Positions 1 through 64,000 of a stretch of DNA of 64,000 nucleotides are shown piece by piece. Made by a program: the position numbers and the translations under genes. Position 1 is the first letter of the stretch; the number at the start of each line of letters is the position of its first letter. Source of the stretch: Hyphomicrobiales bacterium (GTDB lineage: Bacteria; Pseudomonadota; Alphaproteobacteria; Rhizobiales; CBDCVD01). The stretch is from NCBI GenBank assembly GCA_965224015.1, contig OZ245032.1, positions 939,201-1,003,200 of the forward strand. Reading direction: 5' to 3'. The notes beneath the pieces were generated by a model, which saw nothing but the letters and a program-made list of their open reading frames with translations, made no database searches and had not been told where the DNA came from.

Positions 1-46
1 TGTGGTCGAACGCCTTAAGGCGTATGCGGATATTTTGTTTTTCCAT
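1..46 (-). CDS. rpsJ: 30S ribosomal protein S10, first 15 codons only (gene runs off left edge)
   Basis: Reverse complement of 1-46 reads ATG GAA AAA CAA AAT ATC CGC ATA CGC CTT AAG GCG TTC GAC CAC = MEKQNIRIRLKAFDH, the conserved S10 N-terminus. It lies downstream of tuf as in str/S10 operons. Too short for the ORF track. Confidence 0.8.
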   Translation of the reverse strand, partial: MEKQNIRIRLKAFDH

Positions 47-131
47 GGTCTAACCGATTTTCCAATCTGGCCCCTATGCGATGTGCTGCGGCCTACAAAC
101 CTGTTTCCTATCCATCCGAAGCGCAAGGTTT

Positions 132-234
132 ATACCGGCGGTATTGGCTTTATAGACACGCCGACTGGTGTAGGGCCTTGATAACATAACTCTTTGACGC
201 TAAGCCATGAGTCATTGTTAAGGACCCTTGGTAT
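132..234 (+). repeat. RepA copy (approx 103-bp MITE-like interspersed repeat)
   Basis: ATACCGGCGGTATTGGCTTTATAGACACGCCGACTGG...GTCATTGTTAAGGACCCTTGGTAT, near-identical to 9 other copies in the window. Sits between tuf and rpsJ. Confidence 0.9.
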
Positions 235-323
235 TAGGCGCTCCCCTCTTGCGTTCCTCAAAACATCATCAGGAAGCCGCACCCGGGCCGCCCCATGACG
301 ACGCAATATCCACATCGGCACAT

Positions 324-378
324 GCTGGCATTCAGATCACAAACGCTGGCATCCAGATCAGCAAATGCCGGCTGCAAC
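324..378. repeat. Tandem repeat, approx 21-bp unit x2.5
   Basis: GCTGGCATTCAGATCACAAAC / GCTGGCATCCAGATCAGCAAAT / GCCGGCTGCAAC, contiguous. Confidence 0.8.
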
Positions 379-412
379 GCCTTCCGATCATCCAAAGCCC
401 ATAACGCTGGTA

Positions 413-1603
413 TTACTCGATAATGGTGGCGACGACGCCGGCACCTACCGTGCGCCCGCCCTCACGAATGGCAAAGCGCAGCTTCTCTTCCATGGCGATC
501 GGCACTATCAGCTCAACCTCCATCTCGCAATTGTCCCCGGGCATCACCATCTCCGTTCCCTCGGAAAGGCTCACAACACCCGTCACATCGGTGGTGCGAA
601 AATAAAACTGCGGACGGTAATTGGTGAAAAACGGCGTGTGACGACCCCCCTCGTCCTTGGTCAGAATATAGGCCTCCGCCTTGAACTTCGTATGCGGCGT
701 CACGGAACCCGGCTTACACAAAACCTGACCACGCTCAATCCCATCCCGCTCAACACCGCGCAGCAAACACCCGACATTGTCCCCAGCCTCGCCTTGATCC
801 AGAAGCTTGCGGAACATCTCAACCCCCGTCACCGTCGTCTTGCCGGTATTGCGTATGCCAACAATCTCAACTTCCTCACCAACGTTCACAATCCCCCGCT
901 CAATGCGCCCCGTGGCCACCGTGCCACGGCCGGAGATCGAAAAAACATCCTCAACAGGCATCAAAAACGGCTGATCTTTCGGGCGCTCAGGCTGCGGGAT
1001 ATATTCATCAACCGCCGCCATCAATTCAACAATCTTCTCTTTGCCAATCGCATCATCACGACCCTCAAGAGCCGCCAAAGCCGAACCGGTCACAATCGGA
1101 ATGTCATCGCCGGGAAAATCATAAGACGACAAAAGCTCGCGCACTTCCAATTCAACAATCTCCAACAACTCCGCATCGTCAACCTGGTCCGACTTGTTCA
1201 AAAATACAACAAGCGCCGGAACACCAACCTGGCGCGCCAACAATATATGCTCCCGGGTCTGGGGCATCGGGCCATCCGCCGCCGAGACCACCAGAATGGC
1301 CCCATCCATCTGCGCTGCACCGGTGATCATGTTCTTGACATAATCCGCATGGCCAGGACAGTCCACATGGGCGTAGTGGCGGTTCTCCGTCTCGTACTCC
1401 ACATGCGCCGTCGAAATGGTAATGCCGCGCTCGCGCTCCTCAGGCGCCTTGTCAATGTCTTCAAACGCCGTCGCCGTCGCCCCGCCAACTTCCGCCAAAA
1501 CCTTCGTAATCGCAGCCGTCAGCGTCGTCTTGCCATGATCAACATGACCTATCGTCCCGATATTCACATGCGGCTTGTTGCGCTCAAACTTTTCCTTCGC
1601 CAT
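413..1603 (-). CDS. tuf: Elongation factor Tu
   Basis: 396-aa ORF with [18 protein letters not shown] and NKSD GTPase motifs, full-length EF-Tu. Confidence 0.98.
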
Positions 1604-1635
1604 TGACCTCGCTCCTTTTGACCTCGCTCCTCTTG
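1604..1635. repeat. Tandem duplication (15-16 bp x2) of the tuf ribosome-binding region
   Basis: On the tuf strand: CAAGAGGAGCGAGGTCA AAAGGAGCGAGGTCA ATG. The AGGAGCGAGGTCA block occurs twice directly upstream of the start codon. Confidence 0.85.
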
Positions 1636-1667
1636 CGAAATGGATCCCCGATCCTGCTCTTCATCAT

Positions 1668-1724
1668 CATTTGTTTACGTCTGAATCATCTGTTTACGTC
1701 TGAATCATTTGTTTACATCTGAAC
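1668..1724. repeat. Tandem repeat, 19-bp unit x3
   Basis: CATTTGTTTACGTCTGAAT / CATCTGTTTACGTCTGAAT / CATTTGTTTACATCTGAAC. Confidence 0.9.
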
Positions 1725-1929
1725 CCGTCGGTGTTCGTCAGTCAGGGCCTTACCCTTAACCCTTACACCCATCGCCCCAGCACCTGAAACCCGAGGTTCC
1801 GTTCACCCGCGCACATCGCCTGCGCACGTCGCCCGCGCCCTCTTGAAATCGGCACCTTACAGCCGGTCCTGGCACCAACACAGCTTTTCTCTCAACACAT
1901 GCCCCTACCTTTTCAATACCAGCATCCCA

Positions 1930-4005
1930 CTATGCAAACTTGGCCTGAATGGCCTCGGCTTCTGCCTGTGGCACCTGCTGATAATGATCAAACTGCATGG
2001 TAAACTGGGCCCGCCCCTGACTCATGGAGCGCAGGTTACTCACATAACCAAACATGTTGGCAAGCGGCACCATCGCATTCACGACTGTGGCAACGCCGCG
2101 CGACTCGGTTCCCTGAATTTGCCCCCGGCGGGAATTCAGATCACCAATAATATCGCCCATATAGTCCTCAGGGGTAACAACCTCAACCTTCATGATGGGC
2201 TCCAGCAACTTGGGTGCAGCCTTGCGCGCCCCTTCCCGAAAGGCCGCCCGCGAGGCGATTTCAAAAGCCAACACGCTCGAATCCACATCGTGATAGGCGC
2301 CATCCAGAAGCGTTACCTTGGTATCCACAAGAGGAAAGCCGGCGATAACCCCTGTTGACAAAACACTGTTGACGCCCTTCTCAACGCCAGGAATATATTC
2401 CTTGGGCACATTGCCGCCGGTAATCTTGCTCTCAAATGCATGCCCCGTTCCCTGCTCATTGGGCTCGATCAAAAGCTTGACACGGGCAAATTGCCCGGCA
2501 CCGCCGGACTGTTTTTTGTGGGTATAATCAATCTCTTCAGCGCGGGTGACGGTTTCCCGGTAGGCGACCTGGGGATTGCCGATATTGGCTTCGACCTTAA
2601 ATTCACGCTTCATCCGGTCGACAATGATATCAAGGTGCAATTCGCCCATGCCGGCGATGATGGTCTGGCCGGTCTCATTATCGGACTTGACGCGAAAACT
2701 CGGATCCTCTTGCGCCAAACGGTGCAGAGCGGAGCCCATTTTTTCCTGATCACCCTTGGTTTTTGGCTCAACGGTGATCTCGATCACAGGGTCAGGAAAC
2801 TCCATGCGCTCAAGAATAACCTGGTGATCCGGCGCGCACAGGGTATCACCGGTCGTCGTTTCCTTCAGCCCGGCAATGGCAACGATGTCTCCCGCGTGCG
2901 CCAGCTTGATATCCTCCCGGTGATTGGAGTGCATTAAAAGCATACGGCCGACGCGTTCACGCCGGCCTTTTACACTATTAACAACTGTGGAACCGCTCTC
3001 CAGGGTGCCGGAATAAATACGCGCAAAGGTGAGCGAACCGACAAACGGGTCATTCATCACCTTAAAGGCCAGCATGGCGAGAGGCACATCGTCACTGGCC
3101 TGGCGGGTGACATCCTCCTCGCTCTTGACGTCAATGCCCTTTACGGCGGGAATATCAACCGGGCTTGGCAAATAATCGACAACCGCATCTAGAAGCGGCT
3201 GTACACCTTTGTTTTTGAAAGCCGTTCCACACAGAACGGGAACAAAAGTATTATTGATTGTTCCCATGCGGATAAGCTGTGCAAGAGCATCCCCGCAGGG
3301 CTCCTCTCCCTCCAGATAGGCTTCCATGGCCCCCTCATGGACCTCAACGGCCGCCTCCACCATGGCCTCACGCGCCCTGGTCGCCGCATCAACCATGTCG
3401 GCAGGAATATCCTGCTCATGAAACGTTGCGCCTAAGCTTTCGTTATCCCAGATGATTGCTTTCATTTTGATGAGATCAATTACGCCGGCAAATTTCGATT
3501 CGGCCCCAATCGGCAACTGAATCACCAGCGGATTGGCACCAAGCCGGGTCCTTATCATCTCAACTGATTTATCAAAGTCAGCGCCCAACTTATCCATTTT
3601 ATTGACAAATATCATGCGTGGCACGTTGTATTTGTCTGCCTGGCGCCAAACTGTTTCCGTTTGCGGCTCAACCCCGGCGTTGGCATCAAGAAGTGCAACA
3701 GCCCCATCAAGCACCCGCAACGAACGCTCCACTTCAATGGTAAAATCCACATGCCCGGGGGTATCGATGATGTTCAGGCGCTTGCCTTTCCAAAAGCAGG
3801 TGGTTGCGGCCGAGGTGATGGTAATACCCCGTTCCTGCTCCTGCTCCATCCAGTCCATGGTGGCGGCGCCATCGTGAACTTCGCCAATCTTGTGGCTTTT
3901 GCCCGTGTAGTAAAGGATCCGCTCGGTCGTGGTGGTCTTGCCGGCATCAATATGGGCCATGATGCCAAAGTTCCGATAATCCTCAATCTTGTACGCTCGC
4001 GCCAT
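1930..4005 (-). CDS. fusA: Elongation factor G
   Basis: [17 protein letters not shown] and NKMD motifs. Start moved from the ORF-track Met (4026) to Met8, giving the canonical [26 protein letters not shown]-terminus. Confidence 0.97.
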
Positions 4006-4077
4006 AACCAATCTCGTTAATACCATCCAAATAAATTCAGGCCGGGAACACCAACTTGCACCCGACCCCTGATAGCC

Positions 4078-4548
4078 CTACCACCGATAATGTGAAAATG
4101 CCCTATTGGCCTCTGCCATTCGATGCGTGTCTTCGCGCTTTTTCACCGCATTGCCGCGCTCGTTAAAGGCATCGAGCAACTCACCTGAAAGGCGCTCAGT
4201 CATGGTGCGCTCGCTGCGCGCACGCGCTGCAGCAATCAGCCAACGAATAGCCAGCGCCTTTTTGCGCTCACTACGAACCTCCACGGGAACCTGATAGGTA
4301 GCGCCACCGACGCGGCGCGAACGCACCTCAATGGACGGACTTACATTGTCAAGCGCGGTGTGAAAAACATCGACCGGGTCCTGCTTCAACTTGTCCTGAA
4401 TAATATCGAAAGCCCCATAGACCATGCGTTCGGCAACAGACTTTTTGCCATGTTTCATGAGGCTGTTCATGAATTTGGAAATCGTCTGATCGCCGTATTT
4501 GGGATCGGGAATTATGTCTCGCTTTTCGGCGCTGTGACGTCTTGACAT
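4078..4548 (-). CDS. rpsG: 30S ribosomal protein S7
   Basis: 156 aa, [20 protein letters not shown]...[10 protein letters not shown], between rpsL and fusA. Confidence 0.97.
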
Positions 4549-4603
4549 GGTTTTGGTTCCGCGATTTGCTTCCGCTCCTGGCGCCGGCAGCGCTTCCGAT
4601 TGA

Positions 4604-4975
4604 CTATTTTGGCCGCTTGGCGCCGTATTTGGATCGGCGCTGGCGTCGATCTTTTACACCGTGCGTATCAAGAACACCGCGTAAAACGTGATAGCGAACC
4701 CCAGGCAGGTCCCGCACCCTACCGCCTCGTATCAGAACAACGGCGTGCTCTTGCAGGTTGTGCCCCTCACCGGGGATGTAACTTATAACCTCACGCCCAT
4801 TGGTCAAGCGAACCTTGGCCACTTTACGAAGGGCAGAGTTTGGCTTTTTGGGTGTCGTGGTATAGACCCGGGTGCAAACCCCTTTCTTTTGCGGGTTTGC
4901 CTCCATGGCCGGCACTTTCGAGCGCTTGACCTTCGATTGCCGCGGCTTGCGGATCAGTTGATTGATCGTTGGCAT
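4604..4975 (-). CDS. rpsL: 30S ribosomal protein S12
   Basis: 123 aa, [12 protein letters not shown]...[11 protein letters not shown]...GVRYH. Confidence 0.97.
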
Positions 4976-4997
4976 CCTAAACTCTTATTCCTCGCAC

Positions 4998-5046
4998 CCT
5001 AACACGTTCCTTGCAGCCTAACACGTTCCTTGCAGCCTAACACGCA
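4998..5046. repeat. Tandem repeat, 19-bp unit x2.6, just upstream of rpsL
   Basis: CCTAACACGTTCCTTGCAG x2, then CCTAACACGCA. Confidence 0.9.
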
Positions 5047-5526
5047 TTTCGCTGCGCCCTTGCCCTGAACCCACCCCCATGCGCTTTAGCAACCCCGGCA
5101 ACTCAAGCCGCCACGCCAACCTTGATAACCGCAAGCCCGACGGCTCGACCGCCACGTCTTTCCCGTAACCCAACACGCAGCATCCGCTTGCACAAATACG
5201 CCGTTTCCAGTTCCCGCGCCAACGGCAGCGCCAAACTGTAATTGAACACCACCTCGCGTTACAACAAACGCTGTAACACCGATCGCGCATCCGCATGTTG
5301 CCTGTATTGTCGTTGGTAGCGTTTAGAGATACGTGGTTTCGTGTGCATTTAACGGGGCGCACGAATGGGCGAACTCTACGGCCTACCCGAGAATCGCCTT
5401 GGGTTCTAGCGCTAAAAGACAGGCATCGTCAAGCAATTTCGCGCTCTCGCCTTAATTTTTTGCCAATTGCGTGCAACTTTAATGGCGTTCGCGGATAATT
5501 GGCGGCAATTGCGGTCTGAATTCTCT

Positions 5527-5580
5527 ATGTCAGTGCAAAATGTCAGTGCAAAATGTCAGTACAAAATGTCAGTGCAAAAT
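5527..5580. repeat. Tandem repeat, 13-bp unit x4
   Basis: ATGTCAGTGCAAA x4 (third unit ATGTCAGTACAAA). Confidence 0.9.
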
Positions 5581-5603
5581 TGCTTGCCTGATCCCGACGG
5601 GTT

Positions 5604-5705
5604 ATACCAGCGGTATTGGCTTTATATACACGCCGACTGGTGTACTGCCTTGATAACACACTTACTTGACGCTAAGCCATGAGTCATTGTTAAGGCCCCT
5701 TGGTA
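5604..5705 (+). repeat. RepA copy
   Basis: ATACCAGCGGTATTGGCTTTATATACACGCCGACTGG...TTGTTAAGGCCCCTTGGTA. Its 3' end is 36 bp from the start codon of the next gene. Confidence 0.9.
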
Positions 5706-5740
5706 GAAATTGATTTCCATATAAATAGGAACTTCGCATT

Positions 5741-6250
5741 ATGTCAGATTTCGCTCAACCGCAAGAAAAAGCAGGCCTCACGCGGGGCAACCGCACACGC
5801 ATCCTGGCCATGCTCGTCGTGGCCATTGTGATGACCATGGGGGCCGTAATTTACGGTTCTCTCGCGCACGCCGGCGCGGTCTACTCCACCGGCGGCAAGG
5901 CGATCGGCGGCTATGACCCGGTGGCTTACTTCACCCACGGCAAGCCCGTGCGTGGGCAAGCGGAGCATGCTTTTTCCTGGAAAGGAACCACCTGGCATTT
6001 CTCCAGCCAGGAAAACCGCGATGCCTTCGCAGCCAGTCCGACCCGATACGCCCCACGATATGGGGGGTACTGCGCCTATGCGGCCTCTCAGAACTACGTT
6101 TACCGCACCGATCCTCATGCCTGGACTATCGTGGACGACAGGCTTTACTTGAACGCAAACAAGAGTGTCCGCGCCACCTGGAGCCAGGATATCCCCGGCC
6201 ACATCGCCGCCGCAGACAAGAACTGGCCGGCCCTGGAAAAAGGTTTGTGA
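5741..6250 (+). CDS. YHS-domain protein (Cys form of the YHS-domain (seleno)protein family), membrane-anchored
   Basis: 169 aa with an N-terminal TM segment, then GGYDPVAYF...WKGTTWHFSSQENRDAFAASPTRYAPRYGGYCAYAAS...DPHAWTIVDDRLYLN. Confidence 0.8.
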   Translation: MSDFAQPQEKAGLTRGNRTRILAMLVVAIVMTMGAVIYGSLAHAGAVYSTGGKAIGGYDPVAYFTHGKPVRGQAEHAFSWKGTTWHFSSQENRDAFAASPTRYAPRYGGYCAYAASQNYVYRTDPHAWTIVDDRLYLNANKSVRATWSQDIPGHIAAADKNWPALEKGL

Positions 6251-6405
6251 GCTGCAAAATCAGCGCATTTTCCAATAAATTGTTCGGCCCGTCCGTGCGT
6301 TTCTTTGCCTGTGCAGATGACAAACCCTGCAGTCACGATCATCGCCCCGACCTGGTTCGGGTGAACCTTACGGGCACTGCGATCTCCTGCATCCATCCGG
6401 TCACC

Positions 6406-6432
6406 GGGAAACGTCTGTTTGCGGCCTGGCCC
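6406..6432 (+). repeat. RepC 5'-end fragment
   Basis: GGGAAACGTCTGTTTGCGGCCTGGCCC, compare GGGAAACGTCTATTTGTGGCCTGCCC at 14968. Confidence 0.6.
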
Positions 6433-6436
6433 TCGC

Positions 6437-6472
6437 AAAAAAAACCGGCCGGTGACATTGCGTCACCGGCCG
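6437..6472 (-). terminator. Rho-independent terminator (minus-strand sense)
   Basis: Perfect 11-bp GC-rich stem CGGCCGGTGAC (6446-6456) / GTCACCGGCCG (6462-6472) with loop ATTGC. The A8 run at 6437-6444 is a U8 tail on the minus strand. Confidence 0.8.
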
Positions 6473-6767
6473 ATAATAAACACAGGCATCGTGGGGGGCA
6501 TTAACAACGCCTGCATACAGTCATGAATGAACTCACAAATATTTGATTCGTGAGTAGTTTCAATTCATACCTGTTGTTTAGCAAAGTCTTTATGAACCCA
6601 ACCCGAAAGGACTATTCATCTTAGGTTCATAAAAATTTCCCTTACGTAATCATTAAAATTTTCCGAATTCATAAGAAATATCAATAGGAAAAAACTATAA
6701 TTGAAGATTGCACTTTAGGCAAAAATAGCCTTAACACACACATTGGTCCTTAAACAAAATTATACCG

Positions 6768-6869
6768 CGGGGCCTTGCGTTTAACTCCTGGCCCCCCCAG
6801 GGTTACCCTTTCATGGGGGACCCAAGCCCCGGGGAGAGCGGGCCAGATCGCAAATAAACGTTTCCAGCT
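6768..6869 (-). repeat. RepC copy (long form, reverse orientation)
   Basis: The reverse complement begins AGCTGGAAACGTTTATTTGCGATCTGGCC and ends ...GGCCAGGAGTTAAACGCAAGGCCCC. Lies about 20 bp downstream of the pssA stop. Confidence 0.7.
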
Positions 6870-6888
6870 AACATCGAACCCGCGTCGC

Positions 6889-7722
6889 TTACGAAGACCT
6901 GGGACTTTTTGCCGCTCGATGACGGCGTTCACGGGTCCGAAAAGTCCTGTGCGCAACGGGCAGGCTGGCCAGATAAATCAGCGTGAAGGCGCTCGCCATC
7001 ACCCAGGGGAAGCTGAGCAGCAAAACAATCAGAACCACCGCCGCTATAAACAGGGGCGCCACCCAGTCTCTATCCACCCACCGCCCCAAACGCTTTCCGG
7101 AATAACTCGGCAGGCGTGACACAAGCAAAAGGCCGACAAACACCACATAAACACTGGACACCCAAACACTGCCGGACCAAGGCGGCAAGCCCATATAGGT
7201 CAGGTAAATGGGCAGCATGACGACCAGAGCACCGGCCGGTGCCGGAATGCCGGTAAAATAGTCTGCATGCCAGCGCGGCGTGTCGGGAGCCTCCAGCATG
7301 GCATTAAAACGCGCCAGACGCAGAGCGGTGGCGATGGCGAAAATAAGAACCGCCAGCCAGCCAAAAGACTTGAGCGCATGCAGGTTCCAAAAATAAAGAA
7401 TGATCCCCGGTGCCACGCCAAAATTGACAAAATCGGCCAGCGAGTCCAATTCGGCACCAAAACGCGATGTTGATTTCAGGGCCCGCGCCAAGCGCCCATC
7501 AAGAGCGTCAAGAAGGGCCGCGATTGCAATCGCCGTGATCGCTAACCCATAGCGTCCCTCGAACCCGAGGCGAATGGCGGTCAAACCAGCGCAGATCGTC
7601 ATCACCGTAACCACATTGGGGGCAATGATGCGAAACGGAATACGCCGACGTCGCGACCCCCGATTTCGCCGGGCGTCTGATCCTGGATCCGGCGGCTCAA
7701 ACGGTGGAAACGGTGTTTCCAT
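6889..7722 (-). CDS. pssA: CDP-diacylglycerol--serine O-phosphatidyltransferase
   Basis: CDP-alcohol phosphatidyltransferase motif DALDGRLARALKSTSRFGAELDSLAD, multi-TM, starts 3 nt after the psd stop. Confidence 0.9.
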   Translation of the reverse strand: METPFPPFEPPDPGSDARRNRGSRRRRIPFRIIAPNVVTVMTICAGLTAIRLGFEGRYGLAITAIAIAALLDALDGRLARALKSTSRFGAELDSLADFVNFGVAPGIILYFWNLHALKSFGWLAVLIFAIATALRLARFNAMLEAPDTPRWHADYFTGIPAPAGALVVMLPIYLTYMGLPPWSGSVWVSSVYVVFVGLLLVSRLPSYSGKRLGRWVDRDWVAPLFIAAVVLIVLLLSFPWVMASAFTLIYLASLPVAHRTFRTRERRHRAAKSPRSS

Positions 7723-7725
7723 AAC

Positions 7726-8445
7726 CTATCCCCTTGCAAATTGCGTCTTATAGCGCTCATGCGTGCCAAAGTCGGCCAATATGGTCTCTCCGGCGATGGC
7801 CCGCTGCCCCAGGCCTACGGAAATAAAGGTTCCTGCCGGCACATAGACATCAACCCGACTGCCAAAGCGAATGAGGCCGTACCGATCCCCCGCCGCAAGC
7901 GTCTGCCCCGGCGCGACAAATCCGACAATACGACGCGCGACAAGTCCGGCGATCTGTACAACACCAATATCGCCGTGCGGCGTCGTGAGAACCATGCCGG
8001 AACGCTCATTCTCCTCGCTCGCCTTATCCAGATCCGCACTCAAAAACTTACCAGCACGATAGGTGATATCCTTGATAACTCCCGCACATGGCGCACGGTT
8101 AACATGCACATCCAGCACGCTCATGAACACGGAAATGCGGATATATTCCTGCCCTGATAGCCCCAACTCCGAAGGGGAAGGTGCGGGACCAACAAAGGAA
8201 ATGCGCCCATCCGCAGGAGAGACCACAAGCCCTGCGCGGGTTGGTGTTACTCTTTGCGGATCACGAAAAAAATACGCGCAAAATCCCGTCAGCGCCAAAC
8301 CGACCCATAGTAGTGGGCTCCATAGCCAGCCCAGTATCAGTGCGGCGACCGCAAAGATTGCGATAAACGGCGTGCCCGCGGGGTGAATTGGCGCCAGGCT
8401 ATTGGTGATGCTGTCGGGTAGAAACGAAAATAAGCGGGCAAGCAT
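7726..8445 (-). CDS. psd: Phosphatidylserine decarboxylase (short form proenzyme)
   Basis: 239 aa with an N-terminal TM pair and FGSRVDVY near the C-terminus at the position of the self-cleavage G-S motif. Adjacent to pssA. Confidence 0.9.
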   Translation of the reverse strand: MLARLFSFLPDSITNSLAPIHPAGTPFIAIFAVAALILGWLWSPLLWVGLALTGFCAYFFRDPQRVTPTRAGLVVSPADGRISFVGPAPSPSELGLSGQEYIRISVFMSVLDVHVNRAPCAGVIKDITYRAGKFLSADLDKASEENERSGMVLTTPHGDIGVVQIAGLVARRIVGFVAPGQTLAAGDRYGLIRFGSRVDVYVPAGTFISVGLGQRAIAGETILADFGTHERYKTQFARG

Positions 8446-8592
8446 AGGCCGGGCTCAGGTGTTGTTGATTGAGAATTGATGATCGCGCATCAAGCACGCC
8501 CCTGTCTACCACACGTTGGGCTGGAAAAACTACTGGTATGCTCCGCGGCGTTCGCATATAGCTAAATGACTTTATTCTGATACAGTCATTTA

Positions 8593-8632
8593 GAGCGTAT
8601 CAGGTTTTAATAGAACCATTCTGACGGAGCGA
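8593..8632 (+). repeat. RepB short form (approx 40 bp)
   Basis: GAGCGTATCAGGTTTTAATAGAACCATTCTGACGGAGCGA. Preceded by a 10-bp inverted repeat, CTAAATGACT (8562-8571) / AGTCATTTAG (8584-8593). Confidence 0.8.
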
Positions 8633-8706
8633 TTTTGCGCCAATATGGGCCTTAAGTCTCGCAGGATATAGGGGGGCTATTTGCAAGAGGCTTAAGGTCC
8701 ATATGA

Positions 8707-8938
8707 GATCAGCATGGCGTTAGCTTTACCCATTTTGCCAGGGGCAAAGCTAACGCCATAAAGCTGATCGCCCTCTAAATCTATAGCAAAAGCGTCCCTT
8801 CGGGTTTCCGTTTGGCGCAACGCCCACGCCCAAGCCGCTCTCGAGAGATGGATAAACATCGCTCTTCGATCGCCTTGAGCTTGGGAATCGCCTCGCCAAT
8901 CGAGAAACAGAATTGATTCTATTAAAACCTGACACGCT
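8707..8938 (-). repeat. RepB full-length copy (hairpin module + core + left end)
   Basis: The plus strand shows GATCAGCATGGCGTTAGCTTT...AAAGCTAACGCCATAAAGCTGATC (long hairpin), then CTCTAAATCTATAGCAAAAGCG...CCTGACACGCTC. Over 90% alike by eye to 15674-15906 and 12449-12607. Confidence 0.9.
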
Positions 8939-8971
8939 CTAGCTATATGCTTTTATTATCGCTCGGCTTTT

Positions 8972-8999
8972 CGCCTGAAAATGAAATCATTTTCAGGCG
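8972..8999. repeat. Perfect 13-bp inverted repeat (hairpin)
   Basis: CGCCTGAAAATGA-AA-TCATTTTCAGGCG. No adjacent U-tract on either strand, so not called a terminator. Confidence 0.7.
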
Positions 9000-9020
9000 G
9001 CCTGGCTATAGGATCGGCCA

Positions 9021-10547
9021 ATGCAATCCTCAGACATTGCCGCAGGCACCCCCGGCCAAAATACACAGGGCGTATCGTCTTCGCGCCATCAGAAATTTCT
9101 TAAAGGCCCGATCATGATGCATGTCATCATCATGACCCTGTCGGGCGCCATGGGCCTTGTCGCTATCTTTTTCGTCGATCTCATTAACCTCATGTACATC
9201 CAGTGGTTGGGGGACGAGAAAAAAACAGCGGCAGTTGGATTTGCTTCGACCGTTCTATTCTTTTCCGTATCCTTTGGGGTGGGCGTTATGATCGCCGCCA
9301 CGGCCCTCGTCTCAAGGACAATCGGCGCCGGAAAACTGGAGCGCGCACGCGAATTGGCCAGCGCCAGTATGATCGTGATGGCGGTGTCGACATTGTGCTT
9401 GAGCATTGTGCTTTATATTTTTGCCTCACCGCTTCTGTTCTGGTTAGGGGCCCGCGATGAAACTCTCGTCTTCGCTACGCGGTATCTGCGCTTTGTGCTG
9501 ACGATGACCGTCCCGTTGTGTTTAGGGATCGGCCTGAGTGGAATTTTACGTGCTGTGGGAGACGCCAAGCGGTCCATGTTTGTGACCCTTTCCGGTGCTG
9601 TCGTGACATTTGTACTGGACCCGTTGTTCATTTTGGTTTTGCGGCTTGAACTCGACGGCGCCGCCTTTGTTGCCTGCCTTTCACGTCTTGTCATTCTTTT
9701 TGTAGGCATACACGGCGTTTGGCGGATTCACAAGATGTTGGCTGTCCCAAGACTGCGTCGTCTTCCCGGCGATGTCGTTGAGGTGATCCATATAGCCTTT
9801 CCCGCCGTTTTGACCAATATCGCGACCCCCGTGGCGGTGTTTATTCTGCAACACTACATGGCCGCCTATGGTGACAGCGCCATAGCCGGCTTTGCCGTCG
9901 TTGATCGTATAGTTCCGGTGGCTCTTGGAATGCTATTTGCCCTGTCGGCGTCGGTGTCGCCAATTATCGGGCAGAATTTTGGCGCGGGAGATTTTGTCCG
10001 GGTCAACCGAACGATGGGCGATGCGGCCCTCTTCACGGTCCTCTACGTGCTAACCATATGGGCTGCGTTGTTCGCCAGCCGTGAGATCATTGTCAGTGTT
10101 TTTGCTCTTGAGGGACTAGCGGCGGAACTGGTGCGGCTTTTTTGTACCTGGATGGTTCCCGGTTTTGGCTTTTTGGGGTTTTTGTTTATCGGAAATTCCG
10201 CGTTTAATACCCTGGGATATCCCCTGTTTTCGACGGCGATTAACTGGGCCCGGGCCTTGATCGGAGTGTGGCCACTCATTCTGATCGGCGGCTATTTTTA
10301 TGGCCCCCAGGGCCTGATGATGGGTTTTGCCAGCGCTAGTGTCGTCTTCGGCGGTGTCAGCCTGGCCCTTGGTTTTCACGTGATCGGGGCGCTGGCGGGT
10401 CAGCGCCAAGGTGAAAGGCGGCGAGGCTACGGCACCATTCTCATCACCCCTGGCGCGGCCAAAACCTTGACAAAAACTGAGAACCAGGTGGTGGATCCCA
10501 CCTACTCACTCCCCTTGTCGAGCCTGAGCGCCACAAAACGGTGCTGA
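9021..10547 (+). CDS. MATE-family efflux transporter
   Basis: 508 aa, about 12 predicted TM helices with a two-fold internal MatE-like organisation. The 3' end overlaps the convergent htrA by 46 bp. Confidence 0.8.
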   Translation: MQSSDIAAGTPGQNTQGVSSSRHQKFLKGPIMMHVIIMTLSGAMGLVAIFFVDLINLMYIQWLGDEKKTAAVGFASTVLFFSVSFGVGVMIAATALVSRTIGAGKLERARELASASMIVMAVSTLCLSIVLYIFASPLLFWLGARDETLVFATRYLRFVLTMTVPLCLGIGLSGILRAVGDAKRSMFVTLSGAVVTFVLDPLFILVLRLELDGAAFVACLSRLVILFVGIHGVWRIHKMLAVPRLRRLPGDVVEVIHIAFPAVLTNIATPVAVFILQHYMAAYGDSAIAGFAVVDRIVPVALGMLFALSASVSPIIGQNFGAGDFVRVNRTMGDAALFTVLYVLTIWAALFASREIIVSVFALEGLAAELVRLFCTWMVPGFGFLGFLFIGNSAFNTLGYPLFSTAINWARALIGVWPLILIGGYFYGPQGLMMGFASASVVFGGVSLALGFHVIGALAGQRQGERRRGYGTILITPGAAKTLTKTENQVVDPTYSLPLSSLSATKRC

Positions 10548-12085
10548 CCATCGGCACTGCTAACCAGAACCAGTGCCGTGCGCCGCTGCTTGCTGCGCAA
10601 ATCCTTGATCCGCTCGGCCAGATCTTGGGGCGTTTCGATTGTGTTCTGCATCACTTCGACGATCACATCACCAGGCTTGAGCCCCTTGTCCTGGGCATCC
10701 GTGCCTGGCGTCACGGCGCTCACCACAACCCCCCTGATCGCCTCCTCAATCGCATACCGTTTACGCAGGTCAGCAGACAGGGGGCTGACCGTCAGGCCCA
10801 GGACCGTAACAGCAGGATGGTCCTGATTGTTGTCGCCGGAACTCGGATCTTGTGGCACAGGCGCATCCTGCGCATCCTGCGCGTCCTGCGCGTCCTGCGC
10901 ATCCCGCCTCTCCTGCCCCTCCTGCCCCTCCTGCCCCTCCTCCTCAAGGCGTCCCAGGGTCACGGAAATTGTGCGCTTTTTGCCATCGCGCAACACCTCG
11001 ACAGCGACAACCTTGCCCACCGGCGTCAGCGCGACAATGCGCGGCAGCTCGCGCATTTTCTCGATCGATTTTCCATCAAAACTAAGTACCACATCGCCGG
11101 GCTCAAGACCGGATGCGGCCGCGGGGCCGCCCGCCTCCACGTCAGCAATAAGAACGCCGCGTGGGCGCTCAAGACCCAGACTTTCAGCGATATTGCCGGA
11201 GATTTCCTGAATATGAACCCCGAGCCAGCCGCGTCGGGTTTCACCAAATGTTTTAAGCTGCTCAATGACCGGAACCGCGAGAGATGTGGGAATGGCAAAG
11301 CCAAGGCCAATGGAGACCCCGGTTGGAGAAATGATTGCGGTATTGATGCCAACGACTTCTCCGTTCATATTAAACAAAGGACCACCGGAGTTTCCTCGAT
11401 TGATGGCAGCGTCGGTTTGGATGAAATTGTCGTAGGAGCCGACGCGAATATCACGCCCGCGTGCCGAGACAACGCCAACGGTGACAGAGCCCCCAAGAGC
11501 AAATGGATTGCCGATTGCAATCACCCAGTCACCGACCCGGATCGCCTCCGAGTCGCCAAAACGCGCCGGCACCAGCGGCTTGTCCGGTTTAACCTGAAGA
11601 ACCGCAAGGTCGGTTTTTTTGTCGCGACCCAGGATTTCCGCATCCAGTCGCGTTCCATCATTGAGAACAACGGTAATTTCGTCCGCCTCGGCGATGACAT
11701 GACTGTTGGTGACCACAATGCCGCCTGCATCAATGATAAAACCCGAGCCAAGCGCGCTCGCCTGCCCCAGAGGGCCATCACTGTCAGGGGATTGTTTATT
11801 GAAAAAATCGTCAAAAAAATCCTTGAACGGAGACCCGTCCGGCGCCTGTGGGATCGGCAGTCCCCGTCGCCCCTTAAGCTTCTGGCTGGTGGATATGTTC
11901 ACCACCGAGGCTTGTAGATCTTCAACAAGGTCGGCAACGGATTGGGGCCCACGGGCGTTCGCCGAAGGCGGCATTATTGCGAAAACGAGGCCCAACACCA
12001 GTGCAACAAAAAAACCTCTGAACATGATCACTGCCTGTGGCTTGCCTAAATTTAAATAGTGAAAGGTCTTCATATCCTTTCCCAT
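10502..12085 (-). CDS. htrA: Do-family periplasmic serine endopeptidase (DegP/HtrA) with two PDZ domains
   Basis: GNSGGPLFN active-site motif, trypsin-like core and two PDZ regions. The signal-peptide-like MFRGFFVALVLGLVFAI suggests an alternative start at 12025. Confidence 0.93.
   Translation of the reverse strand: MGKDMKTFHYLNLGKPQAVIMFRGFFVALVLGLVFAIMPPSANARGPQSVADLVEDLQASVVNISTSQKLKGRRGLPIPQAPDGSPFKDFFDDFFNKQSPDSDGPLGQASALGSGFIIDAGGIVVTNSHVIAEADEITVVLNDGTRLDAEILGRDKKTDLAVLQVKPDKPLVPARFGDSEAIRVGDWVIAIGNPFALGGSVTVGVVSARGRDIRVGSYDNFIQTDAAINRGNSGGPLFNMNGEVVGINTAIISPTGVSIGLGFAIPTSLAVPVIEQLKTFGETRRGWLGVHIQEISGNIAESLGLERPRGVLIADVEAGGPAAASGLEPGDVVLSFDGKSIEKMRELPRIVALTPVGKVVAVEVLRDGKKRTISVTLGRLEEEGQEGQEGQERRDAQDAQDAQDAQDAPVPQDPSSGDNNQDHPAVTVLGLTVSPLSADLRKRYAIEEAIRGVVVSAVTPGTDAQDKGLKPGDVIVEVMQNTIETPQDLAERIKDLRSKQRRTALVLVSSADGQHRFVALRLDKGSE
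10861..10941. repeat. Two abutting in-frame 9-bp tandem arrays inside htrA (5 + 4 units)
   Basis: GCGCATCCT-type unit x5, then GCCCCTCCT-type unit x4. On the coding strand these encode EEGQEGQEGQERRDAQDAQDAQDAQDA between the PDZ domains. Confidence 0.9.
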
Positions 12086-12162
12086 TGCCTTCGCCTCGAT
12101 ATAACTTGCATTATGACTTGGGCGTCTCCCATACCTGCAGGAATTTCAACCCACGCGATCTT

Positions 12163-12189
12163 TCTATCCTGTCTATCCTGTCTATCCTG
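12163..12189. repeat. Tandem repeat, 9-bp unit x3
   Basis: TCTATCCTG x3, between the DUF2065 gene and htrA. Confidence 0.9.
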
Positions 12190-12225
12190 TCACTACCGCA
12201 GAGGCGGCAATATCGCGATCCCCGT

Positions 12226-12411
12226 TCATCTGGTGAACAACCACACGACAAGCAGGCCGACAACAACTGCACAGGATCCTACGTTGCGTAATGCACTGTC
12301 CGGAAGCTCAAGAGTTCGGCGAAGAAGCACTTTCATTTGCGCGGGGAAAAGCGCATAAACCGCACCTTCCACCAAAAGAAGCAGTCCAACCGCCAACGCC
12401 AACTCATTCAT
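12226..12411 (-). CDS. DUF2065-family small membrane protein
   Basis: 61 aa with two TM helices, MNELALAVGLLLLVEGAVYALFP. Occupies the conserved position downstream of hflC. Confidence 0.75.
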   Translation of the reverse strand: MNELALAVGLLLLVEGAVYALFPAQMKVLLRRTLELPDSALRNVGSCAVVVGLLVVWLFTR

Positions 12412-12448
12412 CTCATCATCTTGTTCCTGTGCTCTCAGATAGCCGCTA

Positions 12449-12607
12449 GAGTGTGTCAGGTTTTAATAGAACCCATTCTGTTTCTCGATTGGCGAGGCGA
12501 TACCCAAGTTCAAGGCGATCGAAGAGCGATGTTTATCCATCTCTCAAGAGCGCCTTGGGCGTGGGCGTTGCGCCAATCGGAAACCCGAAGGGGCGCTTTT
12601 GCTATAG
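12449..12607 (+). repeat. RepB copy lacking the long-hairpin module
   Basis: GAGTGTGTCAGGTTTTAATAGAACCCATTCTGTTTCTCGATTGGCGAGGCGA...GGGGCGCTTTTGCTATAG. Confidence 0.9.
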
Positions 12608-12626
12608 CCGCAATCAGAACACACTA

Positions 12627-13526
12627 TTAAGGGTTGGGAGCGGATAACTCCCGGCCGTTGGGATCACGAAAATACCGAAAGAAGTCAGAGTTCGGAGACA
12701 GAACCATGGTTGTGCCACTGTCCTCAAGGGCCTGGGCATAGGCGATCATGGAGCGATAAAAGGCAAAAAACTCCGGATCGCGCTGGAATGCCTCGGCAAA
12801 AATGCGGTTGCGTTCGCCCTCACCCTGGCCGCGTAGAATTTCCGCTTCGCGTTGCGCCTCCGCCTCCAGTTCCACAACTTCCCTGTCGGTTGCTGCGGTG
12901 ATGCGTTTGGCTGCCTCCTTACCGCGGGCGCGAATGACTTCGGCCTCGGCCAGGCGCTCGGCACTCATGCGATCGTAGGTCTGCTGGGAAACCTCCTTGG
13001 TCAAATCTGTGCGGCGGATACGCACATCAATGATGTTTAACCCGAGGGATTCAGCTTCGGCACGAATTTGATCGCGCACTTCGCGCATCATTTCCGTGCG
13101 TTCTTCAGAAAGCGCGGCCTTAAAACTGCGCAAGCCGTAGACCCGACGCAAAGCCGAGTCGAACCGGGTTCGCAAACGTTGCTCGGCCGACAGAACACTC
13201 GCAGAGACCGCCTCACGAAACCGGCGCGGGCTGTTAATGCGATAAGTCAGGAATGCATCAACCTCATAGAACTTGCCGCCCGACACCTGAACGCGCATAT
13301 CATCAAGATCAAAGCGCATAAGGCGGTCTTCAATAATTTGAACGGTGTCAACAATATCCGTCGGAATTTTAAAGTAAATACCCGGGTCCTCAATAACCCG
13401 CCGGATCTCGCCAAAACGAAGGACCAGAGCCTGCTGACGTTCGGTCACAATGAACAGGGATGAGTAGACCACATAGGCTGCAGCCAATAGGGCTGCAAGA
13501 CCAAAAAACGATGTAAACCGGTTCAT
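12627..13526 (-). CDS. hflC: Protease modulator HflC
   Basis: 299 aa SPFH/band-7 protein with an N-terminal TM. A 4-nt overlap with hflK suggests coupling. Confidence 0.93.
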   Translation of the reverse strand: MNRFTSFFGLAALLAAAYVVYSSLFIVTERQQALVLRFGEIRRVIEDPGIYFKIPTDIVDTVQIIEDRLMRFDLDDMRVQVSGGKFYEVDAFLTYRINSPRRFREAVSASVLSAEQRLRTRFDSALRRVYGLRSFKAALSEERTEMMREVRDQIRAEAESLGLNIIDVRIRRTDLTKEVSQQTYDRMSAERLAEAEVIRARGKEAAKRITAATDREVVELEAEAQREAEILRGQGEGERNRIFAEAFQRDPEFFAFYRSMIAYAQALEDSGTTMVLSPNSDFFRYFRDPNGRELSAPNP

Positions 13527-14617
13527 TGGTTTCCTCCCACACGATTTTTATTCAACTCCGGCAATGGCAAATAGGGAACGACACCAGAGCCGCCCTGTCC
13601 GCCCTCAAGGATGACCTTGTCGGACGACTTCAGCACCCTCTCCAAGGTCTCGTAGAAAAGGCGCTGACGGGTTACTTCAGGGGCCTTGGCATACTCTTCA
13701 TGGACGGAAATAAACCGTTGCGCCTCACCCTCGGCCTCCTGCACAACACGGGCCTTGTAGCCGGCCGCCTTTTCACGAATCTCAGCCGCTTTGCCCCGTG
13801 CCACGCCAAGTTTTTCAGCGCGATAACGGTTGGCTTCTTCCTTCAGGCGTACTTCATCCTGCTCCGCGCGCTGGACTTCGTCGAAAGCATCCGCCACCTC
13901 AGGAGGCGGTGCAGAATCCTCTATATTGAGCGCCGTGATGGCCACGCCTGTTCCATGGGCGTTCAGGATTTGCTGAGCAATATCACGGACTTCTCGGGCA
14001 ATATTGTCGCGCTCATCGCGATAAATATCACCGGCGGGTCGGCGGCTAACGACCTCGCGCATCGCACTTTCGGCAACCTGACGAACCAACCCTTGCGGGT
14101 CGCGTACATTAAAAAGATAGTCCTTAGGTCTATCGATGCGCCACTGCACAGTAAATGTAACGTCCACGATATTCTGATCACCAGAAAGCATCAGGCCGGA
14201 TTCAGAGGTTCCGCCACCCCCTTTTCGTGGTCCAATATTGATCTGATTCTCGATAATTTTAACGACCTCAAGGCGTTCCATGGGCCAAAACATAAAGTGC
14301 AGCCCTGGTTGCGAAAGCTCCTCCTTGGGTTGACCAAAACGAAGCTCAACCCCAAGTTCTTCCGCCTCTATCGTATAGAACGAATTGTAAAGAAATAAGG
14401 CTACCAAACCCAACAACACCAAAAGAAAGGTAAAATTGGGAGAGCCTCCACCTTTCGGCAGAACGTTCTTCAGTTTGTCCTGGCTGCTGCGGAACAAATC
14501 ATCAAGACCGGGCTGCTCGCGCCCACGTCCGGGGCCTGAGCCCGAGCCGGGCCCGGACGGCCCTCCGCCCCACGGTCCGCCGCTGCCACCATTACCGGAA
14601 TTATCACTCCAGGGCAT
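13523..14617 (-). CDS. hflK: Protease modulator HflK
   Basis: 364 aa with a Gly-rich N-terminus (GNGGSGGPWGGGPSGPGSG), a TM segment and an SPFH domain. Confidence 0.93.
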   Translation of the reverse strand: MPWSDNSGNGGSGGPWGGGPSGPGSGSGPGRGREQPGLDDLFRSSQDKLKNVLPKGGGSPNFTFLLVLLGLVALFLYNSFYTIEAEELGVELRFGQPKEELSQPGLHFMFWPMERLEVVKIIENQINIGPRKGGGGTSESGLMLSGDQNIVDVTFTVQWRIDRPKDYLFNVRDPQGLVRQVAESAMREVVSRRPAGDIYRDERDNIAREVRDIAQQILNAHGTGVAITALNIEDSAPPPEVADAFDEVQRAEQDEVRLKEEANRYRAEKLGVARGKAAEIREKAAGYKARVVQEAEGEAQRFISVHEEYAKAPEVTRQRLFYETLERVLKSSDKVILEGGQGGSGVVPYLPLPELNKNRVGGNQ

Positions 14618-14730
14618 CTGCTCTCCTTAAGTCCTCTGACATTCCTGTCAACAATTCTCAAGCCACTGACGGCGCAACAACGAGACTATCATAACATGAA
14701 TCCTCGTCGCTGAATTGACGCGCACAACCG

Positions 14731-14761
14731 TCGATACCATCGATACCATCGATACCATCGA
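14731..14761. repeat. Tandem repeat, 9-bp unit x3.4
   Basis: TCGATACCA x3, then TCGA. Confidence 0.9.
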
Positions 14762-14820
14762 GCCAGTAGCCGCACCCATCCTGTACAATCAACCCTATCC
14801 CTTTGCACAATCACTTGGCA

Positions 14821-14858
14821 TTATTCGTGGCACACACCTTTATTCGTGGCACACACCT
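14821..14858. repeat. Tandem repeat, 19-bp unit x2
   Basis: TTATTCGTGGCACACACCT x2, perfect. Confidence 0.9.
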
Positions 14859-14967
14859 TTTGTGCCCATGCTGGTCCCTTGTAGACGATAACCTTACTTA
14901 CCACCCTTGGTACCTTACAATTGTGTACTGCATGTTAAGACCTGCCGCCTGATGTCTCCAGAACAGC

Positions 14968-15096
14968 GGGAAACGTCTATTTGTGGCCTGCCCGATCCGC
15001 CTCCCCTTGCCCCATCACCCCTAAGGCACCATTTTACCCGCGGCCCAAGCCGGGGGTGCGGGCAGGGTGAGGCCGGTCAATAGAGTTGCCCAGCTC
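14968..15096 (+). repeat. RepC copy (long form)
   Basis: Starts GGGAAACGTCTATTTGTGGCCTGCCC and ends GGTGAGGCCGGTCAATAGAGTTGCCCAGCTC. Confidence 0.7.
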
Positions 15097-15342
15097 GATG
15101 TTCCTATACGCATGCTGCCATAGTGCCAATCCCGTATTCATATCCCTTACTCAATGCCATATCCCCGTCGTACCGACATCCAAGGGGTGCGCTGTTAAGG
15201 GTTTAAGTACACGACTTAAGATATAGGCAAGCAAACACCGCATTGCAACGCCTGGCGAGACCGAAACCAGGGCCAATGCCGCGAGGAGAGCGCGTTGCTG
15301 CTGCGAGAGTAATTTCAACGTGGAAGCTTTTGCCATAAAATG

Positions 15343-15444
15343 ATACCAGCGGTATGGGATTTATAGACACGCCGGCTGGGGTGGGGCCTTGATAACACAC
15401 CGGATTGACGCTAATCCATAAGCCCTTGTCAAGGCCTTTGGTAT
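15343..15444 (+). repeat. RepA copy (divergent subfamily)
   Basis: ATACCAGCGGTATGGGATTTATAGACACGCCGGCTGGGGTGGGGCCTTGATAACA...GTCAAGGCCTTTGGTAT. Confidence 0.85.
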
Positions 15445-15476
15445 GAGAGGTACTTAACATCATCCCCCGTGCAGAG

Positions 15477-15674
15477 GTGATCGGATTGAATGTTTTGATT
15501 GTTCTTGTTCCTGCCGCACTGGCACTGGGTGCGCTGGGCTTGCTGGCATTTTTATGGTCTGAGCGTCATGGTCAGTTTGATGATCTGGACGGCGCGGCGT
15601 GGCGCGTTCTTGATGATGACGAACATCCGAGCGACGGTAGAGACGGTAGAGACGTGGATAGGGATGAAAGCTAG
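15477..15674 (+). CDS. ccoS: cbb3-type cytochrome oxidase maturation protein CcoS/FixS
   Basis: 65 aa, LIVLVPAALALGALGLLAFLWSERHGQFDDLDGAAWRVLDDDE matches the CcoS signature (single TM + GQ(F/Y)DDLDG). A TTG at 15486 preceded by AGGTG is an alternative start. Confidence 0.85.
   Translation: MIGLNVLIVLVPAALALGALGLLAFLWSERHGQFDDLDGAAWRVLDDDEHPSDGRDGRDVDRDES
15633..15654. repeat. In-frame 9-bp tandem repeat x2.4 in the ccoS tail
   Basis: GACGGTAGA GACGGTAGA GACG encodes DGRDGRD. Confidence 0.8.
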
Positions 15675-15906
15675 ATCAGCTTGGCGTTAGTTGTACCCAT
15701 TTTGCTATGGGGACACCTAAACGTATAAGGCTGAGCGCCCTCTAAATCTATAGCAAAAGCGCCCCTTCGGGTTTGCGATTGGCGCAACGCCCACGCCCAA
15801 GCCGCTTTTGAGAGATGGACAAGCATCGCTCTTCGATCGCCTTGAACTTGGGGATCGCCTCGCCAATCGAGACACAGAATGGATTCTATTAAAACCTGAC
15901 ACGCTC
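15674..15906 (-). repeat. RepB full-length copy
   Basis: GATCAGCTTGGCGTTAGTTGTACCC...GGGGACACCTAAACGTATAAGGCTGAGC, then CTCTAAATCTATAGCAAAAGCG...CCTGACACGCTC. It begins at the last base of the ccoS stop codon. Confidence 0.9.
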
Positions 15907-16029
15907 TCTAATGCGTCGAGATTGACAAGCCCCTCCAAGCAGGTTACAGCAATGCACAAATTTGCACAAGATGTGACGTGGTGGCCGGCAAGAGAGCCAT
16001 AGGATCGCCAAGCGTCCTTGCAATAGATG

Positions 16030-16116
16030 GCCCAGGTGGCGAAATTGGTAGACGCGCTAGCTTCAGGTGCTAGTGGCCGTATGGTCGTGGAAGTTCGAGT
16101 CTTCTCCTGGGCACCA
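16030..16116 (+). tRNA. tRNA-Leu (anticodon CAG)
   Basis: GCCCAGGTGGCGAAATTGGTAGACGC...: 7-bp acceptor stem GCCCAGG/CCTGGGC, anticodon arm CTAGC-TTCAGGT-GCTAG, long variable arm, TPsiC GTTCGAGTC, encoded CCA. Confidence 0.93.
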
Positions 16117-16148
16117 TAATTTGAAAAACGCAATAAAGCCAAAAAGTT

Positions 16149-16189
16149 ATATCAGCGATATGGGATTTTTGTACACGCTGACTTGTGGG
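16149..16189 (+). repeat. RepA 5'-half fragment (degenerate)
   Basis: ATATCAGCGATATGGGATTTTTGTACACGCTGACTTGTGGG, compare the 15343 copy. Confidence 0.6.
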
Positions 16190-16382
16190 CGTCTCTATTT
16201 GCGACCTGGCCAGCCCTCCCTCGTCCCAACTACCCATAAAACAGTACCCTATGGAGTCCCTCGTTATCCCATTTCGGCCTCGTGAAGCCATTCATCTGAT
16301 AATTGCTTGTCTCCGGCGCCGTTGCATGAAAAGGAACCGATAAAACATGATAAAAAGGTCCTTATCCAGAACACCGGTTAGG

Positions 16383-16907
16383 CTATAAACTGCGCGCTGG
16401 GCCCGCAGGCGCCCTGACATAGGTCGTGCGTGTGCAATCGATCGGGGGTCCGGGGACCCTTTCGCTTTCCATCACCCGCCACACCTCAAAGTCGATCACA
16501 GGAAACATGACATCCCCCCGCACTTTCTTATGTACGTGGGTGATGTAGAGGCGATCTGCACTGGCAAAGGTCTGGGCGTAGACCTCCCCTCCCCCGATGA
16601 TCATCATTTCCTTCGCTCCGCTTTCGCGCGCCAGGCGATCTGCAAGCCTCAGAGCCTCAGGAACGCTGCTTACAACCAAAACCCCATCAATGGTCAGGCC
16701 CTGACGGCGGGAAATGACAATATTAGGGCGCCTGTCAAGAGGCTTGCCCACACTCTCATATTGCTTTCGCCCCATGATGATTGGCTTACCCAGGGTCATG
16801 GCGCGAAAGTACTTCATGTCCGACGAAATGTGCCAGGGCATTCCCCCATCGACGCCGATGACGCCGTTGTCGCTGACGGCGGCAATAAGGGCAACCGGTG
16901 TTTTCAT
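16383..16907 (-). CDS. folA: Dihydrofolate reductase
   Basis: 174 aa, IAAVSDNGVIGVDGGMPWHISSDMKYFRAMTLGKPIIMGRKQYES...GGGEVY. Confidence 0.93.
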   Translation of the reverse strand: MKTPVALIAAVSDNGVIGVDGGMPWHISSDMKYFRAMTLGKPIIMGRKQYESVGKPLDRRPNIVISRRQGLTIDGVLVVSSVPEALRLADRLARESGAKEMMIIGGGEVYAQTFASADRLYITHVHKKVRGDVMFPVIDFEVWRVMESERVPGPPIDCTRTTYVRAPAGPARSL

Positions 16908-16937
16908 TGTTGCGTCCTAAAAGGATTGAAGCCAGCA

Positions 16938-17621
16938 TCAGGCGTCTTGCAAGACAATATGCAACCGCCGGGGACCATGGGCGCCGAGCAACAGGGTCTG
17001 CTCGATATCAGCTGAGCGCGACGGCCCGGTCACCAGGTTCACGCACCGGGGCATGTCCTGGCTATGATGCGCACTAGCACCGCGCAAACGCTCCCACGCC
17101 GCCTCCATGGCGCCAACAATATCCCCGCGCGCCACAACAACAATATGGGTGTCTGGTAAAAAATTCAACGTAGTCGGATTGTCTGGCCCCGAACCCAGCA
17201 TGATCGTTCCGGATTCGGCAATGGCGGCAACCCCGTAAGACACGGCAACCGGATCATCACCGGAACTGGCACCCTGTGAAATGCTCAACATCGGCGCCGT
17301 CTCCCAAGGCAGATCGGCAAGCCGTTCATCAGCCCCCATGCGGCACATCCTGGGCAAGTTGTGAGCACGTAGATAGCCCATAATCGCCGCAACCACCCCG
17401 GCACCATCGCTGACTTGGTCCAGGGTTGCCTGAGCATTTTGCGCATTCTTGATAAACCGCTCAACAAGGGTGCTGGCGTCGCCTTTTGCCATGATCGGCG
17501 TAATGCCATCTGGAGGGTTACGCAGGCGCGCAGAAACATCTTCTCTACGAAAAGCCTCGTCTCCACGCACGCCAAGCGCACGGCGAATACCTGCAAGAAT
17601 GGTTGCCCGTTGATCGCTCAT
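16938..17621 (-). CDS. lutC: Lactate utilisation protein C (LUD domain)
   Basis: LUD-domain protein following lutA and lutB. ATG at 17621 gives MSDQRATILAGIRRAL. The ORF-track start at 17645 is a TTG that overlaps lutB. Confidence 0.8.
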   Translation of the reverse strand: MSDQRATILAGIRRALGVRGDEAFRREDVSARLRNPPDGITPIMAKGDASTLVERFIKNAQNAQATLDQVSDGAGVVAAIMGYLRAHNLPRMCRMGADERLADLPWETAPMLSISQGASSGDDPVAVSYGVAAIAESGTIMLGSGPDNPTTLNFLPDTHIVVVARGDIVGAMEAAWERLRGASAHHSQDMPRCVNLVTGPSRSADIEQTLLLGAHGPRRLHIVLQDA

Positions 17622-17629
17622 GGGCGCGC

Positions 17630-19060
17630 CTAACGTTTTTTCCAAAGGGCCATGAACGTCTCTCCTTCAGGTGCAGGCAGATCCCGGTAATCTGTCCAGC
17701 CTCTGGCAAAGGGCACGCTAGCAAAGCGCCCGCGCTTGCGACCCAAACCCCCGAGTATGGCCATGGCCACACGCGTGGCCAACCGGTAAAGCCACGGGCG
17801 TGTGGCAAACACAGCCCAAAGGCCAAGTGCAAAGCGCTCTGTGGCAGGGCAATAGTGATTGCGAAACGCCTCGCTACGCCAATTGCGCATTAAGTGCGGC
17901 AACGGGATGCGCACAGGGCACACCGCCTCGCATGCGCCGCAAAAGGTTGAGGCACCCGGCAAGTGAGCACTTGTCTTTATGCCTTTGATGGTGGGTGTGA
18001 GGACAGCACCGATGGGCCCTGGATACGTGCTCCCATAAGCATGGCCACCGATCGCCTGATAGACGGGGCAATGGTTCATGCAGGCCCCGCAGCGAATGCA
18101 TCGCAACACGTCCTGAAACTGTGTTCCCAAAACCGACGAGCGGCCGTTGTCCAGCAGGATAACATGGAAATGCTCCGGCCCATCCCCATCGCCGGCCCGT
18201 TTCGGCCCGGTTGAAAAGGTTGTATAGGCCGCCATCGCCTGGCCTGTGGCAGAGCGCGCCAGAAGGCGCAATAGCTGCGAACAGTCGTTCAAGGTCGGCA
18301 CTATTTTTTCAAGGGACGCCACAACAATATGCACGTTGGGCAATGTCTGGGTCAGGTCCCCGTTGCCTTCGTTGGTTACAATCACCACAGATCCCGTCTC
18401 AGCCACAAGAAAGTTGGCCCCCGTAATCCCCGCGTCAGCGTCGAGAAAGCGCTCACGCAAAACCCGCCGCGCTTCGCCCAGCAATTGTACCGGTTCGCTC
18501 AAATCCCGACCCGCATCGAAATGCACATGAACCCGACGAAAGTCTTCTTCAATTTGATCGCGATTTACATGAATAGCCGGCGCGATGATGTGGCTTGGCG
18601 TTTCCCCGCGCAACTGGATGATATATTCGCCAAGGTCCGTTTCCGTGACCGCAAACCCGCGCGCCTCAAGATGGGCATTAAGGCCCATCTCCTCGCAGAT
18701 CATCGACTTGCCTTTGGTGATGCGACGCACGTTATGAGAGCGGCAAATATCCTCGACAATTGCGCAGGCGCTCCCGGCGTCCGTTGCCCAGTGCACCTTG
18801 CCGCCCGAGGCTCTCACGTTATCCTCAAACGCCTGAAGATAAAGATCAAGATGCGCAAGGGTGTGGTTTTTAATGTCGCGGGCCTGGTCGCGCAGGCGCT
18901 CAAACTCCGGCACCGCCTGCGCAGCCGCTTGGCGGCGTGCGATAAAGCCCTTTCCCACATTCTCAAGAGCCCGCTGCAACGCCACATCCTCCAGGGCGCG
19001 AGCGGTATCGGCCCTAAATCGATCCCTGGCTTGTGCCGGTACCGTGGTCATGCGCGTCAC
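17630..19060 (-). CDS. lutB: Lactate utilisation protein B (4Fe-4S ferredoxin-type)
   Basis: 476 aa with two Cys clusters, CIRCGACMNHCPVY and CGACEAVCPVRIP. A 4-nt overlap with lutA. Confidence 0.88.
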   Translation of the reverse strand: MTRMTTVPAQARDRFRADTARALEDVALQRALENVGKGFIARRQAAAQAVPEFERLRDQARDIKNHTLAHLDLYLQAFEDNVRASGGKVHWATDAGSACAIVEDICRSHNVRRITKGKSMICEEMGLNAHLEARGFAVTETDLGEYIIQLRGETPSHIIAPAIHVNRDQIEEDFRRVHVHFDAGRDLSEPVQLLGEARRVLRERFLDADAGITGANFLVAETGSVVIVTNEGNGDLTQTLPNVHIVVASLEKIVPTLNDCSQLLRLLARSATGQAMAAYTTFSTGPKRAGDGDGPEHFHVILLDNGRSSVLGTQFQDVLRCIRCGACMNHCPVYQAIGGHAYGSTYPGPIGAVLTPTIKGIKTSAHLPGASTFCGACEAVCPVRIPLPHLMRNWRSEAFRNHYCPATERFALGLWAVFATRPWLYRLATRVAMAILGGLGRKRGRFASVPFARGWTDYRDLPAPEGETFMALWKKR

Positions 19061-19872
19061 CCGCCCTGTGCCTTCCTGATTGTCGCTTTATCCTCGACGT
19101 CCCGTTTTGCGTTTGCGCCCGTGCCAATTCCCGGGCCGTCGGTCATGCCCGCAAGCACTTCGGCAATGTGGCGTACCTCAATAAGGCGCTCCTCTCGCGC
19201 CAGCTTTCCCGCCATGTTGAGAAGACAACCGAGATCGCCGGCCACCAGCGCATCGGCCTTTGTCTCGGCAATGGAGGCGGTTTTCTCGCTGACAATGGCG
19301 TTGGAAATGTCAGGATATTTGGTACAGAACGTGCCGCCGAACCCGCAACACACTTGCGCATTACGCATTTCACGCAAAGTCAGGCCCTCGACTTTACTGA
19401 GAAGGGCGCGAGGCTGGTCGCGAATACCCAGTTCACGCAGCCCCGCGCAAGAGTCGTGATAGGTCACCGTTTTGGCAAACCGGGTCGCAAAGCGATCAAC
19501 CCCGGCAACATCTGTCAGAAAGCGTGTCAGTTCGTAAGCCCGATCGGAAAATGCCGCCGCGCTCGCAGCCCACTCAGGGTCGTCACGCAACAGATCGGGT
19601 ATGTGAATTTTCAGCATCGCCGCACACGAGCCGGATGGTGCCACCACATAGTCAACATCGGCAAAAGCCTTGACGACCTGACGCGCAAGAGCGATCGCGG
19701 TCTTGCGGTCGCCCGAATTATACGCCGGTTGGCCGCAGCAGGTCTGCGCGCGTGGAACCACGACCTTAAAGCCCGCGTCTTCAATCAACTTCACGCTCGC
19801 CCAACCCACACGGGGGCGAAACAGGTCAACGAGGCACGTGACAAACAGGCCCACAACGGGTTTTGTACTCAT
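19057..19872 (-). CDS. lutA: Lactate utilisation protein A (CCG-domain Fe-S oxidoreductase)
   Basis: Two CCG motifs (QTCCGQPAYNSGD, QVCCGFGGTF). Start set at MSTKPVVGLFVTC because the 14 upstream codons (MTLSHESLLRTLGI) are RepA sequence. Confidence 0.88.
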   Translation of the reverse strand: MSTKPVVGLFVTCLVDLFRPRVGWASVKLIEDAGFKVVVPRAQTCCGQPAYNSGDRKTAIALARQVVKAFADVDYVVAPSGSCAAMLKIHIPDLLRDDPEWAASAAAFSDRAYELTRFLTDVAGVDRFATRFAKTVTYHDSCAGLRELGIRDQPRALLSKVEGLTLREMRNAQVCCGFGGTFCTKYPDISNAIVSEKTASIAETKADALVAGDLGCLLNMAGKLAREERLIEVRHIAEVLAGMTDGPGIGTGANAKRDVEDKATIRKAQGG

Positions 19873-19873
19873 T

Positions 19874-19976
19874 ATACCAAGGGTCCTTAACAATGACTCA
19901 TGGCTTAGCGTCAAAGAGGTATGTTATCAAGGCAGTACACCAGTCGGCGTGTACATAAAGCCAATACCGCTGGTAT
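19874..19976 (-). repeat. RepA copy (reverse orientation)
   Basis: ATACCAAGGGTCCTTAACAATGACTCATGGCTTAGCGTCAAAG...AAGCCAATACCGCTGGTAT. Its 3' end lies 2 bp from the lutA ATG. Confidence 0.9.
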
Positions 19977-20065
19977 TATTCGTCAGGTTCCCGCACGCGA
20001 TTGCTATCGCCCGCCCTGTGCAAGGGCGCTCCCCACATCCTGCAAATACCTGCCCGCGCAAACCG

Positions 20066-20371
20066 TCAGAGAATAATAATCAGCGTGATGAGCGTCGCGA
20101 ACCCCAAGACGATGGTCCCGGGGACCCAGTTCAGGCGATCGCTGATCATGGTAATAAAGAAAGCCAGCGATCCGAAAACGAGGCTTAGAATGCCGAAGAT
20201 TTTCGGCCACACGCCGGCCCCATAGGTCATCATGACCAGGGTCACGAGAACAGTGGCTGTTGCCAGTGTCGAAGCAAGTCCGAACTTTAAAAAGCCAAAA
20301 TAAGTGGTCTCATGTTCGTTGTAGTCCATGGACGGAATATCATCGGTGTCTGTTGTCGTCTCGTGTGCCAT
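20066..20371 (-). CDS. aa3-type cytochrome c oxidase subunit IV-like domain fused to two extra TM helices
   Basis: MAHETTTDTDDIPSMDYNEHETTYFGFLKFGLASTLATATVLV resembles the bacterial COX4 family (MDY..H..TY..F). Start chosen at the Met preceded by AAGAGGAC. The ORF track extends to 20413. Confidence 0.65.
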   Translation of the reverse strand: MAHETTTDTDDIPSMDYNEHETTYFGFLKFGLASTLATATVLVTLVMMTYGAGVWPKIFGILSLVFGSLAFFITMISDRLNWVPGTIVLGFATLITLIIIL

Positions 20372-20488
20372 GGGGTCTGTCCTCTTTGACCGGTTTTGCC
20401 TTGGTTTCGTCAACGTAAATGCTGTTCGTTAAATGAGCCCCTTCCGGGCGCCGTATTGAACAAATGCTTACCACCTATTGTGGGCATT

Positions 20489-20591
20489 ATACCAGCGGTA
20501 TTGGCTTTATAGACACGCTGACTGGTGTACTGCCTTGATAACACACCTCTTTGATGCTAATCCATGAGTCATTGTTAAAGACCCTTGGTAT
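20489..20591 (+). repeat. RepA copy
   Basis: ATACCAGCGGTATTGGCTTTATAGACACGCTGACTGG...TTGTTAAAGACCCTTGGTAT. Confidence 0.9.
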
Positions 20592-20652
20592 TATATCGAA
20601 CGTTGGTGCTACGGCAACGGTTTTCATGCCGGGCCAATGTTTCTTGTCACCT

Positions 20653-20786
20653 GAAAACGTCTATTGACGATCCGACCTGACCAGCCCGCTTTCCCTCCCT
20701 CCCATCCATCCATAGGATACTGCCAATGCGGGGGGCTGAGAGGGCAAGTGGGAAGGGTGATGCCGGTTAACAGAGATGCCCACCTG
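20653..20786 (+). repeat. RepC copy (long form)
   Basis: Starts GAAAACGTCTATTGACGATCCGACC and ends GGTGATGCCGGTTAACAGAGATGCCCACCTG. Confidence 0.75.
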
Positions 20787-20808
20787 TTGTTTTCCGGTCC
20801 TGGTACAC

Positions 20809-22611
20809 TCAACCGGCCTCAAGCTCGTCAATAAACCCCTCAAGCATGGAAAGCCCCATGCGCCAGAACTGTGGATCACGGGCGTCCAGGCCAAAGGGCG
20901 CCAGCAATTCACTGTGGTGCTTGCTGCCACCTGCGCGCAGCATGTCAAAGTAGCGCGAGACAAAGCCGTCCTCGGCGTTCTCATAGACCGCATAAAGTGA
21001 GTTCACCAGGCAGTCTCCAAAGGCATAGGCATAGACGTAAAAGGGCGAATGAATGAAATGCGGAATATAAACCCAGTAGGTTTCATAGCCAGGATTGAGT
21101 TTAATGGCCGGGCCCAGGCTCTCACCCTGTACTGACAACCATAGCTGGCATAACTGCTCAGGCGTCAATTCCCCTTCGCGACGGGCGCTGTGAACCTTGC
21201 GCTCGAATTGATAAAAGGCGATCTGGCGCACCACGGTGTTGATCATATCCTCGACCTTACCTGCCAGCATCTGCCTGCGTTTTTCCGATGATGAGGCCTG
21301 CGCTAAAAGCGCGCGAAATGTGAGCATCTCGCCGAACACACTGGCCGTTTCCGCAAGGGTCAAAGGTGTCGGAGCCATGAGCGCGCCCTGGGTAGCCCCC
21401 AGGACCTGATGCACCCCATGGCCCAATTCGTGCGCCAGGGTCATCACATCACGGGGCTTGCCCAGGTAGTTGAGCAAGACGTAAGGGTGCGCACTGGGCA
21501 CGGTGGGATGGGCAAAGGCGCCCGGGGCCTTGCCCTCACGGATTTGTGCATCAATCCAGTTGCGCTGGAAAAAATCCGCGGCAATTTCTGCCATTTCCGG
21601 AGAAAAGGCGCGGTAGGCATCAAGAACAATCGTGCGCGCCCGGTCCCAGGGTATGGCCTCGTCACTTGCCTGCGGCAAAGGTGCGTTACGGTCCCAATAG
21701 TTGAGCTTTCGTTTGCCCAGCCATCGGGCTTTCATTTTGTAGTACCGATGAGAAAGCCGCGGATAAGCATCCTGCACGGCGGCCACCAGTGCATCAACAA
21801 CTTCACGTTCAACCCGGTTGTTCAAATGGCGGGCATCGGCAATATCCTCAAACCCGCGCCAGCGGTCAGAAATCTCCTTGTCTTTGGCAAGGGTATTGGT
21901 GATCAGGGTAAATGTGGACAGGTTTTCCTTAAAAGTTGCTGCCAGCCCTTTAGCGGCGGCTGCACGCTTTTTTGCGGACTTGTCCTGTAACAACGTCAGG
22001 GCGGGCTCAATCGCCAGGGATTTGCCTGCGATCTTGAAGCGCAACCCCGCAATAGTCTCGTCGAACAAACGGTTCCAGGCTGAGCGCCCTGTTACCGACT
22101 TTTCGTGAAACAGTTTTTCGATCGCCTCTTCCAGTTCATAGGGCTTTTCGCGGCGTAAATTCTTCAGCCAAGGGGTATAGCGGCTGAGCGCCTTGCTTTT
22201 TGCCAAAGCCCGACTAAGAGCCCGTTCGCTCAGGCGGTTCAGCTCAAGGGTATAAAACAAAATATGAGAGCTCGCATCGGTGAGCGCCTCCTGAATGTCC
22301 CCGTAGAACTTAATGTGCTGCGGATCGGTGGTATCCCCCGCATAGACCAGACCGGCAAAGGATGCGATGCGCCCAATCTGCTCATTCAATTTCTCAAACG
22401 CCGTGAGCGAGCGCGCCAGTTGAGCGGTATTGGCCTTGGCCAGATTGGCGAGTTGACCTTTATATTTCTTCTCAAAGGCGATGACCTGTCTGTCCAATTT
22501 TTCCAGGTCGGCTTTCAACTGCGGGGCATTGATCCCGGCATAAAGGTCGCTCAGATCCCACGCAGGAAGCGCCCCAAGACTGTCCTTCGCTGTGTCCTTT
22601 TGTGCCGCCAT
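20809..22611 (-). CDS. pepF: Oligoendopeptidase F family (M3B) zinc metallopeptidase
   Basis: HELGHGVH zinc motif, about 600 aa. Start set at Met29 (MAAQKDTAKDSLGALPAWDLSDLY), which is preceded by GCAGGAGC. The ORF track starts at 22695. Confidence 0.88.
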   Translation of the reverse strand: MAAQKDTAKDSLGALPAWDLSDLYAGINAPQLKADLEKLDRQVIAFEKKYKGQLANLAKANTAQLARSLTAFEKLNEQIGRIASFAGLVYAGDTTDPQHIKFYGDIQEALTDASSHILFYTLELNRLSERALSRALAKSKALSRYTPWLKNLRREKPYELEEAIEKLFHEKSVTGRSAWNRLFDETIAGLRFKIAGKSLAIEPALTLLQDKSAKKRAAAAKGLAATFKENLSTFTLITNTLAKDKEISDRWRGFEDIADARHLNNRVEREVVDALVAAVQDAYPRLSHRYYKMKARWLGKRKLNYWDRNAPLPQASDEAIPWDRARTIVLDAYRAFSPEMAEIAADFFQRNWIDAQIREGKAPGAFAHPTVPSAHPYVLLNYLGKPRDVMTLAHELGHGVHQVLGATQGALMAPTPLTLAETASVFGEMLTFRALLAQASSSEKRRQMLAGKVEDMINTVVRQIAFYQFERKVHSARREGELTPEQLCQLWLSVQGESLGPAIKLNPGYETYWVYIPHFIHSPFYVYAYAFGDCLVNSLYAVYENAEDGFVSRYFDMLRAGGSKHHSELLAPFGLDARDPQFWRMGLSMLEGFIDELEAG

Positions 22612-22848
22612 AGTGTTAAGCTCCTGCTTGATTGTTTGACGCGCGCAAACTGCCGCGGCCGATTCGCCTACCCCATTGTACGTCACAATTGACATAAGGG
22701 GCAGCGGCTTCGTTTTTATGGAGGAACCCCGGTTATGGATAAGGACCTTTTTTTTCCACGCTGAATAGTCTGATTAACGGCTAATTTTTATTGAGTTTTG
22801 TCGTCAGGGGCATTTTTGGTTATTGCTAGATCAGCATGGGTGCGTTCA

Positions 22849-23748
22849 TTACGATGCGACTTTGACTTTATTTTCAGGCAAGCCGGGGGTCTCGACGTGT
22901 AGAGCAAACAGGCTACCCGCCAAGCGCTCCCCCGGCGGCGAAACCATACTTGCACTGGTCACGTATAGTGTTCGCAGGTCTTTTCCGCCAAACGTGCAGG
23001 TGGTCACATTGCTTGTCGGCATGTCGATAACATTATCGATATCGCCGTTCGGCGCAATGCGGACAATGCACTTGCCGCCGAACCGGCAGTTCCACAAGTG
23101 CCCCTCAGCATCAATGGCCGAGCCGTCCGGCCCGCCTCTTTCAAATCCCGAAAAATGAACTCGCGCATTGCATACCGACCCATCGGTTGCAGCGTAGTCG
23201 TAGGCATAGATTTCGTTTTCGAGTGTGTCTCCAAAATAAAACGTCGACCGATCCGGACTCCAGCACAAGGTATTGGAAACGCCCAAGTTATCTCGCCATC
23301 GGGTTATCTCACCTGCCGGCGAGACGCGAAATAATACCCCTTCGCCGGGACCGGCTTCTCCCAGTTCCCCGTCGGGCAAAACATTATTCTTCATTGAGCC
23401 CACCCAGAAGTTGCCCAAAGGGTCCGCGCGCCCGTCATTGAGGCGAACATGCGGATAGCCCGCAAGTGTGAACCCGTGGTCTTGCCTTTTATCGGTCTCA
23501 GGCCACCACCAGATCAGCTTTGAGGCCAGGGCAACCAGAAGCCGCCCTTGGTCCGTTGTAAGAGACAAAGCCACGACCGGCTCATCAAATATCCAACTCT
23601 TTACCGCCTGGGTTGCCTCGTCAAAACGATGGATCAGGAACCGATTGATATCGCACCAGTAGACTGCCTCTTCGTTTGCCGACCAAAGGGCTCCCTCGCC
23701 GCATCTATCCCCCGCAGGTACGACGCATATTGCCACCAATGAAGACAT
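22849..23748 (-). CDS. SMP-30/gluconolactonase/LRE-family beta-propeller protein
   Basis: 299 aa, GEGALWS...VYWCDI, NDGRADPLGNFWVGSM, SNTLCWSPD, PDGSAIDAEGHLW, TTCTFGGKDLRTLYVTSA. Confidence 0.85.
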   Translation of the reverse strand: MSSLVAICVVPAGDRCGEGALWSANEEAVYWCDINRFLIHRFDEATQAVKSWIFDEPVVALSLTTDQGRLLVALASKLIWWWPETDKRQDHGFTLAGYPHVRLNDGRADPLGNFWVGSMKNNVLPDGELGEAGPGEGVLFRVSPAGEITRWRDNLGVSNTLCWSPDRSTFYFGDTLENEIYAYDYAATDGSVCNARVHFSGFERGGPDGSAIDAEGHLWNCRFGGKCIVRIAPNGDIDNVIDMPTSNVTTCTFGGKDLRTLYVTSASMVSPPGERLAGSLFALHVETPGLPENKVKVAS

Positions 23749-23765
23749 TATGTCCTCCCCGTCTA

Positions 23766-23901
23766 GATCAGCTTGGCGTTAGTTGCCCCCATTTGCTATG
23801 GGGACAACTAAACGCATAAAGCTGATCGCCCTCTAAATCTATAGCAAAATGCAAAAACAATGCGGGAGCCCCATGATTCCAACTAGGCGCATTTTGCTAT
23901 A
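23766..23901 (-). repeat. RepB variant (long-hairpin module + second hairpin module)
   Basis: GATCAGCTTGGCGTTAGTTGCCCCC...GGGGACAACTAAACGCATAAAGCTGATC, then TATAGCAAAATGC-N37-GCATTTTGCTATA (13-bp perfect arms). Confidence 0.85.
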
Positions 23902-24229
23902 ATGGTCTCGACGTAGTTTAGACCCTTGCCGCGCCCATTACGAAAATGAATATAACCAATGCGATCCTGTCCGGCAGATTCCCGTCCGCCCAGACCATGG
24001 CCATTTGTTGGCAGATGATCTTGAAAAAGATGTGACCTAAGCCGGATATTCACTTATCGGGCGGCTGCGCGGGCTCGCGGACCTGCGCGGCGTCATGCAC
24101 GGCATGGACGTGGCGAGGCGATACCATGCCTGACCTGTTCCACCTTGGCGACACCCCACACCAACAAAACGCACGGACATGATCTTGCCAGTGGGAGTGA
24201 TCGCGGTGGCGGACGTGGTGTTTGCCTGA

Positions 24230-25447
24230 TCAGGTTTTGAAGCTGCGCGGTGCAACGACCTGTTCCATCAGGGCATTATCCCACTGGCCTTCGACAACCA
24301 CGTGGGCGGTGGCGCCGAGCATCACACCTTCGATCAGGTTGTGGTTGACGTAGGCATAGACCCCCGGCTGTTCAAAGGTGTACATCGCCGCTACCGCGCT
24401 GCCGCCGCGCACGAACCAGGTTTCCATGTCCTGGAGCGGCGGATCGGTGAAGGAGGATTCCCAGATATAGTTGCCGTGCCCCCCGATCAGGTGTGGACGC
24501 GAATCGCGGTTGGCCTGATTGTGGACCATGAGCACGGTCTCACCGACCTTTGCCTTGATCGCACCTTCTCCCGTCAGGGCGCCGACTGCGCCGTTGAAGA
24601 CCGAGTGCGTCGGAATGAGCCCACGCATCGCCTCAAGGCTGTCGGCATAGTCATCGCCAGCCGCCTCGTAGGCGCGATAATCGCCATTCTCATCCTTCGG
24701 CAGATAGTAATCCTGCTCACCGAAATAGGCGATGCTGTCGTAGCGAAGAGGATTGCCGTCCCTGTCTTTCAGGCCATCGCGCGGCAGTACCATGATGGCA
24801 CCATTCATGCCGTGTGCGACGTGATACGGGATCATGTCGCCGCCGGGGGCGCAGTGGTAAGTGAAACAGCCGGGCTTTATGGCCTTCCAGCGAAGCACGC
24901 ATTCCTCGCCGGGATAGACGTGGGTCAGGCTACCGCCGCCCAACGCGCCGGTCGAGGCGTGGAAGTCGATATTGTGCTCCAGCATGCTGGAGGTCGGGTT
25001 GCGCAGCGTCAACTCGACCATGTCGCCCTCGTGGACGATGATTAGCGGACCAGGAACCGAACCGTTGTAGGTAAACGCCCAGATGCTTGCCTCATTGTCC
25101 TCATCGACGACCATCAAACGCTCCTCGGTCTCCAGTGTGATCTCGACGATCTTGGGCCCGCCTGTGGCGATCTGTTCATGCTCAGGCGCAAAGGGCGGGG
25201 CAACAAGCTCCTGCTTCACGCGGGTATAGCCCGACAGATCCGCGGGTTTCGCATTGGTCGCGGCGTCTTGCTGGCCTGCAACCTTATAGAGATTGGCCGA
25301 TGCCGCATTAACACCATGCAGCTTTGGCGTCCGCGGGGCAGCAAGGGCGCTGGCCCCCGTAATTGCCGCGGCTCCAGCGAGCATACTGCCGCGCAATACC
25401 TTGCGCCGGGTTGTTTTCATGAGGCCGGGATTGATGAATTTGGTCAT
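24230..25447 (-). CDS. nirK: Copper-containing nitrite reductase
   Basis: [15 protein letters not shown] and [20 protein letters not shown] copper-ligand motifs, with a Tat-type signal [24 protein letters not shown]. Start set at the ATG preceded by AAGGAAGGA. The ORF track extends to 25501. Confidence 0.93.
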
Positions 25448-25497
25448 AGGTCCTTCCTTTGCGGTTTTTGCATCGGCTGGTGGCCGATGGTGTTCGT

Positions 25498-25929
25498 TCA
25501 AAGATTTTCAAGTTGCGCCTTGAAGCGCTTCCTGGCCTTGCGCGGTACGCGACCTTTCAGGAAGTCTTCGGGCACCTCCACGTCACCAACGGCGATGGTC
25601 ATCACCATACCCATGGCGAAGTGCGGCTTGCAGATCACGCCGTACACACCTTCGACATCAAGAGTGACTTCGATCTCTTCGTTGATCTTACCTTTAAAAG
25701 CTTCGGCGCCATCGGGCAACATGCCCTTGTTCACTTCGGCATTGTGGCTTTTGTCGGCAGCGATGAATTTGACCGTGTCGCCAGGCTGCGCCTGGATAAA
25801 CGCAGGTTCGAACACCATTCGCTCACCGTCAGAGCCCTTGTTAAGCATTTGAACCTCAAAAGTCTCCGCAAAAGCCGCGCCGCCCATCAAGGCGGCGAGG
25901 GCGAGACCGGATACGACAGTGCGCAGCAT
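25498..25929 (-). CDS. paz: Pseudoazurin (blue copper protein)
   Basis: 143 aa with a signal peptide, then [32 protein letters not shown]...HNAE...[13 protein letters not shown] (type-1 Cu ligands H, C, H, M). Confidence 0.9.
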
Positions 25930-25993
25930 TGCGTTTCCTTTCTCTTCACATAGTTTGTTGCGGTCAAGATTACGCGAACGGGTCAGCAGGACT

Positions 25994-26007
25994 TTGCGCT
26001 AAATCAA
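25994..26007. promoter_or_regulatory. FNR/NnrR-type binding box
   Basis: TTGCG-CTAA-ATCAA fits TTG(A/C)(T/G)-N4-(A/C)(T/G)CAA. The box centre is about 71 nt upstream of the paz ATG, in the gap between paz-nirK and the divergent Crp/Fnr regulator gene. Confidence 0.55.
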
Positions 26008-26066
26008 ACTTTCAGCGGCTATTCGGCGCCCCGCGATGCCGCCGATAAGCATCTATCTCACATGTG

Positions 26067-26169
26067 ATACCAGCGGTATTGGCTTTATAGACACGCCGAC
26101 TGGTGTACTGCCTTGATAACATAACTCTTTGACGCTAAGCCATGAGTCATTGTTAAAGACCCTTGGTAT
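26067..26169 (+). repeat. RepA copy
   Basis: ATACCAGCGGTATTGGCTTTATAGACACGCCGACTGG...TTGTTAAAGACCCTTGGTAT. It ends 15 nt before the regulator start codon. Confidence 0.9.
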
Positions 26170-26184
26170 GAAAACTGTGCAAAT

Positions 26185-26922
26185 ATGCCGCGCATGACCG
26201 AAATGCAACCGCACAAGATATTGCCGCGGCTCGATGAGAGCCTGCTGACGCATCTCCCCCCATTTTCCAGACTGAAGCGACGGCAGATCCGTACAATTCT
26301 TGATCAGGCAACATCGCGTAGATATGACGACGGGGTCGCTATCTTCGAAGAGGGCGCACCGGCGGACAGGTTTTTCATGCTGCTCGACGGGTATGTGCGC
26401 GTTGTGCGCCTGACACCGACCGGAGACCAGGTGACGGTGCTGCACATTCCAGCCGGGCAGCTTTTGGGCATCGCACACGCAATCGGGCTAGAGATTTACC
26501 CGGCCACGGCATTGACTGTGACAGAGTCCATAGTTCTCAGTTGGCCGACGCGCCTGTGGGACGGTTTTGTATCAGACTATGACGGTTTTTCAACCGAAAT
26601 GTACAGAACCGTTGGTAATCGTATGGGGGAGCTCCATAATCGCGTTATGGAGATGGCGACGCAGCAAGTCGAGCAGCGTGTCGCAAATGCGCTTGTGCGG
26701 CTCATTAACCAGGCAGGCCGCAAAGTATCAGACGGGATCGAGATCGATTTTCCCATTACGCGTCAGGACCTGTCGGAGCTCACAGCAACGACGTTGCATA
26801 CGGCAAGCCGCCTGCTGAGTGCCTGGGAGAAACAGGGCCTGGTGGAAAGCAAACGCAAGCGGATCAAAGTCCTCGACCCCGATGCCTTGGTTGTGATTTC
26901 CCAGCTCAAGGCTGATTCATAG
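26185..26922 (+). CDS. Crp/Fnr-family transcriptional regulator (NnrR/Dnr-like, no N-terminal Cys cluster)
   Basis: 245 aa with a cNMP-binding-type beta-barrel and C-terminal HTH (ITRQDLSELTATTLHTASRLLSAWEKQGLV). Divergent from paz-nirK. Confidence 0.8.
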   Translation: MPRMTEMQPHKILPRLDESLLTHLPPFSRLKRRQIRTILDQATSRRYDDGVAIFEEGAPADRFFMLLDGYVRVVRLTPTGDQVTVLHIPAGQLLGIAHAIGLEIYPATALTVTESIVLSWPTRLWDGFVSDYDGFSTEMYRTVGNRMGELHNRVMEMATQQVEQRVANALVRLINQAGRKVSDGIEIDFPITRQDLSELTATTLHTASRLLSAWEKQGLVESKRKRIKVLDPDALVVISQLKADS

Positions 26923-27318
26923 CCCGCCGACCTTGAAGAGTTCGGCGATAAATCTGTCTTCTTCCAGCCCATACTCCCACATGTATCGGCGATGGTGCGA
27001 AAGGGACTGACTGGAGCGTGGAGAATACCAAAGAAATGCCGAAGCGGCCCTTGAATGAAAGAAAAAACCGTCGTCGATACCCACGGTCCTGGTAGACCGA
27101 ACCGGTCGGCCTTGATATGAAGAAGCCAAAGCGTTAATGAATGAGTCGTTCCCCATGAACTAAAATGGTTTGGCCATGGGGCGGGGTGGCGGCAAGATAT
27201 CGTCTTGATTTGCATGTAAGTTGTAGTAGATACATTTTGTTCAATTCACACGCGGCATTGTGATCTCTTGAATTGAGACATTGCTGATTGCCAATATCGC
27301 CTCACGGACGAGCATCCT

Positions 27319-27960
27319 ATGACCGATCAATCCCCCACGTCCTGGAGTTGGCGCACCGCAAGAGAGCGAGGTCTCTCGTTGCCCAATGTCCTGACCTACG
27401 CGCGCATTGCCGCGGTACCTTTTGTGGTCGCGTGTTTTTTTTGGAAAAATTCCGAGGTTGCCCGCTGGGTGGCTTTAACCATATTCGCGCTGGCCGCAGT
27501 AACGGATTGGCTGGATGGTTTTCTTGCCCGTATGTGGTCGCAGCAGTCCTCCCTGGGGCGCATGCTGGACCCGATTGCGGACAAGCTTTTGGTCTCTGCG
27601 TGTTTGTTAATGCTGGCCAGTGACGGAACGATTTCCGGTTGGTCATTGTGGGCCGCGATAATTATATTGAGCCGGGAGATCCTGCTGTCGGGTTTGCGCG
27701 AGTTTTTAGCCGAGGTGCAGGTGAGCGTTCCGGTGACCTGGCTTGCCAAGTGGAAAACGGCGGTACAGTTATTGGCGCTTGGTTTTCTGCTTGCGGGACC
27801 GGCAGGTGAGCGGGTTTTGCCAGGGACAATTAATCTGGGCACCATGCTGCTTTGGGTCGCGGCAATCCTGACCCTTTACACGGGTTACGACTATTTCCGC
27901 GCCGCGGCCCGACATTTTTTGATGACAACCCCTGAAGTCAGAGACCCGGAACAGACTTGA
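27319..27960 (+). CDS. pgsA: CDP-diacylglycerol--glycerol-3-phosphate 3-phosphatidyltransferase
   Basis: 213 aa, DWLDGFLARMWSQQSSLGRMLDPIADK CDP-alcohol phosphatidyltransferase motif. Confidence 0.88.
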   Translation: MTDQSPTSWSWRTARERGLSLPNVLTYARIAAVPFVVACFFWKNSEVARWVALTIFALAAVTDWLDGFLARMWSQQSSLGRMLDPIADKLLVSACLLMLASDGTISGWSLWAAIIILSREILLSGLREFLAEVQVSVPVTWLAKWKTAVQLLALGFLLAGPAGERVLPGTINLGTMLLWVAAILTLYTGYDYFRAAARHFLMTTPEVRDPEQT

Positions 27961-28022
27961 TGTTGGCCGGAAGATGTTTTTGAAGTCGCAATTCGTCAAG
28001 ACGTTGGCGCCGCCTGTTACGC

Positions 28023-28059
28023 GAAACGGGTTTTTTTAAGGGAAACGGGTTTTTTAAGG
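28023..28059. repeat. Tandem repeat, 18-19-bp unit x2
   Basis: GAAACGGGTTTTTTTAAGG / GAAACGGGTTTTTTAAGG. Confidence 0.85.
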
Positions 28060-28074
28060 AATGAATGGGCTTAA

Positions 28075-28150
28075 CCAGAGCGTGTCAGGTGGGCCTCATT
28101 ATTAATTACCATCACACGCTCTGGCCAGATCGCAAATAGATGTTTCCAGC
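28075..28150 (-). repeat. RepC copy (short form, reverse orientation)
   Basis: The reverse complement starts AGCTGGAAACATCTATTTGCGATCTGGCC. Contains the 11-bp inverted repeat CCAGAGCGTGT...ACACGCTCTGG and ends GAGGCCCACCTG. Confidence 0.7.
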
Positions 28151-28190
28151 TTATACCGCGAATGCGTCCATGACATTGGAGGATATGATC

Positions 28191-29090
28191 ATGACCCAAG
28201 CAACTGAATACCCGTGGGCCGGAGCTTGCTATCCGACCGTTACCGGTTTTTTTGACGAAGCGACCCATACGGTCAGCTATTTGATCAAGAGCCCAAACTC
28301 AACGGCTGCCGCTATTATTGATTCGGTCCTTGACTACGATCCCGCAGCCGCCCGTCTCGACTACAGGTCCGCCGACGAAATCATCGCTCAGGTAGAGCGC
28401 GACAATCTGCAAGTTGAATGGATTCTGGAAACCCACGTACACGCTGATCACCTCTCTGCCGCCCCCTATCTGAAGGAAAAGCTCGGGGGCAGGATTGGTA
28501 TTGGCGATCAGATTACGGTGGTGCAAAACGTCTTCGGCAAGATCTTCAACGCCGGAACGGAATTCGAGCGCGACGGCAGCCAGTTTGACCATCTGTTTGC
28601 TGATGGGGACACGTTTACCATCGGCGAGCTGAGCGGTTACGCCATCCATACGCCAGGGCATACCCCTGCGTGCATGACCTACGTGATTGGCAACGCGGCA
28701 TTTGTAGGGGATACGCTATTCATGCCCGATTTTGGCACCGCACGGGCGGATTTTCCTGGCGGCGATGCGCGCATCCTATACCGCTCCATCAGGAAAGTCC
28801 TGTCCCTGCCGCTCGACACACGGCTATACATGTGCCACGATTACAAAGCTCCGGGGCGCGACGACTATGTCTGGGAAACAACCGTCAAAGAGCAGCGCGA
28901 AACCAATATCCATGTCAACGACACCATCAGCGAGGACGAGTTCGTGGAAATGCGCCGGGCCCGGGATGCGACCCTGGGCATGCCGGCCCTGATCCTGCCA
29001 TCCGTTCAGGTGAACATGCGTGCAGGGGAAATGCCCCCCGCCGAGGAAGACGGAAAGCGCTATCTGAAAATTCCTCTTGATACATTGTGA
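28191..29090 (+). CDS. MBL-fold metallo-hydrolase, persulfide dioxygenase (ETHE1/Blh-like)
   Basis: THVHADHLSAAPYL metal motif, HTPGHTP, D..F.PD. Start set at the ATG preceded by GGAGG. The ORF track starts at 28140. Confidence 0.8.
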   Translation: MTQATEYPWAGACYPTVTGFFDEATHTVSYLIKSPNSTAAAIIDSVLDYDPAAARLDYRSADEIIAQVERDNLQVEWILETHVHADHLSAAPYLKEKLGGRIGIGDQITVVQNVFGKIFNAGTEFERDGSQFDHLFADGDTFTIGELSGYAIHTPGHTPACMTYVIGNAAFVGDTLFMPDFGTARADFPGGDARILYRSIRKVLSLPLDTRLYMCHDYKAPGRDDYVWETTVKEQRETNIHVNDTISEDEFVEMRRARDATLGMPALILPSVQVNMRAGEMPPAEEDGKRYLKIPLDTL

Positions 29091-29152
29091 TGGGACCCCT
29101 TACAGTGTGGTCGCGCCCGCACCCCTGACGCCCGAATAAATATACCTTCAAT

Positions 29153-29195
29153 GTAGGTGGGCCTTTCTGTTAACGGGCCTACCTACCCGCTCCCC
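29153..29195 (-). repeat. RepC 3' hairpin module
   Basis: The reverse complement is GGGGAGCGGGTAGGTAGGCCCGTTAACAGAAAGGCCCACCTAC. The arms GTAGGTAGGCC / GGCCCACCTAC can pair. Confidence 0.75.
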
Positions 29196-29212
29196 TTCAT
29201 ATAGCTTTTAGA

Positions 29213-29252
29213 GAGCGTGTCAGGTCTTAATAGAACCATTCTGACGGAGCGA
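29213..29252 (+). repeat. RepB short form
   Basis: GAGCGTGTCAGGTCTTAATAGAACCATTCTGACGGAGCGA. Confidence 0.85.
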
Positions 29253-29260
29253 ATGACAAA

Positions 29261-29689
29261 ATGGATATCAAACCCCTCACCGACACGTTTGCTGTCAGCG
29301 GCCAAATCACGGCCGCGGATCTCGGCGAGATTGCCCGAGCAGGATACAAGAGTATAGTCTGCAATCGCCCCGACAACGAGGTCCCCGGCCAGCCGACCTA
29401 TGATCAGATCGCACACACGGCTGCAACCATGGGACTGGTTTGTGCCCATGTTCCGTCCATTTCGGGGGCTATGACCACTGAGGATGCCGACGCCATGGGC
29501 GAGGCTCTGGATACACTGCCTGCCCCTATTTTGGCCTATTGTCGCACCGGGACCCGCAGCACGACCCTGTGGGCTCTTGCAGTTGCGGATGAACACCCCA
29601 TCGAAGACATCTTGCAGCGCGCATCAGTTGCAGGCTATGATCTCTCCCTGGTATCAAACATCCTACACCAACGTGCAAAGCGTCTCTGA
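29261..29689 (+). CDS. TIGR01244/DUF442-family sulfurtransferase-like protein
   Basis: 142 aa, FAVSGQITAADLGEIARAGYKSIVCNRPDNE...ILAYCRTGTRS (Cys-X5-R phosphatase-like loop). Confidence 0.8.
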   Translation: MDIKPLTDTFAVSGQITAADLGEIARAGYKSIVCNRPDNEVPGQPTYDQIAHTAATMGLVCAHVPSISGAMTTEDADAMGEALDTLPAPILAYCRTGTRSTTLWALAVADEHPIEDILQRASVAGYDLSLVSNILHQRAKRL

Positions 29690-29843
29690 TCGCGCCCCCC
29701 GCATTTCGATTAAAGAGCCATAGGCATCGGTTATAAACGACGCACAACAATTTTATGTTCGTACCCCTGCCCTGGGCCGAAAGCATGAGGCCGGTCCCGG
29801 CATCTGTCTCATCGTTCTGTCATGGAGTATCAAGGAGGAAGCC

Positions 29844-31079
29844 ATGGGTGACAACAATTCCACACAGTCATACGAGGTCATTATTGTCGGGGGCGGCGCC
29901 GCCGGTATTGCCTGCGCTGCCAGCCTTTTGCGTCGGCGAGGCGATCTTGACATTGCGATTGTTGAGCCATCCAACACCCATTATTATCAGCCTGGCTGGA
30001 CCATGGTTGGCGGCGGCATCTTTGATCCTCGCCAGACCGTGCGCGCAACCGCAAGCCTCGTGCCGACAGGTGTTGCGTGGATCAAAGGGCGGGTGGCAAC
30101 GTTTGCCCCCGACGACAATCGTATCCTTTTGCAAGACAACAGCGCCCTTTCCTATCGCTATCTGGTTGTTGCGCCCGGCATTCAGATCAATGTTGATGCT
30201 GTCGAGGGCCTGGCCGATACGTTGGGCAAAAACGGTGTCACCTCAAATTACTTTTACCAGCACGCGCCTTATACCTGGAAGCTGGTGCAGGAGTTAAATG
30301 GCGGGCACGCCGTCTTTACACAGCCGCCCCTTCCCTTTAAGTGCGCCGGCGCGCCGCAAAAGGCCATGTATCTTGCATGCGACCATTGGCGCCGTCAGGG
30401 TGTGCTCGATTCCATTGAGGTGGACTTTTTCAACGCCGGGGGCGTGTTATTTGGTGTTGAGGATTATATTCCTGCTCTCATGCAATACGTTAACAAATAC
30501 GATGCACAGCTCAACTTTAACCACAACCTCAAGGCCATAGACGGCGCGGACAAAAAGGCCTGGTTTGCCGCAAAGGACGCTGAGGGCAACGACAAGGATG
30601 TGGAGGTTTCATTTGACATGATTCATGTATGCCCTCCGCAAGGGGCACCGGACTTTATCGCCCAAAGTCCGCTTGCGGCGCAAAGCGGCTTTGTTGACGT
30701 GGACCCCCATACCCTGCGTCACAGCAAGTACGAGAATATTTTTGGTCTGGGGGATGCGGGCGCCATGCCCAACGCCAAAACCGCGGCGGCAGCGCGCAAG
30801 CAGGCCCCCGTCGTTGCCGAAAATATGATCGCGGTCATGGACGGCAAGCCACTCACTGGCCACTATAGCGGTTATGGGGCCTGCCCGCTCACCGTTGAGC
30901 GGGGGCGCGTTGTTCTTGCCGAATTCGCCTATGAAGGCAAGCTTGAACCCACTTTTTCCTGGCTTGACGGCACCCAGGCCACGCGCACGGCTTGGCTCCT
31001 GAAGGCGCATGTTATGCCGCGGGTCTATTGGAATGCCATGCTTGAAGGGCGCGAGTGGTTGGTTAGTCCCGGGGTGTAA
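29844..31079 (+). CDS. sqr: Sulfide:quinone oxidoreductase (type II-like FAD-dependent)
   Basis: 411 aa, VIIVGGGAAGIACA dinucleotide fold and HYYQPGWTMVGGG, typical of type II SQR. The 3' end overlaps the convergent pgi by 17 bp. Confidence 0.85.
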   Translation: MGDNNSTQSYEVIIVGGGAAGIACAASLLRRRGDLDIAIVEPSNTHYYQPGWTMVGGGIFDPRQTVRATASLVPTGVAWIKGRVATFAPDDNRILLQDNSALSYRYLVVAPGIQINVDAVEGLADTLGKNGVTSNYFYQHAPYTWKLVQELNGGHAVFTQPPLPFKCAGAPQKAMYLACDHWRRQGVLDSIEVDFFNAGGVLFGVEDYIPALMQYVNKYDAQLNFNHNLKAIDGADKKAWFAAKDAEGNDKDVEVSFDMIHVCPPQGAPDFIAQSPLAAQSGFVDVDPHTLRHSKYENIFGLGDAGAMPNAKTAAAARKQAPVVAENMIAVMDGKPLTGHYSGYGACPLTVERGRVVLAEFAYEGKLEPTFSWLDGTQATRTAWLLKAHVMPRVYWNAMLEGREWLVSPGV

Positions 31080-32802
31080 GGTGTTTGCGCAGGCGATGGA
31101 TATGCGCGATCAGCCCGGCGCTTGAAGCGTCCATATGGCCGTCCGGCGCCGGCGTAGGGCCCGTTTCATGCGCTGCCATAGACAGCGGCTGCCGTAACCG
31201 CTCGGCCAATTGCTTGCCCAGTTCCACGCCCCATTGGTCAAACGAATTGATCCCCCAGACAATTCCCTCGACAAAGGTCCTGTGCTCGTAAAGGGCAATT
31301 AGCTGGCCAAGTGTGTAGGGGTCAAGACGGGCATAGATCATCGTGTTGGAGGGGCGGTTGCCGGGAAAGGCGCGATGGGGAGCCAGGGCTGCGACTTGCG
31401 TCTCACTCATGCCTGACCGGCGCAACTCGACCCGCACCTCGTCAGGGGTCTTGCCAAATGCCAGCGCCTGGGACTGCGCCAGACAATTGGCCAACAGCAG
31501 GTCATGATGGGAGATGTCATCCTGCCCCGTCTCTGCTGCTGGAGCCAGGACCGCCGCATCCCTGGCGCTTGCGTTCGCGGCAACAAGAAAGTCGCACGGG
31601 ATCATCTGCGGCCCCTGGTGCAACTGTTGCATAAAGGCGTGTTGGGCATTGGTTCCTGGTTCTCCCCACACCACAGGGGCTGTTGCCCGGGCCACCGGCG
31701 TGCCGTCGCGGCGCACTGCCTTGCCGTTACTTTCCATGATCAGCTGTTGCAAATACGCGGGAAAGCGATGCAATCTTTGATCGTAAGGGATGACCGCATG
31801 AGTTGCGCAGTCCCAGCTGTTGCGATACCAAATGCCGAGCATGGCCATGATAACGGGGATATTCTTTTCCAGTGGTTCGTTGCGAAAATGCGCGTCAACA
31901 CAACGGGCTCCATCGAGAAATTGAATGAAATTCTCATGACCGATCGCAATCATTAAGGAAAGCCCGATCGCCGACCAGATCGAATACCGACCGCCAACCC
32001 AATCCCAAAACACAAACATGCGCTCAGGCGCGATGCCAAAATCCCGCACCCGCTCCCCATGGCTTGAAACGGCGGCAAAATGATACTTGACCGCAGCCTC
32101 CCCAAGCGCCTCAGTCAGCCAGCGCCGCGCGGAACGCGCATTGGTCATGGTTTCCTGGGTTGAAAAGGTCTTTGAGGCAACAATAAACAAGGTACGCGCC
32201 GCATCAAGCGTGCTGAGGGTGTCTGCAAGATGGGCCGCATCCACGTTGGAAACAAAATGAACGCGCAGATTTCTATTGCCATAAGGGGCAAGGGCCGCGA
32301 CCGCCATGGCCGGCCCCAGGTCCGAGCCCCCGATACCGATGTTGACAATGTCGCTCAAGCGCGCCCCATTGGCGCCGGTGATGGCGCCGGTGCGAACCGC
32401 TTCAGCGAACGCCCCCATAGCCCTTTGCACGTCCATCACCGGCGCCATAACGGCCTCGCCATAGCAGCAAAAATCATCATCCGCACGACCGCGTAAGGCT
32501 GCATGCAAGACCGCTCGGTCTTCGGTGGTGTTGACTTTGTCACCGGCGAACATCCGGTCTCGCCACGCCTTGATGTCGGCCGCACGTGCCAGTTCAAACA
32601 ACCGTGTCATTGTCTCATCGACAATCAGGTTTTTTGAATAGTCAAACACGATAGCATCAAGATGGCAGGAAAATCGGACAAAGCGGTCGGGCTCGCGGGC
32701 AAACAGGGTGCGCAGATGCACGTTCTGCAAATCCGCTTTATGGGCGTCAAGGGCTGCAAACAGGCGGTCAATACGTTTTTCGTCCCGGTATTCGCTGATC
32801 AC
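31063..32802 (-). CDS. pgi: Glucose-6-phosphate isomerase
   Basis: 579 aa, IGIGGSDLGP, GGRYSIWSAIGL, and the sugar isomerase C-terminal region. Confidence 0.93.
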   Translation of the reverse strand: MISEYRDEKRIDRLFAALDAHKADLQNVHLRTLFAREPDRFVRFSCHLDAIVFDYSKNLIVDETMTRLFELARAADIKAWRDRMFAGDKVNTTEDRAVLHAALRGRADDDFCCYGEAVMAPVMDVQRAMGAFAEAVRTGAITGANGARLSDIVNIGIGGSDLGPAMAVAALAPYGNRNLRVHFVSNVDAAHLADTLSTLDAARTLFIVASKTFSTQETMTNARSARRWLTEALGEAAVKYHFAAVSSHGERVRDFGIAPERMFVFWDWVGGRYSIWSAIGLSLMIAIGHENFIQFLDGARCVDAHFRNEPLEKNIPVIMAMLGIWYRNSWDCATHAVIPYDQRLHRFPAYLQQLIMESNGKAVRRDGTPVARATAPVVWGEPGTNAQHAFMQQLHQGPQMIPCDFLVAANASARDAAVLAPAAETGQDDISHHDLLLANCLAQSQALAFGKTPDEVRVELRRSGMSETQVAALAPHRAFPGNRPSNTMIYARLDPYTLGQLIALYEHRTFVEGIVWGINSFDQWGVELGKQLAERLRQPLSMAAHETGPTPAPDGHMDASSAGLIAHIHRLRKHLTPRD

Positions 32803-32841
32803 GTCTTCACATCTTCCTGCGTGTTGTTTTCAAATCGAATC

Positions 32842-33978
32842 TCATAGAGGCGCGATATCGCCGCGCGCCCAGCCCGCACGGGCAGCGGCGTGATAGTCTT
32901 CATAGGTCCCGCCGCGAATGGCATCTCGCGCCCCTTGCATGAGCTGCTGATAATAATGCACGTTTATCCGGCTCAAAAGCATGCCACCAAGAGGCTCTCC
33001 GGCTTTGACCAAATGGTGCAGATAGGCCCGTGAAGTGGTGGCGCTCACCGCGCAAGGGCTTAGCGCATCTACCGGTCGGGGATCGTCGGCGTGCCGGGCG
33101 TTGCGCAGATTGATCTTGCCAAATCGCGTATAGGCGGTGCCGTGGCGCCCGGCACGGGTTGGCAATACACAGTCGAACATATCAACGCCAAGGGCAATCG
33201 CTTTCAAAAGATCGTCAGGTGTGCCCACCCCCATAAGATAGCGTGGCTTGTGCTCAGGCAGAAGGCTTAGGGTTGCCTCCACGATCTTGAGCATTACCTC
33301 TTGCGGCTCGCCTACCGCCAGACCGCCAATGGCATGGCCATGAAAATCCATGTCCACAAGCGCCGCCGCCGATTGGCGGCGCAGGCCCGGATCATCACCC
33401 CCCTGCACAATACCAAATAACGCGCCGACGTTCTCTTTTCTGTCCAGAAACGCCCTTTGTGCCCGCTCAGCCCAACGCAGGGACAACACCATGGCGCGCT
33501 TCATCTCGGCATGGGGGCTTGGAAGTTTCAAGCATTCGTCCAACTGCATTTGAATATCGGCGCCGAGCAGACTTTGAATTTGCACCGCCCGTTCCGGGGT
33601 CAACACGTGTTGCGTTCCATCAATATGGGAGCGAAACGTCACCCCCTTTTGCGATATTGTGCGCAAAGCTGCCAGGCTCATCACCTGAAAACCACCCGAA
33701 TCGGTCAGGATCGGATGCGGCCACCCGATAAATCCATGCAGTCCCCCCAGTCTGGCGATCCGTTCGGCACCCGGTCGCAGCATTAAATGATATGTATTGC
33801 CGAGAATAATATCAGCACCTGCTGCGCGCACGTCCTCCATGGTCATCGCCTTGACGGCACCTTGCGTACCCACGGGCATGAATGCCGGGGTACGAACGCA
33901 CCCACGTGCCGTATGGATGTGCCCGCACCGCGCCGCGCCATCGACACCCTTCAGCACATATGCAAAATGCTCACTCAT
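32842..33978 (-). CDS. tgt: Queuine tRNA-ribosyltransferase
   Basis: TDSGGFQV and GLAVGE motifs. Start at MSEHFAYVL, whose ATG overlaps the queA TGA (ATGA). The ORF track starts at 34077. Confidence 0.92.
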   Translation of the reverse strand: MSEHFAYVLKGVDGAARCGHIHTARGCVRTPAFMPVGTQGAVKAMTMEDVRAAGADIILGNTYHLMLRPGAERIARLGGLHGFIGWPHPILTDSGGFQVMSLAALRTISQKGVTFRSHIDGTQHVLTPERAVQIQSLLGADIQMQLDECLKLPSPHAEMKRAMVLSLRWAERAQRAFLDRKENVGALFGIVQGGDDPGLRRQSAAALVDMDFHGHAIGGLAVGEPQEVMLKIVEATLSLLPEHKPRYLMGVGTPDDLLKAIALGVDMFDCVLPTRAGRHGTAYTRFGKINLRNARHADDPRPVDALSPCAVSATTSRAYLHHLVKAGEPLGGMLLSRINVHYYQQLMQGARDAIRGGTYEDYHAAARAGWARGDIAPL

Positions 33979-35102
33979 ACAGGGGGAAATAGCAAACATG
34001 CGTCGCCGTAGGAATAAAAACGATAGTCTTTTGCAATGGCGTGGGCGTAGGCACGGTGCATGGTCTTTGTGCCGCAAAGGGCGCAGACCAACATAAACAG
34101 TGTCGAGCGCGGCAAATGAAAATTGGTCAACAGCCCATCGATTGCGCGAAACCGGTATCCGGGGACAATAAACAGGTCACTGGCGCCGCGGAAGGGTTCG
34201 ATGTTGCCGTGGGCGTCGGCGGCGGTCTCCAACAGGCGCAAACTGGTGGTGCCCACCGCAATCACCCGCCCGCCGCTTCGACGCACTTTATTGATGGTGG
34301 CAGCCGCTCCGGGAGTGATCTCCCCCTGTTCCGTGTGCATGACATGCGCATTGGTATCCTCGGCGCGCACCGGCAAAAACGTGCCCGCCCCCACATGCAA
34401 CGTCACAAAGGCGCTTCGAATACCCCTGCGGGCCACGTGCTCAAGAAGCCGCCTGGTAAAATGCAGCCCCGCGGTTGGCGCCGCAACCGCGCCCTCGTGC
34501 TTGGCATAGATCGTTTGATAGGCCGTCTCGTCGCCACCATCACGAGGGCGGCGACTGGCAATATAGGGCGGCAAGGGTGTACTCCCGCAGGCCTTAATGG
34601 CCTCCATAAGCGCCGAGCCCTCGCGGTTAAAGGCCAGTTCTGCTTCGCCGCGCGCAAGCCGGACGACCGCTGCCTTGAGCGGCTCTTTAGTGTAAGTGCC
34701 GTGTCCATAAAAAAGCACCTCATCCCCACATCTTAGCTTTCGCGCCGGCCTGGTAAAGGCGCGCCAGCGCGCAGCAGACACCTGTTGATGCAGGGTAAAT
34801 GAGAGCGCGGCCCCTTCTGACTGTTCCTGTTCCTGTTCCTGTTCCTGGCCCTGGTTCCCGCGCATGTCATCAGACACAGCCGGACGCACGCGCGTGCCGC
34901 TAAGTTGGGCCGGGATGACCCTTGTATCGTTGAACACCAAGCAATCCCCGGGGCGCAGCAAGTGGGGAAGGTCCAGAACACGTTGATCTGCGAGCTTGCC
35001 CTGGCCCGTGAGCATCAGCAGCCGCGCCCTGTCACGCGGGCTCACGGGATGCAGCGCAATGCGCGAGGCCGGCAAATCAAAATCAAAGATATCCGTTCGC
35101 AT
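33975..35102 (-). CDS. queA: S-adenosylmethionine:tRNA ribosyltransferase-isomerase
   Basis: 375 aa, MRTDIFDFDLPASRIALHPVSPRD...TPLPPYI...GTTSLR. Confidence 0.92.
   Translation of the reverse strand: MRTDIFDFDLPASRIALHPVSPRDRARLLMLTGQGKLADQRVLDLPHLLRPGDCLVFNDTRVIPAQLSGTRVRPAVSDDMRGNQGQEQEQEQEQSEGAALSFTLHQQVSAARWRAFTRPARKLRCGDEVLFYGHGTYTKEPLKAAVVRLARGEAELAFNREGSALMEAIKACGSTPLPPYIASRRPRDGGDETAYQTIYAKHEGAVAAPTAGLHFTRRLLEHVARRGIRSAFVTLHVGAGTFLPVRAEDTNAHVMHTEQGEITPGAAATINKVRRSGGRVIAVGTTSLRLLETAADAHGNIEPFRGASDLFIVPGYRFRAIDGLLTNFHLPRSTLFMLVCALCGTKTMHRAYAHAIAKDYRFYSYGDACLLFPPV
34821..34856. repeat. In-frame 6-bp tandem repeat inside queA
   Basis: CTGTTC x4, then CTGGCC CTGGTT. On the coding strand this encodes GNQGQEQEQEQEQ. 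Confidence 0.9.
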
Positions 35103-35144
35103 GGCCCTCGTTACCGCTTCCCCAAAACCGCGGGTGCAAAGGCT

Positions 35145-35621
35145 TCAGGCCGGGATATCGGCTGCGACTTTCAGGCTTTTTATCCTGTCAGGTTGCGCAA
35201 CCGGCTCTCCGCGCTCCAGACTGTCGATGGCTTCCATACCCTCAACAACCCGGCCCCAGACCGTATATTCCCCGTCCAGCCAGGGAGCCTGGGTAAAACA
35301 GATGAAAAACTGGCTGTCAGCAGAGTTCGGGTCTCCCGCGCGCGCCATGGAACAGGTTCCGCGCACGTGCTTTTCCTTTGAGAATTCCGCTGCCAGCTTT
35401 TTACCCGATCCCCCTGTTCCCGTTCCCTGGGGACAACCGGTCTGGGCCATAAAATTGTCGATCACCCGATGAAACACGACGCCATCATAGAACCCATCGC
35501 GAACCAGTTCCTTGATGCGGGCCACGTGGCGAGGTGCCAGATCGTCGCGCATGGTGATAGTTGCGGTGCCTTTGGTGGTTTCCATGACGAGGGTGTTTTC
35601 ACTGCTGTGTGAAGTATTCAT
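35145..35621 (-). CDS. ppiB: Peptidyl-prolyl cis-trans isomerase (cytoplasmic cyclophilin)
   Basis: 158 aa, FHRVIDNFMAQTGCPQGTGTGGSG...WLDGEYTVWGRV. Confidence 0.92.
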   Translation of the reverse strand: MNTSHSSENTLVMETTKGTATITMRDDLAPRHVARIKELVRDGFYDGVVFHRVIDNFMAQTGCPQGTGTGGSGKKLAAEFSKEKHVRGTCSMARAGDPNSADSQFFICFTQAPWLDGEYTVWGRVVEGMEAIDSLERGEPVAQPDRIKSLKVAADIPA

Positions 35622-35654
35622 TGCAACTCCTTGATGTTGAAGACTGTTTATCCC

Positions 35655-35699
35655 CAGATGGGCATCTCAATTAACGGGCATCTACCTACCCACTCCCCT
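35655..35699 (-). repeat. RepC 3' hairpin module
   Basis: The reverse complement is GGGGAGTGGGTAGGTAGATGCCCGTTAATTGAGATGCCCATCTG. Confidence 0.75.
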
Positions 35700-35729
35700 T
35701 TATGGCTGGAGGCATTTATTGACGGCCTT

Positions 35730-36272
35730 TTACTGTACGAGGCGCATGGACAAGATGCGGTCGGGCGCGTTGACTTGTCCACCCCGGTCCCGGTCCCCCT
35801 TTTTGATCCGGTCCACATGGTCCATGCCGTTGATCACCTCGCCAAAAACCGTGTATTGTCCATTGAGCCAATCGCCGTTGGCAAACATAATAAAGAACTG
35901 CGAATTGGCGCTATTGGGATTTTGAGTGCGGGCCATACCGAGGGTCCCCCGCACGAACGGCGTGGAGGTAAATTCAGCGGCCAGATTGGGAAGGGACGAG
36001 CCGCCGCTGCCGGTACCGGTCGGGTCCCCCGTTTGCGCCATGAACCCCGCTATGACCCGATGGAAAGCCAGGCCGTCGTAGAACCCTTCGCGGGTCAGGG
36101 TCTTTATGCGCTCCACGTGCCGGGGGGCAAGATCGGGGCGTAGGCGAATCGTCACTTCGCCACTCTTAAGGGTCATAATCAGCGTGTTGCCCTTGTGCGC
36201 GCCTTCATCGGCGCACACCGCGAACAGGGCCGCGCTAGCGCTAACAAGTGCGCCCGCCACGACAACACGCAT
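35730..36272 (-). CDS. ppiA: Peptidyl-prolyl cis-trans isomerase (secreted cyclophilin)
   Basis: Start at [21 protein letters not shown] (signal peptide), then [23 protein letters not shown]. The ORF-track extension to 36614 has no homology signal. Confidence 0.9.
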
Positions 36273-36467
36273 GGCGATTTTTCTGATAAAATGTTGCAAT
36301 GGGAATCCTTTGGTATTCGATTGTCGATGTGTTATAGGATATGGCGCGTGGGCCAGACCTTGGGTGAGTGGAATGCGCGGGGCCCGGTTGAGCCTTTTTG
36401 GCGAACCACATGCGGGGATTCTTATCAGCAATGGGCCCAATTTTCCAGTGATGAATTGAGCAAGCGG

Positions 36468-37463
36468 ATGAACGAAACCGTTAAGCCAGTCCAGTCCGGA
36501 TTTTGCCGCCGCCATCTTCTGGGTATTGAACGCCTGTCCCGTGATGAAATCACCGCACTGCTTGATCTGGCCGATACGGCCGTCGATATAAACCGTCAGG
36601 TGGACAAAAAACACGTAACCTTGCGCGGACGCACCCAGATCAATCTTTTTTTCGAGCCGTCCACACGCACGCAGTCGTCTTTTGAGATCGCCGGTAAACG
36701 CTTAGGCGCGGACGTGATGAACATGTCCATCTCCACCTCGTCAGTGAAAAAGGGCGAAACGCTGCTGGACACGGCCGCGACATTGAACGCCATGCATCCG
36801 GATATACTGGTGGTGCGCCATTCTGCCGCGGGCGCGGTGGAACTGTTGGCGCAAAAGGTTACCGGATCGGTCATCAATGCCGGAGACGGCGCCCACGAGC
36901 ATCCCACCCAGGCGCTTCTTGATGCCCTGACAATCCGGCGCAACAAGGGCCGGTTGCAGGGCCTTATTGTAGCGATTTGCGGTGATATTCTGCACTCGCG
37001 GGTGGCACGTTCGAATATCGCACTGCTGAACGCATTTGGCGCGCGTGTGCGGGTGGTCGCGCCTTCCACCCTGCTTCCAAGCCATATTGAGACCCTGGGC
37101 GTGGAGGTGTTTACCGACATGGACGACGGATTGCAGGATTGCGATATTGTCATGATGCTGCGGCTCCAGACCGAGCGCATGGATGGGGCGTATATCCCTT
37201 CGACACGGGAGTATTTTCGTTTTTTTGGCCTGGACGCCGCTCGCCTTGGCCGGGCAAAACCTGATGCTCTGGTTATGCATCCGGGTCCCATGAATCGCGG
37301 CGTTGAAATTGATTCCGGGGTCGCTGACGGCCCTCAAAGCCTTATTCAGGAACAGGTTGAGATGGGCGTTGCGGTGCGCATGGCGGTCATGCAGGCCCTT
37401 GCCGCCAACGTTTCCAACTGCCCTCCCCTGTCCCATAAGAGGCCGGCGGAGAACCAGGCCTGA
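36468..37463 (+). CDS. pyrB: Aspartate carbamoyltransferase catalytic chain
   Basis: Start at MNETVKP. Contains [17 protein letters not shown] and HPGP motifs. The ORF track begins at 36195 inside the ppiA antisense. Confidence 0.93.
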
Positions 37464-38794
37464 TGCGTGTCATACCGGCTTCCACGACCCCCACTCCTGC
37501 CGTTGTTTTAACCAATGCGCGCCTTATTGACCCGTCTCGCGATATGGACGAGCGGGGCAGTCTGATCATTGCGGATCGGCGTATTGTCGCGTGTGGCGCT
37601 CGCGAAGCAAACAATGGAATTCCGGACGCGGCGCGTGTTTACGATTGCAACGGCGCGGTGGTAGCGCCGGGGCTTATCGATATGCGCGTATTTGTCGGCG
37701 AGCCGGGATTTGAGTATCGCGAGACCCTGGCCAGTGCCAGCGCGGCGGCGGCGGCGGGGGGCGTGACCACGTTTTTGTGCATGCCGGACACGGATCCGGT
37801 GATTGATGATGGCGCCATCGTGGACTTTATCCTTCGCCGCGCCCGGGACACGGCGCGGGTTAAGGTCCTGCCCTGCGCGGCGCTCACCAAGGGATTGGCC
37901 GGACGCCAACTGACCGAACTCGGCCTCTTGCGCGAGGCGGGAGCGGTTGCTTTTTCGCAAGGCCACAAGCCGATCGTCAACGCCGAGATCATGCGTCGCG
38001 GCCTTACCTATGCGCGCGATTTTGGTGCCCTCGTCATGCACCACCCCGAGGATCCGGATTTGGCCGGTGCCGGGGTGATGAACGAAAGCGAAGTGGCCAC
38101 AAGGCTGGGCCTGCCGGGACGCCCGCGACAGGCTGAAATTATCGTTTTGGAGCGCGACATTCGCCTTGTGGACCTCACCGGAGGGCACTATCACGCCGAA
38201 GTGGTGTCGTGCGCGGAGGCTGTCGAGGTGATGGCACGGGCGAGGCAAACCTGTGATCGGGTCACCTGTGGGGTTTCCATCAATAATCTTTGTCTGAACG
38301 AGAACGATATCGGGCCGTACCGAACGTTCTTTAAACTGTCGCCCCCCTTGCGCCATGAAGACGACCGTATGGCCCTTGTTGCCGGACTGGCGGCGGGAAC
38401 TATCGATGTGATCGTCTCCAACCACGACCCGCAGGACGTTGATACCAAGCGCCACCCCTTCGCCGAGGCTGCCGATGGAGCGATCGGGCTCGAAACGCTC
38501 CTGTGTGCGGCCCTGCGCCTGGTACATGCAGGCGACATAGACCTTATGGTCCTTTTGCGGGCCCTTAGTCAGCGTCCGGCGGCGTTGCTCAACCTTGACA
38601 CCGGAACTTTAAAACCGGGCCGTCCCGCAGATGTTGTGGTTTTCGATCCCGACGTACCCTGGACGGTCTCGGAAGAGACGATCCATTCGCGCTCGAAAAA
38701 TACCCCCTTTGAGGATACGCAGATGCAGGGCCGTGTCCTGGCCACTTTCGTTAACGGTGATCTTGTCCACGCCTTGCAGGCCCCATTCAAGTAA
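37463..38794 (+). CDS. Dihydroorotase-like protein (PyrC'-type, probably non-catalytic)
   Basis: 443 aa amidohydrolase fold, overlapping the pyrB stop (TGATG). The metal-binding D-x-H-x-H is replaced by DMRVF, and the usual T-D-H-A-P-H is SNHDPQ. Confidence 0.85.
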   Translation: MRVIPASTTPTPAVVLTNARLIDPSRDMDERGSLIIADRRIVACGAREANNGIPDAARVYDCNGAVVAPGLIDMRVFVGEPGFEYRETLASASAAAAAGGVTTFLCMPDTDPVIDDGAIVDFILRRARDTARVKVLPCAALTKGLAGRQLTELGLLREAGAVAFSQGHKPIVNAEIMRRGLTYARDFGALVMHHPEDPDLAGAGVMNESEVATRLGLPGRPRQAEIIVLERDIRLVDLTGGHYHAEVVSCAEAVEVMARARQTCDRVTCGVSINNLCLNENDIGPYRTFFKLSPPLRHEDDRMALVAGLAAGTIDVIVSNHDPQDVDTKRHPFAEAADGAIGLETLLCAALRLVHAGDIDLMVLLRALSQRPAALLNLDTGTLKPGRPADVVVFDPDVPWTVSEETIHSRSKNTPFEDTQMQGRVLATFVNGDLVHALQAPFK

Positions 38795-38895
38795 TACCAG
38801 CGATATGGGCTTTATGGACACGCCGGCTGGTGTACGGCTTTGATAACACAACGCTTTGACGCTAAGGTATGAGTCCTTGGCAAGGGCCCTTGGTA
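38794..38895 (+). repeat. RepA copy (divergent subfamily), first of a head-to-tail pair
   Basis: ATACCAGCGATATGGGCTTTATGGACACGCCGGCTGGTGTACGGCTTTGATAACA...GGCAAGGGCCCTTGGTA. It starts at the last base of the pyrC' stop codon. Confidence 0.88.
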
Positions 38896-38997
38896 ATACC
38901 AGCGGTATGGGCTTTATGGACACGTCGGCTGGTGTACGGCTTTGATAACACAACGCTTTGGCGCTAAGTCATGAGTCATTGGCAAGGGCCCTCGGTA
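38896..38997 (+). repeat. RepA copy (divergent subfamily), second of the pair
   Basis: ATACCAGCGGTATGGGCTTTATGGACACGTCGGCTGG...GGCAAGGGCCCTCGGTA. Confidence 0.88.
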
Positions 38998-39003
38998 CAA
39001 GCG

Positions 39004-39098
39004 AAACGCATAAAGCTGATCGCCCTCTAAATCTATAGCAAAATGCAAGAAGAATACGCAAAAGCCCCATGATTCCCATGAAACGCATTTTGCTATAG
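39004..39098 (-). repeat. RepB variant (right arm of the long hairpin + second hairpin module)
   Basis: AAACGCATAAAGCTGATCGCCCTCTAAAT, then CTATAGCAAAATGC-N38-GCATTTTGCTATAG (14-bp perfect arms). Confidence 0.85.
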
Positions 39099-39315
39099 CG
39101 AAAACAAAGCGCTGCACCTTCTTGAGCTTTGCTTTCTCATTGTTTCAAATGAGGAAAAGTAAATGGAGCGGAGCGGAGCGAAGCACCTTTCTTCACGATC
39201 AACAAATTCGTCTTGCGGCGCGCACAAGGCGCTTCGCCAGAGCGCACGGGCGAACCGCGGCGCGTTTGGCTCCCGGCGCAGATTAAAACCGTCGTTTTAT
39301 CAGCACGATACACAA

Positions 39316-39349
39316 GTCAGCGTATACAAAACACCAATACTGCTGGTAT
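39316..39349 (-). repeat. RepA 5'-end fragment (reverse)
   Basis: GTCAGCGTATACAAAACACCAATACTGCTGGTAT, compare CAGTCGGCGTGTATATAAAGCCAATACCGCTGGTAT. Confidence 0.6.
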
Positions 39350-39548
39350 AACCTCAATAGGTTGTACTTAAAAACCCGTCGGGGGTACAGATGAATGGCC
39401 CGAACTGGCCTTCCTGGCGGCAGGGCCGCAAGACATGACACGCTTCAGGAACAAGCTGCTGAAAGATCACAGCTGGGGGATACCTGGAAGCCATGAGTTT
39501 TTCAGATCGGCCGGCTCGCCAAGGAACATCGGCCAGGGGATGCGCTGA

Positions 39549-40394
39549 ATGGGTGCACCGAGCCATCTGGCCATAGGTTTATTACTCGGCGCGGCAGTTC
39601 TGCATGCGCTGTGGAACGCCATGATCAAGGGCGCATCGGATCGGATCATGGCGATGGCTTTGGTGAACACCGGTCACATGCTGGCGGGGGCGGTGCTGGT
39701 GATCCTTTATCCACTACCGGCGCCACAGGCATGGGGCTTTCTGGCCGCATCGACGGTAATTCACTGGTTTTACTACGGTTTCCTGCTGGCAGCGTACCGG
39801 ATCGGCGATTTCAGCCACGTGTATCCCATAGCGCGCGGCGTGGCGCCGGTGCTGGTGGCGCTTGGGGCCTTGTTCTTTGCCGCCGAGATGCCGACGGTGC
39901 AAGGCTGGCTGGCCATCGTCATGATCAGCACGGCAATCGGCGCACAAAGCCTTGCCGGCGGCCATGTGGCGTTTAACGCTGGCGCCGTATTGTTCGCGCT
40001 TCTTACCGGCCTGATGATTGCCGCTTATACCATTGTCGATGGATTGGGCGTGCGTGCCTCGCAAAACGCCCTGGGCTATATCGGTTGGCTCTTTCTTCTT
40101 GAGGGGATCGCCAGTGTGGCGCTGCTGATGTGGCGGCGGCGGCGACTGCGCCACTATACATTACGAAAGTATCTTACAGGGCTGACGGGCGGTCTGATCT
40201 CGACACTGGCTTATGGCCTGGCGATCTACGCGATGTCGCTTACCAATCTGGGGTCGGTGTCGGCCATTCGCGAATCAAGCGTGATCGTCGCTGCCCTGAT
40301 CGGTATAGTATGGTTTGGCGAGCGACCCTGGTTAGTCCGCGTTGCAAGCGCCATCGTTGTTGTGATCGGCATTTTTCTGCTCAGCGCCGCCTGA
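39549..40394 (+). CDS. EamA/DMT-family transporter
   Basis: 281 aa, 10 predicted TM helices with a duplicated EamA-like organisation. Confidence 0.8.
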   Translation: MGAPSHLAIGLLLGAAVLHALWNAMIKGASDRIMAMALVNTGHMLAGAVLVILYPLPAPQAWGFLAASTVIHWFYYGFLLAAYRIGDFSHVYPIARGVAPVLVALGALFFAAEMPTVQGWLAIVMISTAIGAQSLAGGHVAFNAGAVLFALLTGLMIAAYTIVDGLGVRASQNALGYIGWLFLLEGIASVALLMWRRRRLRHYTLRKYLTGLTGGLISTLAYGLAIYAMSLTNLGSVSAIRESSVIVAALIGIVWFGERPWLVRVASAIVVVIGIFLLSAA

Positions 40395-40409
40395 GGGCAC
40401 GGCCGGCCA

Positions 40410-41846
40410 TCAAGCCGGGATCAAAGCCAGAAGCTGATCCAGCGACGCCTTCGCGTCACCAAAGAACATGCGTGTGTTGTCCTTGAAAAACAACGGATTC
40501 TCAATACCCGAATAGCCCGTACCCTGACCACGTTTGGAAACAAATACCTGCTTGGCTTTCCACACCTCCAGCACCGGCATACCGGCGATGGGGCTGTTGG
40601 GGTCATCCTGCGCTGCCGGGTTGACAATGTCGTTGGAGCCGATCACGATTACCACATCCGTATTGGGAAAGTCCTCGTTGATCTCGTCCATTTCCAAAAC
40701 AATATCGTAGGGAACCTTGGCCTCGGCGAGCAACACGTTCATATGGCCCGGCAAGCGACCGGCCACGGGATGGATACCAAAACGCACCGTCTTGCCCCTG
40801 GCGCGAAGGCGTTTGGTCAGTTCGCTTACCGACTGCTGCGCCTGCGCCACGGCCATACCATAACCGGGCACGATGATGATATTTTCCGCATCCTCCAACG
40901 CCGCCGCCACCCCTTCGGCATCAATGGCGATCTGCTCACCGGAGACCTCAAGGGCCGGCTCGCCGGCCCCACCAAAACCGCCCAGGATCACAGATACAAA
41001 CCGGCGATTCATGGCTCTGCACATAATGTAAGACAAAATCGCCCCCGACGAGCCCACAAGCGCGCCCGTGACGATCAGCAGATCGTTGCCAAGGGTAAAG
41101 CCGATGGCCGCCGCGGCCCAACCGGAATAGCTGTTCAACATGGAGACAACCACCGGCATATCGGCACCACCAATTCCCATGATCAAATGCCAGCCGATAA
41201 ATCCAGCGATCAGCGCCGTCAGGACCATCGTCCAGATGCCCGACCCGTTGAAATACATGACCCCCAGAAGAATACAGGCGATCAGCGCGGCGGCATTCAG
41301 GGCGTGCCCTCCCGGCAATTTCGCCGGCTTGCCATCAATCTTGCCTGCCAACTTGCCAAAGGCAACAACCGAACCGGTAAAGGTAATGGCGCCAATGAAA
41401 ATGCCCAGAAACACCTCGACTTTTAATATGGCGATCTCAACGCTGTCCTTGTGAGCAAGCTTTTTCGCAAAACCGGTCAGCGTCTCACGGGCGCTCTCAC
41501 TCATGGCCATGACCCCGGCCAGTTCGATATCTGCGTTAAGGCCAATAAAGACCGCGGCGATGCCAACAAAACTATGTAGCGCCGCCACCAGTTGCGGCAT
41601 TTCGGTCATTTGCACCCGCGCCGCCACATAAATACCCGCGGCCGCACCAAGGGCAACCATGACGCCCAGCACAATATAATTGCCGCTGTCAGGCCCGTAT
41701 ATGGTAGCAACGACGGCAATGGCCATGCCGACAATGCCGTACCACACGGCGCGCTTGGCGCTTTCCTGGTTGGACAGGCCACCAAGGGAGAGAATAAACA
41801 ACACGGAGGCGGCGATGTAGGCAGCCGATACGATACCAATGCTCAT
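40410..41846 (-). CDS. pntB: NAD(P) transhydrogenase subunit beta
   Basis: 478 aa with a membrane domain plus the C-terminal NADP(H)-binding domain ([11 protein letters not shown]...[19 protein letters not shown]). Confidence 0.95.
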
Positions 41847-41859
41847 AACAGCCTCTTTT

Positions 41860-43431
41860 TTACGATTTTTGGAACATGGCCAGCATACGCCGGGTGACGA
41901 GAAAACCGCCGACGATATTGATGGTCGCTATCAAAACAGAAATGGCGGCCAAAAAGACCACAAGCCAACTGTTCGCCCCAATCTGCAACAGCGCACCGAT
42001 AATGATAATGCCGGAAATGGCGTTGGTAACCGCCATTAGGGGGGTGTGCAGGGCATGGGCCACATTCCAGATAACCTGAAAGCCAACAAAGCATGCCAAT
42101 ACAAAGACAATGAAATGCTGCATAAAACTGGCCGGCGCATAGGCACCGATGATGGCCATCAGCGCCGCCCCGGCGCTGAGCATAGCGACCTGCTGAACGG
42201 TGGCCTTCCTGAAGGCGGCCAGTTCCTGCGCCCGTTTTTCCTCAACAGTTAGCGCCTTTGGTGCCGGCTTTGGCTTTTGCGCGGCAATGGCCTGGATTTT
42301 CGGCGGTGGCGGTGGGTAAGTGATATTCCCTGCGTAGGTTACGGTTGCGCCGCGGATCACATCGTCTTCCATATCATGGTTGACAACCCCGTTCTTATCC
42401 GGCGTGAGATCCGCCATCATGTGGCGGATATTATTGGCATAAAGGGTTGAGGATTGCGCCGCCATACGACTGGGAAAGTCCGTATACCCAATAACCGTGA
42501 CGCCGTTGTCGGTAACGACTTTTTCCCCTGCGACTGTCAGGTCGCAATTGCCCCCCTGCTCCGCTGCCAGGTCCACAACCACCGAGCCCGGCTGCATGGC
42601 CGCCACCATATCCTCAAGCCATAGTTTGGGCGCATCGCGCCCAGGGATCAGTGCTGTGGTGATGACGATATCCACTTGCGGTGCCTGTTCACGAAAACAG
42701 GCCAGCTGCTTTTCGCGAAACTCCGGTGACGAGGGTGCCGCATAACCACCTGTCTCAGCGCCATCCGCGACGTCGTCAAAGTCAAGGAACAAAAACTCCG
42801 CCCCCATGGACTCGATCTGCTCGGCGACCTCGGGACGCACATCAAAGGCCCGCACAACAGCCCCCAGCGATGTAGCCGTACCGATCGCCGCAAGCCCGGC
42901 CACTCCCGCGCCGATCACCAGCACTTTAGCCGGCGGCACCTTACCGGCGGCGGTCACCTGACCGGTGAAAAAGCGGCCAAAATTGTTTCCCGCCTCAATC
43001 ACCGCCCGGTAGCCCGCAATATTGGCCATGGAACTCAATGCGTCCATTTTTTGCGCACGCGAAATGCGCGGCACCATATCCATGGCGATCACATGGGCCC
43101 CGGTTTCATTGGCGAGCGAAAGCAATGTCTCATTTTGCCCAGGATAAAAAAATGAGATCAGCGTCTGACCGGCACGCAAGCGTTTAATTTCCCGCTCATG
43201 GGGGGGACGAACCTTGGCAATCACATCGGCGCCGGCAAAGACGCCGGCGGCATCCGCGACAATCTCAACGCCGGCCGCTGCATAAGCCGCATCGGAAAAT
43301 CCTGCGGCAGCTCCCGCGCCCGCTTCAATGGCGCAGTCATATCCAAGCTTTTGCAGCAGTTGGGCGCTGTCGGGAGTCATCGCCACCCGCGCCTCGCCTT
43401 CGGCAATCTCCTTGGGAACTCCTATTTTCAC
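41860..43431 (-). CDS. pntA: NAD(P) transhydrogenase subunit alpha (dI + membrane dII part fused)
   Basis: [20 protein letters not shown] is the canonical N-terminus. A GTG at 43431 is preceded by AAGGAG. The ORF-track start at 43494 is a possible alternative. [14 protein letters not shown] fold. Confidence 0.93.
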
Positions 43432-43554
43432 GAAAACAATCTCCTTGTCGTTAAGGGCAGGCTTTATGACTACCATCTCCCGTGTGACGCGCAAAACAGG
43501 CGCTTTGCAAAATGCCTGTTGCCTGTGGTCACCACAAACACTCCTGACGGTGCG

Positions 43555-44589
43555 TCAGCCTAAAAGACCGACAATTGACTTGACTTGCGCCATGGTTTCG
43601 CGGGCGATCCGTCCCGCCCGTTGGGCCCCGTCGCGCAGAATATCATCAATCATATCCGGTTGGGCGAGCAACCGGTCGATTTCCCGAGTCAATGGCGCAA
43701 GCGTTGTAACCGCCAGATCCGCGAGCGCGGGCTTGAACGTCGAAAACTGTGCCCCGCCATGCTCGCGCAACACCGCCTCCTGGCTCATGTCGGCAAGCGC
43801 TGCATAAATCTCCACCAGATTAGCCACCTCGGCGCGCCCTTCAAGCCCTTTCGGCTCCGATGGCAACGGCTCACTGTCGGAGCGCGCCCTGCGGATTTTC
43901 CTGGCGATCGTATCCGCGTCATCGCGCAACGTAATGCGTGAATAATCCGACGGGTCGGACTTTGACATTTTCTTCGTGCCATCGCGCAGGTTCATGATGC
44001 GCGTCGCCGGGCCGGAAATCAACGGCTCAGGCAACGGAAAATACGCCTCACCAAACCCACGCGCCGCGATTGATCGGGAAAAGTCATTGTTGAACTTTTG
44101 CGCAATATCGCGGGTCAACTCCAGATGCTGTTTCTGGTCCTCACCCACAGGAACCGCGTCGGCCAGGTAAAGCAAAATGTCAGCGGCCATCAATGTGGGA
44201 TAGGAAAACAGTCCTATGGACGCGTTTTCCTTGTCCTTGCCGGCCTTGTCCTTGAATTGGGTCATGCGGTTGAGCCAGCCCATGCGCGCCACGCAATTGA
44301 ATATCCAGGCCAACTCCGCATGTTGCGGCACTTGCGATTGGTTAAAGATAATATGCGCGGTCGGATCAATGCCCGCGGCGATATAGGCGGCGGCGACCTC
44401 GCGGGTATTGGTCGCCAATGCGTCAGGCTCCTGCCATTGGGTTATCGCATGCAAGTCGACGACGCAATAAATGCATCTATAGTCCTGTTGCAGCGGCACA
44501 AAGCGTTTGATCGCCCCCAAATAATTGCCAAGGTGCAAATTACCGGTCGATTGGATACCTGAAAATATGGTGGGCTTGGCTTGGTGCAT
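43555..44589 (-). CDS. trpS: Tryptophan--tRNA ligase
   Basis: HLGNYLGA (HIGH-type) and KMSKS motifs. Start at [23 protein letters not shown]. The ORF track starts at 44667. Confidence 0.93.
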
Positions 44590-44663
44590 GGAACATAAAA
44601 CGGTGGATGTTTGATTGTTGCCTGACGGGTTATGGCCAAATGTGTAACCAAAGGCAAGGATTT

Positions 44664-46232
44664 TCACTGGTGATCGTCATTATGGCGCATGGCGCGGCGC
44701 AAATCAGCCAGCCTGGCGACCCCCGAGACATGAATAAGAACAAAATAGATCAGAGCCCCCCCAACAACCATCCCCGCCAGATATAAGAGCCTTACCGAAA
44801 ACCGCGATTCTTGAGCCGTGTGCAGCGCAAATGTGTCCAACAGATAAAGCGCCAACGCCATAACCGAAGCACACACAACAACCCATGCCAGGCGGCGAAT
44901 GCGCGTTGCACCCAATACCCATTGGCCGCGCCGGTAAAGGGTAACGAACAGCAATCCCGCATTCACCCACCCGGCAAGGGTCGTGGCCAGGGCAATGCCG
45001 ACAAAGGACAGGGTGGGAAACATCAGCAGGCTTCCAGACACATTTACAAGCATACTGATGGCGGCAAAAAGCATCGGCGTTCTGGTGTCCAGGCGAGCAA
45101 AAAAACCGGGCGAAAACACTTTGATGAGAACAAACGCCGGAAGCCCTATGGCAAAGGCGGTAAGAGCGCTTGCAGTCTCGGCGGTAACCTCGGCGCTAAA
45201 GGCACCGCGCTGGAACAAAACGTTCACCACTGGCATGGGAATGGTGGCCAACGCAAACGCTGCCGGTATTGTCAATATCAGGGAGAAATCGAGGGCCTGG
45301 TTCTGCGTGCGCACGGCATTGGCGTGCGCCCCGGCACGCAAATGGCGCGACAACTCCGGCAGCAATACGACCCCAACCGCGATGCCGATCACCCCAAGGG
45401 GAAGTTGATAGATGCGGTCAGCATAATAGAGTACAGAAATCGCCCCCCCCTCCTGGCTGGCAATAATCTGACCCACAAAGATATTGATCTGCGTAATGCC
45501 CCCGGCGATCGCGGCGGGGACGGCCAATACAAGCAGTTTTGTGACCTTTGGTGTCAGACGCGGACGCACCAGAGCGAGCCGAAATCCAATCCTCCGACAC
45601 GCAAACGCAAGCAACAGCAATTGCGCAAATCCCGCCATGGACACCCCCCAAGCCAGGGTTATGCCGGTTACAGGGTTAGCGGTGGCGCCAACCAGATGCA
45701 GGCTGACAAGAACGCTCACCATGATAACATTCAGTAAAACCGGTGCAAAGGCGGCAGCGAAGTAGCGATGATGCGCATTCAGCACACCACTCAACATGGC
45801 GACCAGAGACATGCACAAAAGATAGGGAAACGTAATGCGACTGAGGAGGACGGTCAGTTCGAACTTGGGCGGATCAACAGCAAAACCAGGGGTAAATATA
45901 TAAACAAAGACCGGCATGAATATCTCGAAGAGCGCGCTCAACAGCAACAGGACGATCAGCAGGATCACAAACACATCGCGTGCGAAACGGCGTGCGGCAT
46001 CCTGGCCTCCCCCTTCCAGTTCCTGCGCATAAAGGGGCACAAAGGCGCTATTGAAGGCCCCTTCGGCAAAAAGGCGGCGAAACAGGTTGGGCAAGCGAAA
46101 AGCGGCAAGATAGGCATCGGCGACAGATCCCTTACCAAGCAGCGCAGCAAGCAGCGCATCGCGCACAAAGCCAAGCACCCGACTGGCCATGGTGCCACCG
46201 CCGACGGTCGAAAAATGACGCAGCAGGCTCAT
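44664..46232 (-). CDS. murJ: Lipid II flippase MurJ
   Basis: [25 protein letters not shown] is the canonical MurJ N-terminus, with about 14 TM helices. The ORF track starts 6 codons earlier, at 46250. Confidence 0.93.
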
Positions 46233-46252
46233 AAGCAAGACTCGCCGCAAGA

Positions 46253-46312
46253 CCGGTATAACCTGTATAACCTGTATAACCTGTATAACCTGTATAATCT
46301 GTATAATCTGTT
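46253..46312. repeat. Tandem repeat, 9-bp unit x6.5, in the murJ / NadR-like divergent gap
   Basis: CCGGTATAA, CCTGTATAA x4, TCTGTATAA, TCTGTT. Confidence 0.92.
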
Positions 46313-46403
46313 CATGGGACTACGGAGCCGACCTGTGCTTTTGCTGAATTTGATGGCACTCAAGGTTGGTATACCACGGATTGGAAAGATCGGGAGGTGT
46401 GAT

Positions 46404-46967
46404 TTGCCACAGATTCACTGTATTCGCCGTATTCGCCGTATTCGCCGCATTGCCATTGTCGGACCGGAATCGAGTGGCAAGACAACCCTGGCACGGGCCC
46501 TTGCCAATCACTTTTGCACCGCCTGGGTGCCCGAATACGCGCGCGAATATCTGGACAATCTCGGGCACGCCTATGAGGAGCGTGACCTTCTGAGCATCGC
46601 CAGGGGGCAGTTGCGCCTAGAGGCGCAGGCTAAGACCAAAGCCCGGGAGATCCTGTTCTGCGACACGGACATGATGACAATCGAAATCTGGAGCCAGGTG
46701 CGCTACGCTCGCGTTGACCCACGCCTTGTGGCGTTGGTAAATGACACCCCATACGACCACACCCTGCTCACCGATGCGAACATCCCTTGGGCTGCGGATC
46801 CTTTGCGCGAACATCCTCATGACCGCCCGGCGCTGTTTGCCCGTTACCGAAACGCGCTTGAGAGCCGCGGCTGCGCCTATGACGTCATTGCCGGCGACCG
46901 GCAAACACGGCTCCCCATGGCCGTTGCCATTGTTGATAAATTACGCCACGCCGATCATAGCCTGTAG
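46404..46967 (+). CDS. NadR-type AAA ATPase / ribosylnicotinamide kinase-like protein
   Basis: IAIVGPESSGKTTLARAL P-loop, VPEYAREYL, ILFCDTDMMT. Start uncertain: a TTG at 46404 follows GGGAGG, and in-frame ATGs lie at 46314 and 46353. The 399-aa track ORF is mostly murJ antisense. Confidence 0.78.
   Translation: MPQIHCIRRIRRIRRIAIVGPESSGKTTLARALANHFCTAWVPEYAREYLDNLGHAYEERDLLSIARGQLRLEAQAKTKAREILFCDTDMMTIEIWSQVRYARVDPRLVALVNDTPYDHTLLTDANIPWAADPLREHPHDRPALFARYRNALESRGCAYDVIAGDRQTRLPMAVAIVDKLRHADHSL
46422..46448. repeat. In-frame 9-bp tandem repeat x3 at the 5' end of the NadR-like gene
   Basis: ATTCGCCGT ATTCGCCGT ATTCGCCGC encodes IRRIRRIRR immediately before the P-loop strand. Confidence 0.9.
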
Positions 46968-47078
46968 GCTGGAAACCAAAACCCAAAACACCCGTTTAGT
47001 TCAGGCCTCTTGCTTTCGACTATCGGCGCGGTTTTAACAATGACTCCAACGCCACCCGGCGCACATTGGTCACCAGAT

Positions 47079-47096
47079 ACAAACGTCTATTGACGG
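47079..47096 (+). repeat. RepC 5'-end fragment
   Basis: ACAAACGTCTATTGACGG, compare GAAAACGTCTATTGACGA at 20653. Confidence 0.5.
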
Positions 47097-47177
47097 AAAA
47101 CACGAAGCTGCCGTAAAAATGTTATACAATGTACCCGGCCTATCGGCCCACCATGGTCCACAGTTTGGCATCTCAAT

Positions 47178-47251
47178 TGGGGAATAGTTTAACGGCAGAA
47201 CACCGGACTCTGACTCCGTCGGTCCTGGTTCGAATCCAGGTTCCCCAGCCA
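47178..47251 (+). tRNA. tRNA-Gln (anticodon CUG)
   Basis: TGGGGAATAGTTTAACGGCAGAACACCGGACTCTGACTCCGTCGGTCCTGGTTCGAATCCAGGTTCCCCAGCCA: acceptor TGGGGAA/TTCCCCA, anticodon loop CTCTGAC, TPsiC GGTTCGAATCC, encoded CCA. Confidence 0.92.
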
Positions 47252-47266
47252 CTTGCGTTGCAGATA

Positions 47267-49549
47267 TCACCCATTGATATCGTAGGCAGCGAGCACGGCC
47301 AGGTTGACAAGATCAGCATCGGTTGCGCCCAGGGATGAAATTTGAACCGACTTGTCCAAGCCGACCAACAACGGGCCAATGACTGTCGAACCGCCTAGCT
47401 CCTGCAGCATATTGGTGGATATGCTTGCCGAATGAAAAGCCGGCATGATCAACACATTCGCCGGGCTGGACAGGCGGCAGAATGGATAGGCGGCCATGGC
47501 ACCGGCATTTAGAGCGACGTTTGCGGCCATCTCTCCGTCGTATTCAAAGTCAACACCGCGCGCGTCAAGGATTTCGACCGCCTGGCGCACTTTGGTGGAG
47601 CGCTCCCCCTCCAGATAGCCAAACGAGGAATACGCCAACATCGCCACCCGCGGCTCGCGTCCCAAACGCCGCGCCACGCCGGCGGCTTCCTCGGCGATAT
47701 CTGCAAGGGTCTCGGCATCAGGCATGTCATGAACCGTGGTATCGGCGATGAGCACCGTGCGCCCGCGACAAATGGCAATAGACACGCCGACGATCCGGTG
47801 CCCCTCGCGCGGATCGATCACGCGCCGCACATCCTCAAGAACCGTTGCATAATTGCGTGTTACCCCAGCGATCATCGCATCCGCATCGCCAAGTGCAACC
47901 ATACAGGCGGCAAAATGGTTGCGGTCGGTGTTCACCAGACGCGTACAATCGCGTGGCAGGTAGCCCTTGCGCTGTAAGCGCTCATAGAGAAAATCGGCGT
48001 AATCCATGCGCCGGTTTGTCGTTCCTGCATTGATGATCTCAATACCGTCAACCAGAGCTATGCCGGCATCGCGAGCGGTTTCCTCAACATGGTGGGTGCG
48101 CCCGACGAGTTTGGCATAGCCGAGGCCAGCATTGACAAAACTCACCGCGGCACGGATGACCTGCTCTTCCTCCCCTTCCGCGAAAACAACATGTTTGGGG
48201 CTTCGCCGGACTTTTTCATAGATGCGGCTTAGGGCCCCGGCAATGGGGTCGCGCCGGGCGTGGAGGGTTTGTTTGTATTCCTCCATCTTGACAATCGGCC
48301 GTTTGGCAACGCCGGAATCCATGGCCGCCCTTGCCACCGCCGGCGGGATGGCGTGGATGAGACGGGGATCAAAGGGAAGGGGAATAATATAATTCTTGCC
48401 AAAACGCGGCCTCGCACCGCGATAGGCGGCCGCCGCCTCGTCGGGGACATCCTCTCGCGCCAACTTGGCCAACCCCTCGGCGGCGGCAATTTTCATGGCG
48501 TCGTTGATGGTGGTCGCATGCACATCAAGAGCACCACGGAAAATATAGGGAAACCCAAGAACATTGTTGACCTGATTGGGATAGTCCGAGCGCCCCGTCG
48601 CCACGATCCCATCGTCACGAATAGTCGCCACTTCCTCCGGGGTGACTTCCGGGTCCGGGTTGGCCATGGCAAAAATAATGGGATTTTTGGCCATGGATTT
48701 GATCATAGCCGGCGAAATCGCACCCTTGACGGACAGTCCAAACAGCACATCGGCCCCCTCCATCGCCTCGTCCAGGGTACGCAATGAAGTCTCAATCGCA
48801 TGGGCTGATTTCCATTGGTTCATGCCCTCAGGGCGTCCCTTGTAAATGACTCCGCGGGTGTCACACAGAACGACGTTATCGTGGGGCACGCCCATGGCTT
48901 TGACCAGTTCGATACACGCAATCCCCGCTGCGCCCGCGCCGTTACACACAATACGCACATCGTCCATGGTCTTATGGCTCAGGTGCAAGGCGTTGACTAG
49001 TCCGGCAGCCGCAATAATTGCCGTGCCGTGCTGATCGTCATGAAAAACCGGAATGTCCATACATTCGCGCAGGCGCTGCTCGATCATGAAACAATCCGGT
49101 GCCCTTATGTCCTCAAGATTGATACCTCCGAACGACGGCCCCAAATAGCGCACGCAATTTACAAAAGCGTCGATATCCGTGGTATCAACCTCCAAATCGA
49201 TCGAATCCACGTCGGCAAAACGCTTGAAAAGAACAGACTTTCCTTCCATAACCGGTTTTGCTGCAAGGGCGCCCAGGTTACCAAGCCCAAGAATGGCCGT
49301 GCCGTTGGTAATGACCGCAACCATATTGCCCCGTGTGGTGTAATCGTAGGCGCGTTCCGGATTTTCAGCGATAACGCGCACGGGAACCGCAACCCCCGGC
49401 GAATAGGCGAGCGACAGGTCGCGCTGGGTGGCCATGGGCTTGGTTGGGGCGATTTCCAGTTTTCCCGGACGGCCCTGACGGTGAAACTGAAGAGCTTCAT
49501 TGTCGGTAAACGAAAGTTCCAAATGCGTGTCGTCTTTGATGTCCGCCAT
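47267..49549 (-). CDS. maeB: NADP-dependent malic enzyme (malic enzyme + PTA-like domain)
   Basis: About 760 aa, DLSLAYSPGVA, FGGINLEDI, GAGAAGIA, and a C-terminal phosphate-acetyltransferase-like domain. Start at MADIKDD. The 14 upstream track codons enter repeat DNA. Confidence 0.93.
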   Translation of the reverse strand: MADIKDDTHLELSFTDNEALQFHRQGRPGKLEIAPTKPMATQRDLSLAYSPGVAVPVRVIAENPERAYDYTTRGNMVAVITNGTAILGLGNLGALAAKPVMEGKSVLFKRFADVDSIDLEVDTTDIDAFVNCVRYLGPSFGGINLEDIRAPDCFMIEQRLRECMDIPVFHDDQHGTAIIAAAGLVNALHLSHKTMDDVRIVCNGAGAAGIACIELVKAMGVPHDNVVLCDTRGVIYKGRPEGMNQWKSAHAIETSLRTLDEAMEGADVLFGLSVKGAISPAMIKSMAKNPIIFAMANPDPEVTPEEVATIRDDGIVATGRSDYPNQVNNVLGFPYIFRGALDVHATTINDAMKIAAAEGLAKLAREDVPDEAAAAYRGARPRFGKNYIIPLPFDPRLIHAIPPAVARAAMDSGVAKRPIVKMEEYKQTLHARRDPIAGALSRIYEKVRRSPKHVVFAEGEEEQVIRAAVSFVNAGLGYAKLVGRTHHVEETARDAGIALVDGIEIINAGTTNRRMDYADFLYERLQRKGYLPRDCTRLVNTDRNHFAACMVALGDADAMIAGVTRNYATVLEDVRRVIDPREGHRIVGVSIAICRGRTVLIADTTVHDMPDAETLADIAEEAAGVARRLGREPRVAMLAYSSFGYLEGERSTKVRQAVEILDARGVDFEYDGEMAANVALNAGAMAAYPFCRLSSPANVLIMPAFHSASISTNMLQELGGSTVIGPLLVGLDKSVQISSLGATDADLVNLAVLAAYDING

Positions 49550-49570
49550 TTGCGTATTGTCCTCTCCTAA

Positions 49571-49643
49571 GTCTGTAATAGAGCGTATCATGTCTTAATA
49601 GAGCGTATCATGTCTTAATAGAACCATTCTGACGGGCACGCTC
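49571..49643 (+). repeat. RepB short form with internal 20-bp duplication
   Basis: GTCTGTAATAGAGCGTATCAT / GTCTTAATAGAGCGTATCAT / GTCTTAATAGAACCATTCTGACGGGCACGCTC. Confidence 0.8.
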
Positions 49644-49690
49644 TGGAAATTTGAGATCAGAAGCAGGAAACCTGAAACGCGCTCGCTTAA

Positions 49691-49725
49691 ACATGCTTGA
49701 ACATACTTGAACATACTTAAACACG
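49691..49725. repeat. Tandem repeat, 10-bp unit x3.5
   Basis: ACATGCTTGA ACATACTTGA ACATACTTAA ACACG, upstream of mutS. Confidence 0.85.
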
Positions 49726-49799
49726 AGGACATATGGATACAAATTTCAGGTTTCGGACTTCCGGTTCCCCTGCCCCCTATTAGTTGATAAGATGCGTTT

Positions 49800-52580
49800 A
49801 TGAAGCATTCCTCGCAAGACTTTTCTACGGCTGAACCGGAAAAAGTGCGTAAGCCGCGCAAAACAAGGCGCAGCGAGCCCGCTGGCGCGACGCCGATGAT
49901 GCAGCAGTATTTTGAGATCAAGGCGGCCAATCCGGACATGCTGCTGTTTTACCGCATGGGTGATTTTTATGAACTGTTTTTTCATGATGCGGAAGAGGCA
50001 TCGCGCGCGCTCGGGATTGCGCTGACCAAGCGGGGACAACATTTGGGCGAGGATATTCCCATGTGCGGCGTGCCGGCGCGTTCGGCGGACGAGTATTTAC
50101 ACAAGCTCATAGCTTTGGGTCATCGGGTTGCGGTCTGCGAGCAGCTTGAGGATCCGCGCGAGGCCAAGGCGCGCGGTGCAAAATCCGTCGTCAAGCGCGA
50201 TGTCGTGCGCCTTATCACGGCGGGAACGCTCACCGAGGAAGCGTTGCTGGAAAAGGGAGAGGCCAATTATCTCGCGGCCTTGACGCGCGCAGGGCGTGCG
50301 CCGGCACAGTATCAATACGGTTTGGCCTGGGTGGATATTTCGACAGGAGAATTTCGTATTGCCAACCCGAAAGCCGACACCGTCGAGTCGGCGGTGGCAC
50401 GGATTGCGCCAAAGGAGATTATCGCTGCGAGGGATTTGATCGAGGACCCGGAGCTTGCGCGCCTATGGAGTGAGGTGGACGCAAGCCTGACCGAACAACC
50501 CGGGTCAATATTCGACTCCACAATTGTGGATCGAAAGGTTTTGGCTTTTTTCAACGTGCAAACAAGTGAGGCATTGGGAAGCTTTTCACCCGTTGAACTG
50601 GCGGCCATGGCGGGCATTATCAGCTATATCGAGCGCACCCAGATAGGTGCCAAACCGGCTCTTAACCGCCCAACGCGCGAGGCGCAATCCAGTGTTTTGG
50701 CCATAGACTCGGCAAGCCGGCGCAATCTTGAGCTCACGCGCACGCTGACTGGCGAGCGCCGCGGCACCCTGGCTCACGCCATTGATCACACCCGAAGCGC
50801 TGCTGGTGGCAGGCTTTTGCTGTCTCATCTTGCCAGCCCTCTTACCGACCCGGATGCCATCAACGCCCGGCTGGATTGTGTGCAATGGCTTGTCGCTCAT
50901 CCCGCTCTGCATGAGGCGGTTCGCGCAAAACTCAAGCAGGTGCCGGATATGAGCCGGGCCCTTGGTCGGCTGTCTGTGGGGCGCGGAGGACCACGGGATC
51001 TTGGCGATATACTCGTGGGAGCAACCGTGGGACGCGCCATTGCGGCGCTGATTATGGATGCAAGTGATCCCTTACCTACCGCGGCCTCGGCGATCAATCG
51101 TGATGTGCAGGCCATTGCGGCACCCTTGTGCGAGACTTTGCGCGCTGCCCTTGCTGAAGACTTGCCGCTGACGCGAAAGGATGCGGGCTTTGTGCGCGCC
51201 GGATATCATCCAGAACTCGACGAAGCGCGCGGACTACGCGATGAAAGCCGTCGCATCATCGCTTCATTGCAGCAAAAATATGCCGCTCAGACACAAATCA
51301 AGTCCTTGAAAGTTCGCCACAACAATGTGCTCGGATACTTTATTGAAGTCACGGCCAATCATGGGGACAAGCTCATGGCGGCGCCGTTTGACGAGACCTT
51401 TATTCATCGTCAGACACTTGCCAATGCGGTGCGCTTTTCGAGCGTTGAACTGGGAGAATTGGCGCAGAAAATCGCCGCTGCCGCGGACGCGGTCGCGATG
51501 CTCGAAGGGCAGGTCTTTGATGCCCTGAGCGAGGCGGTGATGCAACAAGGCGGGCACATAAAAAAAACGGCCCATGCCCTTGCCATCCTGGACGTAATGG
51601 CCAGCCACGCGCATCTGGCGCGAACACAAAATTATTGTCGACCTCGGGTTGACGGCGGCATGGCCTTTGAAATTACCGACGGGCGCCATCCCGTTGTCGA
51701 GCAGGTCCAAAGCAACCAAAACAGCAAACCGTTTGTTGCCAACACCTGTTCCCTTGGTCCTCCCGATTATGGCCAGCACGGGCAAATCTGGTTGGTGACC
51801 GGGCCCAACATGGCGGGCAAGTCAACGTTTTTGCGCCAGAACGCGCTCATTGCCATTCTCGCCCAGATGGGGTCCTATGTCCCCGCAACCAGCGCCCACA
51901 TTGGGGTGGTTGATCAGCTTTTCAGCCGCGTAGGAGCCGCGGATGATCTGGCGCGCGGGCGCTCGACCTTTATGGTCGAAATGATCGAGACCGCGGCCAT
52001 TTTAAACCAGGCCGGGAAGCGGGCATTTGTGATACTGGATGAGATTGGGCGCGGCACCGCAACCTATGACGGGCTTTCCATTGCCTGGGCGACGATCGAA
52101 CATTTGCACCAGGTGAACACCTGCCGGGCGCTGTTTGCGACCCATTATCACGAAATGACAGCCTTGTCGCAAAAGCTCGACCGGCTGAAAAATGTCACCG
52201 TCAGTGTGCGCGAGTGGAAAGGGGAAGTGGTATTTTTACACGCCATTGTCCCCGGTGCGGCAGATCGCTCCTATGGCATTCAGGTGGCTCGCCTGGCCGG
52301 ATTGCCCGCGGCCGTGATAACGCGCGCAAGCGCGGTTCTCGCCCAACTTGAAAACAAGGAGCGTGACCACTCCAGCACCCCGCTCATTGATGATCTGCCC
52401 CTGTTCTCAATTACGTCGCAACCCCAATCGCAACCCCAGTCGCAACTGGCCGATACCCATCCCGTTCTCAAGATGCTTGAAAAAACCAATCCCGATGACC
52501 TCACCCCGCGTGATGCGCTGGAAATTCTCTATGCAATGAAAAAGCAGTATGGGATTGATCGAGATCAGGAGACACCGTGA
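49800..52580 (+). CDS. mutS: DNA mismatch repair protein MutS
   Basis: 926 aa, TPMMQQYFEIKAANPDMLLFYRMGDFYELFF, GPNMAGKSTFLRQ Walker A, DEIGRGT. Confidence 0.96.
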   Translation: MKHSSQDFSTAEPEKVRKPRKTRRSEPAGATPMMQQYFEIKAANPDMLLFYRMGDFYELFFHDAEEASRALGIALTKRGQHLGEDIPMCGVPARSADEYLHKLIALGHRVAVCEQLEDPREAKARGAKSVVKRDVVRLITAGTLTEEALLEKGEANYLAALTRAGRAPAQYQYGLAWVDISTGEFRIANPKADTVESAVARIAPKEIIAARDLIEDPELARLWSEVDASLTEQPGSIFDSTIVDRKVLAFFNVQTSEALGSFSPVELAAMAGIISYIERTQIGAKPALNRPTREAQSSVLAIDSASRRNLELTRTLTGERRGTLAHAIDHTRSAAGGRLLLSHLASPLTDPDAINARLDCVQWLVAHPALHEAVRAKLKQVPDMSRALGRLSVGRGGPRDLGDILVGATVGRAIAALIMDASDPLPTAASAINRDVQAIAAPLCETLRAALAEDLPLTRKDAGFVRAGYHPELDEARGLRDESRRIIASLQQKYAAQTQIKSLKVRHNNVLGYFIEVTANHGDKLMAAPFDETFIHRQTLANAVRFSSVELGELAQKIAAAADAVAMLEGQVFDALSEAVMQQGGHIKKTAHALAILDVMASHAHLARTQNYCRPRVDGGMAFEITDGRHPVVEQVQSNQNSKPFVANTCSLGPPDYGQHGQIWLVTGPNMAGKSTFLRQNALIAILAQMGSYVPATSAHIGVVDQLFSRVGAADDLARGRSTFMVEMIETAAILNQAGKRAFVILDEIGRGTATYDGLSIAWATIEHLHQVNTCRALFATHYHEMTALSQKLDRLKNVTVSVREWKGEVVFLHAIVPGAADRSYGIQVARLAGLPAAVITRASAVLAQLENKERDHSSTPLIDDLPLFSITSQPQSQPQSQLADTHPVLKMLEKTNPDDLTPRDALEILYAMKKQYGIDRDQETP
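52416..52449. repeat. In-frame 12-bp tandem repeat x2.8 near the mutS C-terminus
   Basis: TCGCAACCCCAA TCGCAACCCCAG TCGCAACTGG encodes SQPQSQPQSQL. Confidence 0.88.
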
Positions 52581-55348
52581 GCCGGATAGCGCGCCATCGG
52601 CGCGCCGGGGAGAAGTTTGACGCTGAGACAATCAGCAAGGCGCTGGACGCCCTGGTTGCGGATCAGGACGGTGCCAGCGCCGCGGCACGGCGCGAGGTTC
52701 TTTCACACCTGAAGACCACATTGCACAACGAGCAAACCCGGATTGAGGCGCAATTGCTTGCCGATGGCAAGGGGTTTGCTTGCGCCAGGCAGTTGTGCAG
52801 GCTCCAGGACGCCATTATCGCGGCCCTTTATGACTATGCGGTGCGCTATGTTTATCGCGCCCAAAACCCCTCATCGTCGGAGCGCGTCGCCATTGTCGCG
52901 GTAGGCGGATACGGTCGCGGGCTCATGGCCCCCGGCTCCGACGTGGATCTGTTGTTTCTGCTTCCTCACAAACAAACCGCCTGGGGCGAAAGCGTTACAG
53001 AATTTATCCTTTACATGCTGTGGGATTTGGGTCTGACCGTCGGTCAGGCGGTGCGCAATATTGATGAATGCGTCCGTCAGGCGAAAGGGGACATGACGAT
53101 CTGCACCAGCGTTCTGGATGCACGGCTTGTATGGGGGGATGAGAGGTTGTTCCGGGAGTTGACATTGCGTCTTGACCGGGACGTGTTTGATAGCTCCAAC
53201 CCCGCGTTTATTGAAGCCAAACTGGCGGAGCGGGACGAGCGACATGCCCGTGAGGGCGAGTCGCGTTATTTGGTGGAGCCGAACATCAAGAACAGCAAGG
53301 GGGGCCTGCGAGATTTGCAGTCGCTGTTCTGGATCACCAAATATGTCTACGGGTTTGAACGAACGGCGGAACTTGTTGTTCAGGATGTTTTTACCCGTGC
53401 GGAGTTGCGGCGCTTCAAGACGTGCGAGGATTTCTTGTGGAAAGTCCGCTGTCACCTGCATTTTTCCAGCAAGCGCGTTACCGAACGTCTCGACTTTGAA
53501 ACCCAACAGCGGCTTGCCCGCCGCCTGGGGTTCGACGAGGCCGATGGTCTGAAGGCCGCCGAGCGGTTCATGAAACAGTATTTCCTTGTCGCCAAGGACG
53601 TTGGCGACCTCACCCGAATTGTCTGTGCGGGGCTGGAAATGCGGCACATAAAAAAGGCGCCTGTTCTGGATCGGTTCCTCACCCGTTTTCGCCGGCGCCG
53701 ACGGCTTCCCAAATCAAAGGACTTTGTTGTCCACAATGGCCGCCTGGCAATCGCCGATGATCAGGCTTTCAGGCGCGATCCGGTCAATCTCATTCGTATT
53801 TTCCATACCGCGTCAAAACACAATCTCGCCATGCATCCAGACACCCTGCGTTTGATACGCCGGTCGTTGAAATTGATCAACAAAAGCGTGCGCGGGGACA
53901 CAGAGGCCAATGCTCTGTTTATGGACATTTTAGCCCATAGCCGTTCGCCGGAGACGGTTTTGCGATTGATGAATGAGGCGGGCGTCCTGGGCCGCTTTGT
54001 CCCTGCGTTTGGCAAGATTGTCGCCTTGATGCAGTTCTCTCTTTATCATCATTACACGGTTGATGAGCATCTTTTGCGCGCAATCGGGTTTCTTGCACTG
54101 ATCGCGGATGGACAATTGCAGGACGCGCATCCCCTGTCGCATGAGATTTTTCCCACCATTAGCCGGCAAAACCGTAGGGCTCTGTTTACGGCCGTTTTCC
54201 TCCACGATATTGCCAAGGGACGGCGCGATGATCATTGCATTGCGGGGGCGCGTGTGGCGCGTCAATTGTGCCCGCGCCTGGGATTGACGGATGCAGAGAC
54301 GGAAACCGTCGCCTGGCTTGTAGAGCATCATTTGCTCATGAGCACCGTTGCCCAGACCCGCGATCTGACCGACCCGCAGACGATCGTCGATTTTGCCGCG
54401 GTTGTGCGCTCGCTGGAGCGGCTGAAATTGCTGCTTGTCCTGACGGTCGCCGATATCCGTGCCGTGGGTCCGCATACCTGGACCGGCTGGAAGGGAGAAT
54501 TGCTGCGCACGCTTTATTACGAAACCGAACCTGTTCTCTCAGGCGGTCACTCAACGCGCACCCACAAGGAACGGATCGAGGGTGCAAAACGCACCCTCGC
54601 CGCGCGTCTTGATGACTGGTCCGCAAGCGATCGTCGGTATCTGCTGGACCTGCACCAGGATGCCTATTGGATCAAGACCGATGACGCGCTGCAATGGCGT
54701 CATGCGCGATTGATCCAACGCGCCAGGACCGAGCATCTAAGCCTGGCCTATGACGCGGAAACACGGGCCTTTGAAGGCATTACCGCGATGACGGTTTATG
54801 CGCCGGATCACGCACGCTTGCTGTCGTCCATTGCGGGCGCGTGCACACTAATGGGAGCCAATATTGCCGATGCGAGTATTTTCACCACGCGCGAGGGATG
54901 GGCACTGGATACGATTTTTATCTCCCGAACAATTGATGACGACGAGGAGGAACTGGCGCGGGTGACGAAAATCGTAGACACCCTGCAAAATGTCCTGGTT
55001 GGCACCACCAAGATTGCCAACCAACTCAAGCGGCGCAATACGGCGTTGACCACCCGTTTAAAAGCCTTTACCCGGCAAACCGAAGTCATTGTCAACAACT
55101 CATGGTCCCGGACCCACACGGTGATCGAGACCCATGGGCTTGACCGCACGGGGCTTCTCCATAGCCTCACCAGTGCCTTGTCGGATCTGAAACTGAATAT
55201 CGCGTCCGCCCATATATCCACCTATGGAGAGCATGCGGTGGATGTCTTCTACGTGAGCGACATGAAGGGGAACAAAATCACCCATGCGGGAAAACGCGCC
55301 GCAATACGCCGGCACCTGGCGGCGGCAATCGAGAGGCCTGAAGCCTGA
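52577..55348 (+). CDS. glnD: [Protein-PII] uridylyltransferase / uridylyl-removing enzyme
   Basis: 923 aa with nucleotidyltransferase (GGYGRGLMAPGSDVDLLFL), HD domain (FLHDIAKG) and two C-terminal ACT-like regions. A 4-nt overlap with mutS. Confidence 0.95.
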   Translation: MSRIARHRRAGEKFDAETISKALDALVADQDGASAAARREVLSHLKTTLHNEQTRIEAQLLADGKGFACARQLCRLQDAIIAALYDYAVRYVYRAQNPSSSERVAIVAVGGYGRGLMAPGSDVDLLFLLPHKQTAWGESVTEFILYMLWDLGLTVGQAVRNIDECVRQAKGDMTICTSVLDARLVWGDERLFRELTLRLDRDVFDSSNPAFIEAKLAERDERHAREGESRYLVEPNIKNSKGGLRDLQSLFWITKYVYGFERTAELVVQDVFTRAELRRFKTCEDFLWKVRCHLHFSSKRVTERLDFETQQRLARRLGFDEADGLKAAERFMKQYFLVAKDVGDLTRIVCAGLEMRHIKKAPVLDRFLTRFRRRRRLPKSKDFVVHNGRLAIADDQAFRRDPVNLIRIFHTASKHNLAMHPDTLRLIRRSLKLINKSVRGDTEANALFMDILAHSRSPETVLRLMNEAGVLGRFVPAFGKIVALMQFSLYHHYTVDEHLLRAIGFLALIADGQLQDAHPLSHEIFPTISRQNRRALFTAVFLHDIAKGRRDDHCIAGARVARQLCPRLGLTDAETETVAWLVEHHLLMSTVAQTRDLTDPQTIVDFAAVVRSLERLKLLLVLTVADIRAVGPHTWTGWKGELLRTLYYETEPVLSGGHSTRTHKERIEGAKRTLAARLDDWSASDRRYLLDLHQDAYWIKTDDALQWRHARLIQRARTEHLSLAYDAETRAFEGITAMTVYAPDHARLLSSIAGACTLMGANIADASIFTTREGWALDTIFISRTIDDDEEELARVTKIVDTLQNVLVGTTKIANQLKRRNTALTTRLKAFTRQTEVIVNNSWSRTHTVIETHGLDRTGLLHSLTSALSDLKLNIASAHISTYGEHAVDVFYVSDMKGNKITHAGKRAAIRRHLAAAIERPEA

Positions 55349-55398
55349 ACAGCAGGGCCCCTTGCGGCTCTCCTGTTTCTGGAGCGTGGCATGTCTTA

Positions 55399-55417
55399 TG
55401 ATCATATAATATGATCA
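55399..55417. repeat. Perfect 19-bp palindrome
   Basis: TGATCATAT-A-ATATGATCA in the glnD/grpE convergent gap. Confidence 0.8.
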
Positions 55418-55486
55418 GATAGATGGCTTCGCAGGCTGAAAAATGATAACGTGGGCTAGAGCGCCACGGGCGAAGCGGGGTCGTTT

Positions 55487-56479
55487 CTAATCTTCGTTTC
55501 CGGCCGTGGTGCCCCGGTGCGCCCTCTCAGGGCGCACCGTGGACGGGTCCTCGGTCTGCGCGGCACGGCTAACATCGGGACCGACAGCGTCTTCAGAACC
55601 ATCAAAATCGTCAGAGGGGTCAGGATTGCCGGTTTTAAGGGTATCGGAGCCCGGTCGGTGAATGTGCTGGGGTGCGGATTGATCCCCCGCGGGGCCGGAG
55701 TCCCGCTCAACCGCTTCGGCAGAGACATCTGCGTGCGTTTTCAATTCCACAGGTTCATTGGTGTCCTGAGGCTTTTGCTCATGAACCTCTGCGGTGGGCC
55801 CTTGTGCCTCTCTTGCGGTATCTGGCACGGTGTCCCGCACGCCCCCTTTTGCAATCCCTACCATGGCCGGGCGCAGCACGCGGTCCTTTATGCGGAAGCC
55901 GCCCTGAATAACCTGCACAACCGTTCCGTGTACAGCGTTTTCGTCAGGAATTTCAAACATGGCCTCGTGAAAGTTGGGATCAAATTTCTCCCCCAAGGCA
56001 TCAATGGGGGCAATGCCATGTTTTTCCAATCCCTTACGCAAGGCGTTCTGGGTCAATTGTACGCCTTCAAGCAAAGACTTGAATTCCTCGCTATGGGCGC
56101 CGGCATCCGTATGGGAGACGGATTCCACGGCGCGCATCAGGTTGTCATTGACCTCCAGCATATCGCGCGCGAACCTGGCGATGGCGAATTGACCCGCATC
56201 TTTCACACTTTTTTCCGACCGTCGGCGCAGATTTTCCATCTCCGCCAACAAACGCAGGGCCTTGTCCTTTAACTCTGCGTTCTCCTCGCGCAATTCGGCA
56301 ACAACGTCTTGTCCCCGTTCTCCCGCCATATCGCCGTCGGCCTGCTTATCGGTCGCGCTCGGCTGAGCCGCAGCGCGCGCCGCGTCCGTTTCCATGGCAT
56401 TATCCTCAACCCATTCGGGTTTGGGCTTCTTACGCAGGGATTTTCGCGGTTTGCGCTGCTGATTACGGTTGCTCATCAT
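55487..56479 (-). CDS. grpE: Nucleotide exchange factor GrpE with extended low-complexity termini
   Basis: The core LKDKALRLLAEMENLRRRSEK...FDPNFHEAMFE...VLRPAMVGIAKG is typical GrpE. It is flanked by a basic N-terminal segment and an acidic Pro/Asp-rich C-terminal tail of about 110 aa. Confidence 0.9.
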   Translation of the reverse strand: MMSNRNQQRKPRKSLRKKPKPEWVEDNAMETDAARAAAQPSATDKQADGDMAGERGQDVVAELREENAELKDKALRLLAEMENLRRRSEKSVKDAGQFAIARFARDMLEVNDNLMRAVESVSHTDAGAHSEEFKSLLEGVQLTQNALRKGLEKHGIAPIDALGEKFDPNFHEAMFEIPDENAVHGTVVQVIQGGFRIKDRVLRPAMVGIAKGGVRDTVPDTAREAQGPTAEVHEQKPQDTNEPVELKTHADVSAEAVERDSGPAGDQSAPQHIHRPGSDTLKTGNPDPSDDFDGSEDAVGPDVSRAAQTEDPSTVRPERAHRGTTAGNED

Positions 56480-56684
56480 AAGATATCAATATCCCTGGCA
56501 AATAAGGCACCGCCCCCCAATGACGTTGCAAGCCATGGTCCCGTTGCCTTGTCTCAAAGCAAAATGCCTACAGGCTGAACAGTTGGCTATTTGGGGGCAA
56601 CAGGCACCCACAACGCTGGACAATACAATTCTCAGCGAAAACAGCCAACCTTACAAGTGCCTGCGAACGGTTGCGCACTATCTA

Positions 56685-56744
56685 AAACTGTGACTCTATA
56701 TCTCAACGTGTGACTCTATATCACAAACTGTAACTCTATATAGA
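56685..56744. repeat. Tandem repeat, 20-bp unit x3
   Basis: AAACTGTGACTCTATATCTC / AACGTGTGACTCTATATCAC / AAACTGTAACTCTATATAGA, about 200 bp upstream of grpE. Confidence 0.9.
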
Positions 56745-56826
56745 GTAAAGCCGTTAATGGGCAATGCACAGCGCCCGATTTAGGGTAAAAAACCCGGAAC
56801 CTGCGATGTTGGCTTTTTCCGGCATA

Positions 56827-56929
56827 ATACCAGCGGTATTGGCTTTATAGACACGCCGACTGGTGTACGGCTTTGATAACATGCCTCTTTGACGCTAAGC
56901 CATGAGTCATTGTTAAGGACCCTTGGTAT
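56827..56929 (+). repeat. RepA copy
   Basis: ATACCAGCGGTATTGGCTTTATAGACACGCCGACTGG...TTGTTAAGGACCCTTGGTAT. Confidence 0.9.
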
Positions 56930-56993
56930 AAATACCGGCCCCCTGTTGCAAGCACGGCCTCACTTATCGACCAAAGCGCATCCCGTCACATTT

Positions 56994-57025
56994 ATACCAA
57001 GGGGCTTGGCGTTTGACTCTTGGTA
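56994..57025. repeat. RepA-like mini element (two termini joined)
   Basis: ATACCAAGGGGCTTGGCGTTTGACTCTTGGTAT carries the RepA terminal motif at both ends in inverted orientation. Confidence 0.55.
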
Positions 57026-57032
57026 TGACAGG

Positions 57033-57087
57033 TGAAAACGTCTATTGGGGAGCGGGTAGGTAGATGCCCGTTAATAGAGAGGCTCAG
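57033..57087 (+). repeat. RepC copy (short form: 5' end joined directly to the 3' hairpin module)
   Basis: GAAAACGTCTATTG-GGGAGCGGGTAGGTAGATGCCCGTTAATAGAGAGGCTCAG. Confidence 0.75.
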
Positions 57088-57109
57088 TGAGGCGCGTGGC
57101 GCAAGAGGG

Positions 57110-57382
57110 TCAGTTGACAGCGTCCTTTAGACCCTTTCCGGCTTTGAATTTGGGGTGCCGGGAAGCGGCGATCTGCATGGCGCTTCCGGTGCGCGGATTG
57201 CGACCGGTGCGTGCGGCGCGCTCGGACACGGAAAATGTGCCAAAACCGATAATGCGCACGTCATCATTGCCCTTCAGGGCTTGGGTAATGGTTTCAAAAA
57301 TGGTATCAACGGCCTGCCCGGCCTGGGCTTTCGAACTGCCGGTTTTGTCGGCAACGGCGTTGATAAGGTCTTGCTTGTTCAT
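57110..57382 (-). CDS. hupB: HU-family DNA-binding protein
   Basis: MNKQDLINAVADKTGSSKAQAGQAVDTIFETI...RTGRNPRTG. Start at the Met preceded by AAAGGAAG. The ORF track starts at 57406. Confidence 0.92.
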   Translation of the reverse strand: MNKQDLINAVADKTGSSKAQAGQAVDTIFETITQALKGNDDVRIIGFGTFSVSERAARTGRNPRTGSAMQIAASRHPKFKAGKGLKDAVN

Positions 57383-57656
57383 AACGGCTTCCTTTCGTTG
57401 TTCCAATCAGCAAACCGGCGTAAGCAGATCATTGAGCCAACGGGGCTCGCAAAACTGCGACGCGTCAAAAACGTCGATCGAATCAAATTGTCGACCTGCG
57501 TACAGTTTAGTCAAACAGCACAGAAAGCAAGCTGCAAATTGTTCAAAATCCCATAAAAGCGACGATTTTTGACCCATCCACAGAAATTTCCCAACACGTA
57601 TGGCCGATCCGCCGGATATTGTGGGCCCGCCCGGACTTGTGGCCGGGTTCATGCGA

Positions 57657-57701
57657 ATCAAGACACATTCTATCAAGACACGTTCTATCAAGACACGTTC
57701 T
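57657..57701. repeat. Tandem repeat, 15-bp unit x3, abutting the lon stop codon
   Basis: ATCAAGACACATTCT / ATCAAGACACGTTCT / ATCAAGACACGTTCT. Confidence 0.9.
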
Positions 57702-60138
57702 AATGCGGCACCATCTTTGAAGATTGATCACGATCACCAGAAACACCGGCGACGGGCTGCGACATCTCTTTTTCGTTCCATTCAATGGGTTCAGGGCGCG
57801 TCACAAGGGCGCGCTTGAGTACTTCGTCCATATGGCCGACAGGAATGATCTCCAAACCCTCCTTGAGGGTGTCGGGTATCTCTGCCAAATCCTTGGCATT
57901 TTCAAGGGGAATGAGCACCGTCTTGATCCCGCCGCGCAGGGCTGCGAGAAGCTTCTCTTTCAAGCCACCAATAGGCAGCACCCGCCCCCTCAGGGTGATC
58001 TCTCCTGTCATGGCCACCGTCCGGTCAACGGCAATGCCGGTCATCATGGACACAATCGCCGTCACCATGGCAACACCAGCGGAAGGGCCATCTTTTGGGG
58101 TCGCGCCCTCGGGTACGTGAACGTGAATGTCACGATGTTCAAACGCTGGTGGCGCGATGCCAAAGGCCACCGAACGCGAGCGCACATAGGCGGCTGCGGC
58201 AGAAATGGACTCTTTCATCACATCACGCAGGTTCCCCGTCACCGTCATCTTGCCCTTGCCCGGCATCATGACGCCCTCAATAGTGAGCAGTTCGCCTCCG
58301 GTTTCCGCCCACGCCAATCCGGTAACCACGCCCACCTGATCCTCGCCTTCAACCTCGCCAAAGCGGAATTTCGGGACCCCAAGAAACTCATCAAGGCTGT
58401 CCTCGGTAACCGCAATGGATTTTTGCTTCGACGTCACAAGCACTTTGACAGCCTTGCGGGTCAGGGATTCGATTTCGCGCTTTAAGTTGCGCACCCCCGC
58501 CTCGCGGGTATAGCGGCGAATGACGCTCAACAGAGCCTCGCGATCGATGGACCATTCCTTCTCATCAAGGCCATGGGCCTTCATGGCGTCGGGAATGAGA
58601 TGGCGCAGGGCGATTTCGACTTTTTCGTCCTCGGTATACCCGGCAATGCGGATAATCTCCATACGGTCCATCAGCGCCGGCGGGATGTTCAGTGTATTGG
58701 CTGTGGTGATAAACATGACGTTGGACAGATCGTAATCAATCTCCAGATAGTGATCGTTGAACGTATTATTTTGCTCGGGATCAAGAACCTCAAGCAAAGC
58801 CGAAGACGGATCGCCACGAAAATCCATGCCCATTTTGTCGATCTCATCGAGCAAAAAGAGAGGATTGGATTTCTTGGCCTTTTTCATCGACTGGATGACC
58901 TTACCGGGAAGCGAGCCGATATAGGTGCGCCGGTGGCCACGGATTTCGGCTTCATCACGCACGCCGCCAAGGGACATGCGCACAAAGGCGCGCCCGGTAG
59001 CCCGAGCAATCGAACGCCCCAAGGAGGTCTTGCCCACGCCCGGGGGACCGACCAGACAAATAATCGGGCCCTTTAACTTGGACATTCGGCTCTGCACCGC
59101 CAAATACTCGATAATGCGCTCCTTGACCTTCTCCAGTCCGTAGTGATCCTCGTCCAGAACTTTTTGGGAAAATGTCAGGTCCTTTTTGACCTTGGATTTT
59201 TTGTTCCAGGGGATGCCCAACAGCCAATCGAGGTAGTTGCGCACAACCGTTGCCTCTGCGGACATGGGGCTCATCTGGCGCAGCTTCTTCATCTCCGCCT
59301 GGGCCTTCTCGCGCGCCTCCTTGGAAAGCTTGGTTTTGGTGATTTTTTCATCCAGTTCGGACAACTCGTCCGTACCTTCCTCACCATCCCCCAGCTCTTT
59401 CTGAATGGCCTTCATCTGCTCATTCAGATAGTACTCGCGCTGGGTTTTTTCCATCTGCCGCTTGACCCGCGAACGAATGCGTTTTTCGACTTGCAATACA
59501 CTGATCTCGCTCTCCATCAGTGCCAGAACTTTCTCAAGCCGCTCGGCAACGTTGACAATATTGAGAACGTCCTGCTTGTCGGCAATTTTCACCGCCAGAT
59601 GCGAAGCAATGGTATCGGCCAGTTTGGAATAGTCGTCGATCTGCGAGGCGGCACCCAGAATTTCGGGAGAAATTTTCTTGTTCAACTTGACGTAATTCTC
59701 AAACTCGGCAACCGCAGAGCGGGCCAGGGCCTTGATCTCAACAGGGCTCGCCAGATCATCGGCAAGAAGCGTGGCCTCGGCCTCATACATGATGTCATTG
59801 TCGTTGAAGCGCTCGATCCGGGCGCGATGCAATCCCTCAACCAGAACCTTGACCGTCCCGTCAGGCAGTTTCAGCAGCTGCAGAACGCTCGCCAGCGTGC
59901 CAATGCGATAGATGGCCTTGGTGTCCGGCTCATCGTCGCCGGCATGCTCCTGGGTGGCCAGAAGGATCAACTTGTCGCTGCGCATGACTTCTTCGAGCGC
60001 CTGAATAGACTTCTCGCGGCCAACAAAAAGGGGCACAAACATATGCGGAAAAACCACAATATCGCGAAGTGGTAAAACCGGATACACGTCATGCTGCGAC
60101 GGTGCCGCAGCAGGTTTTTTGGGCTCTTTGGTCATCAT
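57700..60138 (-). CDS. lon: ATP-dependent Lon protease
   Basis: 812 aa, GPPGVGKTS Walker A, and DGPSAGVAMVTAIVS with the catalytic Ser. Confidence 0.97.
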   Translation of the reverse strand: MMTKEPKKPAAAPSQHDVYPVLPLRDIVVFPHMFVPLFVGREKSIQALEEVMRSDKLILLATQEHAGDDEPDTKAIYRIGTLASVLQLLKLPDGTVKVLVEGLHRARIERFNDNDIMYEAEATLLADDLASPVEIKALARSAVAEFENYVKLNKKISPEILGAASQIDDYSKLADTIASHLAVKIADKQDVLNIVNVAERLEKVLALMESEISVLQVEKRIRSRVKRQMEKTQREYYLNEQMKAIQKELGDGEEGTDELSELDEKITKTKLSKEAREKAQAEMKKLRQMSPMSAEATVVRNYLDWLLGIPWNKKSKVKKDLTFSQKVLDEDHYGLEKVKERIIEYLAVQSRMSKLKGPIICLVGPPGVGKTSLGRSIARATGRAFVRMSLGGVRDEAEIRGHRRTYIGSLPGKVIQSMKKAKKSNPLFLLDEIDKMGMDFRGDPSSALLEVLDPEQNNTFNDHYLEIDYDLSNVMFITTANTLNIPPALMDRMEIIRIAGYTEDEKVEIALRHLIPDAMKAHGLDEKEWSIDREALLSVIRRYTREAGVRNLKREIESLTRKAVKVLVTSKQKSIAVTEDSLDEFLGVPKFRFGEVEGEDQVGVVTGLAWAETGGELLTIEGVMMPGKGKMTVTGNLRDVMKESISAAAAYVRSRSVAFGIAPPAFEHRDIHVHVPEGATPKDGPSAGVAMVTAIVSMMTGIAVDRTVAMTGEITLRGRVLPIGGLKEKLLAALRGGIKTVLIPLENAKDLAEIPDTLKEGLEIIPVGHMDEVLKRALVTRPEPIEWNEKEMSQPVAGVSGDRDQSSKMVPH

Positions 60139-60371
60139 TTACCCTGTCAAATAGAGCCAGACTCAAAGGCTGGCTGGTGATCGTCCCCGCGGTACACCCC
60201 GCAGATATTAAACCACAGTGATCGTAACCATAGTCAAAACGCCGACCCGCATACCAGTCACAATCGTGTATTGTCCCCAGGAACGCGAGGCCTTACGGCA
60301 CATGATACTTGCGTCTTCCCGTTTGCTATTATCGGCTCGGCAGAACGCTTTACGGATTGATAAAATCGCTT

Positions 60372-60387
60372 ATACCAGCGGTATTGG
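60372..60387 (+). repeat. RepA 5'-terminal fragment
   Basis: ATACCAGCGGTATTGG only. Confidence 0.5.
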
Positions 60388-60427
60388 TCGCGCGGGAAAC
60401 ATGATCAAAGCGCGCCAAAAGCAAAAG

Positions 60428-60465
60428 CGCTCCGTCAGAATGGTTCCATAAAACATGACACGTTC
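60428..60465 (-). repeat. RepB short form (reverse)
   Basis: The reverse complement is GAACGTGTCATGTTTTATGGAACCATTCTGACGGAGCG. Confidence 0.75.
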
Positions 60466-60561
60466 TAAATAGGAGCGCAGGTGTGGCGTTTCAAGCGCTT
60501 GCAAAATGCGCCGCCCGGACAGCAGGGGCACCCCGACCCAATATCGAAACCTGAATTCCTG

Positions 60562-61827
60562 CTACGCGCTTGTGCTGACATCATCGGCGCGATCGGCATA
60601 AATATAAAGGGGTTGCGCGTTGCCATCCACCACATCAGCGCCGATGACGACTTCCTCGACGCCGTCCAGCCCTGGGAGATCGAACATGGTATCCAGTAGA
60701 ATCGATTCCATGATGGAGCGCAGGCCGCGCGCACCGGTTTTCCTGTCGATCGCCTTGCGCGAAATGGAGCGCAAAGCCTCCTCATGAAAGGTCAAGGCCA
60801 CATTTTCCATCTCAAAAAGGCGCTGGTATTGCTTGACCAGGGCATTCTTGGGTTCGCCAAGAATGCGTACCAGGGCCTTTTCGTCCAGGTCCTCAAGGGT
60901 CGCGACCACCGGCAGGCGACCGACAAACTCAGGAATCAGACCGAATTTCAGCAAATCCTCCGGCTCGACACGGGCAAACAACTCTCCGGTACGCCGGTCC
61001 TCCGGCGCCATGATCCTGGCGGAAAATCCAATCGAGGTGCTGCGCCCACGATCCGATATGATCTTTTCAAGCCCCGCAAAGGCGCCCCCGCACACAAACA
61101 GGATATTTGTTGTATCAACCTGCAAAAACTCTTGCTGGGGATGTTTGCGCCCTCCCTGAGGCGGCACACTGGCGACCGTACCCTCCATGATTTTCAGCAA
61201 CGCCTGCTGAACCCCCTCGCCGGAGACGTCACGGGTGATCGAAGGATTGTCCGACTTGCGCGAGATCTTATCGACTTCGTCAATATAGACAATGCCTCTT
61301 TGGGCGCGTTCCACATTGTAGTCGGCTGACTGCAGCAGTTTGAGAATGATATTTTCAACATCCTCGCCCACATAGCCTGCCTCTGTCAGGGTCGTGGCGT
61401 CCGCCATGGTAAACGGCACGTCAAGAATGCGCGCAAGGGTCTGGGCCAGAAGTGTCTTACCGCACCCTGTTGGACCGATCAGCAGGATATTCGACTTGGC
61501 CAGCTCTACATCGTTGTTTTTAGCAGCATGGTTGAGGCGTTTGTAGTGGTTGTGGACCGCTACAGAGAGAACCCTCTTGGCCTGCCCCTGACCGATAACA
61601 TAATCGTCGAGAACCGTGTTGATCTCATCTGGCGTCGGAACACCGTCATGTGCCTTGACCAGCGAGGTCTTATTCTCCTCGCGGATAATATCCATGCAAA
61701 GTTCAACACATTCGTCGCAGATAAACACCGTCGGCCCCGCAATCAGCTTGCGAACCTCGTGCTGGCTTTTTCCACAAAACGAACAATACAGTGTGTTTTT
61801 GGAATCACCGCCACTTACTTTGCTCAT
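60562..61827 (-). CDS. clpX: ATP-dependent Clp protease ATP-binding subunit ClpX
   Basis: 421 aa with N-terminal zinc-binding [26 protein letters not shown] and [12 protein letters not shown] Walker A. Confidence 0.97.
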
Positions 61828-61944
61828 GACTCTCGTTCTCCGCTTTAAATTATTGTCCCAAAAACACCCACATCAGTTGTGGTTAGTTTTACGTACAACG
61901 AACATCCTGGATCATCGTCACAACTGACACCAAACGTCCATAAT

Positions 61945-61978
61945 GTTTCCCACTTTCCTGCGTTTCCCACTTTCCTGC
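61945..61978. repeat. Tandem repeat, 17-bp unit x2
   Basis: GTTTCCCACTTTCCTGC x2, in the clpP-clpX spacer. Confidence 0.9.
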
Positions 61979-62295
61979 CTCTGACTGGTTCTCACGCCGC
62001 TTCTCCAAACCGCCCGGTCCGATCGTATTCCACCATGAAACACCGACAACGAAATACAGAACACACAATATGGTATCAGCTTAGTCAATGTCGTCCATAG
62101 CGCAAGGACTGATAGGTAATCGGACCCGATAACCTGAAAGTATAATTACCAAAAGCGGTAAACATTATATACCGGAAGTCCTTGCCGTATTTTGCCATAT
62201 TCAAACACCAGCATTGTCTTCAAACATGCACGAAACATACCGCAACGCATCGGTTGCTTTCGGATGTAAGCCCAAAGACGCCATATTATGCCCAT

Positions 62296-62940
62296 TTAAG
62301 CCGCTTCATCATCATCTTCAGGCGCGCGTTTGTCGACAACATTGTCGATCAGGCCAAAGTCCTTGGCCGCATCCGCGGTCATGAAGTTGTCGCGCTCCAG
62401 CGCCTGCAAAACATCATCATAAGCCTGTCCGGTGTGACGAACGTAAATTTCATTGAGACGTTTTTTAACGTTGGAAATCTCTTTGGCGTGAATTTCAATA
62501 TCCGTGGCCTGCCCCTGAAAGCCCGCTGAGGGCTGATGCACCATGATGCGTGCATTGGGTAGTGCTGAGCGCATGCCCTTTTCCCCACCCGCCAACAGGA
62601 GCGAACCCATGGATGCCGCTTGCCCCACACAAAGGGTCGCAATGGCCGGGCGCACAAACTGCATCGTGTCATAAACCGACAACCCTGACGTTACAACGCC
62701 ACCTGGGGAGTTAATGTACATGAAGATCTCTTTTTTGGGATTTTCCGATTCCAGATACAGCAATTGCGCCACGACAAGTGAGGCCATAGCATCTTCCACA
62801 GGGCCGGTGATAAATATGATACGTTCCTTAAGAAGGCGGGAATAGATATCAAAAGCCCGCTCGCCCCGATTGGTTTGCTCAACAACCATCGGGACCAGGG
62901 TGTTCATGTATATCTCTTGGGTCCGTGCGGAATCAGGCAT
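62296..62940 (-). CDS. clpP: ATP-dependent Clp protease proteolytic subunit
   Basis: [29 protein letters not shown] and [11 protein letters not shown] (catalytic Ser). The first Met at 62940 follows TGAGGAT. Met12 (62907) is an alternative. Confidence 0.96.
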
Positions 62941-63458
62941 GGATATATCCTCAATTGGAAAAAATAATAAGCGCCGGGGTTCCCATACGCGCCCGGCACA
63001 AGGTGTGCATCTCCATTAACCGGCATCACAGGCGACTTTAGCAGAAATGCGGCGTCATCTTCCGGCAAGCCGCCCTATCGAAAAAAGCCGATCTCTCATC
63101 ATCAAATGGTGCCAAATCCGAAGTGAACGGCTCCAACTGCTACCATTGGCGTGTGAATGGTTAATGATCTGTTGATTTGTGCGTCCAAGTGGGGACAAAT
63201 GTCGCCGATTGCAACAATTGAACCCGATTTATTTGTGCCGCTTGTCCGTACCATGTCGCCGATTATACGCCGGCATTTACTCAAGTTTTAGCACACAGGT
63301 TTGTTATTTGTTACACCCTGCGCTGTATCGTCACCGCTACGCCAGGGCAAATGTGTCAGATTTTTCAAGGCCCTGAACCGACAAGTTAAGCATGCGGTTG
63401 CTCGCATACTGTTTTTCGCATGCGCGCAAGGTAATTTATCACCCAGGCCACCACCCTT

Positions 63459-63508
63459 GAGCGTGCCATGTCTGAATAGAAGACCCCATTCTGTTTCTCG
63501 TTTGGCGC
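63459..63508 (+). repeat. RepB 5' fragment (degenerate)
   Basis: GAGCGTGCCATGTCTGAATAGAAGACCCCATTCTGTTTCTCGTTTGGCG, compare GAGTGTGTCAGGTTTTAATAGAACCCATTCTGTTTCTCGATTGGCG. Confidence 0.6.
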
Positions 63509-63536
63509 GCACGAAAGACCGTTTCCATTACTTTTA

Positions 63537-63639
63537 ATACCAAGGGTCCTTAACAATGACTCATGGCTTAGCGTCAAAGAGGTATGTTATCAAGGCAGTA
63601 CACCAGTCGGCGTGTATATAAAGCCAATACCGCTGGTAT
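63537..63639 (-). repeat. RepA copy (reverse orientation)
   Basis: ATACCAAGGGTCCTTAACAATGACTCATGGCTTAGCGTCAAAG...AAGCCAATACCGCTGGTAT. Confidence 0.9.
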
Positions 63640-64000
63640 AATTCCTCATGATATCAATGCCGATAAACGCCGATGTAATTGATGTCATTGCCGTCATTGC
63701 CGTCATTGCCGTCGTTGCTGTCGTTGCTGTCGTTGCTGTCGTTAATGTCATTCGTTCGATCGAGTCCATATGAGTAGAACCGTAAATAGGCAAGTGAAAG
63801 CCACACCAGGGTCCGCTGCCGGCGATGACGTTCATGACTTCAACGGCCGCTCTGGGCAGCAATCTTTCTCTCATGATCCGTTTGAAAGCCAGCTTGGCGT
63901 GCAGGCGATCGCTCGCGCAGAAACGCGCGCGCGCCGCGCCATTGTCGAAAGCCTCAATTTGGGACTGGTGATGTTCGACGTGCATGATCGGGCCGTAATC
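63590..64000 (-). CDS. Hypothetical protein, 3' part (reading frame stays open to the right edge)
   Basis: The frame stays open from 64000. I do not recognise the unique part ...DYGPIMHVEHHQSQIEAFDNGAARARFCASDRLHAKLAFKRIMRERLL.... The last ~45 codons are read through the 9-bp array and RepA, so the C-terminus is suspect. Confidence 0.3.
   Translation of the reverse strand, partial: DYGPIMHVEHHQSQIEAFDNGAARARFCASDRLHAKLAFKRIMRERLLPRAAVEVMNVIAGSGPWCGFHLPIYGSTHMDSIERMTLTTATTATTATTAMTAMTAMTSITSAFIGIDIMRNYTSGIGFIYTPTGVLP
63684..63746. repeat. Tandem repeat, 9-bp unit x7 (two sub-types)
   Basis: GTCATTGCC x3, GTCGTTGCT x3, GTCGTTAAT. Confidence 0.9.

Follow-up and report, generated by a model that had tools for sequence, protein, structure and literature searches.

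The 64-kb stretch of a Hyphomicrobiales bacterium analyzed here (the window) carries a family of short non-coding repeats, RepA, which is probably a MITE moved in trans by a DDE transposase encoded elsewhere, likely of the IS1031 type. RepA is a 101-bp DNA element, TACCAGCGG...CCCTTGGTA, flanked on both sides by a direct (not inverted) 3-bp duplication, TNA. The MITE reading, already put forward in the original prediction, is supported by this duplication, short terminal inverted repeats, the absence of coding sequence, dispersed copies with unique flanks, a pair of filled and empty sites, and differing insertion sites in two genomes.

Anatomy and distribution of RepA

Between the housekeeping genes of the window genome and of its one known relative, RepA has a density of about one copy per 6 kb, and its extrapolated copy number is about 550 per genome. 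Ten full-length copies had been read from the sequence, and alignment and a profile search confirmed the coordinates and strand of each: a profile made from RepA copies retrieved exactly ten full-length matches in the window, with E-values from 5e-37 to 7e-31. A 24-mer of RepA, allowing up to three mismatches, has nine matches in the window versus none in 100 shuffled windows. All intact elements here belong to a subfamily termed RepA1, and seven of the ten full copies are mutually 89-99% identical (mean 94%). Orientation varies, as does position relative to genes, and the sequences flanking the ten dispersed copies are unique to each.

Computational alignment yields clean boundaries common to the copies, around a core that runs TACC...GGTA. 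The ends first proposed, ATACC...GGTAT, thus contain the true core, while their outer A and T are part of the flanking TNA duplication. The terminal inverted repeats are short and imperfect: in RepA1, TACCAGCGGT matches the reverse complement TACCAAGGGT at 8 of 10 positions, and in the second subfamily, RepA2, 11 of 16 positions are identical. Both palindromes noticed initially are present, namely a perfect 5-3-5 palindrome at the 5' end (ATACC-AGC-GGTAT) and an internal one (ATGAGTCAT). Coding capacity is nil: five of the six frames contain stop codons, and no frame of the 101-bp core exceeds 33 codons. At 46.5% GC, the element is AT-richer than its host (55.7%).

The description of RepA as always intergenic holds, though one duplication doubles as the stop codon of pyrC and another overlaps the lutA start codon. 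On the forward strand, the copy at 130-236 (core 133-233; flanks TTA/TTA) occupies the gap between rpsJ (start at ~47) and tuf (stop at 413), both genes being on the reverse strand. The copy at 5602-5708 (forward; core 5605-5705) is the sole copy with non-matching flanks (TTA/GAA); it is placed 629 nt upstream of rpsL, in the position usually taken by rpoC, and 35 nt upstream of a YHS-domain gene. A diverged copy occupies 15341-15446 (forward; core 15344-15443; TGA/TGA). The copy at 19872-19978 (reverse; core 19875-19975; TAA/TAA) has its right TAA overlapping the ATG of lutA (GGTA-TAA-TG; protein MSTKPVVGLFVTC...). Further forward copies are found at 20487-20593 (core 20490-20590; TTA/TTA), between a COX4-like gene and pepF, and at 26065-26171 (core 26068-26168; TGA/TGA), where a Crp/Fnr-family gene begins about 15 nt beyond the end, with its ATG at 26185. 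A head-to-tail dimer at 38792-39000 (forward) comprises cores at 38795-38895 and 38897-38997, one base apart (GG-TAA-TACC); on its left, the TAA at 38792-38794 serves as the stop codon of pyrC, and on its right the flank is CAA. The last two copies are at 56825-56931 (forward; core 56828-56928; TAA/TAA), upstream of grpE on the reverse strand, and at 63535-63641 (reverse; core 63538-63638; TTA/TTA), about 600 nt upstream of clpP.

The density of RepA near ribosomal and chaperone genes, initially considered unusual, is not so in itself: MITEs settle wherever intergenic DNA tolerates insertion, and the window holds at least one further MITE-like family.

Truncated copies and a second subfamily

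All four fragments listed originally exist. The one at 39316, taken for a small fragment, is in fact a RepA2 copy of 88 nt that lacks its 3' end (39262-39352, reverse; element 39262-39349; TTA at the 5' flank), 89% identical to an intact RepA2 of a related MAG, OZ244974.1. A 41-nt RepA2-like 5'-end fragment lies at 16149-16189 (forward), downstream of a tRNA gene identified by Rfam (16030-16113). The sequence at 56992-57028 (reverse; core 56995-57025), described earlier as two joined termini, is indeed an internally deleted RepA2 of 31 bp in which TACCA is fused to the last 26 nt, with flanks TCA/TAA on the reverse strand. At 60370-60388 (forward; fragment 60373-60388), TTA is followed by a 16-nt 5' end, TACCAGCGGTATTGGT, where similarity stops. 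A RepA2 3'-end fragment with an adjoining TTA (6760-6793, reverse; fragment 6763-6793) had been missed.

Most assignable fragments in the window are RepA2. The two subfamilies are about 65% identical, and both genomes contain both; counted by eye, identity between them is 83% over the first 41 nt, 100% over the last 11 nt and about 50% in the middle. RepA2 is present only as fragments in the window, whereas in the MAG it is intact and also forms head-to-tail arrays with a period of 99 bp. The idea of more than one amplification wave was therefore right in spirit, the real split being RepA1/RepA2 rather than the grouping proposed. That grouping, which united the copy at 15343 with the dimer, drew little support: the two units of the dimer are 93% identical, and the copy at 15343 shares about 80% identity with each of the others.

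Target-site duplication

The direct repeats flanking RepA, for example TGA/TGA or TAA/TAA, are identical in 9 of the 12 complete pairs compared, and the variable middle base of TNA is the same left and right in 12 of 13 copies (P ~7e-7 by chance). Insertion into a known sequence is seen at locus L001 of the MAG, where a RepB repeat reads GGCCT-TAA-[RepA]-TAG-TCTCGC; the corresponding RepB copy of the window is uninterrupted (GGCCT-TAA-GTCTCGC), and against it the boundaries at L001 are clean. The filled site lacks one base of a perfect TTA duplication. RepB is a repeat family common to both genomes. Tandem RepA copies are separated by 1 nt in the window and abut directly (0 nt) in the MAG arrays; two independent insertions would leave longer junctions.

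The commonest type of bacterial MITE duplicates TA, as do Correia and RUP, and RepA might be read likewise as an IS630/Tc1-mariner-type element whose proper sequence is CCAGCGG...CCTTGG, the outer T-N-A being merely a preferred target. TA does stand directly next to CC...GG at both ends of every copy, and the neighboring RepB family appears to be TA-flanked. However, a 2-bp duplication cannot make the outer variable base match on both sides, as it does in 12 of 13 copies, and this disfavors the model; moreover, the empty RepB site (GAGAC-TTA-AGGCC) is 4 nt off the TA prediction versus 1 nt off that of TNA. We consider TA duplication highly unlikely.

RepA in a related genome

No GTDB species genome contains an exact match to a RepA 28-mer; with a degenerate pattern, one MAG, OZ244974.1, was found among the matches listed. 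A pattern search in 22 kb of a more distant relative from the Tara metagenomes (locus L004) recovered no copy. At the loci compared, no RepA site is demonstrably orthologous between the window genome and the MAG: the pyrC stop codon of the MAG is free of RepA, unlike that of the window, and no copy was found in its tuf-rpsJ gap (locus L003). Both genomes carry RepA2 remnants downstream of pyrC; their orientation is the same, and they may be orthologous.

RepA1 of the MAG is 92% identical to the window copy at 19874. Over their whole length, RepA copies are 89-92% identical between the two genomes, whereas identity at third codon positions falls to 45-68% (fusA 53%, pyrC 45%, tuf 68%). The interior of RepA is thus more conserved than transposition alone requires.

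Recent horizontal transfer of RepA or of its parent IS, instead of vertical persistence of the MITE, might account for such similarity. The identities of 92% for RepA1 and 89% for RepA2, despite the divergence of third codon positions, and the lack of demonstrably orthologous sites are in its favor. Yet RepA1, RepA2 and RepB all occur in both genomes, so that several transfers would be needed, while the degraded RepA2 fragments of the window point to long residence. The possibly orthologous remnants downstream of pyrC also speak against transfer. We find transfer improbable as the source of the similarity. We may also hypothesize that RepA is constrained over its whole 101 bp and not at its ends alone, through a function of its own (a transcript, for example, or a protein-binding module) either in mobility or for the host, because identity remains at 89-92% at non-orthologous sites though synonymous sites are near saturation. 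We regard this as unlikely, if somewhat less so than transfer. The exact head-to-tail arrays and the abutment of RepA to start and stop codons also fit constraint of this kind; repeated exchange between the two lineages fits the conservation of RepA equally well.

RNA structure and a possible host function

Another possibility is that RepA is not selfish DNA at all, but an intergenic repeat serving the host as a structured sRNA or cis-regulatory RNA, a protein-binding module or a selected REP/BIME-like sequence. A hairpin is possible in the 5' 40 nt and is retained throughout the 21 aligned copies, the perfect 5-3-5 palindrome resembles an operator, sequence identity between genomes is high in the face of saturated synonymous sites, and three copies end no more than 35 nt before the start codon of a downstream gene in the same orientation. 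On the other hand, Rfam and covariation checks revealed neither a family match nor a conserved RNA structure. Rfam models run over the window at gathering thresholds gave no match to RepA, and none was obtained for 38700-39450 with E-values up to 1. The RNAalifold consensus is weak (-5.2 kcal/mol, to which covariation contributes -0.09; one of the 12 pairs shows compensatory change), and single copies fold with z-scores of -0.25 to -2.0 on either strand. Around the copy at 26067, the sole copy scanned, no promoter-like or terminator-like site was detected. Neither the orientation of the copies nor their placement with respect to genes is fixed, and the target duplications together with the filled and empty sites attest to transposition. 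A host-functional origin is accordingly very doubtful, and the effects of RepA on its host are probably incidental; individual copies may have been co-opted later.

Comparison with known elements

MITEs are defined as elements below 500 bp that bear terminal inverted repeats about 4-30 bp long, show direct repeats when young and occupy AT-rich intergenic regions; reported copy numbers are 30 to 711 for ERIC and more than 120 for Correia (PMC10969869). The extrapolated abundance of RepA falls within this range. Like the prokaryotic MITEs Correia of Neisseria, ERIC of enterobacteria, Chunjie and Nezha, RepA is small, non-coding, intergenic and AT-richer than its host, has short terminal inverted repeats and target duplications, and has many scattered copies, some of them nested or truncated. 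Unlike MITEs in general, it has no predicted stable RNA fold and forms 99-bp head-to-tail arrays in the relative. Correia and ERIC duplicate TA, and the 3-bp TNA of RepA sets it apart from both, as judged from their descriptions.

Sequence matches to RepA were absent from Rfam, PLSDB plasmids, JGI metagenomes and IMG/VR, so that no previously described family emerged from these collections to remove its novelty. [quoted passage not shown] As described there, they resemble RepA in length, palindromic character, intergenic location, two related subfamilies, many copies and a Hyphomicrobiales host.

REP units are imperfect palindromes of 20-40 nt without target duplication. REP/BIME sequences, which RAYT transposases mobilize, and RepA are alike in being abundant, intergenic, palindrome-bearing and sometimes clustered; the 101-bp unit, TNA duplications and inverted termini rule out that RepA is one of them. 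No RAYT-like gene occurs in the 64-kb window.

A candidate transposase family

The window contains no transposase, as stated originally, and this holds for every large ORF; neither was one present in about 51 kb of the MAG (loci L001 to L003). Across the same sequences, no IS of the IS1031 group lies next to or near any RepA copy. Alphaproteobacteria commonly carry elements of the IS1031 and IS427 groups. A TNA duplication characterizes the IS1031 group, whose members prefer 5'-TNA-3' and exclusively produce a 3-bp direct repeat (PMC12016507), exactly as in RepA; a transposase of this type (IS5 family) is therefore the most likely driver. Other IS families make 3-bp duplications as well. The terminal repeat of ISLrh, the only group member compared (GAACCTGTCTAGTATCT), is unlike the RepA ends (TACCAGCGGTATTGG). 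RepA thus appears to insert in an IS1031-type manner, and its membership of the group is putative.

Proposed mode of propagation

In the mechanism that we favor, MITE mobilization in trans, a transposase from elsewhere in the genome would recognize both ends of RepA and excise or copy the element, which would then be inserted at a TNA trinucleotide, the filling in of staggered 3-nt cuts leaving TNA on each side. AT-rich intergenic TNA sites, the edges of stop and start codons included, would be where RepA lands. The family would be older than the split between the window genome and the MAG and would have been active since in both, with a recent expansion of RepA1 in the former and of RepA2, with its tandem arrays, in the latter. 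RepA copies may in turn serve as substrates for recombination. According to the collections searched, RepA would represent a previously unrecorded family of ordinary selfish DNA, resident in an uncultured Hyphomicrobiales bacterium and one known relative.

Ten full copies with shared ends

A repeat finder, a MAFFT alignment and an nhmmer profile (E 5e-37 to 7e-31) recovered the same ten full copies of the RepA repeat that the original prediction had listed. Named by their start positions, these are 132, 5604, 15343, 19874 (-), 20489, 26067, 38794, 38896, 56827 and 63537 (-), a density of about one copy per 6 kb. A RepA 24-mer matches the window nine times at <=3 mismatches, against no match in 100 shuffles. 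When the ten copies are aligned, similarity begins and ends at the identical column in all of them, and the flanks are unrelated. We reject an assembly artefact, since the copies are not identical, each has its own flanks and the family is present in two independent assemblies.

RepA lacks protein-coding capacity and has a lower GC content than the window (46.5% versus 55.7%). As predicted, all window copies lie between genes, some of them tightly placed, and they point either way with respect to their neighbors. The absence of a transposase from the window also held: every large ORF is a housekeeping gene. Genes identified include tuf, fusA, pssA, psd, an htrA-like gene, hflKC, lutABC, pepF, pgi, tgt, queA, pyrBC, pntAB, trpS, murJ, a malic enzyme gene, mutS, grpE, lon and clpP, together with putative rpsG, rpsL, glnD and clpX, assigned by position and size alone.

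Target duplication at TNA

Just outside ATACC...GGTAT, the alignment displays an invariant T and then a variable base on either side. Re-registering the ends accordingly yields a 101-bp core, TACC...GGTA, with ends TACCAGCGG...CCTTGGTA bounded by TNA on both flanks. The two termini form a short, imperfect inverted repeat in which 8 of 10 positions match. Across the window and the related loci, flanks are identical in nine of the 12 complete pairs (five TTA, two TAA and two TGA). A single mismatch is present at 38896 (TAA/CAA) and at a copy in L001, a locus of a related genome (CTA/TTA); copy 5604 has two (TTA/GAA). The middle base of TNA is equal on both sides in 12 of 13 copies (P ~7e-7), in the direct and not the inverted sense. 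The TNA is therefore a direct 3-bp duplication of the target site.

Some copies lie very near coding sequence. The stop codon of pyrC is formed by the left TAA of the 38794/38896 dimer and is preserved via the dimer's own target duplication. At copy 19874, the lutA ATG takes its A from the right-hand TAA, and the base before this start codon also comes from the copy. When lutA is called as the longest ORF, it begins at a TTG within the repeat (19857-19914, -), which is an artefact; the gene almost certainly starts at the ATG at 19874-19872 (MSTKPVVGLFVTC). Its start could be misplaced by automatic gene callers. Copy 26067 ends about 15 nt upstream of the start codon of a crp/fnr-family gene. 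Masking or annotation of RepA copies is advisable in both genomes.

Relatives, subfamilies and tandem arrays

The only close relative is a genome labelled 'Hyphomicrobiales bacterium' (hereafter the MAG; OZ244974.1, 3,393,886 bp), whose amino-acid identity to the window is 75% for pyrC, 91% for fusA and 95.5% for tuf. Next come scaffolds from Tara metagenomes, with EF-G about 83% identical, and the named neighbors Coralliovum, Cohaesibacter and Pseudovibrio stand at about 80% identity. Three MAG loci (L001 to L003, 51 kb) hold 12 full and two partial RepA-family copies; the two loci picked by gene and not by repeat hold seven full copies in 43 kb. By extrapolation, not by count, both genomes would carry roughly 550 copies each. 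A 22-kb locus of a Tara relative (L004) contains no match to the RepA pattern and no interspersed repeats. The exact RepA 28-mer is absent from GTDB species genomes; a degenerate pattern matches at least one locus there, the MAG being the sole genome among the matches listed. No sequence similarity was detectable in Rfam, in scans of JGI metagenomes and IMG/VR, or by blastn in PLSDB plasmids.

RepA comprises two subfamilies: RepA1, the window consensus, and RepA2, TACCAGCGGTATTGGCGTTTTGTACGCGCTGACTTGTGTATCGTGCTGACAAGACAACGG...GGAGTCAAACGCAAAGCCCCTTGGTA. They are about 65% identical overall and, counted by eye in the alignment, 83% identical in the first 41 nt, 100% in the last 11 nt and about 50% in the middle. 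RepA1 is intact in the window. Identity among its seven main copies is 89-99%; the dimer units share 93% identity with each other and 82-86% with these seven, and copy 15343 stands at about 80% against every other copy. RepA2 survives in the window solely as an 88-nt truncated copy (39262-39349) and as shorter pieces, assignable at 16149, 6763 and 56995, the last a 31-bp deletion derivative; a 16-nt RepA end at 60373 is too short for subfamily assignment. The balance is reversed in the MAG, with one RepA1 and eleven RepA2 copies, so that the two subfamilies fared oppositely in the sister genomes. RepA2 forms head-to-tail arrays in the MAG, of four units in L001 (660-1053) and three in L002 (17362-17661), with a 99-bp period. 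Tandem MITE amplification is uncommon in bacteria. Junctions both in the window (GG-TAA-TACC) and in the MAG arrays (CCCTTG-TA-TACC) are shorter than expected from two independent insertions.

Filled and empty sites

In L001, a RepA1 copy is nested within a copy of RepB, a separate repeat family, and the window RepB at 8591-8944 is uninterrupted at that point. The empty site in the window reads GGCCT-TAA-GTCTCGC and the filled site in the MAG reads GGCCT-TAA-[101 bp]-TAG-TCTCGC; their boundaries coincide exactly with the TACC and GGTA ends. At the pyrC stop codon of the relative there is no RepA. As an orthologous empty site downstream of pyrC this comparison is no more than suggestive, since pyrB-pyrC alone is syntenic between the genomes and the intergenic DNA does not align. 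Nor was a RepA copy found near the relative's tuf-rpsJ region. From these two sites it follows that copies were gained at different places in the two genomes after their divergence.

RepB is itself a second MITE-like family common to both genomes; it measures about 354 bp, ends in inverted repeats of about 33 bp (AGAGCGTRTCAGGTYTTAATAGAACCATTCTG...CAGAATKGATTCTATTAAAACCTGACACGCTCT) and appears to be flanked by TA/TAG. Besides the full copy at 8591-8944, the window holds partial copies at 12445-12607 (-), 15673-15907, 23763-23901 and 38981-39097; L001 holds copies at 5779-6053 and 6866-7239, one of them with the nested RepA1. Isolated RepB terminal repeats (AGAGCGTGTCAGGTCTTAATAGAACCATTCTGACGGAGCGA) with no remaining element, at 29212-29252, 49580-49640 (two overlapping units), 60421-60467 (-) and 12448-12488, appear to be solo ends or else very short derivatives. 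We also observed families of 30-36-nt repeats (6402-6431, 14964-14993 and 20648-20677; 6841-6876 and 28123-28158) containing GGAAACGTCT.TTTG.G and GGCCAGATCGCAAATA.A.GTTTCCAGC, which are seemingly mutual reverse complements. A 40-nt inverted pair, 90% complementary (TGGGCATCTCAATTAACGGGCATCTACCTACCCACTCCCC), at 35659-35698 and 57047-57086, 21 kb apart, may be yet another dispersed repeat.

Gene order at the rpoC-rpsL break

The rpoB-rpoC-rpsL linkage is near-universal. It is intact in the Tara relative (L004, 4275-9413), which has the canonical compact order rpoB-rpoC-rpsL-rpsG-fusA-tuf-rpsJ. The rpoC-rpsL linkage is lost both in the window genome (4975-6250) and in the MAG (L003, 7800-9300), with different upstream neighbors. 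Copy 5604, the one with two flank mismatches, sits where rpoC ought to adjoin rpsL, and the rearrangement at this break in the relative differs from that in the window, whose partner breakpoint falls beyond the 64 kb. Recombination between RepA copies would be a plausible cause of both the 5604 flanks and the break. Between the window genome and the MAG almost all mutual gene order is lost, and the window and L002 have none in common besides pyrB-pyrC. The tuf-rpsJ gap is occupied by a DUF1131 gene in the MAG (L003, 13704-14552), by a RepA copy only in the window and by a 79-nt spacer in the Tara relative.

Probable mobilization in trans and alternative explanations

The best-supported reading is that RepA is a MITE mobilized in trans. 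A preference for TNA with an exclusive 3-bp direct repeat characterizes the IS1031 group of the IS5 family (PMC12016507). As this is exactly the RepA signature, an IS1031-type transposase is the leading candidate driver and would act on the RepA ends in trans. The RepA ends are unlike the single IS1031-group terminal repeat compared, and no parent element with RepA ends was found in the window or L001 to L003. The anatomy otherwise agrees with the published definition of prokaryotic MITEs (PMC10969869).

A TA duplication of the IS630 type was rejected because both the matching middle base and the empty site speak against it: the filled and empty sequences fit a TTA/TAA duplication bar one missing base, and the TA model is off by 4 nt. 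Palindrome-associated elements of the IS200/IS605 type and REP elements leave no duplication and were rejected on this ground; integron attC sites were rejected for lack of R''/R' core motifs and of cassette arrays. Tests for a functional RNA or regulatory element were negative as well. An Rfam search gave no hit at gathering thresholds anywhere in the window and none at E<=1 over 38700-39450. Single-copy folds are unremarkable on both strands (z -0.25 to -2.0); the consensus fold of 21 copies (-5.2 kcal/mol, covariation -0.09, one compensatory pair) spans the conserved 5' 40 nt only. We saw no promoter-like or terminator-like sites around copy 26067, the one copy region scanned.

RepA copies of the two genomes are 89-92% identical across their whole length; third codon positions are 53% (fusA), 45% (pyrC) and 68% (tuf) identical between window and MAG. 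This whole-length conservation may stem from master copies that are themselves conserved, from a selected interior or from transfer between lineages.

RepA behaves as Correia, ERIC and other bacterial MITEs do; however, it duplicates TNA where Correia and ERIC duplicate TA. Within the order, Bru-RS1 and Bru-RS2 of Brucella are the closest analogues described, likened by length and description alone; two papers present them as 'palindromic' repeats of 103 and 105-106 bp in two related families (PMC10800456, PMC3163539); our literature search found no Bru-RS sequence.

In sum, RepA is genuine and well defined, a MITE family with no earlier record in the collections searched. It leaves the general understanding of MITEs unchanged. 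It provides a clean natural case of high-density, TNA-targeting MITE amplification in a little-known uncultured Hyphomicrobiales lineage, and the genome pair could serve to examine if a high density of MITEs drives rearrangement.

Follow-up and report, generated by a model that had tools for sequence, protein, structure and literature searches.

Repeat arrays and the genes around them

The window, by which we mean the whole 64-kb stretch of DNA that was analysed, carries among other genes tuf, fusA, rpsL, degP, hflK, murJ, mutS, lon and clpX, and short head-to-tail repeats are scattered through it. The initial annotation had listed 21 tandem-repeat loci with units of 6-21 bp in 2-7 copies. TRF recovers an array at all 21 of these starts and agrees on the unit range and on the lower copy number, while the upper copy number has to be raised, the range being 2.0-8.8 when imperfect copies are counted, as TRF does. 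TRF also adds three loci (1806-1838, 38791-38997 and 42921-42965). After merging, the window holds 44 loci at a TRF score of at least 30, 23 at a score of at least 50 and 11 at a score of at least 80, compared with 9.4, 0.2 and 0 in dinucleotide-preserving shuffles (n = 30). At a score of at least 50 no unit is shorter than 6 bp and the matches between copies are mostly 85-100%, and an exact-repeat scan agrees with TRF that the copies are contiguous, head to tail and of high identity. No spacers separate the copies, as they would in a CRISPR array. Non-coding DNA makes up only 17.9% of the window, yet it holds 18 of the 23 loci scoring at least 50 (binomial p = 5e-10), so that the description of the arrays as mostly intergenic holds.

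Three dispersed MITE-like families, which the initial annotation had not mentioned, occupy the same spacers: A (at least 10 sites, 11 units), B and C. Of the 29 spacers of at least 100 bp, 22 hold a tandem or a dispersed repeat. Recurrence of the same sequence at many sites, the mark of a dispersed element, is seen for the three families and for a 102-bp family-A dimer, and not for the short arrays. Considered as a structured RNA, family A gave a weak consensus fold with no convincing covariation, and an Rfam scan returned two tRNAs and nothing else.

Arrays were correctly placed in gene leaders by the initial annotation, and one of them, a 15-bp unit present 2.2 times at 1603-1635 (reverse strand), adjoins the tuf start codon and doubles the Shine-Dalgarno region, in which AGGAGCGAGGTCAA occurs twice. 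At the other end of the gene, the tuf stop codon lies 40 bp upstream of a 21-bp x 3.0 array with 77% matches (308-372). The fusA-tuf spacer contains a 19-bp x 3.1 array (1666-1723) and the added 13-bp x 2.5 array (1806-1838). The rpsL start is 12 bp downstream of a 19-bp x 3.0 array (4988-5044, reverse strand), and the spacer between the divergent rpsL and a YHS gene holds a 13-bp x 4.2 array (5527-5580) about 20 bp from a family-A element. A perfect 9-bp x 3.2 array (12163-12191) lies between a DUF2065-like gene and degP, and hflK is found 109 bp downstream of a 9-bp x 3.9 array (14727-14761) and 203 bp downstream of a perfect 19-bp x 2.1 duplication (14821-14860) detected by both scans. The spacer between pgsA and a metallo-beta-lactamase-fold gene carries an 18/19-bp x 2.0 duplication with a T-run (28023-28059). 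The 102-bp x 2 array at 38791-38997 (forward strand) is made of two dispersed family-A elements in tandem and is no short-unit array.

In the second half of the window, a 9-bp x 6.7 array (46252-46311), also seen by both scans, consists of five ACCTGTATA units followed by two ATCTGTATA units and sits in the 172-bp spacer between the divergent murJ and a NadR-like gene, with the murJ ATG 20 bp away. A 20-bp x 2.5 array (49571-49622) lies within a family-C motif with the maeB ribosome-binding site just downstream, and the mutS ORF begins 76 bp downstream of a 10-bp x 3.8 array (49686-49723). The remaining non-coding arrays are a 20-bp x 2.8 array with 83% matches 205 bp upstream of grpE (56685-56741), a 15-bp x 3.1 array (57657-57702, reverse strand) whose unit opens with the lon stop codon and thus gives three in-frame TAGs, and a perfect 17-bp x 2.0 duplication, found by both scans, with clpX 117 bp downstream (61945-61978). 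The last array of the window, 9 bp x 8.8 at 63674-63752, is built of two variant blocks, GTCATTGCC and then GTCGTTGCT, in both scans; it adjoins a family-A element within an ORF that lacks coding signal and runs into the element, and its coding status is ambiguous.

Six arrays are coding. Their units, of 9, 9, 9, 6/18, 18 and 12 bp, are all multiples of three, and all six arrays are in frame and occupy linkers or termini. In DegP, a 9-bp x 8.4 array of two variant blocks (10861-10945, reverse strand) encodes (GQE)3 and (DAQ)4-5 in the linker separating two PDZ domains. In QueA, a 6-bp x 4.5 array, for which an 18-bp unit was also scored, encodes GQEQEQEQEQ (34821-34858, reverse strand), and in MutS a 12-bp x 2.6 array encodes SQPQSQPQSQ in the linker preceding the C-terminal domain (52416-52446, forward strand). 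These three proteins bear out the suggestion that arrays lengthen protein linkers. An 18-bp x 2.0 array with 88% matches, one of those added here, lies within pntA (42921-42965, reverse strand). The other two arrays are in proteins that we name from their translations. A 9-bp x 2.4 array (15633-15654, forward strand) encodes (DGR)2 in the C-terminal tail of a small ORF (15477-15674) that we take, from its translation beside a codon-usage score, to be CcoS/FixS-like. A 9-bp x 3.6 array (46420-46451, forward strand) encodes (IRR)3 at the N-terminus of what is presumably, judging from the translation, a NadR-like P-loop kinase; its start, likewise read from the translation, is the TTG at 46404, in frame with RIAIVGPESSGKT.

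The initial annotation had also raised an atypical mutS as something to check. The window contains no repair or recombination gene except mutS, and its product is full length with both the FYE mismatch-binding motif and the Walker A motif, which gives no indication of an obvious mismatch-repair defect.

Array density in the window and in other genomes

The very high density of repeats was borne out by every comparison. Loci with a TRF score of at least 50 occur at 3.6 per 10 kb in the window versus 0.59 in 80 mutS-centred loci, and arrays of at least 30 bp with at least 80% matches occur at 328 per Mb, whereas comparison loci totalling about 2.5 Mb have 89 per Mb. The initial annotation would have given way to a TRF density comparable to that of related genomes; the window lies far above other alphaproteobacteria. 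The spacer DNA of the window contains 17 short-unit arrays in 11.4 kb, or 1.49 per kb, whereas the non-coding DNA of a comparison set of 129 loci (2.3 Mb, mostly alphaproteobacteria, with genes mapped only crudely) contains 0.080 per kb, an excess of about 19-fold (Poisson p = 3e-16). Coding density is ordinary: on the crude ORF map it is 0.058 arrays per kb in the window and 0.065 in the comparison loci, and on the curated map of the window it is 0.095 per kb (5 arrays in 52.6 kb). The array excess is thus confined to non-coding DNA.

The only close relative found, which we call the sister, is a different species represented by a near-complete single-contig metagenome assembly of 3.39 Mb. The spacers in a 66-kb sample of it amount to 13.5 kb and hold 4 short arrays, or 0.30 per kb, which is about 4-fold above the comparison set (p = 0.025). 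Exact-protein look-ups with HflK, RpsL, Lon and EF-G returned no conspecific match, a JGI metagenome scan with HflK gave no match above 63% identity, and a GTDB species scan with MutS gave nothing over 59% identity among the matches listed. The nearest named relatives include the coral-derived Coralliovum, by which a host association is only suggested. The spacers themselves are enlarged in both genomes: fusA and tuf are separated by 326 bp in the window and by 294 bp in the sister, compared with 71 and 49 bp in two relatives.

Local origin of the arrays

The arrays are local in origin and young. Their units are unrelated to one another, the longest shared word being 8, which is the level of shuffled units, and we found no dispersed copies of the short-array units. 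Copies of a single element are thereby ruled out, in agreement with the initial annotation's view that no one propagated element was involved. In most arrays the copies match at 92-100%, although for the most part the spacers can no longer be aligned with those of the sister, a genome about 80% identical in coding DNA. Among the orthologous sister sites that were compared (the clpX, lon, tuf, rpsL, DUF2065-degP and hflK spacers), none shares an array with the window. The arrays at the lon stop codon and upstream of clpX are absent there, and the DUF2065-degP spacer holds a different array in the sister, of 16 bp x 2.1, so that independent events have occurred in both lineages. The sister alignments of clpP-clpX, the lon tail, DUF2065-degP and the regions upstream of rpsL and hflK are largely unalignable, and the tuf leader is the only one that gives a clean ancestral state: the window has AAGAGGAGCGAGGTCAAAAGGAGCGAGGTCAATG where the sister has AAGAGGAGCGATTTATG, the single-copy form. 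The derived state can be recognized at two further loci. At seven other family-C motif sites, the 20-bp segment that is repeated at 49571 occurs once and is bounded by TAGA microhomology, and the DegP linker repeats are missing in the sister and in four other homologues.

We think it probable that the arrays are locally generated products of slippage or tandem duplication which have been filtered by selection and have accumulated in spacers that are expanded and under weak constraint. Their behaviour is that of a mutational footprint, with no sign of functional elements. At birth, a nascent strand would mispair at a microhomology of a few bases 9-21 bp away, and the segment between would be copied twice; such microhomology at the birth junction is documented at one locus, 49571. 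The long direct repeat that results would then slip readily, gaining or losing units, and 9-bp units may in this way grow to 4-9 copies in blocks of variant units, grouped as they are at 46252, 63674 and 10861. Slippage is what we infer as the molecular step, and the two-copy arrays at 61945 and 28023, which have no partial extra copy, fit fill-in or end-joining equally well. Selection filters the arrays, as only in-frame coding ones survive: nearly all genic events would be purged, those in frame in tolerant linkers or termini would survive, and events in spacers would persist. Since the spacers are enlarged and have been colonised by three MITE-like families, births would outpace loss in this lineage, and the cause of the raised rate would be either more frequent birth or weak purging.

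In principle, the arrays could instead be functional regulatory devices, either arrays of operator- or iteron-like binding sites or tunable spacers within promoters and leaders that, much as contingency loci do, change expression heritably and reversibly. Of the short non-coding arrays, 14 out of 17 precede a gene or sit in the promoter spacer of a divergent gene pair, which would suit such a role, as would the doubled tuf Shine-Dalgarno sequence and the TATAAC hexamer that recurs every 9 bp in the 46252 array close to the murJ start. However, no one factor could bind them all, since the unit differs from array to array, and the single motif conserved in relatives that characterizes iteron or regulator arrays was not found. 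Three arrays lie in 3′ tails, including the one that opens at the lon stop codon. None is kept at the orthologous sister sites, and a scan of the murJ spacer for a sigma-70 promoter or a terminator found no site. The genes next to the arrays have housekeeping roles (tuf, rpsL, hflK, murJ, maeB, mutS, lon, clpX), unlike the surface or restriction-modification genes in which phase variation is usual, and the contingency-locus pattern of 1-7-bp units that switch a gene on or off is not seen. We therefore consider a regulatory function unlikely.

It is slightly more doubtful that the arrays are by-products of mobile elements, as parts of MITE-like elements or as expanded footprints of target-site duplications. 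A fixed footprint length would explain a favoured 9-bp unit, families A, B and C share the spacers, the 102-bp array consists of two family-A units, a family-C motif surrounds the array at 49571, and the arrays at 308, 5527, 56685 and 63674 lie within about 100 bp of an element. Proximity is expected regardless, because both types of repeat are confined to spacers, and actual overlap with an element is seen in only 2 of the 18 non-coding arrays. The units have no dispersed copies and range over 9-21 bp with no fixed length, and the flanks of the copies of family A and of families B and C show no target-site duplication, whether of 9 bp, longer or shorter, although footprints left by the excision of unseen elements may be among the arrays. 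The possibility that assembly or consensus polishing of long metagenomic reads created the arrays deserves mention because metagenome assembly is the only source of the sequence, as one contig of 3.5 Mb, but we regard it as very improbable. An artefact should strike coding DNA, 82% of the window, proportionally and in any frame, whereas 18 of 23 loci are non-coding and the coding ones are in frame. Moreover, long ORFs are intact across the whole window, the arrays hold ordered blocks of variant units, and the sister, the only other near-complete single-contig metagenome assembly of the lineage on record, has five-fold fewer.

The proposed preference for 9-bp units stands in part. Seven loci (10861, 12163, 14731, 15633, 46253, 46422 and 63684) do have 9-bp units that are mutually unrelated and lie both in and outside genes, and units of that length are more frequent than those of any other length in the exact-repeat scan, where they make up 7 of 17 loci (corrected p = 0.0014). 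Coding sequence is involved in three of the seven, in frame each time: the DegP linker, the CcoS-like C-terminus and the NadR-like N-terminus. The locus at 63674 is the ambiguous one. Coding loci are forced to multiples of three, and among non-coding arrays the 9-bp excess is not significant (4 of 17, corrected p = 0.4; units of 19-20 bp account for 5 of 17). Plain slippage does not account for the 9-bp excess across all arrays, and a specific 9-bp mechanistic bias is at present weakly indicated. Other origins for the 9-bp units were considered too: if they had grown from target-site duplications of 9 bp made by the MITE-like elements nearby, such duplications should flank those elements, and none was found; no DnaA-box-like or other common motif was visible by eye, and a helical-repeat periodicity (units of about 9-10 and 19-21 bp) is contradicted by units of 13, 15 and 17 bp. 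A bolder version of the slippage and duplication reading, which we hold only tentatively and with considerable doubt, is that the lineage is a natural "tandem-duplication mutator", in which changed replication or repair lifts the birth of 9-21-bp duplications genome-wide, with the 9-bp excess as its footprint beyond frame selection. Candidate causes would be the loss of one of the single-strand exonucleases, for instance RecJ, ExoVII or ExoX, changes in the replicase, the clamp or UvrD, or end-joining or fill-in that is active in this lineage, and the effect would be strongest in the genome of the window and weaker in the sister.

Relation to known repeat systems

Simple-sequence contingency loci of Haemophilus, Neisseria, Campylobacter and Mycoplasma, with 1-7-bp units in many copies, switch surface or restriction-modification genes on and off through frameshift or promoter spacing and are maintained by selection. 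The window arrays resemble them in that some lie at promoters or gene 5′ ends and in that slipped-strand mispairing, if it acts here as we infer, would generate the tracts; they differ in their units of 9-21 bp, their housekeeping neighbours, the kept frame and the lack of conservation in the sister. Long simple sequence repeats with 5-11-bp units were reportedly found by Mrazek, Guo and Shah in 2007 to be over-represented in the non-coding DNA of certain lineages of host-adapted bacteria, which they are said to have ascribed to lineage-specific replication or repair together with relaxed selection. The window shares a lineage-specific excess of non-coding repeats with these, but more than half of its units exceed 11 bp. 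Marine Beggiatoaceae have abundant intergenic TAACTGA direct repeats (PMC4679880). As there, an uncultured marine bacterium has very many sets of short direct repeats between its genes; Beggiatoaceae, however, use a single heptamer genome-wide, which implies a shared recognition function, whereas each window array has its own unit.

Akin to the arrays, too, are the VNTR or minisatellite-like arrays of bacteria rich in tandem repeats, and the loci used for MLVA in Yersinia pestis and Brucella. As in VNTR genomes, the arrays are locus-specific, head to tail and mostly intergenic, with non-triplet units kept out of genes. Polymorphism is the defining property of a VNTR, and the window arrays, known from a single assembly, may be expected to vary in copy number in populations. 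In Burkholderia pseudomallei K96243, regarded as unusually rich in tandem repeats, units of 6-9 bp dominate and about 70% of the arrays are intergenic (U'Ren et al. 2007, PMC1853098). Arrays of at least 30 bp with at least 80% matches by TRF number 70-102 per Mb in B. pseudomallei, while Y. pestis has 37 and B. anthracis 13 (PMC1853098); by the same criterion, the window has about 328. Most window units are longer, at 13-21 bp in only 2-4 copies, and none recurs elsewhere, whereas 36% of B. pseudomallei arrays do (PMC1853098).

On present evidence, the phenomenon is a known one at an extreme density and involves no new kind of element. If the window is representative, extrapolation from 64 kb would give about a thousand young arrays in the 3.5-Mb genome, several times the density of B. 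pseudomallei. The genome would then offer a natural system in which to ask what governs how often short tandem duplications are born and lost in bacteria, ready high-resolution strain markers for an uncultured marine lineage, and examples of how the leaders of essential genes are remodelled, as in the doubled tuf ribosome-binding site, and how the linkers of proteins such as DegP, MutS and QueA are lengthened.

Density and location of the tandem arrays

The whole window was scanned with Tandem Repeats Finder (TRF) and overlapping rows were merged into loci, which gave 44 loci at scores of at least 30, 23 at scores of at least 50 and 11 at scores of at least 80; the shuffled window (30 dinucleotide-preserving shuffles) gave 9.4, 0.2 and 0. 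A TRF array lies at all 21 of the array positions listed in the initial annotation, and three more were found at 1806-1838 (13 bp x2.5), 38791-38997 (102 bp x2, a dimer of the dispersed family A) and 42921-42965 (18 bp x2). A separate scan for exact tandem copies recovered the same loci as TRF, and on inspection the arrays are clean head-to-tail copies.

The gene content of the window is ordinary, consisting of housekeeping genes such as the tuf-fusA-rpsG-rpsL cluster, hflK-hflC-degP, lutABC, pgi, tgt-queA, pyrBC, pntAB, trpS, murJ, maeB, mutS-glnD, grpE and hupB-lon-clpX-clpP. In our curated gene map the DUF2065-like gene, the CcoS-like peptide, the NadR-like kinase and hupB carry presumed names, given by reading the translations. 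Window Lon (811 of 812 residues) and EF-G (691 of 698) are 100% identical to database proteins, which begin at a later start codon and are recorded on one 3.50-Mb contig. The only close relative found, here called the sister, is a different species represented by a single 3.39-Mb contig of a metagenome assembly (ena:ERZ25072999:ctg321975_15x_c), from which three loci totalling 66 kb (L081, L162 and L166) were sampled; its Lon and EF-G are 89% and 91% identical to those of the window. Relatives beyond the sister are at about 83% EF-G identity, the closest named organisms being the marine Hyphomicrobiales Coralliovum pocilloporae, Cohaesibacter, Pseudovibrio and Rhodobium, and an HflK scan of JGI metagenomes found nothing close to the window. 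The comparison set comprised 161 loci listed by MutS and HflK scans plus the str-operon loci of three relatives (L163-L165), about 2.5 Mb in all and mostly alphaproteobacterial; normalised rates come from those scan loci that are 5 kb or longer, 129 in number.

Loci scoring at least 50 occur at 3.6 per 10 kb in the window and 0.59 in the comparison set. Counting arrays of at least 30 bp with at least 80% matches, the window has 328 per Mb against 89 in the comparison set and 112 in the sister, so that the density check proposed in the initial annotation places the window far above related genomes. The arrays had also been described as mostly intergenic, and indeed 18 of the 23 loci fall in the 17.9% of the window that is non-coding in the curated map (binomial p = 5e-10); an array occurs in 13 of the 29 spacers that are 100 bp or longer. 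Short-unit arrays number 17 in 11.4 kb of non-coding DNA, a rate of 1.49 per kb compared with 0.080 in the comparison set and 0.30 in the sister (Poisson p = 3e-16 for window versus comparison set, 0.001 for window versus sister). Since the array density in coding DNA is ordinary (0.058 per kb versus 0.065), the excess is about 19-fold and purely non-coding. The sister shares it weakly (p = 0.025 against the comparison set).

Units, reading frame and age of the arrays

The initial annotation held that the units are unrelated and do not represent one propagated element, and our results agree: allowing rotation and either strand, the longest word common to any two units is 8 bases, as in shuffled units, and units of at least 12 bp have no copies elsewhere beyond chance. 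The arrays are thus local in origin. Those in coding DNA are all in frame and all at tolerant positions, namely (GQE)3 and (DAQ)4-5 between the two PDZ domains of DegP, GQEQEQEQEQ in QueA, SQPQSQPQSQ ahead of the C-terminal domain of MutS, an 18-bp duplication in PntA, (IRR)3 at the N-terminus of the NadR-like kinase and (DGR)2 at the C-terminus of the CcoS-like peptide.

At three loci the change could be polarised, and the array is the derived state. In the tuf leader the Shine-Dalgarno segment is present once in the sister and twice, 15 bp apart, in the window, where a 15-bp duplication (1603-1635, minus strand) leaves the tuf ATG directly preceded by a tandem pair of identical ribosome-binding segments (AGGAGCGAGGTCAA). 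At 49571 the 20-bp unit sits in a dispersed motif; seven other sites have the motif with this segment in single copy, flanked by TAGA microhomology at 20 bp spacing. The DegP linker repeats are missing in the sister and four other homologues. Array formation also recurs: the window has CAGGATAGA x3.2 in its DUF2065-degP spacer and the sister AGGTTGTCCCTGGTAA x2.1, which are independent events. Within multi-copy arrays the variant units are grouped into blocks, with five units followed by two at 46252, two blocks at 63674 and two to three in DegP, as local duplication proceeding step by step would leave them. The arrays are young, because identity between copies is mostly 92-100% while the spacers of window and sister are already mostly unalignable.

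The seven initially annotated loci with 9-bp units are confirmed, and in the scan for exact copies 9 bp is the most frequent unit length (7 of 17 loci, corrected p = 0.0014). Three of the seven lie in coding DNA, which demands multiples of three, and a fourth, 63674, is of ambiguous coding status. Outside coding DNA, 4 of 17 arrays have 9-bp units (corrected p = 0.4) and five have units of 19-20 bp. In the comparison set none of 32 non-coding arrays has a 9-bp unit, a nominally significant difference (Fisher p = 0.011), but those 32 are mostly two copies of units of at least 15 bp and so of a different kind. A distinctive trait of the 9-bp arrays is that they reach the greatest copy numbers of all (6.7, 8.4 and 8.8). 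The mechanistic bias toward 9 bp that had been proposed is possible rather than demonstrated.

Several further observations concern individual genes. The gene behind the doubled ribosome-binding segment, tuf, is among the most highly expressed genes. In the lon tail array (57657-57702, minus strand) the 15-bp unit opens with the stop codon of lon itself, giving three in-frame TAG codons at 15-bp intervals. GrpE (55487-56479, minus strand) is 330 aa long with its Pfam GrpE domain at residues 55-211, after which comes a C-terminal extension of about 115 aa, acidic, rich in proline, apparently disordered and not made of tandem repeats. Window DegP was absent from the matches of a DegP search, whereas window Lon and EF-G are present in the database, and sister DegP is only 62% identical to it, compared with 89-91% for Lon and EF-G; either DegP evolves much faster than these proteins or the two copies are not strict orthologues despite the kept hflK-hflC-DUF2065-degP order.

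Dispersed elements and rival explanations

The same spacers carry three dispersed repeat families. Family A is intergenic and about 105 bp long; it has roughly one site every 6 kb, copies that are 82-95% identical and inverted ends (ATACCAGCGG ... CCTTGGTAT). Its copies lie at 127-237, 5590-5710, 15339-15452, 19866-20002 (minus strand), 20483-20594, 26061-26175, 38788-39000 (the tandem dimer), 39262-39353 (diverged), 56821-56935 and 63529-63648 (minus strand). In the sister it occurs at L081:9030-9517, L081:4002-4105, L166:1650-1856 and L166:4966-5164, including tandem arrays of 99 bp x4.9, 104 bp x2 and 99 bp x2. An Rfam scan gave no match to it, its consensus fold was weak and lacked convincing support from covariation, and its copies showed no target-site duplications. 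In appearance it is MITE- or REP-like. Families B and C form a second set, with a full unit of about 350 bp at 8591-8941 bearing 28-nt inverted termini (TAGAGCGTATCAGGTTTTAATAGAACCA), partial copies of about 150-240 bp at 12445-12607, 15671-15911 and 23763-23901, and the terminal motif standing alone at 29198-29252, 49599-49635, 60421-60470, 63456-63507 and possibly 28078-28126; their nested palindromes give them a mosaic look. An ORF at 63590-64000 (minus strand), open at the window end, has codon usage that is not coding-like, holds the 9-bp x8.8 array and ends within a family-A element, and is possibly a gene in decay. Synteny between window and sister stops upstream of clpP.

The str operon region (window 1-5740; L162, L163, L165) has been remodelled in the lineage. 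In window and sister alike rpoB-rpoC is no longer upstream of rpsL, and the fusA-tuf spacer measures 326 bp and 294 bp respectively versus 71 bp in a Tara MAG and 49 bp in Coralliovum. The sister has a DUF1131 gene between tuf and rpsJ.

Derivation from mobile elements accounts for two of the arrays, namely the family-A dimer and the one within a family-C motif, but it leaves the remaining arrays unexplained, and no target-site duplications were found. A role as functional regulatory devices is disfavoured by a unit that is different at every locus, by the location of some loci in 3' tails, by the housekeeping nature of the adjoining genes and by the fact that none is conserved in the sister. 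That the arrays are an artefact of assembly is contradicted by their avoidance of coding DNA, the frame filter on those that are coding, the intact ORFs and the ordered blocks of variant units.

A proposed slippage account and relation to known repeats

The simplest account of the arrays is slippage followed by selection. Slippage at microhomology would give birth to short tandem duplications, slippage between the new repeats would then lengthen or shorten the arrays, and selection would let only spacer events and in-frame linker events survive. Of this account, the results show that the arrays are local, derived and young, that those in genes are filtered by frame and that events recur, whereas slippage itself, polymorphism within populations and the cause of the high rate are inferred. 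The spacers of this lineage are enlarged, as between fusA and tuf, and colonised by dispersed elements; arrays may be purged weakly here, be born at a raised rate, or both. An atypical mutS, raised as a check in the initial annotation, is not what we found: window MutS is full length and has the GDFYELFF and GPNMAGKST motifs. In any case, MutS-dependent repair is not known to act on loops of 9-21 nt.

The arrays belong to a known kind, VNTR or minisatellite-like, although variability between strains, the property that defines a VNTR, is putative here. A survey across the tree of life found short tandem repeats generally not enriched in bacteria, with a few exceptions (PMC12699852). The closest case is the tandem-repeat-rich genome of B. 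pseudomallei, in which arrays are likewise mostly intergenic and genes lack non-triplet units; by the criterion of at least 30 bp and at least 80% matches, B. pseudomallei has 70-102 arrays per Mb, Y. pestis 37 and B. anthracis 13 (U'Ren et al., PMC1853098). The window differs from B. pseudomallei in a density 3-5 times higher by the same criterion, in longer units at low copy number and in having no duplicated arrays at all.

Follow-up and report, generated by a model that had tools for sequence, protein, structure and literature searches.

The window examined here, i.e., the whole 64-kb stretch of DNA, contains several copies of a hairpin-rich repeat, referred to below as RepB, and the question raised by this locus is whether RepB is a small gene, a structured RNA or a piece of mobile DNA. 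The first-pass annotation of the window had favoured a structured RNA or DNA element over a peptide gene. Based upon the copies in the window and those in a related MAG (OZ244974.1; 79 loci, 632 kb examined), we consider RepB likely to be a MITE, i.e., a DNA transposon of the non-autonomous kind, and of the IS630/Tc1-mariner type. The base unit, which is ~270 bp long and contains no gene, is made up of two long imperfect hairpins with conserved junction blocks between them, and it is bounded by terminal inverted repeats (TIRs). Each end opens with GAGC, which a segment of 16 nt separates from GAAnC; the core of the TIR is 23 bp, and pairing reaches ~31 bp.

RepB loci in the window

Seven RepB loci were identified in the window using the family profile (nhmmer), and their positions together with those of associated features are given in Table 1. 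The repeats are genuine, as had been claimed, with the left end GAGCGTGTCAGGTTTTAATAGAA occurring six times at ≤3 mismatches compared with none expected in shuffled sequences. However, the entries at 8593 ("short form") and 8707–8938 ("full copy"), which had been listed as separate copies, are the two ends of one 347-bp element (8593–8939). The unity of this element is indicated by TIRs at both ends, TA on both sides and the presence of whole 347–351-bp counterparts in the related genome, to which it aligns end-to-end with 86–91% identity; it spans positions 1–270 of the family profile (nhmmer, E=8.5e-53).

The three full copies described earlier (8707–8938, 12449–12607, and 15674–15906) are all present and 89–94% alike, but the latter two are truncated and one-ended. 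The copy at 12449–12607, which has a TA on its outer side (12447–12448), ends at ..TTTTGCTATAG without hairpin 2 and the B end, and these parts are also missing from the copy at 15674–15906, where the A-end TIR occupies 15884–15906 and the hairpin module 15674–15747. Similarly, the short forms reported at 29213, 49571, and 60428 were recovered (at 29213, at 49581/49601 and, in reverse complement, at 60421–60468), but as solo end fragments, and the module variants placed at 23766 and 39004 were found at 23763 and 39005, but as a separate element that has neither the termini nor the core of RepB. The fragment at 29213–29254 sits 7 nt upstream of an ATG at 29261, and a RepA copy is found 21 bp downstream of the fragment at 63459–63507.

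The 75-bp hairpin module of the complete element also occurs outside RepB, both in the MAG and at 23763 and 39005 of the window, adjoining a CATAGCAAAATGC hairpin, and it appears to represent a separate family of small repeats, members of which have been incorporated into some RepB copies. The hairpin "modules" would, in general, be other small TA-flanked palindromic repeats that were absorbed into RepB copies or adjoin them, and the window contains one intact RepB copy in addition to decayed one-ended copies and end fragments. For annotation purposes, RepB and two other TA-flanked repeat families beside or within it make up many of the intergenic repeats of the window, and their recognition prevents spurious small-ORF and sRNA calls.

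Table 1. Positions of RepB copies, their parts and associated elements in the window.
Feature	Position	Strand	Remarks
Left TA flank (target-site duplication)	8591–8592	.	Reads ..cattTA, followed by GAGCGTATCAGG
Complete RepB element, 347 bp, B end first	8593–8939	+	Sole complete copy in window; ~271-bp base form plus nested 75-bp hairpin module
B-end TIR (GAGCGTATCAGGTTTTAATAGAA) and conserved block B (CCATTCTGACGGAGCGATTTTG)	8593–8637	+	The "short form" of the first-pass annotation
Hairpin 2, arms CCAATATGGGCCTTAAGTCTC / GAGGCTTAAGGTCCATATGA	8638–8706	+	Predicted helix
Nested 75-bp palindromic hairpin module (GATCAGC..GCTGATC)	8707–8781	+	Present in 350-bp class, not in 271-bp base form
Conserved block C with small CCCTTCGGG stem-loop, then hairpin 1	8782–8908	+	Block A terminates hairpin 1
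Hairpin 1, GTTTCCGTTTGGCG...CGCCAATCGAGAAAC	8804–8908	+	Part of 8782–8908
A-end TIR (..TTCTATTAAAACCTGACACGCTC)	8909–8939	+	Inverted repeat
Right TA flank (target-site duplication)	8940–8941	.	Reads CACGCTC, followed by TAgct
One-ended copy: A-end TIR, hairpin 1, block C	12449–12607	+	nhmmer profile 116–269, E=5e-36
One-ended copy: A-end TIR, hairpin 1, block C, hairpin module	15674–15906	-	nhmmer profile 116–270, E=8e-33
Separate small element: hairpin module and CTATAGCAAAATGC..GCATTTTGCTATAG hairpin	23763–23903	+	No RepB profile match, no RepB termini or core
Solo B-end fragment (TIR and block B)	29213–29254	+	nhmmer profile 1–42, E=1.6e-7
Same separate small element as at 23763–23903	39005–39098	+	Module cut short by two RepA copies in tandem
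Degenerate solo B-end fragment	49581–49653	+	Tip duplicated in tandem, 20 bp (49581–49600, 49601–49620)
Degenerate solo B-end fragment	60421–60468	-	Family profile match
Degenerate solo A-end fragment	63459–63507	+	Family profile match; absent from first-pass annotation

TA insertion and dispersal in a related genome

The 632 kb of the MAG contain at least 73 complete RepB copies, recognized as plus/minus pairs of ends, and 60 solo ends. The modal length of the complete copies is ~271 bp, and they fall into size classes of 50–56, ~165, 269–275 (42 copies), 347–351, ~375, and ~475 bp. A TA dinucleotide flanks 59 of the 73 left ends and 57 of the 73 right ends, compared with a background TA frequency of 3%, and the copies are mostly preceded by CTA and followed by TAG. 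Exact duplication of TA upon insertion is evident because two nested insertions are found at known empty sites. In one of these (L060), a 271-bp copy lies within a 56-bp mini element, with the arrangement TCAGGTCT-TA-(copy)-TA-ATAGAAAC, and in the other (L022) a 56-bp mini element lies within another mini element; in both cases, removal of the insert and one TA restores the consensus of the host element. Additionally, the psd-matE spacer of the MAG that is orthologous to that of the window is empty of RepB, and hence only one of the two genomes has the copy.

All 55 copies for which the location could be scored are intergenic, with none inside a gene. About 12 of these 55 start exactly at a stop codon, as do the copies at L086 and L208. 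Because RepB begins with G, TAG is recreated whenever the element enters a TAA or TAG stop at its TA; the restored codon would leave the host gene intact. Many RepB copies lie exactly at gene ends. Such stop-codon-regenerating insertions provide a neat case of near-neutral integration.

Of the characteristics by which MITEs are recognized, RepB has TIRs, a target-site duplication seen against the empty site, no coding sequence, many dispersed copies and a small size (modal length 269–275 bp, range 50–477 bp, with 347 bp for the window copy). In the mechanism that we propose, an IS630-family DDE transposase encoded elsewhere in the genome would recognize both TIRs, excise the element and paste it into a TA dinucleotide, with YTAR being preferred, thereby duplicating the TA. 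RepB would then mark a layer of mobile DNA driven by IS630 in a little-known lineage of Hyphomicrobiales.

Conservation and covariation of the hairpin core

The earlier claim that RepB is strongly structured, with compensatory changes in its hairpin arms, was borne out. As RNA, the complete element folds at −157 kcal/mol with a z-score of −10, and as DNA the z-score is −12. In an alignment of 12 diverse lineages, 48 of the 85 predicted pairs carry double changes with pairing kept; among these are pairs of the small CCCTTCGGG stem (CCT/AGG, TCC/GGA, CCCCC/GGGGG) and of the internal hairpins. Paired cells account for 99.1%, and helix 1, which is formed by the TIRs, is 99.3% paired in 42 MAG copies. 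Compensatory block changes are seen in hairpin 2 in 12 of the 42 MAG copies; the double changes within the MAG stem from two to three block events. Much of the RepB covariation sits in the termini, as would be expected of a transposon, and the pairing pattern also fits TIRs and DNA palindromes.

Relatives of RepB, in which the ~270-bp length and the core blocks are kept, are found in Phyllobacteriaceae, Rhizobium (e.g., a RepB-like 269-bp element in pRL12 of Rhizobium johnstonii 3841) and metagenomes. The length of the element is 266–275 bp in most lineages, and the identity across lineages is 77% for block B, 78% for block C and 83% for block A. In contrast, the 16-nt segment of the TIR differs from lineage to lineage (~40% identical between them), with 14–16 of its 16 positions matching between the two ends of an element; one copy (L145) is a chimera with two different ends. 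The needs of transposition alone fail to explain the conservation of 77–83% in the core against ~40% in the TIR segment, because the 56-bp mini elements, as indicated by the nested insertion in L022, seem to move without a core. It is uncommon for a MITE to combine a conserved core with termini that are hypervariable yet match each other, and this pattern provides a testable handle on the switching of transposase partners by non-autonomous elements and on whether MITE hairpins are under selection. One speculative interpretation, which we regard as possible but doubtful, is that of a Hyphomicrobiales-wide superfamily in which a ~270-bp core with a three-way junction is selected and the 16-nt transposase-specific parts of the ends are repeatedly swapped. 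If so, the core would be cargo with a function of its own, hitch-hiking on the IS630 relative that happens to be resident. It could render insertions harmless as an insulator of transcription or mRNA decay in both directions, or it could be directed at the IS630 transposase as a decoy or antisense, since block B looks similar to the ribosome-binding region of the transposase gene. The nearest database relative of the window's genome shows only 63% identity in MatE compared with 85–91% for the MITE copies, and this greater similarity of the MITEs suggests either exchange between lineages or constraint on RepB.

The structural conservation could also mean that RepB acts mainly as a structured non-coding RNA or as a cis-regulatory RNA module (a terminator, stabilizer or RNase III target), with the three-way junction as the selected function and mobility merely spreading it. 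The RNA z-score, the pairs maintained by two-sided changes in the 12 lineages, the contrast between junction blocks (77–83% identical) and helix tops (45–56%), and a core that is apparently dispensable for transposition are all consistent with this proposal, and Correia and ERIC-type MITEs have been reported to be active at the mRNA level (PMC2229807). Nevertheless, we consider it quite improbable. RepB folds equally well as DNA. Although G-U cells exceed A-C cells in the 42 MAG copies (210 vs. 58; 15 vs. 6 for column pairs), in the diverse alignment the strand of the G-U excess changes between hairpins 1 and 2, making the asymmetry inconsistent. The few block events behind the double changes in the MAG could have been produced without selection, as template switching in quasi-palindromes can create compensatory blocks. 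The copies show no orientation bias relative to co-directional neighboring genes (12 same vs. 13 opposite). The Rfam search that the first-pass annotation had called for gave no RepB match, with only two tRNAs detected in the whole window at gathering thresholds and only chance microRNA and sRNA matches at E up to 10 in the region 8550–8990. Promoter-like and terminator-like matches in 8000–16500 are no commoner than in shuffled sequences; the lone promoter-like match on a RepB terminus (15910–15883) is not above expectation, and there are no terminator-like sites inside the elements. Thus, of the earlier description as a "structured RNA or DNA element", the structure stands, whereas the RNA part receives no specific support from Rfam, orientation or G-U asymmetry. 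Most likely, the conserved hairpin core is no RNA gene but aids the persistence of the element, e.g., through its folding or by stopping read-through into adjacent genes.

Candidate mobilizer, open frame and comparison with known systems

The MAG harbors at least four copies of a 1064-bp IS with an A8 run between orfA and orfB, the latter of which matches Pfam DDE_3 (E=5e-29). The ends of this IS, TA followed by GAGCGTCAGGCGATTAATAGGAATC (pattern TA-GAGCGT..CAGG..TTAATAG), are similar to those of RepB, and its plasmid homologues, which are annotated as IS630 family, also have ends of the form TA-GAGC(A/G)TC. In a search of both strands of the 79 MAG loci and the window (~0.7 Mb), the left end of the IS was essentially the only RepB-unrelated sequence that differed from TA plus the RepB TIR by no more than 6 edits, and the remaining weak matches resemble degenerate ends of the RepB type. 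The match of the IS ends to the RepB TIR needs a 2-nt and a 1-nt indel, with ~13 of the 16 variable bases agreeing; no IS carrying the exact RepB TIR was found, and the 1064-bp IS may not be the true mobilizer. No transposase gene is present within the 64-kb window. From the sequence evidence we infer that the IS630-family transposase of the MAG or a close relative mobilizes RepB, and the window's own genome presumably has, or once had, such an enzyme.

It is very unlikely, in our view, that RepB is instead moved by a transposase of another family, such as an IS5-family/IS427-group enzyme like that of IS711. The YTAR preference and TA duplication are not unique to IS630, as some IS5-family elements, including IS711, also duplicate TA at YTAR sites, and the above indels separate the resident IS630 ends from the RepB TIR. 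However, a screen of the 79 MAG loci for ORFs of ≥180 aa that recur at ≥60% identity yielded a single multicopy transposase-like ORF, that of the IS630-family IS. The end layout of GAGC, 16 nt and a GANTC-like pentamer is common to RepB, its relatives and three IS630-family ISs of Hyphomicrobiales, and block B appears, by eye, to resemble the ribosome-binding region upstream of IS630 transposase genes.

The earlier argument against the open frame as a peptide gene was confirmed. A recount of the differences among the three window copies gave 9 replacement and 4 silent sites, in agreement with the ~10 and ~4 noted previously. Across 65 copies, segregating 1-nt and 2-nt indels shift the frame, and the amino-acid sequence is wholly different between subfamilies. 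There is no codon periodicity, the variable sites being distributed 13/13/12 by phase in the MAG copies and 2/7/4 over codon positions 1/2/3 in the window copies, with position 2 the highest. The openness itself is uninformative, because four of the six frames are open for ≥50 codons in at least half of the copies; it is probably an accident of G+C-rich sequence. Hence, although all three window copies and 41 of 62 MAG copies keep the conserved 55–60-codon frame open, and many bacterial MITEs bear open frames able to fuse to genes (PMC2229807), the possibility that the RepB frame encodes a small protein is already contradicted by the indels, the commonplace openness, the lack of periodicity and the absence of copies inside genes, and we give it almost no credence.

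The RepB transposon was compared with several known repeat systems. REP/BIME sequences are palindromes of ~20–40 bp that lack TIRs and target-site duplications and are associated with a Y1 (RAYT) transposase; this RAYT-mobilized type was rejected, as the RepB unit is 270 bp in length with TIRs and TA duplication. RepB resembles the RIMEs, Sm-repeats, AB/C palindromes and CIR/Bru-RS in being intergenic and multicopy; the rhizobial repeats are from the same bacterial order, and such alphaproteobacterial repeats keep their sequence and secondary structure without a known function (PMC2573895, PMC2229807). The comparison with RIME, Sm-repeat, and CIR is based upon their descriptions only, by which CIR (CcrM-associated intergenic repeats) was rejected: it is ~110 bp, lacks TIRs and exposes a conserved GANTC in a loop, in contrast to the size and 23–31-bp TIRs of RepB, where a GANTC-like pentamer occurs at TIR positions 21–25 in some copies and lineages only. 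For IS630/Tc1-mariner elements, the ISY100 report (PMC2170065) describes a duplicated TA target, TIRs bound by N-terminal HTH domains of the transposase, and a single DDE transposase that suffices. The MAG IS agrees with this in its DDE_3 domain and TA-flanked GAGC ends, whereas RepB lacks a transposase and is four times shorter, with its likeness confined to the ends and perhaps block B.

Among MITE-like repeats, RUP (repeat unit of pneumococcus) of S. pneumoniae, which was assigned to IS630-Spn1 by TIR similarity and its TA target, is like RepB small, non-coding and intergenic, with TIRs, TA insertion, an IS630 link and entry into other mobile elements (PMC2229807). However, RUP is 107 bp with short TIRs, no conserved internal structure described and no sequence relationship to RepB, whereas the ~270 bp of RepB include conserved junction blocks and a pair of internal hairpins. 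The Correia and NEMIS elements of Neisseria share with RepB a terminal TA with target-site duplication, TIRs (~24 bp in Correia), size variants due to an internal block and long stem-loop folding, in Correia of transcripts (PMC2229807). Correia elements differ in their length (107–155 bp), their IHF site and an mRNA-level RNase III role proposed from experiments, and RepB differs in its random orientation relative to genes. RepB is of an already known kind, that of small intergenic bacterial repeats or MITEs, although the strong conservation of its hairpin core is unusual.

RepB copies in the window and in a related genome

The hairpin-rich RepB sequences described in the first-pass annotation are real repeats: allowing three mismatches or fewer, the window has six occurrences of the 23-nt RepB left end, where shuffled sequences predict none, the three long copies are 89–94% identical to each other, and diverse RepB family members, combined into a profile, gave exactly seven loci (Table). 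The earlier parsing needs correcting in one important respect: what were listed as a "short form" at 8593 and a "full copy" at 8707–8938 are not separate copies but the two ends of one element, which opens with GAGCGTATCAGG, closes with CCTGACACGCTC, has terminal inverted repeats (TIRs) and is flanked on both sides by TA. Each of the copies at 12449 and 15906 has a single terminus, and solo ends account for the 40-bp "short forms". At 49581–49620, 20 bp of a RepB end are duplicated. Solo fragments of the B end, one of the two RepB termini, are located directly 5' of start codons at window 29213–29263 and, in the related genome described below, at loci L008 (~3190–3256, rc) and L010 (6875–6925), with the GGAG of the element 7–11 nt ahead of the ATG (e.g., ..CTGACGGAGCGAATGACAAAATG at window 29261). 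These may represent either an exapted block resembling a ribosome-binding site or deletions that stopped at gene starts.

In a scan covering one genome per species, at least 79 RepB loci were identified, all of which, among the matches listed, belonged to OZ244974.1, a 3.39-Mb Hyphomicrobiales chromosome (hereafter the MAG). The window belongs to a different genome, since genes that it shares with the MAG show only about 70% DNA identity; the RepB copies of the two are nevertheless 85–91% identical. Among 5.8 billion database proteins, the MAG was the sole fairly close relative of the window's genome (63% protein identity for MatE, with the next matches at 50% or less), and the lineage is therefore poorly sampled. 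In 632 kb of the MAG, 198 RepB termini gave 73 plus/minus pairs. Their size classes comprise elements of 50–56 bp consisting of termini alone (10 copies), about 165 bp (4 copies), the base form of 269–275 bp (42 copies), the base form with a 75-bp hairpin module (347–351 bp; 9 copies including that of the window), the base form with a nested RepA-type repeat (about 375 bp; 3 copies) and about 475 bp (2 copies).

RepA, a second repeat family of about 109 bp with inverted-repeat ends of the ATACCAGCGG / CCAAGGGTAT type, is at least as abundant in the window as RepB and occurs commonly in the MAG too. In three MAG copies of RepB it lies inside hairpin 2 (CCT-TA-RepA-TA-AGTCTC), and because TA is present on both of its sides there, TA appears to be duplicated by RepA as well. 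RepA may be a Bru-RS or CIR-type repeat. The 75-bp GATCAGC..GCTGATC hairpin module appears to be part of a third small element family, in which a CATAGCAAAATGC..GCATTTTGCTATAG hairpin comes after it. At the junction of this module with RepB (ATAT-TGGTG-CAAAAG versus ATAT-TAGATC..ATCTATAG-CAAAAG), no clean nested insertion with TA flanks could be shown, and its presence in RepB possibly resulted from recombination with the separate module family. The MAG also contains, at L076 (4739–7093), a fourfold tandem repeat with units of about 600 bp; every unit has an ORF of 184–187 aa, and these ORFs are 96–99% identical to each other and had no Pfam match.

Coordinates of repeats, IS copies and consensus-fold elements
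Feature	Location	Coordinates	Remarks
RepB locus	window	8593–8939	profile matched over full length
RepB locus	window	12449–12602	profile match
RepB locus	window	15753–15906	profile match
RepB locus	window	29213–29254	profile match
RepB locus	window	49601–49653	profile match
RepB locus	window	60421–60462	profile match
RepB locus	window	63459–63507	profile match
RepA	window	132–240; 5604–5712; 15343–15451; 19872–19985 (rc); 20489–20597; 26067–26175; 38794–38902; 38896–39004; 39294–39353 (rc); 56827–56935; 63529–63648 (rc)	39294–39353 partial
Third element family	window	23763–23903; 39005–39098	
Third element family	MAG	L006 ~6637–6700; L007 7102–7190; L042 7619–7690; L055 7895–7955	
Tandem array	window	46243–46314	9-bp ACCTGTATA x7
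Tandem array	window	5514–5591	13-bp ATGTCAGTGCAAA x5; adjoins RepA copy
Tandem array	window	63683–63735	9-bp CGTCATTGC x5
1064-bp IS	MAG	L003 5757–6820; L071 2316–3379; L014 994–2052; L003 1–848; L039 ~7750–8000	
Terminal helix	42-copy consensus fold	columns 1–31 with 248–278	
Hairpin 1	42-copy consensus fold	columns 33–137	
Hairpin 2	42-copy consensus fold	columns 145–247	

TA target sites and a candidate IS630 mobiliser

In the MAG, TA lies next to 59 of 73 left and 57 of 73 right ends, and next to 43 of the 60 solo ends, whereas this dinucleotide makes up 3% of the same DNA; the flank context is mostly CTA-..-TAG. That the TA is a duplicated target and not a part of the repeat sequence is decided by two nested insertions. 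At L060 (584–915) a 271-bp copy lies within a 56-bp mini element (TCAGGTCT-TA-copy-TA-ATAGAAAC), and at L022 (6470–6580) one 56-bp mini element lies inside another (..TTTTAT-TA-mini-TA-AGACCTGA); in both cases, excising the insert together with one TA regenerates the mini-element consensus. Additionally, tandem RepB copies have one TA in common, and the psd–matE spacer contains a complete RepB copy in the window and none in the MAG. As the mini elements of 50–56 bp (L022, L060 and eight other loci) are TA-flanked, consist only of two termini and a 10-nt spacer, and one of them is inserted within another, the termini alone seem sufficient for movement.

Approximately 12 of 55 scorable MAG copies begin exactly at the stop-codon TA of a neighbouring gene, with the first G of the element remaking TAG; copies at stop codons are found at L015, L017, L026, L033, L055, L057, L063, L064, L073, L001, L051, L086 (125–399) and L208 (602–875). 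In P. zundukense a copy lies within a TAATG stop/start overlap, both codons of which are preserved, and one in Rhizobium johnstonii 3841 adjoins the stop of a LacI-family gene. Where a MAG copy lacks a flanking TA, the left flank is almost invariably TG, or the right flank CA. Both represent the same A-to-G change beside the terminal G (TAGAGC to TGGAGC), which recurs at about 30 ends and could reflect either imprecise repair or a mutational hotspot.

Among the ORFs of 180 aa or longer in the MAG loci, the one multicopy transposase-like set belongs to a 1064-bp IS, of which there are four full, near-identical copies and, at the edge of a locus, a fifth incomplete one. The overlap of its orfA (130 aa) with its orfB (228 aa; Pfam DDE_3, E=5e-29) lies at an A8 run, suggesting programmed frameshifting, and its plasmid homologues (51–74% identity) are annotated as "IS630 family transposase". 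The IS ends are tcTA-GAGCGTCAGGCGATTAATAGGAATC ... CGCCCGACGCTC-TAgc, the left and right ends being only about 72% alike, and three relatives from Rhizobium and Microvirga plasmids likewise have TA-GAGC(A/G)TC termini. The RepB terminus GAGCGTGTCAGGTCTTAATAGAA has GAGCGT, CAGG and TTAATAG in common with the IS left end, in an alignment that takes one 2-nt and one 1-nt indel, and within six edits of the RepB terminus this left end was essentially the only RepB-unrelated sequence in the searched DNA. No IS bearing the exact RepB TIR (with its flank, TA-GAGCGTGTCAGGT(C/T)TTAATAGAA) was found in plasmids, the 79 MAG loci or 120 metagenome loci, and no transposase gene is present within the 64-kb window. 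On this good but indirect evidence, an IS630-family IS is the likely engine of RepB; the RUP element was assigned to IS630-Spn1 on the same kind of evidence (PMC2229807).

In many termini of RepB relatives and of IS630-family ISs (L003, L084, L085, L080, L094, L163, and L145), positions 21–25 are GAATC, GATTC or GAGTC, all instances of the CcrM methylation motif GANTC; the left ends of three IS630-family ISs are among them. It is not universal, as the MAG copies divide between GAATC and GAAGC/GAACC. A link of transposition with replication-coupled methylation is possible.

Folded structure and the shared open frame

For the complete RepB copy of the window, the fold has -157 kcal/mol as RNA (z=-10) and z=-12 as DNA, and the 42 base-form copies gave a single consensus fold in which 99.1% of the cells are paired, versus 34–45% when the partners are slid. 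The compensatory changes reported previously for the hairpins were confirmed by two-sided changes at 11 pairs in this fold and by co-varying arms of the hairpin module (e.g., TTAGC/GCTAA vs. TTCGC/GCGAA). However, the double changes in the MAG represent two or three block events, with subfamilies for hairpin 1 (17 copies) and hairpin 2 (12 copies), and hence the 11 pairs amount to few independent observations. In an alignment of diverse lineages, pairing was kept through double changes at 48 of 85 predicted pairs.

Nothing was found to show that the structure is an RNA, one of the two alternatives (a structured RNA or DNA element) favoured earlier. Within the MAG, G-U cells exceed A-C cells on one strand (210 vs. 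58; 15 vs. 6 column pairs) and the same strand folds 9 kcal/mol better, an asymmetry suggestive of an RNA role, but in the diverse-lineage alignment the G-U excess falls on opposite strands for hairpins 1 and 2. MAG copies between co-directional genes are oriented 12 with and 13 against them, a lack of bias that speaks against such a role; a further 20 lie between convergent and 9 between divergent genes. In the 8000–16500 region, promoter-like and terminator-like matches were no commoner than in shuffled sequences and no terminator-like site was located inside the elements, and RepB remained unmatched in Rfam both at gathering thresholds and at E values up to 10. A hammerhead ribozyme was rejected, as CTGACGG, inspected by eye, lacks A9 of the CUGANGA core and no ribozyme family was matched.

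A peptide gene is ruled out by frame-shifting indels, open alternative frames and the lack of phase periodicity, in agreement with the first-pass annotation. The frame shared by the three window copies has 13 differing sites (2 at first, 7 at second and 4 at third codon positions), of which 9 are replacement and 4 silent, close to the earlier estimate of about 10 and 4. Polymorphic sites in the MAG are distributed 13/13/12 by phase. Due to indels inside the frame, of 1 nt in 25 and of 2 nt in 36 of the 42 aligned MAG copies, its translation across 62 MAG copies reads ..RRYPSSRRSKSD.., ..RRTTPKAIEERCLS.. or SNFRFSIGEAIPK.. depending upon the copy, and four of the six frames are open for at least 50 codons in half or more of the copies. 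None of the MAG copies scored was inside a gene.

Conserved core, variable termini and relation to known repeats

Full-length RepB relatives were identified, via weak plasmid matches, in Aminobacter niigataensis and two Phyllobacterium species, and a metagenome scan added six further lineages, although its 17-nt core motif gave mostly chance matches, with real relatives in only about 8 of 120 loci. A terminus search detected a 269-bp relative in pRL12 of R. johnstonii 3841, whose type of terminus was matched in about 90 Rhizobium plasmids. All of the full-length relatives have the form TA-GAGC...GCTC-TA, and most are 266–275 bp long. The mean pairwise identity among nine non-redundant lineages was 0.97 for the GAGC ends and 0.38–0.41 for the adjoining 16-nt TIR segments; for the conserved junction segments it was 0.83 (block A, CTCGCCAATCGAGAAACAGAATTG), 0.77 (block B, GAAnCATTCTGACGGAGCGATTTTG) and 0.78 (block C, ..CCCGTCCCTTCGGGTTTCCGATTGGCGG), and for the hairpin tops 0.45–0.56. 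The two 16-nt segments of any one element agree at 14–16 of 16 positions, except in the metagenome locus L145 (7/16). The latter (2679–2977) is a chimera with the left terminus GAGCACTTTTTATATACATTGAG and a RepB-type right terminus, GAGCGCTTCAGGTCTTGATAGAA, and is evidence that lineages can exchange ends.

Variable but self-matching termini are what should be expected of a transposon that must fit its transposase. Conservation of the junction blocks is harder to explain, since insertion is also seen for the 56-bp mini elements, which have no such blocks. We suggest that the 16-nt segment would set which IS630 relative can move an element, that homologous recombination in the conserved blocks could swap the ends, as in L145, and that the core may persist by aiding the spread or tolerance of the element. 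On visual inspection, block B looks similar to the stretch immediately 5' of IS630 transposase start codons (..GATTCnnTTCTGACCAGGAGG.. in a Microvirga IS), which would fit an origin of RepB by internal deletion of an IS. The combination of a conserved core with hypervariable termini is the feature that deserves follow-up.

Dozens of intergenic repeats, conserved and structured but of unknown function, are present in rhizobial genomes, viz. RIMEs, Sm-repeats and AB/C palindromes (PMC2573895), and the Rhizobium relatives of RepB may already bear one of these names. [quoted passage not shown] In its TA termini, TIRs, size variants, hairpin-forming transcripts and incidental open frames, RepB is similar to the RUP and Correia elements (PMC2229807).
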